64,000 nt of DNA, from the NCBI GenBank assembly GCA_965644295.1, contig CBFFRP010000559.1, forward strand, positions 1-64,000. Reading direction: 5' to 3'. This document shows positions 1-64,000 of this stretch, piece after piece. How positions within the stretch are numbered: the stretch's first letter is position 1; the number at the start of each line of letters is the position of its first letter. Origin of the DNA: Paraphysomonas bandaiensis (taxonomy: Eukaryota > Protista > Chrysophyceae). The notes under the pieces were generated by a model, which made no database searches, was not told the origin of the DNA, and worked only from the letters and a program-made list of their open reading frames with translations. Made by a program: the position numbers and the translations under genes.

Positions 1-1260
1 TCAGAATGGGAATGGTCTACAGGGTGTATTCACTGTATTTTGGATTTCAAGAAGTTAATTGGTCGGGTTTTATAGAAAAGTACGTGATTTCACAGATAGT
101 CGAGTTTTCATACATGAATATTGATTTTTAGTATGTGAATATCAGGATTTTGTGTGTTCAGTGTACGTATATATGCATGCATATGCATGACCCTCTCTGC
201 CTATATGAGCATACATACGAGCATGTGACTGTGTTCATGCGACTGTGTTCATTCTTGTCAATGGACTTCATTAACTTTAAAGATCACTTACGGTTTGTTT
301 GTGTTTCTGTTCCTGTAACTGCATCGGAGCCATGGCACATACACGTGCACTGAGCCACAAGCAACCCGCAACTCCATGCAGTTCCAGGAAGAGTTCGCCT
401 CTTTGTCTTGTGACTCAGTAACCCACAATGGAGTGTAAGCCAGTGGGCTGCGATACTCTCCAGCTGCGTCAGCGGATGCCGATCACCAGAAACAAACACA
501 AACCGTGCGTGCTCTTTAAGACAATTATAAAGCCGTTGACAAGAAGGGGCAAACATTCAGTCTCTTTATCGCAGCTCAGCACTGCAACTCTACAATTCGC
601 ATACGCTAAACAAACTCCATGCTATCATGATATTCATATAAGAGAACCCTGCATGTATACAAAACCAGAGTTTACTGCAATAAAATCACGAAGTCGAGGA
701 CAAACTCGAAGTGTAAATGTTGCTTTTTGTTTGAAACGTCCCTGATTTCATAACTCAACTCCAAGAATGAAAGCCAAAGGCTATAAAGCTGAAAGAGCTT
801 GAACGGGATAAATAATACATATACAAGTTCCTAAATTCAATTTCTTATCGCCTCTGCTAGTATTAACAGGAGTTAAGACAGGCAAACGATGGGTACTTGC
901 AGTTTCAGGAGTAATAAGAAATGTTAGCACTCTTTCCTATATACCCCATATCACCTGTACACATTGAAGAGGATGATAAGACTATCGATGTCTGTGTTTT
1001 ATGCTAAGTGCTTATAGAAAGATGTAATACACTTTAAGTTCTATATGATGTTATTAATAATATTATATGAAGTATTATATAGTGTTATATGTTATATATG
1101 CAGTAAACTGAATGCACAAACCAGACTTGCTGGTCTGCTCTCACCACAACAATTAAGAACGTGTAAAATAACGCGTGTTGTTATTACCTATGTACCTGAC
1201 CCGAGAGGGTAATACTTTACGTTCAATACACGAAATGTTACTCTATCTTTTTGCACTCGT

Positions 1261-1920
1261 TTTAGTAGTGAATGCCTTATTAATAGCAATTGGAAATTAC
1301 CTCTGATATCCAACTATCTATAAGTACCGGAGATATTTCTCCGGGAAACTAACGTGAGCCTCATATATAGACAGAATAGCTGAATGCTTTTGTGGTACAA
1401 AGGACACAAATAAGTGTCACTTGTGTAGTAGACGTCTTTGGGTCCTGACAAATAAAAAGGCATCCGGGATATTGCGCTGCCTACTGAAGTCAAGCATCCG
1501 GGTTGTTCACCTTAAAGACTCAAAAATCCTGAAGTCAACAGATGTCAGGTATATCAACATTCTGCTTGCTCACTGCGTTTGCTTTGAGCGAAAGTGGTTG
1601 CACCTTGGTGCTTGCGGTGACACACAAGCAGTTTTCGTAACATTAAATTACTAGCAGGATATCAGAGGTAAGAAGGATTAAACAGCTCTGACGCTCTGGC
1701 ACACACAACGACGACGAAAGAAAAATTTCAATTTCCTTTCTTTTCATCGAACTTTCCGCTATAGCTCTTTATTACGCCCTCTGTAAACAGGGCTTTAAAA
1801 TATATAAAAATATATATAATTAAAATTAACTGTTAGATGAAAAGAAGGAAAATTGATTTTTTTGTGTCTGTGTATCTAAAATGCCTATTGCTAATAATAA
1901 GACAATCACTACATCACTAC
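1261..1920. mobile_element. Copy of a dispersed repeat family (Rep1) with inverted termini; non-autonomous, class unknown
   Basis: 1321-1670 aligns by eye with 61409-61770, and 1878-1915 with 61818-61850. TTACCTCTGATATCC (1297-1311) is the exact reverse complement of GGATATCAGAGGTAA (1657-1671). 1261-1290 is an imperfect inverted copy of 1887-1915. Confidence 0.6.
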
Positions 1921-2181
1921 TACTGTGAGGTCCAGTGAAGTGAGTTTTACAGCAAATGACAGCTGCTATTTGTATTGTTGAGTTGCCTAATAAGTAAGCA
2001 TTTATATGCTGGAGTTTAAGGTTTAAAAATTTAAACCTGTGAAAAGTAAGCGACAGCATGATATATCACGACTGTACAAGGTACAAGATCTTAAGTTATT
2101 AATTGGTGATGGTCATGCCAATCAATGACAAGTTGTAAGGAATAATGAGAACGATGCCACATTTAAATGAAGGCGAGTAGT

Positions 2182-5100
2182 CTAAAGACGAGCGTTTCTT
2201 TCATCTTGAATCACGACTTCCATTGGTTTCATCTTGTTGTCATCTGAATTTCTTTCTACCCTCTCATAGCTCTCGCTTTGCCGTTCTTCTTTATCGCTCG
2301 CCCTAGTTTCAAGGGTTCCAGCAGAAAGAGAGATGGTCAGCTTTTTGGTCTGTAGGGCGAACAAGAAGTATTGACAGACTCTGAAAAATATGACGTAGGC
2401 CAATAACACTCCAAACATACTCCAAGCAGGTACATCTCGAAGGTTAAAAATTTCGTCTAACACCTGCTTTCCAGTTAGTTCCATTTTGGGATTGCTCCCA
2501 GAGACGTCAAAATCTTGGTCACGAAAAATCATCCACGTAAACCCCTTGAAAGACCACTACAAAGAGTAAACAAATATCAGGAATATGAACGACAGAAAAT
2601 GACATCAAACAAAAATATAAACAGCCTCAAAAACTTACATAAAGCGGAGCCACATAGCATGCCCAGGCCACAGATTTAGGCATTGCTGACTGCTCACGAA
2701 AAAAACTTGAGAAAAGCATATTCGTTCCGATAAATATCATTCCAGCCGTCGTACTTAAGAAGTCGTTCTTCAGAACCTCGACCATTACCATAACTGCACT
2801 TTCCTGTAGTATCAAGTGACCCCATGTAATAAAAATGTCATACAGGAAAGCCTCTCCATGAGGATTGAGGTCCACCAACCAGTGAAAAATACACACAAAG
2901 ATGAACACCGCAAAGAAATTATAAATGGCCGATACGATAAACTGAGCAACGACATATAACCCGGGGGAGTAAAAGCCGTTAGCAATTCTATCCACTGCCT
3001 CACGTCGGTCACGGGCAAACAATGCGGTACTCGCCACGGCGCATAACATAACAGCCACTGCTGTAGAAAACATGGCTCCCACATAAGCGTTAATCTGATC
3101 GGTCTCAGTATCGAGATCAAGGAATAAAGTACCCTCGAAGACGGCTATGATAATTAGCGAATACATGCGGTATATAAAATACCCTGGCTCTTTCATGTAG
3201 TAATAAAAAAAGTGAAGAATCATGATGATCAGTCGCTTCAGCATACTCGGTGGTGGCCGAGGTTCGGCAGCAGATGACACTTTTTTTGCTGCCTCAAAAG
3301 CTTGGAAGTATTTGGTCCCATATTCAGACTCATTAAACAGCTCAGTCCAGGTCTTATCATGACCTTCTGGATTCCTCTGTACAAGATCCAGGTAGTAGTC
3401 CGCTGGGTTGATTTTCTCCGGGTTACTATATCCAAGAGAAGCGAAATAGTGCTTTGCATCTGCAATGCTTCCACCGTATACCATACGGCCAGTCTCCAGA
3501 AGAAATAAATCATCTAGCATCTCGAAAACCAAAGCCGAAGGCTGGTGAATAGTCATGATAATAGCGACATTCGTCGTTTTAGCTACAGATGATAGATACT
3601 TCACTATGCTGTAAGAGGCAGTGCTGTCAACACCAGTGGTAGGCTCTACACAAAAAGAGGGTTTTATACTACTCACAAATAAGATAATATACAAACAGCA
3701 CCAGGTATAAACAATAGATGAGAAGGCACAGAGAAAGAGAATATCTCACTTTACCATCTTAGTACTACAGTAAGATAGTCTCATTCATATATCAACGCAG
3801 AAATGTCATATATAAGCACCATTCGCTTACACACCGTCTAGAAAAAGCACATAGGGATTGGAAATAAGACCCACTCCAATGCTGACCCGTTTAATCTCAC
3901 CACCCGACAAGTGTCTGACTTGAGTGTCTTTTTTTTCTGTCAAGCCTAGCACCTTCAAGATCTCCATAGCCCTAACTTCCATTTTGGTACAATCATGGCA
4001 AGTAAGTCGGCCCACCAACAGCACATGCTGATATACGGTCAAAACATCATTGACCTCATCAAACTGGGGTACGTAAGTGAGGTCTTGTGATGTCATGTCT
4101 CTCCCTAAAAAGCTTACAGAGCCCTCCAGTGTGGCATAGGAGGCACGATTAGCCAAGCCGCTGCAGAACACATAAGATTACAAATCGAATGTCTTGTATA
4201 CATTTAGTAGGAAAGCGTAGTTCTGCATAAACTATTTTGGCACAATTGCATATAGCGTAACATACATATACAACGAATTTCATTTCCAAAGCGGGAATGA
4301 GCAATCGGTGTTGAACTTACTTGAGTAGCGTTGTTTTCCCAGCCCCAGATGGCCCCATGAGTGCGAGTACTCGCCCAGGTTGCACATATCCAGATACATC
4401 ATCAACAAGTCTTTGTCCTGTTTTCGATAGAATTACGCTGAAGTTCGACCACGAAAGGGAACCATTGTTTTCTTCATGGAAAGAGCCCTGGCGCATTGTT
4501 CGGCCTTGAACTTGTTCAGCAGGAGACACCACTGTGTGAGACTGCACGCTCGAGCTGCTGCCATTTTCAGGCCTAGCATTACTGCTGTCGTTTCCACAAG
4601 TTGCTGTGCTAGCTGCTGAATTATTTTCTGCCGGCTTTTTCACATAGGAACTTGCCCAGTAAAAAATACTATCGACAGGATAATACGTCAGAAATGCTAC
4701 ACCAAGTTTGAGAGCCACAAATATGACACACATATATCCGAAGTACTCCCAGTAACTCTCATCTCTCTGTATTCCCTGGGTAACCTCTAGCATCTCACGG
4801 CCATTTACTTCACACCCCGGGTTCGTATCGTGATAATAGTCGCACTCATACCGAACACCCGTGCCTGGCTCTATACATCGTCCCTCCAAGTCAACTTGAT
4901 CGCACCGAAAGTCCATGTACTGAAAGACTTCCATGTTGAATGCGCGACTTCCCTGAGAAAAAACAGTAGCCTCTTGTAACCATATCCAGTACCTACAATA
5001 CATACGGCATAAAAATAAATAGAACCAGTGGTGTGTGAAGTATAGGATACAGAATGGTTTAATACATTGTCGCAAAAGTGGAAAGGAAATGCACTTACTT

Positions 5101-6884
5101 TGGACAGTCGTTCCAGGCAACGAACACACCACCACCAAATACCTGAAGGTTAACAAGGCATATTTGGGCGAACACCATCGATGTCGTAGGATTGTTGGAT
5201 AGCTTCGTGACAACAGCAATCATTGCCTCTGCAGTCATAAACAGCTGTAGTACAATTAGACGAGAACATATTGTAGAAATAATACACAAAAATCGTATGC
5301 CGTTCTATGCGGCTACATAGCAACTATTCTGTGGGCATATAATCGTCATTTTGCATCGATGTATTCTGACTTACCATCCAACCTGCCAGAATGAGAAAGG
5401 GGTATGCTCTAGCTGGGAAGCCCATCATAAAGTATGCCATCGCTCCAACAGGAAAAAACATGACTCCCAATGTAGCAGTTGAGATCGTGTCCGATAGAAG
5501 GACCGCAAACTTGCTGTACTTGGCATTGTAAACCTCATGGGTAGCACGTTTAGTGGACGAGCTAAGGTAATATACCTTGAAGGCATGTACCCAACAAAAG
5601 CAAAATACAATCCACAACAGTGCAGACGGAAACATGTTAAAATTCCCATTGACTTGGCGGGGTAGGTTCCAAAATACTGCCCCAATAAGAAATCCAAAGC
5701 AGAGCAACATTGTCACTTGAAAATGGTACAGTGTAGGGTCCCTATAGGCTAGGGTATATTCCCTATATATCAGCAAATATAATTGCTTCAGAAAAGGTAC
5801 GGTATTTTTGGGAACATCAACAACGTGCGTGCCAGACTCGCATAACTTTTTATGCCTTTCTAAAGTGTTCCGCAATTCTGCCCCCTCAGGAGAGATGTTG
5901 AACATGCAGCCAAAATCCGTGTCCTTGTCACCAGAAAAGCTCTTATCTGTAATCTGGAGGAAATAGTCAGTTGGGGTGACGGAAGCAGGACAGGGATAGC
6001 CATGTCGAGAAAAGTATTTTTCACTCTCCGATAGTGTCCCGAAAAACACCCCCCCACCATTCTCCATTAGCATGATGTGATCGAATAAACCCAACATGCG
6101 AGAGTTCGGCTGATGAATGGATAGCACGACCGAGAACTTTCCGTTGCTTGATTTGACCAAATCTCGGATGCATGACAAAACTTCGAACGCAACACTTGAA
6201 TCCAAGCCTGAAGTGGGTTCGTCCAAAAGGAGGATACTTGGTGATGCGATAAGCTCGCAAGCAATCTCCGCCCGCTTTTTCTGACCCCCACTCAAACCTC
6301 GCTACAAGTAATTCCAAACGGTTAGAAAAAACATACCGACATACCGATAATATATACATATAATAGAGTTACACTGAATAATGAACCCACAACATGAAAT
6401 GATGACAGAGAGGATAACTTACAAAGATAAGAGTGCCAATGATTCCATCAGCCACATGATCGATGCCGAGTTTTTCCAATAAATCCGCAACATCCTTATC
6501 AATAACTTCTTTGGGTTCATTTCGTTTAAACATTGCTGTGTATGTGGCAACCTCCCTAGCGGTAAGTTCGCCCAATACACTGTCAGTCAGAGGCACATAC
6601 GCCACTGGATTGTGTATATCTTTAGGGTCAATAGCCCGACCGTTCATGTATACATCGCCCGTTATACTCAGATCTTGAATACGTCCAGAGAGAGCCTGTA
6701 GCAGGACACTCTTCCCCGCTGCAGAGGGTCCGAGTATCGCAGTCACCCCGCCCTTCACCGCATAGCCACACACGTCTCTCAATATATACTTCGAGTCCGT
6801 TAAACTGTACACAGAAAGATCTCTGAATCCCACTGAGATATCCTCTGATTCAACATGAACACCCTCTTCAAGATCCTTTGACAT
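2182..6884 (-). CDS. Full-size ABCG (White/PDR-type) transporter, NBD-TMD-NBD-TMD, multi-exon
   Basis: NBD1: Walker A GPSAAGKS, signature LSGGQKKR, Walker B LLLDEPTSGLDS, SIHQP. NBD2: GPSGAGKT, LSGGEIKRVSIG, LFLDEPTTGVDS, TIHQP. Each NBD is followed by an ABC2-type membrane domain. ORF pieces join across GT-AG introns. Likely start MSKDLEEG at 6884; TAG at 2182. Confidence 0.93.
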
Positions 6885-7315
6885 CTTATCAACAGATCGG
6901 ACTGTTTGGATCCTATGAGCTGACTGCACTGGGCTGCACTGCGCTGGGCTGTATATCTGGGAGGGTATCCACATAGCAACCACGCATCAAAATTACCGGT
7001 TTTTAGATATTTGGAAGATATAAACACAAGATACCACAGAAAAACATGGATTTTTTTGACATATTCCCTCATAAAATTATTATTTTCAGGAATTTTCTAA
7101 CGATCAGTTGAAGTGAAGCTGTGTGGATGTCATCAACTTGAAGAAGGAGTAGAACTCCATAGAACTCCATTGAAGTCCTTATAGAAATCCCTCAATTATA
7201 ACACTACAATTTAAAAAATCGGCTATTTTTAATTTAAAATATGAAGTTTTTACATATTTTCCTAATTTGAGTGTCACTGCTGTCGACACCACAGCGATCA
7301 TATGCAGCACTGGTG

Positions 7316-7625
7316 CTCTGCAGAGGTATCAGTATCTTGCTCCTGTATATATGCATGCTGATATCTAGATATCTATGCATTGCACACTCTGCAGAGGTAT
7401 CAGTATCTTGCTTGATAACTTGCTACTGTATATATGCATGCTGATATCTAGATATCTATGCATTGCTCTGCAGAGGTATCAGTATCTTGCTTGATAACTT
7501 GCTACTGTATATATGCATGCTGATATCTAGATATCTATGCATTGCTCTGCAGAGGTATCAGTATCTTGCTTGATAACTTGCTACTGTATATATGCATGCT
7601 GATATCTAGATATCTATGCATTGCT
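7316..7625. repeat. 79-bp tandem minisatellite, about 4 copies, palindrome-rich
   Basis: CTGATATCTAGATATC recurs at 7358, 7441, 7520 and 7599. The unit contains the palindromes CTCTGCAGAG and GATATCTAGATATC. Confidence 0.95.
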
Positions 7626-8141
7626 CACTCAATTTAACACCAGCACTCCACTCTATGGCATTGGGGCTTGCAAATGGGACCTTTAGGATATCATAACTGT
7701 GCATTGATAACAAGATAATGATACACTACAGACACATGTGATCATCACAACTGTTACGTCTCCTCATCATATATACACACATGCACTAGTGCACGATATG
7801 TACTTTGAAGTTATCCATTTTTGTGACACATTTGTTTCACTGATACGAATATGTGTCATTCACTCTGACGAATAAGATACAGATATGTGGTGGTACAGTT
7901 AACTCTAGTTAGTACAACAAAAGTCTATATCATTCTATTTTCGCTGTAATCTAATGTCGTAATTGCTGAAATATTCCAACTGTCACATCATTTCACAATG
8001 CCTCTGACATTTTTACAATATATATATATCTTTGAATTACATAAAAAGTAAACAATTGCGATATGTACAAGCAGAAATAAATTTTCATTAGTCTACACTT
8101 CATTAAGTATATCCAGCAAAAACCTAGACCCACACCATGGA

Positions 8142-10564
8142 CTAGGACGTGTCAGAAGTGCGCTCTGATACCCTGTCTTTCGGATTACTGCTAATGAGTG
8201 TACCCTGTCGTGGAGAAAATCCCGATGGTAATACCAACACCTAGAAGTTCAGCAGTGATCCCTCTGGCATAAATATATATATCCATGGACATGGCACAAG
8301 CATACAAAAAACATCTAGCTCATGCCACGGCACATGCATAAAAGCAAACGTTACATACTATATGCTTCTGCATTGTATGCATGTAGCTGTATATCTATTA
8401 TTCAGACTACGAATCACACACAACATAAAGCGGTCAAGTCATACTGCAATACACACAACTTACCGGCATGGCTTCATTGAAATCACGTACTGCATCGCTA
8501 TGAGCAAAATGGCGATCGAGAATCCCTCGTATTCCAGTGCTCCCAGTATGCCCTTGCATTCCAACCAAAGGACGACCCATTTTCTCCACTTTACTACCGG
8601 AATTAACTTGTTCTACACTCATCGCAGATATATTGGCTCGGGGCTTATCACTTATCACTACCTCACTAGCGGAGCTACCATCATCATTCGCGGAACTATT
8701 TTCGCCGCGATCCACTGCCGAAACAGCATTTGGATGAGATTTGCGGCGATCACCCGTCGTGCCCTGTTTCTTTCTGGGTCGAGAACGTCCTCTCGATGAC
8801 CGCTGCGAGCGTCCTGATGGAGTAGGCAATAGACTCTCTCTCAAATGACCATCAGAATGCCCATTTTCCAAATGGGAATTGAGCTTAATTGTAACCATTG
8901 ACCCCAGTTCACCGCCAAGGAATGGTCTGCACAGGCATTGTTATAAAATATATCACCACTTTACGAGACACACATATAGTGTACCCTACATATACGTCTA
9001 CAAATCAATTTATTACTTGTAGTCGAACGCAATTATGTTAATTGCACCCAATAATGCCATTTCAATGCATATAATGAAATCCTGCAGAGTCGCATCCAGC
9101 GCAGAGTCGTCATACTTCCACCCTGCAACACATCTCATATACACGCACAAACTACAAATACATGTCGATCATGACGAGTATGGTGGAAACAGCATTACCT
9201 GGTGGACTAGCGATGACGTCCAGGCTCACTAGCAAAGAGATAAGCATGCCCTGGACAAGACATGATATCAGAAAAAAAACAGGCATAAATCTTCCTTGCA
9301 ATGTAACATACGAGAACAAGCACATAACAATGACACGAAGCTTAATGTATAAGTTCAAATTTGATGCATATGCATAACACATTCCGCACCTGCCAGAAAA
9401 TGACGAATATTATAGTCTTTATACACAGAAACTTTGGTAAAGGATTGAGGGGAGCAAGGGCCTCTTTGAATGTATAGTAAAAGGAAATCAAGCATGACAA
9501 AGCCAGGGCAATCTAATTCGAAGAAAGTGTTAGATTTCCGCTAGTAGAAATGGAGTATAGTATACGCAAAAATATAATCACAACATGTAGAACTGCCCCA
9601 TTCAGAGAGTATGTCCTAATAGGATAGAGCTATATGTAGCACAACTGTTTATCGTACCGATATATTCGTAGCAACGGTTGCGTAGAAATAGCCAGAGAGT
9701 GGGCTATAGCTCCCTTCGTCATAAGCACCCGCCATTGCTATAATATTAGAAATCAAAAATATCTGATAAAGGTGCTACAAGATCCTCGTATATATTCATT
9801 CACCACCAGGATTGTCGCATACGACACAAACCGCCATACTTACATAATAATAGCGCCAGGATAGCAACAACAGGCTTAACAACACAGTACTACAATATAG
9901 ACAAATGAGTTACTTGTTGCAGAGCAGTGGTCCAGACCTGTAGTGTCCCGAACTTCACAAACCTAATATATAACGCCGACAAAGTGTAACCCACAAAAAA
10001 CATAATAAGTAATATATGTCACAGCAACTTACTTGAGATACTCTTTTCCAGTGGGCATATTTTGGGTCGTGAAAAGGTTGAAGGGGGCCGGGTAGGGCGT
10101 TGGAGGGAGGGTTTCTAGGTAGTCGTAAAGGCAAGAATCGTCTCCGAAGGACAGGAAGCATACCAAAAGGGCAAAGAAAAGGTACAGTACATAGGCCTAC
10201 AAAACATATGACTACATAGCACATATATACATAGAGGGCATGAGCATATCATATACATGTATGTATGTGTGTGTACCTCGTAACAGTCTCGTGCAGTGTC
10301 GATATACACCGCACAAGAAGGAAACAACAGACTCATGACACAGTTGAATGAGTATATCGGGACCATCCATATGATTCCCACGATCTTAGACTGCAGATGA
10401 GGGCTGTGAAAGTAGTGAATGTGCTGCATATACACAGACAGTTATGTACACACGTATAGACATAGAGATACGGAGAGAGGGACCTTATTAATGAGCCATA
10501 GCGATGCAGTGGTTCCCAGTAGAGCAAAACACACAGCGATGTAAACTAAATAATCAAGCACCAT
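8142..10564 (-). CDS. TMEM184 / organic solute transporter alpha (Solute_trans_a) family membrane protein, multi-exon
   Basis: Exons encode HIHYFHSPHLQSKIVGIIWMVPIYSFN, DTARDCYE, KFSVYK and QDFIICIEMAL, plus a C-terminal FAHSDAVRDFNEAMP typical of TMEM184-like proteins. ATG at 10564; last exon ends TAG at 8142. Confidence 0.88.
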
Positions 10565-10776
10565 CTTTATATATGAGCGTCTGTCTGTGTGTGTATGTAT
10601 GTGTCTTAACAGGACAGATGCAGACGCTGGTATACATACACATACACTGTATATACATACATACATTTATACACACAGTGGGCTGTACATGCAGAGTACT
10701 ACTGCTGTATATTGTGGATCTTTGCATATCTACACAGCAGTGAGACTTTAGTGTACCTATTTTTATGCTAAAATCT

Positions 10777-10866
10777 GATTTTAGTCATAATTTCCTACTT
10801 TTTTCATATTTCCCAGATTTTCGTCATAATTTCCTACTTTTCTTCATATTTCCCAGATTTTAGTCA
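10777..10866. repeat. About 40-bp AT-rich tandem duplication in the TMEM184/phosphatase divergent intergenic region
   Basis: GATTTT(A/C)GTCATAATTTCCTACTTTT..TCATATTTCCCA occurs twice, followed by the start of a third unit. Confidence 0.85.
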
Positions 10867-11235
10867 GGTTTTTTTCTAGTTGATGTAACTGCATCTCACA
10901 GCAGCAGTATAGACATACATACACCGCAGCTGCGTGTATATATATACATGTGTGTACATACAGCAGTACAGCTGCAGCGTATGTATGTATGTGTGTGTAT
11001 GTGTGTATATATATGTATGTCTGCTCACTCGATCAACACGACAGCACCCAGTGCATCCCTTAACACTCACATCATCATCAACAACAACAACAACAACAAC
11101 AACAGCAGATCCGCATATCTCCCTTATCACCAACGCATCCATACACATACATCTCTACACACACATACACTCAGAGATATACACAGACACGCACATACAT
11201 ACATACATACACACATACATACAGAGCCTGTAGAC

Positions 11236-13120
11236 ATGTCGAGAGTGATGAACAAGAAGGTGAGGAGCCACACAAGACACACATTTGATGTCATAACTAA
11301 CTCTTATCTATAGAATAATGCAGTTGACTTCGATGAAGAGGCGAGACTGCTGTGGGAGAGACTCAACCTCGACCCCTCTGCACACAAGTACGCCCTCTAT
11401 ATGATACATACATGCATACATGACCCTCTGCACCCCTCTATATGATACATATGTACATACATGACCCTCTGCACCCCTCCATATGATACATATGTACATA
11501 CATGACCCTCTGCACCCCTCCATATGATACATATGTACATACATGACCCTCTGCACCCCTCTATATGATACATACATACATACATACATACATACATACG
11601 TGACCCCTCTATATGATACATACATACATGACCCCTCTGCACACATGTACACCCCTCTCTATGATGTATATATATCTGACCCCAGCTATATATCAGTTTT
11701 ACGAACCGTTCGTGAGAACATATTACATCTATGTATATGACTCCTGTACATGGATTGTATGTGCTATCTCACTGTCCATTAGTATCTATCACTGCACTGT
11801 GTATATGTATGTCCCACTATCCATTTGGATGTATGACCCCTGTGTTGTCTGTGTATGTTACCCTTATGGTTGAATAGTTTAATCCTTGTAATATGAATGT
11901 AGTGTATCTGCACTATGTAGAAATGTGTATGTGCTTTATAGACTGTGTATGCTTAACTTTTATGCTGTCTGTATTTTCAAGTACTGCTTAGAGTATTTAT
12001 ATATCAAGTGTATATATATCTGTGTATTTTTAATCATGTACTCTGCTAATTTTTACTTGGTTGGACAGGCAAGGTAAATGGAACCCATTAGATCCTATTT
12101 GGAGACATCCAGAGGGTGGTGGTATCATATATGTCGGAAATCAAACGGCGGCAGAAGATTTAAATCTTTTGAGAAATTACAATGTCACGCATGGTAAGAA
12201 GCCTGTCTCGTGTGCTAGATGAACCGATACAGCGTAGTGAGTTGTGTATGTGGCCTATTGGCATGTGTTTTCCTGTGTTGTCCTCGAGTGGAATTCAAGT
12301 GTTCACATTGTCTATTTCAGTTGTGAATTGTACTATTGGTGGTTCTCAAATTCCCAATTATCACGAGAAAAGTGGCGCTATACAATATTACAGATTTCCT
12401 GTAAGTGTTGTGTGACCTCTGTGTATCTGCGATACTGTATTGAAATTTCAATAAAATGCTCAGTATAGCTTCCATGGATCAATTTTTCCTTGATGTTTTA
12501 TGTGGCATCTGATTTGTGAGTATATAGATCAGTCACTGGAAGATGTACTGTGATGAAAGGGATCAGAGTATACTAGGTAAAATATATGTACTCCCTTACG
12601 TTCATTGCGGGCACTGGTTGTGCTACTGCGCACGTGTACACACGAATCATTGATCATTCCATGCAGTACTGAGAACGTACTGAAATTATTTGGTTTGTAG
12701 CTTTTACTACGGACTTATTTCAGTTTCTGGAAAGCGCAATTTGCAATGGAACTAACGTAATGGTAAAAATCTCGAAATCGGCAGATTAAATACCTTAACT
12801 TATCGCTTTTGTACTTCAACAGGTTCATTGCTTAGCTGGCGCCCACAGAGCTGGCACAACGGGATGCGCATGTTTGGTTCACTTTGCAGGTATATGAATT
12901 GTTGCTTCAATACTAGACTGTACACACAATGTCTGATACGCACAACACACTGCCTTGTGTACAGTACCAACACAATTGTCACTGACGTTTTCGCGATTTA
13001 GGTATGGATGTTCCAACTGCTATCGCATCTGCAAAGAGATGCCGGCCTATTATTGATCCCATTGGTGGGCTCCCTGAATTCTTAGACCGTTTGTACCGTG
13101 CTGAACACTCCAGAAAATAA
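11236..13120 (+). CDS. Dual-specificity protein phosphatase, multi-exon
   Basis: Spliced product MSRVMNKK...IYVGNQTAAEDLNLLRNYNVTHVVNCT...VHCLAGAHRAG (HCxxGxxR catalytic loop)...AKRCRPIIDPIGGLPEFL...RK*. TAA at 13118-13120. Missed by the ORF track because the exons are short. Confidence 0.9.
11371..11665 (+). repeat. 41-bp minisatellite in intron 2 of the phosphatase gene
   Basis: ATGACCCTCTGCACCCCTC recurs at 11420, 11461, 11502 and 11543, with degenerate flanking units. Confidence 0.93.
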
Positions 13121-13711
13121 CTCATTTTCATTCTCGGAGAAGAATTGTTTAGATTTTTTATTTAGTCAATTTCCTGATTTCACTGTTGTGTACCGTCAGT
13201 TGCTGAATTTTCGATGTATTCAGTAAACGGGACTGTGCCTGGTGCAACCGTAATGGATATACGAGTATGTTAATGTTAGTTATATGCGGGGAGTGATATT
13301 TGTGGCCATAGGCTGGACTTCTGCTCCTCAACGATATGTTGCTGCATGCAGAGCGTAATATTAATATCATGTAGTACCTCACGTATCATGATAAACCTAG
13401 AAGGTGTTATTAGACTTTGTACTACAACTATCGCAGTGAGCCAGTACATATTACAATTCATAAAAGTTGTGAGTCATATAATTCGAAATAGCAGAGAATA
13501 GCACTGACAATTTAAGATTTCAGCAATTCCTCCAATTGCAAAATGGTAGATATATATATTACTCGTCAAGGCTACAGTTACGGCGGTAATTGGAGGGCAC
13601 TGGTTGTAGGTATGGTCCTCAAGAAGTTTCCCCGTACCTTCTTGTCGACCCTGCCATCTTTGTAGAGTACGTCGTAAATGCGATGCGGCCCATCATCGAA
13701 TCAGGCATATT

Positions 13712-13785
13712 ATGCTACATTAGTTCTGACTCTTAAACGCCTATTGCTAGTAATAAGCACTAAGTAATAAGACATTCACTACTTG
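13712..13785 (+). repeat. Rep1 right-end fragment
   Basis: ATTAGTTCTGACTCTTAAA(C/T)GCCTATTGCTA...GACATTCACTACT matches 61802-61852. Confidence 0.75.
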
Positions 13786-14380
13786 CTTGCTTAAAACAAG
13801 TAAAACTCATCAAATGATATAGTACCAATTTACCAGACAACAATTTTCTGACTTTTTAAAACAAGAAGACAGTGCTTAGAAAAAAGATGGGGCTGCAGGT
13901 ATATTTAGAAGAAGGTGGGAAACTGATCTTTTCAATATTCTATCTACCACATTAATAATTTGTAATTACTGTATGTCTCTTTGAGCTTTAAGCGCACATT
14001 AGATAAGTATATGATTACATTTATGACTATAAATTGACTACTTGAATTATTTATAATTCTATAATTTTTTATAGAGTAAGGGGCCATTTCAACCATTTTG
14101 ACCAAAAGTTTAATAAGTATATACACTTCAAAGGAAAAAATTATCATGCGCATTAGTTTTTTGATGATATGATGTTTTTTGTAATTTGTACCCCTTTAGT
14201 TGTGCTGGATCATTTTAGATATTCTTGTGGCAGAAAGGGGTTATTTATGAAGCTATATTATATAGTACATGGTACAACGAGAAGGATGAAGTGGTGTAGG
14301 TAGTAGACAGTAACTAGGATTAGATCAGAAAGTATATAGGACTATAGAAGTAGGTAGTAGGATGTTAAGGCCCTCGACAA

Positions 14381-14457
14381 AGTTGGACTCGCACCTTTTC
14401 GTGGTGTTCTGGGGAATAAGTACCAGAGATATTTCTCCGGGAAATTAACGTGAGCCG
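14381..14457 (+). repeat. Rep1 left-end fragment
   Basis: GGACTCGCACCTTTTCGTGGTGTTCTGGGG.ATAAGTACC.GAGA.ATTTCTCCGGGAAA matches 61372-61447 and 1321-1360. Confidence 0.8.
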
Positions 14458-15125
14458 CAAACATTACAGATAGATGTCTATCTAGCTTGACTAGTTTTTA
14501 TCTAACTACTGAGCTGATCCTGATTCTTAACACCTATTCCTAATAATATACGACTTTCAATAAGGTGTTAAGTGATTTGTATATGACTATTTCTGGAAGC
14601 TATGGGAAAACCGCTTCTAGAATTAGCTATGGGGAAAACGGTAGAAGAATATAGGATATAGCTGAGTCTTGAGAGTTTAAGAGTAATAAGTTACAAGTGA
14701 TAAGTGATGATAGTTGTGAGAAGGCTTATTAGCTCTATAAATGTCAACTGGTGTATTATTTACATTACAGTCACCAAAACATTCCAATTTTAGCGCTTGT
14801 TGATCTACCTATGGTAACGCTTAACTAGCTAGAAAGGGGTGTTGATTATAACTTTTCTAAATATCACCAGTCTATTACGAGTACTATCTCATTGAAAGCC
14901 TGGTAAGGTGAGGCTATTCGAGTCCATGGGTCAATAGTCAAAAGCGTGTGTTTTACGACTGGGCACATCAGTGTGTAAGCGGAAGTGTCATATGCCTCAC
15001 TGGTTATCCAACGATTGCAAAGCAAAATAAATTTCATCTTTACTAATATCTTTCGGTCCATTAATTCATATACAGTTAACATCCAATATCTGCATTCTTT
15101 ACACGCATTACTCGCATTCTCATAA

Positions 15126-17840
15126 CTACCACTGTCCAGCAGCAATGCATATAAGCTTGTCCTTCATATATCTGAGATTTACTGGGGTGTGTTTGGTGTT
15201 CCATTTCCTAGCGCATTCCCAGGAGCAAAATTTACATTCTTTACCCACTTGGTTTTTAAATCGATCACGAGTTGTGATTTGGTTATCAAGATGTCCACTC
15301 AGCAGAGGATAGCCTGTTGCACAAGTTGTTGTCATGAGGTAAGATTATATGTTTCGCGCAATATAACCACATGTAAAAATACATAATTGCACACACGATG
15401 TTTCAAGTGCTTGGTAATTTTAAGAAAATTCACAAGTAAACTTTTATACATTATACAACAGATTATAACACACAGGAAATAGAATGCAATAAGTTTAATG
15501 CAAGTTATTGTCCATAGTAGCGCACCTGCATCTACCACTTCAGCTACCACTGGACTCAGGTGATCACCATGAGATGGTAAAGCATTTTCAATATCTAAAT
15601 TCTTCAGTGCTGACGGAATTTTTTTCGATTTCCCCTTGTATCGGTTTCCACACTCTGAGCACTTTTTCTTGCCTCTAGGTTTATGTCTCGTACTGCCTTC
15701 ACCGTCACTATTGCGTTGGCCACGATGAGTGTCGCGGCCTTTACGAGCTTTGTTGCCACGAGCATGTCGATGTGATGATATCTGAGAGGCAGGAATACTG
15801 TCCAACGAACTGTCGTCAGCAAATACGTCACCTTCGCTGCTTATCACGCTATCCAGCGATCCCATAGCTTCATCAGCATGACGTCCTGATGCAGGACGAG
15901 TTTGATGAATATCTGGAAGGGTAACAGCTTGCGGCGTGGAAGAATCATTGCTGTCTCGTTTCATAGATCTGAGTCCATTTATTCCAACAGCAGGTGGACT
16001 ATCATCTACATGGAAGAGGTATATTTTAAAAAAAACTTGTCATATGAAATACAATCGAATACCAATCCACAAAAGGCAGAGTATCCAACTCATTATTGTA
16101 CACATATATCACTCTACTATGACATTACCATTATTCTCAAAGTCCATCGTGTAGGCCATATCGTCAGGATCACCAGGATCTTCACCAAAATTCACCTTGC
16201 TTCCTCTACTTTGATTCCTACTGTTGGCCGTGTTTCTCCTACTGTTGTTAGTGCTTGTAGCTGCGCTTGAATAAGGCCTACTGAGCACCCTGGCCTTTTC
16301 AAGTATCGATTCCACGTTGTTACCAAATTTCTTTTTTAATTCGGATTGCAGCACTTCGATTTCCTTTTTGAGACAGTCGATTTCATACCTCATTTCTGAT
16401 TGACTCTTAAACAGGACTTCATTCTCGGAATTCACGTCTTGAAGTGACACTTCACTGTCTTGGTATTTTTTGGTCAAATCAGAGACCTGAATCTTAAGCA
16501 ATTCAATTTCCTTGATTTTGTCAACTACTTCGGTATCATGTCGGGATGATGATTCCTGTAATTGAGTGTAGTTTTTGTGTATACGATCAATCTCGTAGTT
16601 GGCTGCCTTCAGTTTCATTTCATAGACAGAGTTCATATCGATTTGCTTGCTGAGACTGTCTTTGACAATAGCCAACTCAGCTTCCTTTGATGAATACGCT
16701 TCCTACAATCACATCAGTACATCAGTACTACGTTTAATACATGTCCATACACCAAAGATGCCACACTATCAACAGGGTACGGAAAGAGTAATAAAAATAA
16801 TACAAGACTCACCCGTATACCATCCACATCTGACTGCATATCCTCCATCCTATAATTGGCATCATCTAAATCTTGAGAAAGGCGCTCCACTGAAGACCGA
16901 AGTTCAATGACTAACTCAGCATTTCGAATACTCTGGCATGTAGCAAAATTACAATGATGCGCTGGACATAGAGCAACTAGCCATAGTGTATGTTTTATAT
17001 TTGACAGTAATAATAACGACAATAGCTATCCCACAGTACTACACTCTACTTGCTGTGAGTATCATAGTACATATACCCACCTCTTCATCTGGCTCTGTTT
17101 GCACAGCTCGTTCATGCACAACAGGAATCTTATCAAGAATATCTTGTTGAATCTTCTTCTCACGTTCCTATGAACTCATTCAGTCACTAATACATGCATA
17201 ACATGAGCCGCTATGTACCTCATAGTATTCTTTTAACTGCTTCTGCTCCTCTGATGCTTCTAATAACTTCTGTAAGAGCGCCTTATTCAGTGCCTCCTTT
17301 TCATGGATCGTATCTAATAATTCCGTGTTTTTATATCTCTCATCTTGTAGAGACGCATCAGTTTCAGTTATCTTTTCATTGGTTTCATTTTGATATCTCT
17401 CAAACTGTTGATTCAGTTGATTGTATTGGGTTTGTATGGCCTCATAGTCAGACCTCAATGCAGATGATTTATGCTCATATGAAGCACGTTCTTTCGCAGA
17501 TAAACGAATCTGACGTGAAAGACGCTGTTGCAATTCAAGTCGAGAGTTTTCAAGGTCAATAATCTCATCGCGTATGTCTGTATGAGTCTCTAATTCTCCC
17601 ATCTGTATGTGTATGTATGTATATGAGACCACAGCGTCTATATGATACGAGTGAGTTCATATGATCACATACCTCTGCATTCATATCTAAAGAAGTGTGA
17701 TCATATGATTGGTTACTATGATATGATTGGTTCACTTCATTGAAGTAAATATCTTTTTCTTTTCTTCGTTTTTGTCTGCAGTTTTGTTGCATTAAATAAA
17801 GTCTTGAATCTTCCGTAGCGATCAAATCGAAGTCCGTCAT
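15126..17840 (-). CDS. Uncharacterised coiled-coil protein with a C-terminal split FCS/MYM-like zinc finger, multi-exon
   Basis: ORFs 17565-17852, 17180-17632, 16109-16675, 15332-15964 and 15126-15335 appear to join via GT-AG introns; checked in frame at ENN-G|AT-DSPPAVG and DA-G|GC-YPLL. The N-terminal half is E/K/L/Q-rich with heptad character. The C-terminus has CSEC...FCSWEC. Confidence 0.7.
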
Positions 17841-18588
17841 CCTACAGAACAATCCCTATACAGGTACACAGGTATACAGGTACACAGGTAAAGAGGTCTA
17901 TAGGGACACGTATGATCACTACGAAATAACTTAATAATTGAAATACTTTAATTGAGGGGTAGTGAGTATATGGAAGACCCCTTCACACTTAACATACACA
18001 CAGAAACATTGACACAGACAGTTACTTACAACTGAGGTGTTATACGGTACAGATAATACATACGTATGTATATAGATACAGTCATGTCCCACATACAGCA
18101 GAGCAGTACACTCCGTACAGAGATGTAAAACGTAAACAGACAGTATACACATATATGTACTACTGTACTGTACCGTACTGTAGGAGGTACACATGTACAG
18201 CAGTAGGTACAGCTATGCACAGCAGAGTATTGATGATGATACAAAATCATAAAATCCGTGGTTTTCCTATAAATGTGGGTTTTCCATGCCACTTACCACT
18301 GTACCGCCATGATGACTATCTTTTATGGTCCAAAACTTTTCAGTTTTCTGTTTCCATTTGAATATTAAAAGCAATACATAGAGGCAGAATTCATGGACTC
18401 CATTGTAGAGGATCATATTATAGTAACTATGGCTCTGATTACATCAGTGAATCACTCATAATAAACCCCATTGAGTCATACGAGTAGTGAGTTTCTATTT
18501 GAATTAAACTAGCAGTTATCGTTCCTTAATTCACATACTCTCGAAGTCTCAATAACAACCAATCAAAGTGACTGTATATTCCATCAAT

Positions 18589-20929
18589 ATGTCAAATTCC
18601 ACTGAAAAAAACACTGTATCAAGCTCTATGCTCTGGATACTAATCGGCAGTATCTTCATGGCATCAGCCAATAGCATCCTATACAAACAAGCATTGAATG
18701 CCTTCTCATCCCCTACATCAAACTATGGGTTTTTTGTAGGTCAATTCTCTATATTGCTGTATATTGGACAAGCTGCTGTAGTCTCTGTATTTGTCATATG
18801 GAAAAACCCGCATACATTAAGGGAGATATACAACCTCCCGCAGAGTGTGTATCTATATATGGGAGGGCTGGATAGTGGATCCTCGACATTAGGTGCAATA
18901 GCAGGAGCTTATTGTCCAGGAGAAATGCAAACAATACTGAATCAAATGGTTATACCCTTAACGATGATTGGTGCCTTTACGTTTCTTGGATCACAATTTG
19001 AGAGGTATGACTGTATTACAATCTCTACAGCCGGTGTCTGACGGACATGACTTGTAGATATCAGATCTATGGCAGTGTGTTGATCCTCATTGGAGCAGCA
19101 GTTGCATCAAGTGATTATTTGTTTTATCCTAGTCATCATGGGTCGCATATTGATCCTTCTGCTGATGCTGATGCTCCTGATGATAATCAGGTATCTTAAC
19201 TATGCATGTGGATGTGTCTATCTATACATATGGTGCATAACATGCATGTATGTGCAATGCACAGACTCACAGTGGCGGCATTGATCTACCAGTGGCCATA
19301 TCCATCTATCTCATATCAGTGGTCCCCTCTGCACTGTCAAACATATACAAAGAGCGTAAGATGAAGGAGTTAGATATGAATGAAGTGCACACATCAACGA
19401 TCGTATCTTTTTGGCAGCTGTGGATCGGGTTTATATTTCTGCCAATGCTGTCCCTTCCATCTTTAGGTACAACTCGAACCCGTTATGGAAATATGAAGAA
19501 AATGCTGTATTTATTATACAAATGAACACGAACAACATGCTGTGCTCTCTGTTTTGTTACATGATAAAACTGCCGTATGCTGCCCACCTGTACCATTGTA
19601 TTTCTGAAGTTGACATATGTATCCTGTATGGCAGTTGTCGCTTTCAGTAACTTTAGTTTATCAGGTGGGCTATCGTATGAACAGATGACATCTCAGCTCT
19701 CTGATGGATACACTTGTTTTACTGGGGTTAATCCACACGATTCTAACGGCAACTGCTCCAGTGCAGCTTTTTACCTGATGGCGTATATATTAGTCAACTT
19801 CTTCTACAACATTTTGTTATTAGCCATAACGAAAAGAGGGAGCGCAGTGTTACTGGTTATGTCTCAGGTATAGAACTTATGAAGAACGTATTGTACGTAC
19901 ACAATTGCGCCTTATTGTAGTACAAACGGTTCAATCTTAAGCCTTCACTGAGGTGTTGTTTAAATGAAATATGTTAGCAATGTATTTGTTATCTGATTGT
20001 GAAATTCTATGAAATATGGGCTACGTTGACACCTTGGCATGTTCATCATTTATTTAATTATCATTTAGGCATTATCACTTCCTCTTACCAACATAGCATT
20101 TACCCTGACACCCCTTATGGGTGATGATGCGGAGCCGTTATCAATAATGGATCTAGTTGGGCTTGTTCTAGTATGTATTGGCTTTTTGGCCTATAGTGGT
20201 TTTGGGTTTGCTCCAAACTTTATGGTGGCTCAGGTAATACTTGAATGTATATAAATATGTTTTATGGGGGATTATCTGAAGTATATCGTGGTACAGTATG
20301 AATATGCTCTCATAGCTGTTATCGATTTATATAGGGGCCTCCAGGACAAATGGCCTATGCCCATTTCGAAGACCATAACGAAGTCATTGTGTCCACGAAG
20401 GTGGCAACTGATCCACAAGAGCTGGCTGACTTTATTGTGGGATCCATTCTTCAGAGCATGACCATTGCTGATGCAAAAGGTGAGTGCATGATTATATAGT
20501 AATGCATTGCATTGTCGTGTGACATGTACAGACCACACTTACGATTAATATGTAGATGAGGAAAGTGGGACATTGGCATTAGAAGATGATAAAACATCGC
20601 CACTGCGGGCAAGTACGGCAGCTCTAGATGTGCTGAAGCAAGCAACTGTAATTGTTGAACGCCATGTGAATGCAATGAAAAGGGGCCTGGAGACAAAGCA
20701 TATGACTACCCCAGAGATAATGCGGCGATACAATACAGTTACATCATCTCCTCATACAGGCAAGCAGATGAATGAACATATTGTTGCAACACAAGTGAGC
20801 CTCATCGAGGAAAAAATATCCCGATCACGAGATAATACACCAATGGCTCAGAGAAATCATGATGACTCAAGTCCATTATTACCAGGCCGTAGATGGGTGA
20901 AAGATAAAAGCAGCACCTACACATCTTGA
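18589..20929 (+). CDS. CRT-like (chloroquine-resistance-transporter-like, DMT superfamily) transporter, multi-exon
   Basis: About 10 hydrophobic segments. Motifs QTILNQMVIPLTM, SVVPSALSNIYKE, VSFWQ, luminal DGYTCFTG..C, VNFFYNILLLAITKRGSAVL and ALSLPLTNIAF are characteristic of CRT/CLT proteins. Confidence 0.88.
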
Positions 20930-21419
20930 AAAACAACGAAAATTTCTTGGTAATTGTTAAATCTATTTTGGTAGAGTTGAAATACATGTCGATGTAGTCA
21001 CTAACTTCAGAAGGAAAATAAGTGAGTCAAAATATTGACATTAGGGATAGTTTGTTGTGTCAAAGTTGTTTACTTGCGACGCGCTCTACTACGCGACTGT
21101 AGCAAAAATAGAGGTTTATTGAGTTATCACGTCACGATTATAATTAAGATACTACATGATTTATATTGTTGCAGACTATCGTTCGTTCTAATTGAGTCTA
21201 TCTACCTCATTTCATTCCAATATGCAAGTTAATCGTTTTACGTGTCGTAAGTTAACTAGGCTAGTAAAACTCAGCTGATCGAAACAGTTTAGTTATAATT
21301 TTGTTTTTCGAATCTACCACATAGTGCATGATTAACTGTCACGAATTTCACACCTTTCTGCAAAAATAACATGAAAGCGAAGCAAAATTATCCCCAAGAA
21401 ATTAGCGGAAATTTAATCT

Positions 21420-23527
21420 TTACAAATTCTCATCTGCGATTGGTCCCTTCGATGATGTCAGCACTGTCGTCGCTTTCTCTTTGAGAAGGTACTTCTTTAC
21501 GTGTACCAAAATAGATACTGTCAGAATACATACTACAAAAACAAGAACTAGCAAAATTGACATCAATATAGTTAGCCATTCTGTATCATCATCGTCGTCA
21601 TCATCATTGTTGTTATTGTTCCCCTTATTGGAACTAGAATCATCGTCGCTGTTATATGTCACTTTATAGGACACGATCCTCCAATTAAGTGTGTATTCAT
21701 CATAAGTCTGAACTTCTGCCGTAAATCCGTCCAACTCCATGACATCACCGTCACTAATTGTCACGGTATTTCTCAAATACTTCGCAGATGTCGAAATATA
21801 ATAATCCTCCACACCAGATACATCGTAAGCCTTAAACTGGGAAGTCGAGTTAGCGACATTGGCTTGGCTAGAAGTAGCCAGCATATCAAAGTCTTTGCTA
21901 TCACCCAACGATAATTCGGTTTCAGTAATATACACACCAGCACCATTAGAGTTATAATCCGCAAGAATGCTATCAATTTCATTCAGTTTGAAATCTGTTC
22001 CCACCACGCCAATGAAAGTCTGGTCATCATATATGGGGATTGCATAGGTGATTCCAACATCACCACTGTTGGCAAAGACATAAACCTGTGAATATAACCC
22101 ATGCCCAGCGCTCTTAGCACTTTTATACCATGTTCTTTGACGTGGATCGTATTCTTTGGCAACTACCGGCCCAGAGCTCGACTTGCCAGTTTCCGGGTCA
22201 ACGTAGTACAGGTACCGAGTTGTATCTGGACTCACGTCAGCAAGGCGCATGGCTAGATATTTCAGGTCCTCTAAATATCCCGTAAATGTCCCGTCTTCAT
22301 ATCCAATATATGACGACCGCACAGTGGGAAAATTTTTGCTTGTTGCGTACATAAAATCTTGAACACCATTTTCGAGGTCAATGCCGCTGACAGAAGAGTA
22401 GGGCAATATACCAAGGTACATCGCTCGCTCTATGAGCCCCCCTAAATCAATGCACTTGAGGAGAAACTCGTCAAGGTCTCCGCTAACAAGGCCCAAAATA
22501 TCAGATTCAACCTCAAAATCACAGTTTATATCGTCTGAATTGGGCTCAACGACAACGATATACCAGTGAAGGGTATCGTGCTCCTAATTCATTATCGTAA
22601 TGATCTGGTCGTCATGAAGCAAAGTCTGATCCGATCTGAAGTAATTTAACAACAAATATGATGAGCTATCACTGATAATATCATTCAAAGAATCCATTGC
22701 ATTGATTCTTTGCGCCGAAGTGCTTACAACGGGAGATTTATCGGATGTCGCCACAAGATAACCATCACTTTCCATAACATAAGCGACAGCCTCTCCACTT
22801 ACAGAATTCTCAAGCATAGTACTTATAGTACTAAGATGGTAAACCATGGTTGTTACACCACTAATATTCTCAGATGCACTAGAATATTCCGGGATACCTA
22901 GAGAGGGCTGAATTGACAGAGTGTTACCTGTAGTCCCAGTTATGTTTGGCCACGTGATGCCACAGGTATACGTGCCCTCCAGGTCTGCCGAACAAGCATC
23001 TATAGCATCCTTATAATACGGTAATTCACGAGGATCAGAGAGCACGCTAAAAAGCATCGGACCAGAGGAGTCACCATTTAAAGCATTATAAGCATAAGAC
23101 TGCATATAACCCGTACCAGATGTACTGTCCTCGCGCCAATACAATACAGACTTGACGGGATCGTATCCGACATACACACCATTTTCAAATGCAATACCAT
23201 AAGAATCATCCTCTCCAAAATTAAGTAAAAGATCATATAAAGTTCGCTGGTAGGGTGGCGACATGTCATTAATTTGATCTGCAGGGGCGGAGTAGTTCAT
23301 ATAGTTGACTATACTGTCCATCACATTCAGCGCTTCATTCGGAATCTGATTATAAGAGATATCAGTCAAAACAAAGACCACAAATGCATTATGACCACCT
23401 CCATGTATAAGGATAACTCTTGATGGATCCCAACTGCAATGGTGTCTTCGATTTGGATTTGACATTCACTTGCCAATGCAGTCCACATCATTCCTAATAC
23501 AACAATCATTCCATTGTATTGCATCAT
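21420..23527 (-). CDS. Signal peptide + two dCache_1-like sensor domains + single TM; interrupted by one in-frame TAG (possible pseudogene, readthrough or sequence error)
   Basis: Exon 1 MMQYNGMIVVLGMMWTALASEC...LYME splices (GAG|GT, CAG|) to IPNEAL. ORFs 22584-23465 and 21420-22496 are in the same frame, separated by TAG at 22584-22586. Domain 2 has YIGYEDG, YDPRQRTWYK, GITYAIP and GVVGTD. TM segment WLTILMSILLVLVFVVCILTVSILV. Confidence 0.8.
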
Positions 23528-23839
23528 ATTGCACACTTCAATTGTACAATGAGTTTAATTGACTATCTATCTCTTAGATATGTAAGAGATGTTGTTGTTC
23601 TGCATGTCTTGCATTGCAATCATGGCATTGTGTTGCATGCATGCATGATGTGTGCATGTTACCATGACAAAATTGTCCTCAACTGGAAAAAAAAACGAAA
23701 AGGTATCTAATTAACAAATCATCTTCTTTCAAATAATAATGATTGGATGTAGTTTAATGTGAGTCTGGATATATACATATGGATCTAGCCTGTTATACTG
23801 CTGTATACACAGTAGTATGAGAAGGTGTGGACATACATC

Positions 23840-23984
23840 TATGTATGTATGTATGTATGTATGTATGTATGTATGTATGTATGTATGTATGTATGTATGT
23901 ATGTATGTATGTATGTATGTATGTATGTATGTATGTATGTATGTATGTATGTATGTATGTATGTATGTATGTATGTATGTATGT
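23840..23984. repeat. (TATG)n microsatellite, about 36 units
   Basis: Read directly; lies about 310 bp upstream of the dCache gene start. Confidence 0.98.
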
Positions 23985-24729
23985 TTCAGTTGGCCATTCG
24001 GTAGACCAAAAACGCGCTGGATTTTCAAAAAAAATACAGAATTTCGCTCATCCACTGGAATAAATTAGAGAATTTAGACCTTAAACACAATATCCTGGAG
24101 TTTCGACATATAAAGTGTATAAATATCCAGTATATTTGATCAAAAATCCAGCCTATATTACGGTTACAGTGAGATTGCAGACAAAGATGCATAGAAATGC
24201 AGAGGGGACATAGGAATGAGCGTACAGTGAAGGTTACTGTTGTTATGAATTGCTTCTATAGATATGAATGTGTTGTTGAGAGCAGCTATTGCAGATATAT
24301 ATGTCTGTGTTGACTGGAAGTGTGCACCTCATCATCTAACTGTATATCCACATCGTATCGTATCATCTGCTGTGGTTAACTTCTGTGTGATGTCATTACA
24401 ATCCACTAACTATCAACAACTATTACTACTAGTACTGTAACAGTAACTGCAGGCACTCATCTGTTTTCTCTCAGCTGATATACGGATCCCGCTGTGAGAG
24501 TCACCCCACTGCCCCTTCAGTGTTCGCCTTTACAAAGATTATGCGGGATTTCTCATAGCTATGCAAGACGTATGTATGTAATTCACGCAGATTTTAGCCA
24601 GGCCATGTTCACCTTCCCATCCCCTAACAAAGATGCATCGCTCAGTATAGGCCTAGCATTGATTTGGCTGAGACCCCTCCTCGCCCAGAATGCGCGGGGT
24701 TTCTCGTAACATGTATGAAACATGCCAGT

Positions 24730-24925
24730 ATAGTTTAGATTTAGCTGAAGCATCAACATGTCAAAGTGTCTATGTGTCTTTCGCTTGCAGAAATCAGTCA
24801 ACCTCTCACAAACATTGGTAGTGCTCTGGTTAAAGTGTATATGCATATACTGACCCTTATACTGACACAATTATTATGCTAAGAGATGGTAGGTGGGTTT
24901 GTTCCTATGATCAGTAGCTATGTAG
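24730..24925 (-). mobile_element. hAT-like transposon relic (C-terminal dimerisation motif plus shared flank)
   Basis: Minus frame reads STTNVCERL-TDFCKRKTHRHFDMLMLQLNLN, resembling the hAT C-terminal PTSNxCERLFS...FEMLMFLxxN. 24828-24925 is similar to 36231-36362. Confidence 0.5.
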
Positions 24926-25472
24926 CTATACAGCTTAGCTAGGATTCTATTTGTATATCTATAATCTATATAATTTATAATAATTGGAACATTTACCATA
25001 GTAATAAGCTGTGCTCATTGCTCAGCAACCATAAAAGACAGTTTCCGCTCTAACCGAATACTGAAGTTGAATGATTATATTTTCCCGGGGCTAGTGTAAG
25101 GTTGAAGTGTTCAGTTGAACCCAACTCAGAGTCAACATGGAGATAAGCTAATGCAAAACTTGTCACCTGTCCACTATGCACGCATTTTTAAGTAAAACTA
25201 CGTACGTCAATTAATTATTTTGTAAAAGATAGATAGCACAACAGAAGCCGGGCCACTGCCCTTCGACCTCGCAGCGAGCGAACAATGCAGTGTGATGACA
25301 CAAAAACAGGCTACACTATCGCTACTGCTAAAACTCTCCTCGTACGTTTTTTCTACCTATCTAATATCATCTCCTATATTAACTATGTCGGCTCTGTTGT
25401 TTTCACATATACCGTACTCACACAACCCACCAACTCCCATATATGAGAGAGGATGGAAATGTATGAAGATGT

Positions 25473-28609
<3,137 letters not shown>

Positions 28610-28895
28610 TTTACTATAGTTGAATATCGAATTGAGGTGATTATGAGCCCTCGTCTAGGAGATGAACGACTTATGGAGGGATAGACACACACAGACATGT
28701 GTATGTATGTATATACAGACGAACAGACTAACAGACATACGAAGATTGTAGTAGTTATTTTTTGTCATCGTCTGTAGCCCAAACATTCTGATTATAGAGT
28801 ATCTTAAATAGTCATACTTACGATGTCCAGTTAGAGAAACTGAAAATGAATTATGAATACGTATGTGTGGACGCACGTATCTATGTACAAACGTA

Positions 28896-29357
28896 TGCAT
28901 GTATGTAGGTATGTATGTATGTATGTATGTATGTAGGTATGTATGTATGTATGTAGGTATGTATGTATGTATGTATGTATGTACGTATGTATGTATGTAT
29001 GTATGTATGTATGTATGTATGTATGTATGTATGTATGTATGTATGTATGTATGTATGTATGTATGTATGTATGTATGTATGTATGTATGTATGTATGTAT
29101 GTATGTATGTATGTATGTATGTATGTATGTATGTATGTATGTATGTATGTATGTATGTATGTATGTATGTATGTATGTATGTATGTATGTATGTATGTAT
29201 GTATGTATGTATGTATGTATGTATGTATGTATGTATGTATGTATGTATGTATGTATGTATGTATGTATGTATGTATGTATGTATGTATGTATGTATGTAT
29301 GTATGTATGTATGTATGTATGTATGTATGTATGTATGTATGTATGTATGTATGTATG

Positions 29358-29389
<32 letters not shown>

Positions 29390-29555
29390 TGTATGTATGT
29401 ATGTATGTATGTATGTATGTATGTATGTATGTATGTATGTATGTATGTATGTATGTATGTATGTATGTATGTATGTATGTATGTATGTATGTATGTATGT
29501 ATGTATGTATGTATGTATGTATGTATGTATGTATGTATGTATGTATATATGTATG
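28896..29555. repeat. (TATG)n microsatellite, about 650 bp, between the divergent CDPK and RAD51 genes
   Basis: Read directly. Degenerate edges (TAGG and TACG variants) and one internal interruption near 29360. Confidence 0.98.
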
Positions 29556-29758
29556 CAGGTGTGTGGATTTCGAGTTGTTAGAACTTTCCTTATTTTGAAT
29601 TTTGTATGTATTTCTGTGTATTTCTACGTATGTGTGTATGTATGTGTGCAGATGTCTATGTACTCATATATATATATATATATATATGTCTATGTATGTA
29701 TGTATGTGCATGCTGTTAGTGGTATTGTTGTTAGTGTTATATATCGAATAAGGTCACT

Positions 29759-32700
29759 ATGAATATGCTTGAGCGAGATGAGGTGGAGTATGTCCAAGAA
29801 GAGGATCAGCATGAAGTCATGGTACGTGTCTCTGTACGCATGCGTGTGTCTCTGTGACGAGAGTGGGCAGCATCAGGTCTCATACTCCAGAATAGAGATA
29901 CTGGAGAATCACGGCATCAATAAGACTGATATCAACAAACTAAAAGCATCTGGATTTCATACAGTTGAATCGGTACGTTCATAACCCTATGCACATACAC
30001 ATAACCCTATGCACATACACATAACCCTATGCACATACATATAACCCTATGCACATACACATAACCCTATGCACATACATATAACCCTATGCACATACAT
30101 GTAACCCTATGCACATACATATAACCCTATGCACATACATGTAACCCTATGCACATACATATAACCCTATACACATACATATAACCCTATGCACATACAC
30201 ATAGCCCTATACACATACATATAACCCTATGCACATACATATAACCCTATGCACATACATATAACCCTATGCACATACACATAACCCTATGCACATACAT
30301 ATAACCCTATGCACATACATGTAACCCTATGCACATACATATAACCCTATACACATACATATAACCCTATGCACATACACATAGCCCTATACACATACAT
30401 ATAACCCTATGCACATACATATAACCCTATGCACATACATATAACCCTATGCACATACACATAACCCTATGCACATACATGTAACCCTATGCACATACAC
30501 ATAACCCTATGCACATACATGTAACCCTATGCACATACATATAACCCTATGCACATACATGTAACCCTATGCACATACATATAACCCTATGCACATACAT
30601 ATAACCCTATGCACATACATATAACCCTATGCACATACATATAACCCTATGCACATACATATAACCCTATGCACATACATATAACCCTATGCACATACAT
30701 ATAACCCTATGCACATACACATAACCCTATGCACATACACATAACCCTATGCACATACATGTAACCCTATGCACATACATATAACCCTATGCACATACAT
30801 ATAACCCTATGCACATACATATAACCCTATACACATACATATAACCCTATGCACATACACATAGCCCTATACACATACATGTAACCCTATGCACATACAT
30901 ATAACCCTATGCACATACATATAACCCTATGCACATACACATAACCCTATGCACATACACATAACCCTATGCACATACATGTAACCCTATGCACATACAC
31001 ATAACCCTATGCACATACATGTAACCCTATGCACATACATATAACCCTATGCACATACATATAACCCTATGCACATACATATAACCCTATGCACATACAT
31101 GTAACCCTATGCACATACATATAACCCTATGCACATACATATAACCCTATGCACATACATATAACCCTATGCACATACATATAACCCTATACACATACAT
31201 ATAACCCTATGCACATACACATAGCCCTATACACATACATATAACCCTATACACATACATATAACCCTATGCACATACATATAACCCTATGCACATACAT
31301 ATAACCCTATGCACATACATATAACCCTATGCACATACATATAACCCTATGCACATACATATAACCCTATGCACATACATATAACCCTATGCACATACAT
31401 ATAACCCTATGCACATACATGTAACCCTATGCACATACATATAACCCTATGCACATACATGTAACCCTATACACATACATATAACCCTATACACATACAT
31501 GTAACCCTATGCACATACATGTAACCCTATGCACATACATGTAACCCTATGCACATACATATAACCCTATGCACATACATATAACCCTATGCACATACAT
31601 ATAACCCTATGCACATACATGTAACCCTATACACATACATATAACCCTATGCACATACATGTAACCCTATGCACATACATGTAACCCTATGCACATACAT
31701 GTAACCCTATGCACATACATGTAACCCTATGCACATACATATAACCCTATGCACATACATGTAACCCTATACACATACATATAACCCTATACACATACAT
31801 GTAACCCTATGCACATACATATAACCCTATGCACATACATATAACCCTATGCACATACATATAACCCTATGCACATACATGTAACCCTATGCACATACAT
31901 GTAACCCTATGCGCATACATGTAACCCTATGCACATACATGTAACCCTATGCACATACATGTAACCCTATGCACATACATATAACCCTATGCACATACAT
32001 ATAACCCTATACACATATATGTAACCCTATACACATACATATAACCCTATGCACATACATATAACCCTATGCACATACATATAACCCTATACACATACAT
32101 ATAACCCTATGCACATACATATAACCCTATACACATACATATAACCCTATACACATACATATAACCCTATACACATACATATAACCCTATGCACATACAT
32201 GTAACCCTATGCACATACATGTAACCCTATACACATACATATAACCCTATGCACATACATATAACCCTATACACATACATATAACCCTATACACATATAT
32301 GTAACCCTATACACGTATAAACCTTACACTCATAGTACCCTATACACACATAACCCTATACACGTATAAACCTTACACTCATAGTACCCTATACACACAT
32401 AACCCTATACACGTATAAACCTTACACTCATAGTACCCTATACACACATAACCCTAGACACTTATAACCTTGTACACATATATCTTCTATACACATAGAA
32501 CCCTATACACATAGAACCCTATACACATAGAACCCGATACACATAGAACCCCTATACACATAGAACCCTATACACATAGAACTGCTGTACTCATAGGTTG
32601 TGACATTTATACCATAACATATAGATTATAACTGATATTTTATAACCTTACTTATAGTATATGTAATATAGTGTATATTCCATAACCCTTATATCATGAC

Positions 32701-34584
32701 ATATATCAGTATAACTTATTTATATAGATAGCACATGCCACGATAAGGAAGTTGACAGATGTCAAAGGAATAAGCGACCAGAAGGCTCAGAAACTTAAAG
32801 ATACCATAAAAGTGAATCAGTTAGTATATACGGGGTTTCAGTCGGTACGTTATCGCTGGGTATGTGTTTGTTGTTGATTGTGTGTATCAGGCCACAGACC
32901 GGCTGGAGCAAACAAAGGATGTTATCTCTATATCAACTGGTATGTACTAATAGATACTGGCTTTCAAATATCATTGGAATGGAACGACTAGGTTCGAGTG
33001 ATCTGGATGGGTTGTTGGGGGGTGGAATAGAAACTGGAAGCATGACAGAGATATTTGGCGAATTTAGAACGGGCAAAACACAGATATGCCATACTCTGTG
33101 TGTGATGTCTCAGCTTCCTCTAGATCAGGTATTTAACCGTCCAATGTGTAATATATTTTGTGTGTGTCTATACTTTGACACACAACGCCACTTTGCCGCA
33201 TCATTGGACAGTGAACATGTATACTCTATGTAATAGCTGCACAGGGTGGTGCTGAAGGCAAAGTCATTTACATTGACACCGAAGGAACGTTTCGACCCCA
33301 GAGACTAGTTGCTATTGCGGAAAGGTGATGCCACAGTACGCGTTGGTACATGCTGCTGTTGAATATACTGGTGCCTCCCGTTCTGGGCAGCATATTTTAT
33401 GAAGTGTGTTTGACGTATACCGTAGGTTTCAGATGGATCCGACAGCTGTGCTGGTGAGTCGTGGCAGTACACTATTGTTATTATGCAGTGATATGGAAAG
33501 TTACAAACTCTTATACACGTATGTCCAGGACAATGTTGTGGTGGCTAGAGCTCATAACTCCGAGCAGCAGATGGAACTCTTATCTGATGCTGCTGGCCTG
33601 ATGTGCGAGGACAGGTGCGCTACATACCCTCCACTTTGTTTGCAGTTTTTACCGTTTAGACATGCTACCTTTGCTGTATATGTATTTTACGCAATTTCAT
33701 ATGTCTGTACGTTCATGCCCACGCAGGTATTCTTTGTTGGTCGTAGATTCTGCAACAGCGCTATTCAGGACGGACTACCAGGGAAGAGGAGAGCTATCCG
33801 AGAGGTGTGTTTATAGAGTGCACAACATAGCTGCTGTGTAGTTTGCAATGCTGAAATGTGTACAACACTGAATACGTTTAGCACTGTACAAGATGTACTG
33901 CATTTCGTCGTTTGCGTTACATAGACTCTAGGCAAATGCAACTTGCGCAGTTCCTACGGCAACTTACTAGACTTGCGGAGGAGTTCGGTATTGCCGTAGT
34001 TTTGACGAATCAGGTACAGCGACGATATTGCCAGAGGAATATATACCAGTAGCTTGCTGTAGGAAGTATATTATGCGTATGCAGTGAAACTACATACATC
34101 TGTAGTTGCTACATGCTGTTGTTGCATAGTTATAGATTTCACGGAAGCAGTTGAGTTCAAGTTATGCGATATATACTTGAAATCATCTTAGTATCCCAAC
34201 GGCAAAGCTTTGTATATAACGCCTGGTGCCTTTGTGCAGGTGGTCGCAAACCCGGATGGTATGAGCTTCGCAAAAGATGCTACGAAACCAATCGGCGGTA
34301 ACATTATAGCCCACGCATCAACCACCCGGCTTAAGTTCAAGAAAGGGAGAGGAGATAACAGGGTGTGTCAGGTGAGTGGTATGTGGTGAAAAGTTAGAAC
34401 GCAGCATAGTATATATTTGTGAGCAATGTATGCGGGTACAATGTTGAGCGCGACATTTTGTATTTACAGTTCAATGTGAATGTGTTCATACGATTTTCAG
34501 ATCTACGATTCTCCTTCTCTACCGGAGTCGGAGTGTGCTTTTGCCATCACTAGTGCCGGTATAGATAATGCCAAGGATATTTAG
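29759..34584 (+). CDS. RAD51: DNA recombinase RAD51, multi-exon
   Basis: Spliced product has [111 protein letters not shown] and [12 protein letters not shown] at 34582-34584. Confidence 0.95.
29981..32310 (+). repeat. 20-bp minisatellite (ATAACCCTATGCACATACAT)n, about 116 copies, in RAD51 intron 2
   Basis: Exact 20-bp phase over 2.3 kb with a few recurring single-base variants. Confidence 0.98.
32311..32582 (+). repeat. Derived 49-bp (x3) and about 16-bp (x5) repeats trailing the 20-mer array
   Basis: ACACGTATAAACC at 32311, 32360 and 32409. ACACATAGAACCCTAT units at 32491-32582. Confidence 0.9.
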
Positions 34585-35479
34585 CCAGCCTGTGCATATA
34601 AGCTGCCTCAAATAAGTGCACTGCTGCTCCTGTCGACCATGGCTTTGTCAGTAGTGCACCTTGGACTTTTTATTTTGATATTTAATGCAGTATAGTTTAG
34701 TGAAGATGTTATTAATACACTATTGTTTTTGTACTTAATTTAATTCAAGTAGGTTATTTTTTGCCTGCGTACTATGATAGAAATTAATGTGCTCACATTT
34801 CCTTAATTTATCGCTCTTGAATTTTGGCGCGGGGTCGCAAAAAAGATTCTGATTTAAAATAATATAATTACCACATAGAGAAGTGGAATATCATTAAAGT
34901 TGTCATTTGAAATAAATGTACATAGTGAGCGCAACACTAAACTAAAATATTGTATGCTAATATGTTACCTTGCCCAATAATATGTTGTCAAATAATAAAC
35001 AAATGTTTCAGTTTTAAAAGATGTTTTAAATACTCGGTTGCGAAACACAGTCATTGCAGGGAAGAGCTTTCAAGAATTCAACATCTGGAGAGTTGCTAGA
35101 ATATTTTTTCTCATTTGATCTATTGCTTTTTAGGGATTTTTACAAAAAGTGGGGCAAATGGATTAGCATCTAATATTACAGAAAGTGCCTTATTATTGCA
35201 AGTAGACTTTACATGTGACTACTAAATCTAAAGTAAATGTAATGAGCACTCTGTTGCTAATATTCTATATTCTACTATTATGTATTATGTTATGTAGCGC
35301 TAGGAGAGCTATTTGCCTAACAGCATGTTGATATACCAAACGTCTGCTGAATTAAAAGGATTGTTGAGTCATTGAGTCCTTATGAAGTGAACTTAACGTT
35401 GTCTCTTGAGGTGGCCCATTTACGGATGCTTAATTATTTATTGCCTGTAGATGTCGATATGAGCATAAGAGACAATGAG

Positions 35480-36362
35480 TGGGGTTATAGTGCCTCGTCT
35501 TACTCATCATTCTCAATCTCGTCATCGAGTTTGCCTTCGTGTGCGCGGTTCAGTTCTTGTTTCCTACCGTGGTGAATTTTGACTAATGATTTCTCAAAAT
35601 CTGCATTCTGAACGATTTCCGAGTCTGCGACCAGGTTACTGACGAACTAAATCATCAAATTGTACCCGGAAATCAAGCTGTTCTTCTCTATCTGATTGAT
35701 AAAGTTACAGACGATGATAAAACTCCTATCCTAGATTGCTCCACATCGCTTGGGACAAATAGCACACATCAAAATCAAACCACACACACTCACATGAGTG
35801 GATAATTCCATGTGGCTCTTAATCCAGCTTGAACCTTGTCAGTCCAACCAGCATGGAAATTGGTGTGGTTTGCAAATTGCGTCCACCCTGGTTCATTTTC
35901 TTGAATAGGCCCTTCCTAAATGTGAAATTCTCTGCGTTTCCGTTTAAAAAACCTTTCTGGTAGTTCCTTTTTAATTCAAAAAAGTACTCGTGAAATTTGT
36001 TCTTATGATGCCATTGTCCCAATGATTCTAACCCGTAATTATTGCACACACACGTAGTGATCCCTAACGGATACACATAACGTCATTTATTTGCACTACT
36101 ATACTTGAATATTTCAAAGCCGTTGAATATATTCAATCACCTTTTTCTATGCATCGCGACGGTCGTTGTGGAGGTGCCCAGTTTGTTCTTGTCAACGAGC
36201 TTTGACATGCTATATTACTCTTGTGTGCTGAGGTTAAAGTGTATACTGACCCCTATATTGTCACACAATTATGATTAATAAAGTGATAAAGTGACTGTGC
36301 ACATACATCCAAACTTCTGTGATAACAGATAATGGGTTTGTACCTATGATCAGTTGCTATAC
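35480..36362 (-). mobile_element. Degenerate hAT-like transposase relic
   Basis: Disrupted minus-strand frames give FRVQFDDL*, LVADSEIVQNADFEKSLVKIHHG and PISMLVGLTRFKL, resembling hAT-like transposases as recalled from oomycetes (..FD.L...L...ADIVHSPDFESG.VK..G; PLVGCASHRLNL). Many stops and frameshifts. Flank shared with 24828-24925. Confidence 0.5.
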
Positions 36363-37804
36363 ATCTTAAGATGCAATATATAATTAAGCCAGACAATCAA
36401 TAGCAATGAATTGGCACCATGCACCAATAATAATTGACACTATCATTTCTTAAACCAATAAATTGAAAACCTATTAATTGTTACGCAAGCCTGTGTGTAG
36501 TGAGTGACTGCCTAAATTACATAAATGAATAAATATATTCAAGTTTAAGATTTTTAGAAGACCCCTCCAGACCCCTCGTACAACCTGGACATAAACTGTA
36601 CACAGAGTTTAACCCTCTTATAGACAACACATAACAACATGATGCTGAACGGTAATGTAATCGATAACTGCTGTTGAAGGTGGACTCACTTGAGATCAGC
36701 TGTTGCACCCCGTCCTTTGACACTATGAGCTCGTGTGTTGCACGAAGCTGATGTAGCCTTTCGCATTAATAGGGATCGATGAGGCCTGCTTTTAAGCCTC
36801 CCTGTTGCATGTGAGGTCGTTCCTGTAACGGATGTATGGTAATAAGTGATGCTCGAGAGATGTCTGTGTATGCAGCATTAGTGCAGCTTCACGATCCACT
36901 GTACGCAGGCATTCTCCGTATAGTCTTCCCGTTGAATGCAGTGATGATGACTATGAGCAATCATCTCACTGGATGTAAAACCACTGCATTGTAGTGTATT
37001 AAATAGATGCCATAATATTGCAATGAACTGTAGGAGCTGCTCTGTTACCTTGCAACCCTGTCAATGCATGCATGGGCGGCGCATGTGAGGCAGCTTAACA
37101 GTCAGTTGAGGACAGGATGACATTGCAAGATATTCGAAAATCCCGGAAATTGTGTTTTCAGTCCCAACAAAAATCTAAATTCTATGGGTTTTTTCCCAGC
37201 TAATGAGCATATTTTGCATATATTTGCATATAGTAGATGAAATCCAGAGCTTTTAGGCTGTAGAGAAGAGAAAAGCCTAAAATCATGGGGAAAAAATAAT
37301 AAAAAGGTACTTTTTACTATAAATTCTATATTTTTTTCATATTAGCAATCAAAATAATGCGATTTTACCACTTTCTTTTACCCGTTTGGTGGGAAACATC
37401 CCGTGGAATACCATTCATAACATAGATCTCAAAGTGTGCATAGATCTCCAGATATTATGATATTATACTTAAAGTTAAAGTTGGTTGTGCATTAAAAAGC
37501 CATAGTATTCTACTTTTCAGCGAAATTATCTCGGTAATTTTACTAAAATATTCTATAAATCGTAATCCCAATTGTTTCCAACTATATGTAGCCTGTAACG
37601 GGAGGTATCCCATTTATGTAACCTGTTCGATTTATATGTAGCCGGTTTCGGGAACTGATTCCATCTCAACCACAGGTCTCTAATCTGCTGCTCCTGATGG
37701 CAAGTCCCTCCTATACTTGTGGTGGTTAGTGTTCATATGTATCTACAGGGTTTTCTATAGGTTAGTTTCTCCTCTATACGGTACTACCATGCAGACCTCT
37801 CGTG

Positions 37805-37842
37805 TACATACATACATACATACATACATACATACATACATA
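37805..37842. repeat. (CATA)n microsatellite immediately upstream of CCT2
   Basis: About 9 units, 85 bp before the ATG. Confidence 0.9.
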
Positions 37843-37924
37843 GGCGTGGATGTGCCTATAGAACCCTCATCCATTAAGAGTGAGTATATATATACACACA
37901 CATCTCATTATATACATATCAACA

Positions 37925-40703
37925 ATGGCAGCAGAGGTATGGAACACACACGGTATGATGACATGAATTCATTGTTTTAACAGGCGGTTGTGAATGCGGA
38001 AGCGGAGGTTCAAAAGGTCAGTAGAGGGTCGCATGGATCTCATTGATAAACACATGAATAAATAGGGAGAAAATGCGAGAATGTCTTCATTTGTTGGAGC
38101 AATTGCGATTGCTGATTTAGTGAAGACAACTCTCGGTCCGAAGGGGATGGATAAGATCCTCCAGTCGGTACGTACAGACATACATACACATACATACATA
38201 CACATACATACACATGCATATATAGAGACATACACATACATATAGAGAGAGGGAGATATACATACATACACATAGAGGCTCATATATATAGAGACACACT
38301 CATATATATACATACATACACCCATACACACACACATATATATATGAATATATAGACGCGCATATATACATACATGCACGCGTATGTATATATACACTCT
38401 AATACATATACACATAAGCATATCATAGTGTCGCATACGAATATATAGTGTACAGTGGACTATATACTGTGGTATGCATTACTAATATCGTTACCACACA
38501 CAGGTATCTGATCCCAATAACCAGCGCATTACTATTACCAATGACGGGGCAACGATATTAAAGTCTGTGCCTGTGGATAATCCCGCCGCGAAGGTGTTGG
38601 TTGAGATTGCCAAAACTCAGGACGATACTGTCGGTGACGGGACCACCAGGTGAATTATACTTCTTGAATAATAATTTTTCTGTATTGTGTTGTATTTAGA
38701 ATGATATACAAGTGAAAGTTCTATTTAAACTCTATTGCAGTGTGACAGTATTATGTGGAGAACTTCTGCGCGAGGCAGAGTTTCTAGTAAACCAGCGTGT
38801 TCACCCAATGACAATCATGGCTGGATGGCGTAATGCTGTCCAAATCGCCCGCGGGGCCCTTGAAGGGGCAGCTGTTGACCACGCTGCTGATCCTGTTGCA
38901 TTTCGTGAGGACCTCCTCAACATCGCCCGTACAACCTTGTCATCAAAGCTTCTTAATGTCGAAAAGAATCACTTTGCTGAGCTAGCTGTGGATGCCGTAT
39001 TGAGACTGAAGGGATCTGGAAACCTTGACTATATTCAGGTTTGGTTCGCGTGTTATCTCTGTCTATATTCTGTTTTTCATAGATCTGTGTTGTCATTTGT
39101 CATATCCAATGTTTGTACCAACATAATCTGTTGTACGTGTACCCAGGTCATTAAGAAACCTGGAGGGTGCCTACATGATTCTTTTCTTGAAGATGGATTT
39201 GTTTTGGACAAAAGCTTTGGGACAGGACAGGTACCTGATGCCAAGCAATGTCATGTCTTATATCACATAAATATGCCAAGCCGCTGATGTAAATCTACGA
39301 TACGTCACTTTTTAATAAATCACTCAATTATTCACGCGTTATGTACGCAATTATTGTTCAATGCCTTATTGTTTGTGTAGGTCCATCGTGTGGAGAAAGC
39401 CAAGATTTTAGTTGCCAATACCCCAATGGATACAGACAAGATCAAGATATATGGGTCCAGGGTAAGCATACCATGATACCATGTGCACCACATGATATGT
39501 GCTGCGGACTATGTCGCAACAATTTCTATGCTGCACACTATGTGCACCGCACTGCGTAATGTGTCAAGGACTTGTTCTAATTTCTATTGGTGTCGTGTAG
39601 GTCAGAGTGGACTCTATGGCGAAAGTGGCTGAAATCGAAGATGCGGAGAGGGAGAAGATGCGCAAGAAGTGCCAAAAGATCATTGATCATGGAATCTCCT
39701 GCTTTATCAACCGACAGCTCATATACAACTTCCCAGAGCAGATCTTCACCGATGCTGGGGTGGTTAGCATTGAACATGCAGACTTCGATGGCATTGAGCG
39801 CCTTGCCGCTGTCACTGGTGGTGAAATTGCATCTACTTTTGACAGGTATGATCGTATAATCTCATTGTTCCCGTTTATATCCGCACTACATTTGTCATAT
39901 ATATGTAACTACCGATATTTATTTTCCGATCGTATCAATTGTTCATACTTTTGCGCCATATCATCTCTTAATTGCGCACAGGCCTGAATTGGTTACCCTT
40001 GGAGAGTGCGACCTAATTGACGAGATCATTGTCGGAGAAGACAGACTGATCAGATTCTCTGGCTGCAAGGGCGGATCTGCGTGCTCCATCATCCTTAGAG
40101 GAGCCTCTTCTCATTTACTGGATGAAGCCGAGCGATCTCTTCACGATGCTCTTTGTGTTTTAACAGAAACTGTAAAGGAAACTAGGGTTGTGTGCGGAGG
40201 TGGCTGCATGGAGATGCTCATGGCTCAGGCTATTGACGTGCAGGTGATGTTACTTCCGCGTACTCATATGCTAGGGGTGTCATGTATATGGGTATTTATC
40301 TTAGCACTGGTTCACAGGTTCCGACCACTGCTGGCAAGGCTGCGCTTGCCATGGAAGCCTTCTCAAGGGCCCTGCGTCAACTACCCACCATCATTGCTGA
40401 TAATGCGGGTTACGATTCCTCTGAGCTCATCACTGTTCTCAGGGCGAAGCACGCCAGTGGAGAGAAGCATGCGGGCCTGAACATGAAAGACGGTGAGGTT
40501 GGAGACATGTGGGAGCTTGGCGTCAGAGAATCTTTCAAGAGCAAACTACAGGTGCAGTATACGTTTATATATACCTTCTCTGTGATGTGATGTAACTGTG
40601 TATTTGTATTTGCGAAAAGGTACTGGTCAGTGCAGCGGAGGCAGCAGAGATGATTCTTCGCGTGGACGATATCATCAAATGCGCACCCAGACAGAGAGAG
40701 TAG
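37925..40703 (+). CDS. CCT2: T-complex protein 1 subunit beta (chaperonin CCT2), multi-exon
   Basis: Spliced MAAE|[11 protein letters not shown]|[116 protein letters not shown]. Confidence 0.97.
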
Positions 40704-41496
40704 GCGAGAATTTCTCAGATGATCGTGTGCGCTGTTTATATTTATGGAGTATAAGCAGTTTGCGTGGTGGTTGTGCATTGACTATCGTTTGGTATACTAT
40801 CATGGATTGAGCAGTCCGTACTTGTGTAGAGGCCATGGGTAGAATGAATAGCGCTTTCATAGCAGTTTTAATAATTGACTGTTCGTCAATGTGCGTTGCT
40901 TTGGTGCGACACTTACACTTAATTAGCACTACTTCAGTATCTACGGGTACTATTTGTATTATTGAAATATTATAGTTATCTTTTATTTAGAGTTAATCTA
41001 GTATCTAGTACAATTGCCATTCCTTAAAAGCTTATGTATAAATCCCATTGATTTGAAAAGTTATTTTGATTTCCTTCGCTCTATCACTAAAAGCAAACAC
41101 CGTTAGCAGGAAGAATGTTGATATGTATTGTTCCGATGTCCTCTTAAATAAATGCATATAATGATTTTTGTCAGCTTATACAATTGTACGTTGTATGATA
41201 TCCACGCAATATGATTGGTGCGTAGTGTGCTACGTTCTGAAAATATTTGGCGTCGCTAGAGGTGTCTGAGGTGCTATGTACTATTTAATGTACGTTGCAT
41301 AGACGTTTTATTAATACGTTGGCACATTTATGAAGCCTAGGAACTTCAATGAAATCATCGCAGCAGCTACACAAATCGTGCCAAAATACTTCTTAGTACA
41401 AGCTACAGAAACACATTATCTTACGAAATATATGCCATACACTTGAAAAAATACCCGCACAGTAAATGGCGCCATCACAGCAAAGCAGCTTCACAC

Positions 41497-43628
41497 CTAG
41501 TACGTATACATCAATGTTGTTCCTGGCAGTGCCCCAGGGGGTACTGTTAACTGCATCATCACCCCATTCGGGCTCTTAACTTGAAGCACAGTTCCGGGGG
41601 GGCAATTCGGAGGAACCGTAATCTATAGCACATTTACACTGTAAGGTAGCCATAGAACAAAATACAGTGATGGCTATATTTATCAATTGCATTGTAACAC
41701 CAATCTATGTAAATAGTGGAGTACCTGAGCTTGTCTCGACTGACCACCTGCAGGAGGAGCTCCTGGGGGAGGAGCATATGCAGGCGGAGGCTGGTTATAA
41801 GCAGGAGGGGGAGGAAGTCCCCCCGTCGCCGATGAGTAATTAGAGCCTTGACTATGAGTCTGGGAGAGCATGTGCGACACATTTCCCACGCTTCTGGTAG
41901 GTTTCCCATCAACATAACCTGCCTGAGATTCTCGTGAACGCTGTTCCGCTTCGCTTATAATGTTCCTTGCATGAACCTTCTCGTTCAGAAAGCGAGAGTA
42001 CACGTCCACATAGAGCGAGGCATGCGGATTGCGTTCAAAGTAGAACCTATATATAAATGAATACGTTAGTTGTAATCAGTACTTAAGAACTCAATCACCT
42101 ATACTCCTCGCTTGTGTGGGTTCTCCCGAGCAAATTATCCATGGTGTATTTAGAAAATGGCAAATTTTCATCGAGTGCGTCCAAGTCCATGGGGTTAATT
42201 GCTGCCACCAGCTGAGCCACCATCCAAAGTCCCTTGGTAAAGGGAAATGCCGGGCCTTGGTCAGTGAGTACCTCAATCTTTTCTGCGTTGTAGTCATCCA
42301 GCTCAGCGGTAAATGGGGCCACTTCTTCCACCTTAAAAAATTAAGTCGTGAAAAAGTCCATACATATATACATACGACGGTACACGTACAGAGATTGTTA
42401 CTGTTAAGTACATACAATGCTGCAAGTTCCTTATATATCTTCACTATACTCACTCATATGTATTCTAATATGCAGGACATTATGGCTTTTCAAAACACAC
42501 AATGTGAGGTGCATATATATAGCGTACCTGCTTCATCCATTCGACCTCTGAGTCCTCATTACTGCATGAGAGAAACGTAACGGGATTCTTGTCCGGTTGT
42601 GCTCTATTGATAATAAGTTCAGACACTGCATGTACAGGTCTATCTGTTGGCACCCCATCCGTTAATAAATAATGCATTGTAGGTTCTGAATGTTTAGAAG
42701 CTTCTTGAAATGCTTTTGACAAGACTGTGTATGTAGGTGTCTTGTATCGCACATCAATGCTTGCAAATGTATTCCTGATAGCATCATGACACTCTCTTTT
42801 AAAGTCATCAATTGATTTTCCTGTTCTGTTAAAGGTGAGAATGTTCTCAGCATTTAAGAATTGGATCTGAATGGAGTATGTAGGTATGTATGCCAAGATA
42901 TCCAGCATGACATGCAGTCTGTTCTCTGCTTCTTGCCAGCGTGTCATTTGCACATTTGGGGTACGAGAAATAGCCGGTTGACCATTTGATGGTGGTGTGA
43001 ATAATGATGGACAGCCTTCTGTAAGCATGACGTCTGTAGGAGCTCGCATGGATCCTGAGAGACGAAGGAATCATATGGAGATATATGTACAGATGGATAT
43101 GTACAGATAGATGTGTATTGAAGTACATGGAGAAGTGTATATGTACATATATTTATATATTCATGTATATATGTACAAGTGTATATGTACAAGTGTATGA
43201 GTACCTGAATCATCGACTATGAAGTTGAGTCGATAGTGTCTCAATGCACTCAATTTACTTATCAATCCCACTGGAACTTCATACTGAATGAAGTAATCTG
43301 TGAGTCCCTCCAATAGTTCGCCTCCATCAAGCTCTTGATTGGAATGGAATGAATTGAGATATGTATCATCCTGCATATTTTCCATAGCAGATATTGTCGA
43401 ATCAGACATCTGCATAGGAGTCCCTGTGCTCTCTGATTGGATAGCAGTAGCTTCAGCAATATCTGATAATGAAGACACTACAGCAAGAGTGTCCCCTGAA
43501 GATCCAGAAGTATGTGAATTATTTGAAGTACTCGAAGGATCTGAATGTGCTTTCACCCAATTCAGATATTCAGGATTTTGTTGCATAATTCCATTAACGA
43601 AAATGTATTTCTTGGGTTTACTTGACAT
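41497..43628 (-). CDS. von Willebrand factor type A (vWA) domain protein with Pro-rich C-terminus, multi-exon
   Basis: MIDAS motif FIVDDSG|SM spans an intron; also TRWQEA, TP and YLLTDGVP. Pro-rich linker, then a terminal exon ITVPPNCPPGTVLQVKSPNGVMMQLTVPPGALPGTTLMYTY*. Confidence 0.82.
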
Positions 43629-43838
43629 GATTGAAGATGTGAAGGGAGAGATATTGTGTTTTGAGGTTATATGTATATGTATGTGAATCTGTCAGTCGAT
43701 AAGGATCCATATATAACACATTTATATATACATATACACACAACACTGCAACAACACACATACCTCAACGTCACAGTGTTCTCACACTAGTGCTACTAGT
43801 GACATACATATGTATACAGGTACACTGTACCCATATAC

Positions 43839-44381
43839 ACATACATACATACATACATACATACATACATACATACATACATACATACATACATACATAC
43901 ATACATACATACATACATACATACATACATACATACATACATACATACATACATACATACATACATACATACATACATACATACATACATACATACATAC
44001 ATACATACATACATACATACATACATACATACATACATACATACATACATACATACATACATACATACATACATACATACATACATACATACATACATAC
44101 ATACATACATACATACATACATACATACATACATACATACATACATACATACATACATACATACATACATACATACATACATACATACATACATACATAC
44201 ATACATACATACATACATACATACATACATACATACATACATACATACATACATACATACATACATACATACATACATACATACATACATACATACATAC
44301 ATACATACATACATACATACATACATACATACATACATACATACATACATACATACATACATACATACATACATACATACA

Positions 44382-44415
<34 letters not shown>

Positions 44416-44861
44416 CATACATACATACATACATACATACATACATACATACATACATACATACATACATACATACATACATACATACATACATACATAC
44501 ATACATACATACATACATACATACATACATACATACATACATACATACATACATACATACATACATACATACATACATACATACATACATACATACATAC
44601 ATACATACATACATACATACATACATACATACATACATACATACATACATACATACATACATACATACATACATACATACATACATACATACATACATAC
44701 ATACATACATACATACATACATACATACATACATACATACATACATACATACATACATACATACATACATACATACATACATACATACATACATACATAC
44801 ATACATACATACATACATACATACATACATACATACATACATACATACATACATACATACA

Positions 44862-44890
<29 letters not shown>
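43839..44890. repeat. (CATA)n microsatellite, about 1.05 kb, between the divergent vWA and dioxygenase genes
   Basis: Read directly; a single C>T interruption near 44412. Confidence 0.98.
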
Positions 44891-44892
<2 letters not shown>

Positions 44893-45023
44893 CTCTGTAT
44901 ATGGTATAGAGTACTGCAGGAGTGTACGTGTGTACAGTATGTTGTGGTGGTCCTGCGGCAGTGTATGTATGTGTTTGTTAAGAGTGTTCTCTATAGACCA
45001 GCCCTTCATCTTCTATCCTCATA

Positions 45024-47902
45024 ATGGACTTCATTGACAGTGACAGTGACACAGAGGGTCATGAGGACTCATATATGTGTGTTGTCTATAGAGAATTGTT
45101 TAAATCTATTGTACAGTTGCGACCCTCTACGAAACAGCGATCGGAGGACGCATCACACACTGAGATAGCTCTTAATGTCCTTGTTATTGGCACCATAGAG
45201 GTGAGAGGATCGAGACACACATACACATACATACACATACATATATATGAGTGTATACGTACATATACGTGTATATATACATACATATGACTGCATAGAC
45301 ACACTCACATATATATATACACATATACATACATACATGCATACATACATGCATATATAGATCTAATTTTCAGTTTAGATTTCAGATTTTTTGAATAATT
45401 TATCACTGATAAAGTTACTGAGAGTCCAATCGATTGATTCATATGAGGATTTGATTGCATCGGATTGTATTGACAGCGACTTGTTTGATGTTGTTGTGGA
45501 TACTATTCATGCATATGACTGCAATAGTAATACATACGATGCAGAGGCCTATACGTCTGTTGTCAAGAGATTATATGCTCGTATTACACCCGGCGGCATA
45601 CTTTTGACAACTGAGCATACCAACTCGTCAAATAGTGTTCTTAATTCGGCACACCTTTGGACTTCTTCATCTACGTTGGATATGTCAAGAGATAGTTTGT
45701 TGACTGTGCCCCCAGCAAGCTCAGCGTTCATTTCAACAGATGGGTCTCCGTTGCCGTCTCCTTATGATCATATTCTGTTGGTTCATAGAAAACGCTTAGC
45801 GATATGTGTGAACACTACACAAGCGCTTTATTGGGGAAGTCAAGGGGTTTCGATGGAAAGTGACGGAGAGGCAGATACTGGTTCATTGGCGCTAGAAAGA
45901 ACGTTCCTTGAAAGTATTACTGTGACACCTTACGTGAATCAGGAGCGCTTGACCGCTTTGGACAAGAAGAAAGCCGCTGAGTCACTGGTCGAGCATGGAG
46001 TTTGTATCATTAGAAGTCATTTTTCAAAAAAGGTAATATGTGCTGTGCATAGTTAATGTATTTGTTGTGATATAAGGTAGTGTATGTATTGACGTGGTTA
46101 CTTTATTGGCTATGATTTGTATTTAACCTGCTACGATATACACTACAATTGTGTATTATGTGTGCATAGTTCATGTACCAGTTTACGTACTACGTATCGT
46201 AGTCATGTGTGACGAAATATGGGGGTATGCATGATGATTGGGTAGTAATGACCTTGTGAGCCATAACTTGACACGATATACATGTGTAGATGGTTTTAGA
46301 GTGGGGAGAGGCAGCTCTAGTGGATTTTCAGTATGCTTATGATGAACTGAAGACTTCTAAAGGTTAGCATGTTCCATACGATTCTGTGTTACTGCGATAT
46401 GTATATTATGACTGCTGCTCCCATTTTTTGGTCACATACACCTGATTTCCGTTTCATTTCTGTAGGTATAGATCTTGACAACCCAGTAGAGGGTCAGGTA
46501 TGTGAATTTGTCACTTTTGGAGAGTGGTAGTTTTTTTGACAGAAACACTCTTGCAGATCATCAATAATTTTCATGAACTTTCAATGAGAGAAGCACGTCG
46601 TGTCGATTTACGAAATGGCTTAGCTATAAAGCGCAAAATAAAATCACACCCAGATGCATTCCGCTCAGATGACATTAAAAGTATTCTTGATGTAGTCATG
46701 AACCCAGAAGGTCCTCATGCTGGTGGAAACTGGGGAAGGTATATCTTTGACTGCATGTAGTAACCGCGATGCCTATGTTGTTTAGTTATGCACTAATGCC
46801 GAAAGCCTCATATCAGTGTGGTTTAAGAGTCATCTCTTGTACTAGGTGGAATTTCAATGGAGGAGGTCCTAATGCTGGGCCGCCACCTCTTACTCAAGGG
46901 GAACCAGGGGCAGTGATTTCGCTACCTGGATGCATGGATCAAACTATACATGCCGATACACCACATCTATGCACGTTATATCATGTACGATACAAGTACT
47001 TCCCCATGAAAACAGTATATATTGGCTGCATACGTTGGCTACCGTATCATTACTACTATTTCACGCTGTCGCCTTACTTCATATGAACAGTGCTACATAG
47101 TTTATATACGCTAATACCGCCCTTTATATATATAGCTGCCACCACACTACATCAACATGTTCATGATTGCTGCTGACCCGCACCAACAATTAAGGGATGA
47201 TTCAAATGGCACAACTGGTTGTGAGTGCTGCGACCTTAGGTATGTGGATCTCGCTTTCCTTAATTATGTATTCTCTAGAACAGTCTATGCGAGTTGTTTG
47301 TATAGTTCTATTTAGTAATATGGACCGCAGGGTAGGACAAACAGCCTTTGTTATGGGATCTCATATGTTACCAGTTACTGAACGTCTCATGACTACTGGT
47401 GAAGCAGGTATGTGGTGGGTGTGTATCCTTACAACATACCCGGGAGTCAACTATATCGAAGCAAAACTTATACTTGTAACATACATGTGTAGGGCTATTT
47501 AGAGGGTATATGTCAAGTAGTGTTGTACATGTTCTATGATGTGACGTGGGATGTCTAGCACTTGAAATACGTTGTATCGTTCCATGTACATGATACCCTA
47601 TACATAAAGTATCTGCAGCTGATTCGTGTCTTGTATGCTCTTCGTAACTGATATGTGCAGGAGAAAAAGAGCTAATGCTTAGACTAGTTAGACCCCACAT
47701 GAAACCAGGAGATGTGCTTTTATTTGACTGTCGTGTACTTCACTTTGGCCTGTCGAATAGGAGTTCAGGTACCTGTGATAGCGCCGTACCTGCAAGTACC
47801 AATGGGACCAGACGGCCAATCATATATGTTAATCACCACCAGACTTGGTTTAATGACCCTAAAAACTGGAATGATAACGAGAAATTATTTCCTACAAATT
47901 AA
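45024..47902 (+). CDS. PhyH-type 2-oxoglutarate/Fe(II) dioxygenase with a degenerate methyltransferase-like N-terminal region, multi-exon
   Basis: EHGVCIIR, AVISLPG..QTIHADTPHL (HxD), GQTAFVMGSH, PGDVLLFDCRVLHFGLSN (distal His) and RRPIIY (2OG-binding Arg). N-terminus has VLVIG, FDVVVD and ITPGGILL. Confidence 0.85.
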
Positions 47903-49352
47903 AATAGTAGCATGAGTAATAAAAAGAAAGTATGAAGAAGTTAGTGTATGTATTGCACATTTTTCTACTGGAGCTTGCAATAGTTCTCTATATATGCTAA
48001 CTAGAGCGTGTTTGCATTTTGCTCTTACACACAAAGGTGTTCGTCAAAATGCTCTATCGAAGGGGTTGCTAATAAGTTTTACATATTCGTGGAATAGTAC
48101 TGACATTTCTCTTATCACCAAAAATGTGAAATATAGATTAGCACAATCCGTCCAAAAATTCTCGATTGAGAACTCAGCAACTTGATAAATTAATTCAAGT
48201 GAATACAAGATACAAGTATTAGATATATTAAAAACCAATCTGCTCCGAAATATGTACTAAGTTGGTGGTTCTCACTTGTAGCTAATCCTGTATTCTGTGT
48301 AACAAATAATCAGACTTTCATATATTCTGTGTAACAATAGAATCCAAAATCTACAAAATTACAACCACAAAGAACCTGAGAATAGAGTCGTAGTTGTTAA
48401 TGTCAAGTTATGACACAATTGGATAATTTGTTTAGATCTGAAGATTCTATATACTTGCAATTGAGTGCAGTATTATGTGAGATGCAAGGATCGAAAGATA
48501 TATATGTAATTAGTACATTATATTGTGTAGTATGAAACTGAAGTAGAAGTGGGTGACTATACAGGATACGATCACTGAGTGTGTGGTTTGTACACTATAG
48601 TAGTAAGTGAATGGTGTTGAACACATCGAATACAACTTAGGTTCTTTATCATGTAATGTTTATAATTTTATCTTATCAATTGAGAATAGCAAACCTTAGC
48701 AAATAATGTCAAGTTCTGATATAATTTACTAAGTTAACTAAACGTGTATTCACTCACTAATAATCTTAAAACTGTAATAATAATAAAACATATCATGTTA
48801 TCTCTACTACCACTCATTTCAAATTTCAAGTATGATCTTACCTCTTACATCGCCACAATCTTCTTGTATGGTATATATATTCAGTTCTCATTACTTCTCA
48901 TAATACGGTTAACTACTACTGTATTATCTAGTAACCATCATAATTTCAATACCTTAGAATTAGAGCTTTTGATTGCTCAAACAGCAACACTCAACAGTTA
49001 AACATATGACTTGTACAAAACAATATTGGTATTGGTGACTGATGTACTGCTACAATCACACTACTTCTACAATAACAACAACAAACAACTTCACTATCAG
49101 CAATGTACAGCGTTTCTTGAAGCCCAACTTAAATCACCAATTAATAGGATGTTATTTATTTACAAAACGTCAAGAAATAATCTGATATTATAAAAACAAA
49201 CTATATATGCAGTAAAGATAGAGAGACTGAAATATTCGTGTTTATGGTTTAGAAAGCAATTTTTATAGTCTTGATTTTGCTTTCACCGACTTAAACTTGA
49301 TCATCAAATACAGTTAGAGACAGCAGAGCACATGAATGGAGATTCCTTTTCA

Positions 49353-52300
49353 TTAAATCGAATCACGTATTGGTTGAACATTGCCAAGTGGTGTTTCAGG
49401 TCTCCAGTAATAGTTGGAATATTTAACCTTAAGTATTTACAGAATCATGTCGTGCTGATAAGATATCTTCCATTGTATAGGACGGAGAAAGAACGGTAAG
49501 TGACAAAGATAATCGATAAAATTATATAGATTATGACACATCAAAGAAGAGGTCAAGCTATGAACGACACGTCATAAGAGTGGTTGTGTAAGGTCATGTA
49601 TTTGACACTGTCTCATGTAGTTGAACAAGATTCAATAGTAGTCATGTACTACAGTATGTGCCTGTTATCAATACAGCCGTACTGAAAGAGAGATATACAG
49701 TATACCATGCATGAAGGATTTCATACTATAACTGTGTATCTGCCTATTTCTTCCCGTGCGCACTGAGCCAGAGTTGCAGATGTAGATAAATTACTCACAT
49801 CTTTTTATCTTACGCATACTCGAGCAACCGTTGTGAGCCGTAAAACTGTCGTACAGATTATATTCCCTGCTAAGACAAAAACATACCACTGATACAAAGA
49901 CAACGTCCTTATTGTTACTTAAGACTATCACTGCACGATGCTACAACGAATGTATTCCACAAACATACCATATATAGAGTTGAACAGCATTCTCACTGTA
50001 TCAGGTCGTATTAACATATGGGAACATCACAAGCCAATCAAGCGCTAACATGAAGAAAATACAAGCGGTTAAATTTGACAGTTTTAACTCGATCCAGCAT
50101 TGTATTTGAGCGGAACACATATTCCTGTATGATGACCTTCCAACAGGGCTATTTTTTTGTTTTCTAAAGAGAAAATTAGAACGGCACGATAAGTGCACAG
50201 CCTCCACATCTATTTTAAAGTGCATACCACCATTGCATCACAATAAACAAAACACATGCTATACATCGCATGTACACGGCACTGAATATCTGTGAGAAGA
50301 CTAATACCAAAACCCATGATACGTAAAGCTGATGCATGGGTGCCTACCTTCAGCAGCTTTCATAATTGCATTCGTGTCCTGTAGAGATAGTGGAAGGCCT
50401 TGTAGCATCATGACCTCAACCATACTCTCCTTGCACTATATTCGGAATACACAACTATCAAGTGGACGGTACAAAATATGGTACTACAAACCTTGAGTAA
50501 ATTCACTATACTCTCTACACTCTTCTTTGTAGTAAAAGTATAGGCCATGTCAATTACCTTCGGAAATCAATGAGATATAGACAACATGTGAAATGCATGC
50601 ACTAGATAAACGAAATACCGGAAAATATCATATGAACTGATAACAGTATGTATCCCTAGTTGTCTAATATACGTACCCTGAGCTCTTCTTTTCCGGCAAT
50701 TGCTGACAAACAGTGCTGAAACCCACGGTCTCCCATCCGATTATAGGCCAATGACACCACTTGGAGCTTATGAAGGCCAGACAAAATCTGATACGCAGGT
50801 ATTAACCATTGTGAATAAGCACGCTATAGTTGCAACTAGGTTGAAGTACAAATATCACGAAACGTGTACAACATCATACAATCTGAATATACTGCTTAAC
50901 AGATTTGTTAATTACATCAGTTATATTCTTCTTCTGATTCGGCAGCACGAGTGTGATCCTATTCCAGCTCAGATCCAGCAGCCTAAACATAGAAAAGAAT
51001 AAGATAACGATAGAAATCAACATTTACACCTTAAAACCTAAATACACAAACAATGCACGCTGTCACGATTTACTTACTTGAGCTTCGTCATTTCTATTAG
51101 TTGAGATGCTATAACCGCTGGTAAAATATACGATTAAGTGATGTATTTGATAGAACTTATCAGAAGAAATACAATAACAAATGTATCACAATTGATGAAA
51201 CACAATTTCATCAATATCAGGCAAATCGTAAAGGAATTCAACACAAGTAGATACGGTGAAGTATTATGTAGTTTGACACGGTATAGTGTACTGCATTATA
51301 TATCTAAATGTAAAGTGGCAGTGCATTACGTTCATTTAATGTTATCGCGTTGTCACGGAGATCTAATTTGAGCAAGGTATCGTCCCCACCACCATCCCGA
51401 ACGGCAACTGCAATTGTACCACGTAAAGAATAGTAACACACGACAAAATAAATAACTTGCTAAATACTTACTCAATAGCTCAACCATCCCGAAATCTGAT
51501 ATTCCGTTTCCCCGGAGACTGAAAATATGTGAGGAAAATATAGTCCCAAGAGTATACTAGATATTACATGCATGCACATAAACGTTCAGTCTACAGCATT
51601 TGCAAAGCAAGTATAACTATAGCGCAGAATATATCAACATTTTAAAACTTAATATTTTTCGCACTGAATTAGTTTTACCATATATCCGTGATTGAACGAC
51701 ATTCTGTTGATAAAGCATCCGATATGACAGACACACCAGTATCCCCAATCCTACAAAGATATCAACGTGAGTACATAGAAGCACAAAGACGGAAAAGAAA
51801 CAAAATAGTAGTTTTAAATAGTGTGTCCTACTTGTTTCCTCCCAAGTCAAGCTTCCTGAGAGTTTTGAGCGGACACTTCCCTCGTAAAGTGAACTTATCG
51901 AACACATCTTGAAGAGCAGTAGCACTCAACAACACATCCTGCAACCACCACACAAAATTTCATATCAGTGCTACAATAGAAATTTTACATATCCATCACT
52001 GTACGTACCGTAAGTATAAGACTCTCAATCGAATTATCAGGGGTGGTGATAGGAATTTCTGATGGGCGAATCTTTCCATAGTGGCCAAGATCAACAGTCT
52101 GTCGGTTGTGAATGCCACTGGGAGAGGCTGTTCTGTAATATGGTACACGTAAGAAACTACGGTACTGGACAGCACACAGAATAGTGGAGAAGCAAACTGC
52201 AGTGCGAGCTACAGGGCTTTCAAGTACAAACCTGAAAATCATACATTCCTCTGCCATAGCATTCCTATCGTGACCAATAGGAGCTGCGGAAAGCCTTCTC

Positions 52301-55300
52301 TTGAGCTCTGATGGGCCTACAGAGTACTCCACACATACCCCACGTCCTACACCATCATACCGCTTACGATGTACTGAATATGTTCACAAATATCTATTTT
52401 TTATAACACTGGTTTCGCCAGTCTATGACTAATAAAGCGGTACAGCACAGACGAACAAATATTTGAATAAACATGGTTTTGATATCAGATGTACCAATAT
52501 AAACAACCACATACCTTTGCTATTGGGCTGTATACTTGTCGATGATGCAATTGAGACCAAGCTTTCTGATCCATTTAAAGACGAGTACTCCTGTAAACAA
52601 TTCGAGTAGAGTATACATAATTACATGACAAGCACAGAATAAGTGTACACACCGATGGAGCAGGGGCTGTCATGGAAGGAGAGGTATTCGGTCTCAAAAC
52701 CTTCGCGTTGACGAGAATATCACTACTTATGGTCGGATTCAGTATATCAGTTAAGTGAACCTACATATGTTGCGCGGTGGGATAAGAGCATATCCAAAAA
52801 CAAAATATACACTTACAGAGTGACGAACAGGCTTCGGGCTCTTCCATGGAGATGTTTCAGTTAGTGATAGCTTCCGGCTACTTAGAGGCTCGTTGCTAGT
52901 CAACGGTGACATTATACTTCTAAGCTCCTGTACCTCTTTCTTTACAGACATATTTAAACTCGTAGTACTATCGCAGTGGAGCGTATATCTCATTCTATTT
53001 CTGAGTGTAGCTTTTCGTGGAGTGATGCCAGTAGATATGTTAGATAAGGACCTTTGAATCTGCTTTGATTGAGGAAGTGTATCTACAAAGACGTCTCTCT
53101 TTTCTTCTTCATTAACATCAATATCATCGTCAACGGATACTTTGCCTAGCTCAGATGGAAGGTATCTATAAATTGGTCGTCAACTACAGTTACCACATAC
53201 AGTAAAAACGGAACACAGCACAGCACAACATCAAATGAGACGGCATGTATTCTGCACTTACACCCCACTGTGCATGAAGTCTCCAAGTGTTGAGGGCCTC
53301 CTGAGAAGTTTCCTAGCATTAGAAGAGGACCTATTCAGGGTAGCCTTATCTCCAGCTGCACATATGGATTCCTCAGATCACAACAGCAATATGGTACGTC
53401 GATTTGTGGAAATCGTATATGATGATGTCATAATTAAATTCTGCGCACTCAGTACTGTGTATAAAGACGGTTTACCCAATACCAACCTTGATTATCCTGT
53501 TCCAATGTTTGAAAACTTCCGAGTCTATCTTCAGGAAATTCATAGGCTCCAAATTCCCAGTCTGAAAAGAATTTTAGTACTTATATGGTATACAGCCCCA
53601 GCCACTTTTCCTATCTGAATATATACACGATGTTTACAGTGGTGAGGAAATATAACTGACCTCCACTTGAGCTAAACGACCCAAGGGTTTTAATCGCCGC
53701 CTTCTCTTCCGTCGGAAGTACACTCTTGGAAGAAATGGGAACTGTGTTGACTCTCCTTAACACATACAATTGATACTCCCCAATGGGCTTCGGGCGACCT
53801 GCACAAAGCATAAACCATTCCTATACACTCATATGTCCCAACGCGTCGATAGACGGCATATATATTAACACTCCACACTTGGTATCATCACACAGTGAGA
53901 TACACACTGCATACACAAGCTCATGTAATAGCGGCCTACCTACTACTCTCCCAACTTCAACTTCACTTTTCACTCTCTCTTCTACAGCTTCGTCTAAAGT
54001 TAGGCTGCCCAGAGACCCATCATCTATCATTAAAAACAAAGTAACTTTTAACTCTATAGGATGCATTTTCACAGGCTTGAAACAATCTTGTGATAAGTTC
54101 GCAGTAACTGTACGTAGTAGGTATATGTATATTAAATAAATGGACCTGTGGGTCTCTCCTTCGGAGATATAGGTGGTTCCTCAAGTATTTTATTCGAAGA
54201 ACGAATGCTTATGCCGCCCCAAACCCAATCATCTGTCCAACCCGAGTCCGACATCAGTTTCTCCCATTCTTCTAATTTACGAATCTATACATAAATATTC
54301 ACACGATAACTGGGGTATATATATCATGGGTAAGTACACCAACACTTATGTAGTAATAATATAGATTTTGCTCTTATAGTGGGTGAAAAAAATAAACATA
54401 AATTACGTGGAGATCAAACAAATTTTCAATGGATGACTACCTGAAGCATGGTGACCTTCGCTAGGTGTTCCAACTCAGCATTGCTTTTCGTCAACAAGGC
54501 CTTATGGTCTTGATTGGAGTACGGCATAATCCCTAACGTGCGATGAGATTAAAGTGAGTACAACCACAAAATTAAATGTTTTGGTCTAATAGGGTCAGAT
54601 CAAGGAATTGTAAGTTAGCACAATCGTCATACGTGTCATCTGATTTTATGGGTACACAACAATACCATAGGAGCATATTATCGCACAGTAACAGACCAAC
54701 CACTTCTAGCAGGGTTACCTTTTTCCCGTGACTCTTTTCGAACTTTATCCCAATCTATACCCGTCGATGACATAGTCTAGAGTTGTTGAATCAGATAAAT
54801 TTAAGTAGATTCGTAGGTGGTAATATTGTACATTCTATACATCACAATTCGAATCTTTTATCTCGGCAGCTGTTGAGAACCGTATGTTTGTACACGCTTA
54901 ACATTTACTAACCTTATTTCGTCTACTTGTGGCGGTACTCCTAGTACTATCACTGCTAAGAGATGCGTCTTCAGAGACTTTGTTAGGCAACCGGCCAATT
55001 TCGTATGAGCTTAATTCCTTGTCAGCATACACATCGTAAATGTATTTAAGTGTTTTCTTGTGGCCAGTGGTTAGCTCACTCGATGATTTCTATTGGTACA
55101 AAACTTGTTACTTCAACATATCCTTCATTGAACTGTGCGAAGCGATACAGATAGATAGTACAAGATAGAAATCTAAAGACTTAGTGGAGTGATATTTGTA
55201 CATCATCAATACCGTAAACAGCAATTTTGTAACATGAGCTTACAGTGAAGGGCTGAGTTGTAGGTTTTAGTCCATGTCTCCTACTCTGAGCATATTTATT

Positions 55301-58300
55301 CATCTTAATTTTCTGCAGCACATGCTCGCACTCTCTATCCCATGCGTCCAATATCATACATACAAAGTATGGTACACAAATGGAATGATTCTTGCAGTGC
55401 TTCAAAGCTGAATCACATTGTTAAGCACATCACCATGGTTGACAATTATATGGTTGTGCGGGCAATACATATAGTTTATACACTGTATAATGTGCACATG
55501 AGAGCATACGGAATGCGATAGTATCATTTATTGTACACATAATAATCACAAGGAATTTCAGCGTATGCAAAATATAAAAACCTGTCGGAAAATCTAACGG
55601 GGCTAAGAGCTGCTTTCCTTCCCACAACCGCTGGACCACCACCGGGAGTAAATTAACAGGAGGGTACACGTTAATATCGTATTGCGCCTCAGAGACAGTT
55701 GGTATAGGAATACCCTGTATATTGGGTTTAGTATTGCCCGCTGCAGCACTCGTGAATGTATTATTCGGTGCCGTATTTTGATTCGAACTGTGCCCTGCAT
55801 TAGCAGCTGTATTTTGAGTATTATTCTGCTGTTTTGTAGGCGATTTGGCTGCCGATTTCTGGGGAGTGTCTGACCCAGATGTAGTAGCTGCTTCGACAGC
55901 TTTCGCCTGGGCCTGTATACACACTCGAAGGTCAGTTGGCAAGATGGCGCTTTGTAGTAGTATTGGGTGTCATCATATTCAGCATAAGGATACCTCATTA
56001 CACTCCAGAATCGCTTCGGCCTTCATGGTCCCGTACAATGATACCAATTTACAGGGGTTATCAGAAGTGGAGACCAGCATATGCAACAAAGCACTTATGC
56101 TTGATTCATTCCACGGTATATCAACCCCTATATCACACATATTACAGCGTACAGACACAAGTATGTTACAAATTGGTGGCGAAATGTATAAAATTAGCAT
56201 ATGCGACATATATGCATGGACACAATGAGTATCAACTAGTCTTTATCCAAACAAGATTATATGTAAGCTATAATCAAACATTGCAATATATTCTATACGT
56301 AGTTCTTCAATACTGACCATACTCCACACATGCCGGAATTAAGGCCCTCATTGTAAAGCGGCATTCCTCTGATTCAATGAGGCACTTCAGGATTAACACT
56401 GCTCGTTTAAGTGTGATGGTCGAAATTTTCTTGGCTGCATATGTACAGATCAGATTATAACGAACACATATAAAAACATTTACGCAATAACAGTACACAC
56501 TTGAAACACATAACCTCACCTACAAGACTTTGCTTTGCTGATGATCCAGTGAGAGTCATTTTCATATAAAACTCTTCCGGCGTGGGGTGGTGTACACCTT
56601 GACCTTCATCATCATACACTAGCTTGTTAACTTTGACACACCTGATTCGCCAAGGTTAAATCTATTCATACATATGTACAAAGGTTCACTAGACATTGTG
56701 TGCAATACAACGCTGTTTTTTTCAACCCAGTGCACACCACTATGCAGTAAAAAATAAGCATGATACACACACACTGTTACCTTTCATTCAAGGTCATCAC
56801 CAACAATATGGCAACAATATAGGCCGCCCCAGGCTTTGTGTATTCCTGAGCCTTTGGAAGTAACCCTAGAAGCTTTCCGAATATATACAAATGTGTATTA
56901 GTGCAATTATAATCCGCCAGTGGATGAGAAATCACAGGAAATAGCTTCGTTTTATTAGAAGAAAATGACCTTCCACTTTCTTGAGTATGTGGCCTCTTCG
57001 GAGAGCAATTCGAGTGCCTTTGCATTCGAGATAAATTTTTCTGAGTTAATGTGGGAGATTGTCTGCACGCAGAAGCAGGAGCTGTACTCGGAGGCTTATC
57101 ACACTGCACTACCGACACATCCGGCGAAGTGGGTCTGCTAACATTCCTGCTTGGTGCCATTGACGCATAACTTGCCGCGTTGTTTGTTAGCATGGGCATG
57201 TTGTCGTACTGTTGACATGGGACTATCTGACTAAAAAAGTCAACAACGGACTTAACTTTCGCCTCAACCACATTGCGAGACAGGCGATTTCGGCTAAAAA
57301 TATCCTTTAGAATATCATAAATTGGCTCATAGCTATCCAAAAGGTAGTTCTTCCAGAGCTTGGTATATACATCGACAATGAAATCCAATGCTGTAGAATT
57401 AGTATACGCTGGAATCGAAATGGGTAAATTCGGTTGTTGTGCAGACGATGGATTCATGGCATTTGTCAACTGAGTTTTGGATGTGTTCGCCTTCATACTG
57501 GTACCTCGTTTTTTATTCGAAAGAGATTTCGAAACTTTGTCCTTCCTCATTTGTTTAGTATGTCCTTGAGGTGTCAATGTCGTAAGTTCGGAGTCATCAG
57601 AAAGACTTACCAAATCAGCTGGAGCAGCACTTTCATTAGGTCTTGGCGGAAGGCCTTAGATATTTACATTGAAATCACTTCAACTTGAAACGATGGCAAC
57701 AATATATCAAAGCACGTACCTATTGGTTTAGGCGGTCCTCTAGTCGGCACATCATTATCTTTGATACGACCATGACCATGTCTAAGGTAGAACATCAACG
57801 AAAGTGTCAACGATGCCATAGAAATAACCACATGTAACCAATGATGAAGATAAAGAATGGCTGACAACAGATGATGTATTTATACACCACGCATACTCTA
57901 TTGGTCGCTTACATAAATACGGTCATCGTACTACCATCGAAGTGTACAACATTTTGTAATAGGGAAACCTATCTACTACATACCACACTCCTCGAAAGGA
58001 GACCTCATTGGTAGTAACCGAATGATAAAGACTATGTAGAACCACATTACCTGAGCTGATGTTGTTTTTTGTGTGGCACATTCGCACTTTGCTGGATGTT
58101 GTGATGCCCAATTGAGTGGTACAGTAATGAATCCTTCGAAGTAAGAGCTTGTGACCCCGTTAAATCCTACACAGGTAAATTAGCACAGAACATCCAAACA
58201 GTGAATATGCCGCTAGAAACAATATCATAGACGTTATTCAGTGATGAAGCTAACATATTCTCGGAATTATTCCAATAAATATCTTAGAGAGACTTCAAAT

Positions 58301-58759
58301 CTCCATGTTGAATATGAAAATTCAGATACACAGGAAACAACCCAAGAATAAAAACAAGATACGACAAATATCTCAAGTATACATGTATAAATACCACTAT
58401 ACATTAGCACTGATGTATGTATGGTATGTAATACATCCCATTCTATATATAATACGGCTACATCGCTACCTTTCTAGCTCGTTTGATCGTAGTAATCATA
58501 TTAGGAGCCATTGGATGAGCACATAATGGACATCCAGGATCACATCCTTTGCAAGTAATAAAGCATCCAGTGATAAGTTTCAGTATCTGTGATAGTGTTG
58601 AAACTCACCTGGTTTAGCTTGATCAAGACATCGAATTAATAATTGTTTAATTCCAATCGATAATTGACAATGAGAACATATCAAACATCTTCCTTCACAG
58701 ATTACATGAATGGCATCATCAATACGTGAACAAAAGCTACAATTAGCATCATGTGACAT
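49353..58759 (-). CDS. Large uncharacterised multi-exon protein: N-terminal RING-like zinc finger, low-complexity middle, C-terminal RI-type leucine-rich repeats
   Basis: Start MSHDANCSFC...CEGRCLICSHC...CPLC. Exons were chained in phase across most junctions from about 55980 to 52815 (e.g. VTMLQ|IRKLEEW, ERPT|VTANL). LRR exons: SLRGNGISDFGMVEL, LDLSWNRI, LQVVSLAYNRMGDRG. The 3' end near 49353 is tentative, and not every junction was checked. Confidence 0.62.
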
Positions 58760-59562
58760 ACATACAACACTATTGATAACTACACAGATACACAGCAACT
58801 TGATTAACGATACAGATTCATTATATAATAATCAAATATTTTAAGAAATAGATTTATATGAAGATATTGTGTGTCATGATGATGGTAGTGTGTGTGATGG
58901 GTACTTTAAGTGGGGAGCGTATGGATAGTCAGCATCTTATTTTTCGGAAATAAATTGAAGCAAATATTCTCTATAATACTACAATACAACTACAGCTGGA
59001 ATACACATAATTGTTGTCTCAATATTAGAGGCATCTTAGAACAAAAATATACCAAGGCTCTCATATATATACACACCTCTTTGCAATGTAACAGATAGAT
59101 AGATCCGTATACGGATAGTGATCCGTTATCGGGTTAGACTTATCTATCTCATAGGTGTTGTATATCCGGTTGACGGATCTTTATCCGCTACCGTATGATC
59201 TCATCCCAGTTTATAACTCCTATAAATTCTCAAAAATTATATAAAATATCTAAAAAACACATAAAACTCTAAAAACCTAGATATTTCAATGTAAAAATCC
59301 TTCATATTTTCTAAGTACGATGACATTCTCGACCTCATCAGCAGCAGATTTGAAATTTTCATTAAGGGTATGTCTGTAGTGTCCCCCTGTGGCCATATAC
59401 ATATACATACATATACATGTATAAGGTATGGTAGATCCCGTACAGTCCCTCCACTGTCATGTAGTGAACCATATCTACAGGGATTTCTATACATTAGCAT
59501 TCATTCTCTTAACATTCACTAGAAGATAGTATGATATATTAACCAGAGGGTTTTAATAGATC

Positions 59563-60548
59563 ATGATACTCATGAATACACGTATTGGAGTGACCTTCAT
59601 CACCCTCTTCATAGCAGGTAACATCATCCTCTCTTTATCCCTCTATTCATCCATACATACATACCCATCCATCCATATACATACATCCCCATATCTCATA
59701 TATACATATATACAGGTGTAACTTATCATATGGCCAATGAAATTACACCACTTAATATTGAAGGAAATTCAACAGAGATTCAAATTGCATTACAATCAAA
59801 TGAGAATACTGATAGTCAAGAGTTGGGTCAAGGGGAGTGGGAGTGTACATGTGATCAATTGTTTTTCCCGACTAGTATACCAACATCATTACCATCATCA
59901 GGGCCAACATATGCACCAACATATGCACCAACATATGGACCAACATTTTCACCAACATTTCAACCAACATCACCACCGACTTTTCAACCTACAATACGAC
60001 CTGTATTACCTAAGTCACCTACTGTTGCACCGAGTATTCGTAGTGCTAATCAACCTTCCAAATCACCTACTAGAAGTCCTACATGTTCTCCCACTTTGAC
60101 CGTTTCTCCTACACAATCACCAACCACTACGAGCCCAACACCTGTACCGACCTCGTGTCCTTCAACTGTGCCAACCACTTTCCCTAGTGGTACCCCTACT
60201 ATAATGCCTAGTGGCCAACCTACTTCCCTTCCATCCTCGCTCCCAACCGGATGTCCTTCTAGAGTACCCACTGGACTACCAACTGGTTTGCCATCAGGTT
60301 TTCCAACTGTCTCCCCCAGCGCCCCTACTCCAGCTCCTGTAGACAACTCCCCTACATTCACTCCTACTCGTGCTCCAACCTTCAAACCTACGGCCACTCC
60401 AACTTTCAAACCGACTTTCGCGCCTACTAGTGCTCCTACCCTTCAGCCTACTGTCGTGGCTATGGTCCCCGTAAGACGGCGCAGAGGAATACCTGAGGCA
60501 GGCGATGAACACAACTCTCCTGAATCAGAGAGAAACATAATTGTATAA
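59563..60548 (+). CDS. Secreted Pro/Thr/Ser-rich mucin-like (PTxxPT repeat) protein
   Basis: Exon 1 MILMNTRIGVTFITLFIAG (signal-peptide-like) splices in frame (G|GTAAC...CAG|GT) to ORF 59730-60548, which has PTYAPT, PTFQPT and PSGQPT repeats. Confidence 0.8.
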
Positions 60549-61368
60549 GCACATTTTATTCTACTGGAAGCTGGCATCATCATTGTCGAGTTTAGCAGAA
60601 CGTTGTACAGGATAATGCCCGCTTATATTTAGCATTGCTTCTGCGTAGCGCTATGTCGTGTGTTGAAGATTAATTTCCATATTATATTATTGTTCTCCCT
60701 ATTCTATGTAGTGCTGATGCTGGGATCAGCAGGGCAGTGTCTAAAAAGTATAAATTAACCACAACACTATTAACTATTAATGATTTAAAATTATGACGAG
60801 TTTTGAATTGAATTTTAATACCATCTCTGATCTAAATCACTCCTCTAACTACAAGAAGAGTCTTTCTTATCCTCATATATTTTATCTGAAGTGTTACGTG
60901 TATACTTGCTGCTTGCTAGTTTCACCATTTCGATAACAATGTTGGATCTGACGATCACTCCATTCAGCACTTAATACCAAATATGCGTAAAATTTATATG
61001 GTAAGTGTGTGTACCACAAACGAATTCGTATAGATCTCACTGCAAAGTTAATCAGGACGCCAGAATATAAAAGAGGTAATAAGCATGAAGAATGACGACA
61101 ACCTGCAATAACTATTTTATGGCTATTGCTTCAACGGATAAGGTTAAATCGATAACACTAAGGAACTTAATGAATATTTTGATGGAGGTTGTATGCATAC
61201 CGGGTCGGATCCTCATCCCTTAATAACCCTCAACCACGATGTACTGCATTTCATACAAAACTTTACACATTGGCTTAAGCTAGTTTCTCTTTTCCTACCC
61301 TGTAACTTTGATATTTTTGACGTACTTTCAAGCTGTATGAACCGAGGTTTCTACTTTCAAGCCCTGTA

Positions 61369-61853
61369 CAAAGTCGGACTCGCACCTTTTCGTGGTGTTC
61401 TGGGGGATAAGTACCGGAGAGATTTCTCCGGGAAACTAAGGTGAGTCTACTCATAGCCTAATGCTTTGTGGTACAAGAGGGACACTAATATAAGTGTCAC
61501 TGGTGTAGATGTCTCTGGGTCTTGGCGAATAAGCAGGCATCCGATATTGGGCCCACCTCAAGGCCATCCGGGGTATTGGGCTGCCTGCTGAAGTCAAGCA
61601 TCCGGGATGTTCACCTTAAGGACTCAAAAATCCTGAAGTTAACAGATGCCAGGTGTATCAACATTCTTCTTGCTCACGGTGTTTGCTTTGAGTGATAGAA
61701 TGAAAGTAGTTGCACCTTGGTGCTTGCGGTGACGCACAGGCATCGTAGCGTTAATAGTAGGATATCAGAGTTAAACCCTAATTATTAAATTACAATGCTA
61801 AATTAGTTCTGACTCTTAAATGCCTATTGCTAATAATCAGACATTCACTACTA
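61369..61853 (+). mobile_element. Longest copy of dispersed repeat Rep1 (about 480 bp)
   Basis: Matches 14381-14457 (left), 1321-1670 (body), and 13712-13785 and 1878-1915 (right). No credible ORF. Confidence 0.65.
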
Positions 61854-62329
61854 AGGGTTTCCAGTTCCAACCTATTGAAAATCGTAAAAGTCGTGATATC
61901 ACCGTTGTCATGAGTTTTGTGATATGTCTGATAAACGATAAACACAGGAATGAGAAACTTACGTTAGCGATAGACAACTTTGGAAATAATTAACACACAG
62001 TTCAGTAATTTGCTCAATTGTACTTGTACGCAGAGGATAATAGCACAATTATAAAAATGAAATTGATAGATCTATTTATCAGTACTCGCACCAATTGTCA
62101 TAAACATAATACTATTCAAAAGAGGCGACATCAGGTTATTGGCTATCCGTAACAAAAGTAAAATATAAAAAATCTCTACGTACAACATTGCAACGTGCAT
62201 AAGTAAAACCAGTCAGCCGATGCTTAAGCAGCCGTGGAATAGATTTCGACATATACACGTCACATACTCGCATAGATTTGACTCCCATACCAGGCTACAA
62301 CACATAGATATATTATCATTTCGGGCGCA

Positions 62330-64000
62330 TCACTTGTTAGCTGCCTGCACAATAGATTCCACATCGTACTGCCCCCTGAGGAAAAGGGAATATTAACATT
62401 AGAAAGAAGTCCCATACACTATTGACTACCACCATGCGGCAATATAACATTTACACCACACACTGAAGAAGAGTGTACTGTAGTGGTATACTAACCTCTT
62501 CATTGGAGATTCTTCAGCCGATTCATAAACCTCTAGTTTTTCATATGCACTACATACGCACATGTAAACATATACACATCAGTGTGCTAATAGTCATTAC
62601 CGAGTTATTATCTTGATCACTGCGGTCCAATGTTTGTAGTCATTACCATCACCAGCCATGAATTCACCAGTTGGGAGGGGGGACAATTCTGAAAAAACCT
62701 ATGGTATACAAGCGTAAATCATAGAAGCACAAAGCGAAATGTAACACTATCCTGTTCTGCGTAAAAATATAATACATTGCTACCATACATAATTTAAAAA
62801 GTGCATACACAAGTCACAATTTCTTTCTGGACTGCATACAAATCACTATCGAAAACGCATTTTGAAAACTTACCCTGGGAGCTAGCACAAACCTATATTT
62901 CTTGACAGCCTCCTTCAAGTCATAGTCTGAAGTTGCTAGATCAAAGAGAGATATCTCACTCTGTCCTGTGAAAAGCGATCGCGCAGCCATAATACCAGTG
63001 GACATATGTTTCGGGAAATATCTGGGGTACATATGCATGTAAGTACATGTAGCACTCAAATTTCACTACTAGAGTCTAATTTATGCGGAACTTTACATAC
63101 ATACTGAACACTATATGTAGGTAAACTACATACGCATTATACCATCATCTATCATAAAGAACGTCCCACAAAATACACACCACAGGCTCACCACATCAAA
63201 AATAACGATTTCCACAGATATAATAGCATTGGTAAATACATTTCTTATAACATAATGTGTTCTTTATTCCAGTATTACAACTCATATCGCAAGCTAACCT
63301 GTAGTCCTGAACCAATCTATACTGAAATAGCTTATACGGTTTATCTGTCAGTGCATTGTTCCCCTTCTTATAGTCCTAACGGAAAGAATTAAAATACGAA
63401 GCAATGCGAAAAGTATGAATTACAAACATAGTACATCATACCTAAAAATACTATACGATGTACTGCACAATACACACATTTCAATACACAACCATTACAT
63501 TATAAACGAAAGCATGCATCGTATACTGAATTACATAACACAAGACGAATATTGCAAACACCCAAGTTCTGTTATCTACTACAATACATATTATCAACTT
63601 ATCTAGACAGGACCTACCTCTTCACTGCTATATATATCCAATCTACCCCTGTCAATGACAGCGTAACATTCGACAAGCTCTCCTCCGTCATCAATAGGTT
63701 CACGCCACCACAATCTCCCACGTGCCTTGCTCATTGCCTCCTATTCATAGTTACGGTTTAGGATATTCTATTCATACACTGCAGAGCTCATCTGAAATTC
63801 AGTGGTTTGGTACAGCAAGCATATCACAGCTCTAGCAGCAAGGCAAACAGTATATATAACATGTCACACCGCAGTAGATTCATTAACCTTCTTTAGTAGA
63901 GTTACTTCTTCCATTTCAACTTCAACATCTACAGGACTCCGACTTCGCTCATCGCTTGTATGACCTTTTGTTGGTGCTGATGACGACGTCGGAGTATGGA
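62330..64000 (-). CDS. 3' part of an unidentified multi-exon gene running off the window
   Basis: Exon-like open segments bounded by GT/AG: AMSKARGRLWWREPIDDGGELVECYAVIDRVDWIYIAVKR, PRYFPKHMSTGIMAARSLF...VLAPR, LSPLPTGEFMAGDGNDYKHWTAVIKII and GQYDVESIVQAANK*. No family recognised. Confidence 0.55.

Follow-up and report, generated by a model that had tools for sequence, protein, structure and literature searches.

A tetranucleotide microsatellite of the ATAC family concentrated at gene 5′ ends in Paraphysomonas bandaiensis

Tandem repeats of variable length occur in about one in four yeast promoters and, as STRs, in human promoters; they lie in or beside nucleosome-depleted regions, and variation in their length is expected (PMC5622345, PMC3899988). 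Promoter repeats that alternate purines with pyrimidines (poly-AC and poly-CG, with CSF1 and HO-1 as examples) are located upstream of transcription starts and have been associated with Z-DNA formation, absorption of supercoils, and disfavored nucleosomes (reviewed in PMC5622345). Simple sequence also flags a subset of promoters in the case of (GA)n/GAGA factor in Drosophila and of vertebrate CpG islands. The AMT1/MTA1c system of ciliates, green algae, and early fungi is linked to symmetric 6mA at ApT sites in ApT-rich DNA near gene starts, with the mark found in linkers downstream of the transcription start site (TSS) (PMC7145601, PMC12695648); METTL4 is not tied to 6mA, and AMT1-less species served as negative controls (PMC12695648). 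Here we compare with these systems the (ATAC)n arrays of the protist Paraphysomonas bandaiensis, both genome-wide and in a 64-kb window (positions 1 to 64,000 of contig CBFFRP010000559.1, the whole stretch of DNA that was analyzed). No description of ATAC promoter arrays was found in the literature searched.

The (ATAC)n repeat accounts for ∼1% of the 62.5-Mb genome and is almost confined to first introns and to DNA a short distance upstream of gene starts. Pure runs of at least six units (at least 24 bp) number 4,293 and amount to 658 kb (1.05% of 62.5 Mb), as given by the 143,147 registers of (ATAC)6 and the 138,854 of (ATAC)7. When perfect simple sequence repeats (SSRs) of at least 20 bp were surveyed, 94 to 98% of their bases belonged to the ACAT family, making it almost the sole microsatellite motif; mono-, di-, and trinucleotide repeats were almost absent, (CA)n and (CG)n were nearly missing, and no other tetranucleotide was expanded. 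The arrays vary 50-fold in size, from 20 bp to >1 kb, and are 98 to 100% pure in a single phase with abrupt, unrelated flanks, and therefore they were not carried by a mobile element. The first-pass annotation had described the repeat as strictly alternating between purine and pyrimidine, and this proved correct: neighboring bases switched class in a fraction of 1.00 of the steps in pure arrays versus 0.53 in the background. Decayed relics surround the arrays, and ATAC blocks alternate with blocks of (ACCT)n, a second motif that is one substitution off the ATAC unit and lacks purine/pyrimidine alternation.

Gene identities and strands in the window were checked with Pfam, using spliced models searched exon by exon, which identified CRT-like (plus), dCache (minus), CDPK (minus), RAD51 (plus), and CCT (plus) genes; gene finding by codon usage lacked the power to resolve the part at 46 to 59 kb. 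Ten intervals at gene 5′ ends had been singled out as examples of low-complexity DNA of this type. Outside them, the density of ATAC-family 4-mers was 0.059, and eight of the ten had densities that no same-size interval elsewhere in the window reached: 10200-11660 (0.20), 17600-18220 (0.14), 23520-23985 (0.37), 28690-29720 (0.69), RAD51 intron 2 (0.33), 37800-38450 (0.23), 43060-45360 (0.54), and 59390-59715 (0.20). The other two examples fared less well, as 19190-19270 did no better than the top 1% and no enrichment was seen at 58760-58900 (0.071). The accompanying statement that convergent intergenic regions and late introns mostly lack such DNA agrees with their near-background densities (0.03 to 0.07 and 0.07 to 0.10, respectively).

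Several of the tracts lie between head-to-head genes. The gap between a TMEM184-like gene (N-terminal exon at 10118-10435 on the minus strand, identified by Pfam) and a plus-strand gene starting at ∼11613 contains degenerate ATAC-type tracts (10619-10672, 10956-11012, 11168-11230, and 11542-11623) along with a 41-bp minisatellite (11393-11585) and an (ATAC)8 run (11568-11599). The gap at 17600-18220, situated between a coiled-coil gene (minus) and the CRT-like gene (plus), exhibits weak ATAC-type enrichment together with ACAGGTAC repeats. A (GTAT)n array of ∼160 units with TAGG/TACC variants (28904-29546, plus) is positioned between the ATG of CDPK (28608, minus), the product of which has the N-terminus MGNSQ, and that of RAD51 (29759, plus). 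The head-to-head gap between genes G11 (minus) and G12 (plus, ORF from 45391) is filled by (ACAT)263 (43838-44889, plus), a 1,052-bp array of 99 to 100% purity, and a decayed ATAC tract (45215-45359, plus) lies directly upstream of the first G12 ORF. The (TATG)36 array (23838-23979, plus; 99% pure) lies in a tandem gap that follows the CDPK 3′ end, and 373 bp separate it from the dCache ATG downstream (23465, minus). The CCT promoter carries (TACA)9.5 (37805-37842, plus), and a weak ATAC-type tract with a density of 0.20 (59386-59715, plus) precedes a plus-strand ORF at 59730.

A promoter motif separate from the ATAC arrays, TRTACTGCTGTAYA, was also observed. Two copies of the CTGCTGTA/TACAGCAG motif lie in the 17600-18220 gap at 18094 and 18196, and the motif ACTGCTGTA is located at 23797, 33 bp from the (TATG)36 array. 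The arms of the promoter motif TRTAC-TGCT-GTAYA have the ATAC/GTAT unit in common. Seeding of arrays at the TACTGCTGTA motif was considered and rejected, as the motif occurred within 80 bp of 5 of 46 array edges compared to 7.8% of control windows.

Transcription starts were taken from assembled RNA contigs for two genes, CCT and G11. The CCT mRNA contigs from three RNA data sets have 5′ ends at 37885-37890, which is 43 to 48 bp past the (TACA)9.5 tract, and the CCT ATG is at 37925. For G11 (minus strand, ATG at 43628), the core promoter spans 43699-43729: the mRNA 5′ end was derived from the contig and intron lengths to be at ∼43699, the edge of the 1,052-bp array is ∼140 bp farther upstream, and a TATA-like box, TATATATAAA, is located between the two at ∼43720-43729. 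In both genes, the pure arrays lie outside the mRNA and 43 to 140 bp upstream of the TSS. Contigs of a second strain, in which the arrays are masked, reach both CCT tracts and have an insertion of 21 nt next to the one in the intron.

The relationship to gene 5′ ends was assessed in 73 genes from across the genome, drawn from three families (proteasome, Ras, and UQ_con) and analyzed with 1.5-kb flanks, using domain matches rather than mapped transcription starts as anchors. Strictly defined ATAC tracts were found upstream of 18 genes versus downstream of one (p = 8e-5), and a loose definition yielded 29 versus one (p = 6e-8). The metaplot of ATAC words peaked at 0.18 to 0.20 between 200 and 700 bp upstream of the domain start and was flat at 0.05 downstream. 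The claimed enrichment of 5′ over 3′ ends is thus borne out by both measures. The accompanying claim that nearly every start codon lies in or beside such DNA does not hold for real tracts, which are present in 25 to 40% of the sampled promoters (strict to loose) and missing from most; it does hold statistically for diffuse words, the density of ATAC-family words in tract-free promoters being 0.082 compared to 0.051 in 3′ flanks (1.6-fold; Wilcoxon p = 2e-5). With arrays masked, two-unit ATAC words were 13 to 30 times more common upstream than downstream.

A shortage of 3′ noncoding DNA was rejected as the source of this bias, as the downstream flanks contained 64 kb of non-ORF DNA with 599 bp of array (0.009 per non-ORF bp) and the upstream flanks 39 kb with 7,263 bp (0.19 per non-ORF bp). 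Similarly rejected was the possibility that promoter gaps are general hot spots for repeats, with non-ATAC tandem repeats numbering 45 upstream and 29 downstream (p = 0.08); the 5′ bias is confined to the ATAC motif and not common to other tandem repeats. Arrays were associated with 14 of 21 proteasome genes but with 15 of 52 Ras and UQ_con genes (Fisher p = 0.004). The ORF beyond the array was antisense in 7 of 8 informative cases; however, no extra enrichment at head-to-head gaps is evident because, of the 37 genes that lacked a tract and had an upstream neighbor that could be called, 31 also had a divergent one, with strand calls in this comparison that are weak because they are based on ORFs.

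The tracts also occupy 5′ introns, and the view of them as a true feature of gene 5′ ends and promoter gaps is supported. RAD51 intron 2 (29974-32861, plus, with an approximate 3′ boundary) follows the end of exon 2 at ∼29973 and consists almost entirely of a 20-bp satellite of ∼117 copies (29981-32314) and a 49-bp variant extending to 32596; its sense strand contains 768 ATAC-type words versus 173 of the opposite type. CCT intron 3 (38168-38502, plus), which three RNA data sets show to be removed by splicing, contains a decayed TACA tract at 38169-38342 (density 0.31) with 94 ATAC versus 9 GTAT words in the sense strand. G11 intron 1 (43056-43204, minus) is TACA-like (density 0.26) and likewise of ATAC type in the sense strand. 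All four of the intronic tracts are 5′-proximal, decayed, and have ATAC on the sense strand. Upstream tracts displayed no strand preference, so that polarity is restricted to introns; the idea that the ATAC strand is always the sense strand for the gene that follows was rejected on finding 16 ATAC versus 13 GTAT orientations among the 73 genes and 3 versus 2 in the window. The 5′ splice sites in this region conform to GTAYGT, and introns may tolerate only the ATAC orientation because a sense (GTAT)n would present one GTATGT donor site after another.

These tracts are probably a lineage-specific promoter-gap microsatellite that forms a spacer beside the promoter and is possibly active toward torsion or nucleosomes. 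The arrays, from 20 bp to >1 kb, would typically lie in untranscribed DNA, 40 to 300 bp upstream of where transcription starts and often in head-to-head gaps, with decayed copies in the first long intron. They may arise and grow from ATAC/GTAT-rich promoter words by slippage or unequal exchange, and growth might occur at promoters but not at 3′ ends because negative supercoiling affects only the DNA in the wake of an initiating polymerase. A tract that alternates purine with pyrimidine and is 75% A+T would be the likeliest to unwind or adopt a non-B form under such supercoiling. Any effect would presumably be that of a length-variable spacer absorbing torsion and disturbing promoter-side nucleosomes, rather than that of the promoter itself or of a 6mA island. 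The role in torsion and nucleosome behavior is one that we infer, and two observations run against the torsional part: (CA)n and (CG)n, which form Z-DNA more readily, are nearly absent from the genome, and the second motif, (ACCT)n, is nonalternating. A search for a Z-alpha domain found none, but it carries little weight given that the control search was also empty in every genome. Also against this reading, 30 metagenome loci recovered with a CCT exon (78 to 85% identity) provided orthologue contigs of uncertain kinship, none with an ATAC tract, and this absence is weak evidence because the contigs derive from short reads. No metagenome match was obtained with a dCache exon, and a search of contig records for other strains or relatives found none.

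The first-pass annotation had instead interpreted the tracts as candidate promoter islands resembling CpG islands and potentially serving as a 6mA substrate, such that methylation of the array ApT sites would mark promoters epigenetically. An ApT every 4 bp of array fits this proposal, as does the presence of an MT-A70 gene. A six-frame search of the whole assembly provided a single MT-A70 match, however, and among solved structures its protein matched METTL4-type 7cv6 (E = 3e-26) and nothing else even at E ≤ 10, and this sole gene is METTL4-like. The same search detected no gene of the AMT1, AMT6/7, METTL3, or METTL14 type and no second MT-A70 partner, and D12/Dam and N6_N4 methyltransferases were not found in the genome. 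In addition, the pure arrays are upstream of the TSS, whereas AMT1-type 6mA is downstream (PMC12695648). The composition also speaks against the proposal: the CpG frequency was 0.0256 upstream and 0.0301 downstream (ratio 0.85), and ApT outside arrays was only 1.09 times as frequent upstream as downstream, and therefore the promoters do not resemble CpG islands in composition. We regard a 6mA island as highly improbable.

Selection and neutrality are the more serious competitors to the spacer microsatellite. A selected, lineage-specific promoter architecture, in which the arrays are bound by a factor or keep a class of promoters (housekeeping and often bidirectional) open or insulated, would account for nearly all SSR content residing in one motif, for the ATAC-specific 5′ bias and the very high purity, for the excess at proteasome genes, and for the unit shared with the arms of TRTAC-TGCT-GTAYA. 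We nevertheless consider it unlikely, since most promoters have no array, lengths extend from 20 bp to >1 kb, the proximity of motif to array edge is at the level of chance, any binding factor is hypothetical, and the CCT orthologue contigs of relatives have no tract. With similar reserve we view the related idea that arrays are kept pure and long by selection as a torsion sink, nucleosome barrier, or factor-binding array whose length tunes both neighbors. The presence of a tract in only 25 to 40% of promoters and the 50-fold range of lengths fit a by-product as well as a function. A strictly neutral origin, by which a quirk of repair or replication (e.g., inefficient repair of 4-nt loops) would expand ATAC seeds at any location, these seeds happening to be promoter words, with no effect on expression, is consistent with the upstream abundance of two-unit words, the decayed relics, and the interspersed (ACCT)n blocks; Msh3 has reportedly been linked to tetranucleotide expansion in a mouse study. 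Such an origin is improbable in our estimation, as a defect defined by loop size should expand other tetranucleotides and none is seen, effect-free kilobase arrays 40 to 140 bp from transcription starts would be surprising, and the bias toward proteasome genes argues against randomness.

If the spacer microsatellite does affect transcription, thousands of promoters in a free-living protist would be equipped with a length-based dial that mutates fast and consists of one motif, and the organism would offer a natural setting in which to study the influence of repeat length, torsion, and nucleosomes on expression and the insulation of bidirectional promoters. Were the arrays no more than a by-product, the 29-to-1 5′ bias of one motif would still be a clean read-out of a promoter-specific mutational process. 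For annotation of this genome, the arrays, the TRTACTGCTGTAYA motif, and the 3′-side word TATTGCAA provide markers of gene orientation.

Compared to the described systems, the arrays share with AMT1/MTA1c-marked DNA a richness in ApT near gene starts, but only decayed intronic tracts lie downstream, where that mark is placed; the writer family was not found here, and ApT is not enriched outside the arrays. With the Z-DNA-prone (CA)n and (CG)n repeats they have in common a strict alternation and a position upstream of transcription starts; in contrast, the ATAC unit is 75% A+T, no experimental Z-DNA data were found for it, and the classical Z repeats are missing. They flag a promoter subset by simple sequence, as do (GA)n/GAGA factor and CpG islands, and if selected they would represent a microsatellite-based counterpart of the latter, although CpG is in deficit rather than excess (0.85 times) and array length is far more variable. 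The closest likeness is to variable promoter tandem repeats, given the concentration in promoters (0.19 versus 0.009 per non-ORF bp) of about a quarter of the genes. The differences are that one tetranucleotide constitutes >94% of the SSR DNA and 1% of the genome, that repeats with units of 1 to 3 nt hardly occur, and that arrays exceed 1 kb at 99 to 100% purity. The ATAC arrays are an unusual kind of promoter microsatellite.

The 5' ends of genes had been proposed in the first-pass annotation to be marked by ATAC-type DNA, and this bias was examined in loci sampled by family searches and picked regardless of repeats (Ras, n = 28; UQ_con, n = 24; proteasome, n = 21), each with 1.5-kb flanks. 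Enrichment over 3' ends was borne out: strict tracts lay upstream of 18 of the 73 genes versus downstream of 1 (sign test, p = 8e-5), and loose tracts upstream of 29 versus downstream of 1 (p = 6e-8). The metaplot peaked at 0.18-0.20 between 200 and 700 bp upstream of the domain start and was flat at 0.05 through 1.5 kb downstream. A 3' shortage of non-ORF DNA was discarded as the cause, as downstream flanks held 64 kb of such DNA compared to 39 kb upstream and yet contained 12-fold fewer array bases. General repeat hot spots were likewise discarded, with non-ATAC tandem repeats of period at least 7 numbering 45 upstream and 29 downstream (p = 0.08). On the basis of both controls, the 5' bias belongs to the ATAC motif alone and not to repeats at large. 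Even at the 44 tract-free genes, the density of ATAC-family words was 0.082 per base in the interval 100-700 bp upstream versus 0.051 downstream (Wilcoxon p = 2e-5), and this diffuse enrichment is the statistical core of the earlier impression that almost every start is marked. Upstream ATAC tracts were found at 14/21 proteasome genes compared to 15/52 Ras and UQ_con genes (Fisher p = 0.004), a lead toward a housekeeping or expression link. The ORF past the array was antisense (head-to-head) in seven of eight informative cases by codon-usage strand calls, which are weak. Enrichment specific to divergent gaps is not claimed, because those calls are weak and a divergent neighbor was also present at 31 of the 37 tract-free genes whose upstream neighbor could be called.

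Across the whole assembly (62.5 Mb, 669 contigs), (ATAC)6 occurred in 143,147 registers and (ATAC)7 in 138,854; subtraction leaves 4,293 pure runs six or more units long, totaling 164,600 units or 658 kb (1.05% of the genome). This number excludes a tract at nearly every gene and fits the approximately 25% of sampled genes. In the window and sampled loci, 94-98% of the bases in perfect SSRs of at least 20 bp belonged to the ACAT family, mono-, di-, and trinucleotide runs were almost absent, and the second motif, (ACCT)n, is one substitution from ATAC and adjoins ATAC blocks. The arrays were 98-100% pure and in a single phase, with abrupt, unrelated flanks. Within one array at a proteasome gene (L067, contig C297), (ACCT)n/(TACC)n blocks were interleaved with (ATAC)n blocks, as they also were upstream of another proteasome gene (L087, C296) and a Ras gene (L026, C410); at these loci (ACCT)n appears as a variant unit spreading within ATAC arrays.

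The most frequent 4-mers of the window (39% G+C; CpG observed/expected 0.68) were ATAC and GTAT, each in all four rotations. Tandem Repeats Finder listed (TATG)36 at 23840-23984, (GTAT)166 at 28893-29555, (TACA)9.5 at 37805-37842, decayed TACA tracts at 38169-38342, and (ACAT)263 at 43839-44891. The strict rule, by which ATAC-family 4-mers must make up at least 60% of a 24-bp stretch, identified six tracts summing to 1,919 bp, or 3.0% of the window. Two minisatellites also lay in 5' regions, one of 79 bp (3.6 copies, 7336-7626) upstream of the ABC gene and one of 41 bp (4.7 copies, 11393-11585) within the TMEM184 gap.

Genes were mapped by searching ORFs against Pfam one exon at a time. The minus strand carried an ABCG-type transporter (2182-7072), a TMEM184/Ost-alpha-like gene (N-terminal exon 10118-10435), a coiled-coil gene (to about 17850), a double-Cache receptor (21420-23465), and a CDPK (kinase start 28156-28491, EF-hand 25922-26206); a CRT-like transporter (18568-20929), RAD51, and a CCT chaperonin subunit gene were on the plus strand. 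Sequence reading placed the CDPK start at 28608 (product beginning MGNSQ) and that of RAD51 at 29759. Two unnamed genes, G11 (minus; ATG 43628) and G12 (plus), flank the (ACAT)263 array. By these exon-wise matches and start readings, the gene anatomy described earlier was correct. Exon 2 of RAD51 ended at about 29973, and a satellite opened intron 2 directly, with about 117 copies of a 20-bp unit at 29981-32314 continuing as a 49-bp variant to 32596 (∼2.6 kb in all); the unit, ATAACCCTATGCACATACAT, includes TAACCCTA, a match to the telomere repeat CCCTAA. Of ten intervals named in the first-pass annotation, eight had ATAC-family densities (0.14-0.69) that no interval of equal size in the rest of the window reached (density outside the claimed intervals, 0.059), whereas 19190-19270 was only among the top 1% and 58760-58900 lacked enrichment. 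Late introns (0.07-0.10) and two convergent gaps (0.03 and 0.07) were low, as had been stated.

Contigs from three RNA/cDNA-type data sets, together with DNA contigs of another strain (run X5), were mapped to 36800-42790. RNA contig joints and the sequence placed the CCT ATG at 37925 in a first exon ending at 37934, followed by two small introns and by intron 3 (38168-38502); this third intron, with the decayed tract inside it, is removed by splicing. The CCT contig 5' ends lay at 37885-37890, 43-48 bp beyond the end of (TACA)9.5, and the poly(A) tail began at 40889. The G11 contig ran 760 nt past 42790; this extension together with intron 1 (43056-43204, 149 nt, minus strand, by sequence reading) put the 5' end at ∼43699, giving a 71-nt 5' UTR ahead of the ATG. 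A TATATATAAA box was located 21-30 bp upstream of that contig end, and the edge of the 1,052-bp array was 140 bp farther upstream in the G11 promoter. Because the contig 5' ends at both genes fall past them, the pure arrays are just outside the transcripts and adjoin the core promoters at these two genes, as defined by contig ends rather than mapped cap sites. The second strain diverged by ∼2% in intergenic DNA upstream of CCT (36800-37798) and by only ∼0.25% over CCT and G11 (38357-42790); at 38401, next to the CCT intron tract, it carried an insertion of 21 nt.

An upstream strand polarity seen in the window was rejected, because upstream arrays in the 73-gene sample read as ATAC in 16 cases and GTAT in 13 relative to the anchored gene. 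Within four tract-bearing introns of the window, the sense strand was always ATAC-type: 94 ATAC versus 9 GTAT words in CCT intron 3, 29 versus 10 in G11 intron 1, 768 versus 173 in RAD51 intron 2, and 15 versus 9 in the CDPK 5' UTR intron. The 5' splice sites in the window are of the GTAYGT type, and a transcribed (GTAT)n would present a series of splice donors that is presumably selected against; the lack of a strand rule upstream agrees with the upstream arrays being untranscribed.

Word counts in upstream DNA with arrays masked revealed a promoter motif, CTGCTGTA/TACAGCAG (consensus TRTACTGCTGTAYATA), that occurred 61 times upstream versus 7 downstream, at 41 versus 5 of the 73 genes (p = 4e-8), in both orientations (33 and 28), and mainly 200-850 bp upstream of the domain start. 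Window positions were 10701, 10959, 18094, 18196, and 23797; the 9-mer ACTGCTGTA occurred six times in the window, where 0.78 would be expected, and four copies (10701, 10959, 18196, and 23797) were in promoter gaps. The motif arms contain the ATAC/GTAT unit. A tie between arrays and motif was rejected, as array edges were no nearer to it than chance. A 3'-side word, TATTGCAA/TTGCAATA, often part of near-palindromic TATTGCAATATATTG, occurred 40 times downstream versus 6 upstream in the sampled loci and at 26661, 27181, 35194, 37016, 47975, 56281, and 63550 in the window; this word is a possible element of 3' ends or of convergent gaps.

The suggestion that the tracts serve as 6mA promoter islands was unsupported. 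Six eukaryotic MT-A70 families are defined, of which AMT1 and its partners are linked to ApT 6mA and METTL4 is unrelated to it (PMC12695648). A six-frame search of the assembly for MT-A70 genes found one (L031:940-2298, contig C68), for which the sole PDB match was METTL4-type (7cv6, E = 3e-26; nothing further at E ≤ 10), and no AMT1/MTA1-type machinery. Searches of the assembly found no member of the D12/Dam or N6_N4 families and one weak cytosine methylase fragment. No METTL3/METTL14 pair was detected in the six-frame search, so the canonical m6A writer of mRNA may be missing or may have diverged beyond detection. Outside arrays, the upstream/downstream ratio was only 1.09 for ApT and was 0.85 for CpG. 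The position of the arrays also differs, as AMT1-linked ApT 6mA sits downstream of the TSS (PMC12695648), whereas the pure ATAC arrays here are upstream.

Slippage or unequal exchange could have produced the arrays out of promoter words. Under the twin-domain model, DNA behind initiating polymerases is negatively supercoiled. We suggest that array growth would occur only in such DNA, where a strictly alternating purine-pyrimidine, A+T-rich tract may be a weak point. Against this structural idea, classical Z-DNA-forming repeats are nearly absent here, and (ACCT)n lacks purine-pyrimidine alternation. A purely neutral origin is possible, as is a putative factor-binding array under selection. In the torsional reading, any action of the arrays would be that of a length-variable spacer disturbing torsion and nucleosomes. 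Such behavior has been documented for the Z-DNA-type repeats poly-AC and poly-CG and not for ATAC (PMC5622345).
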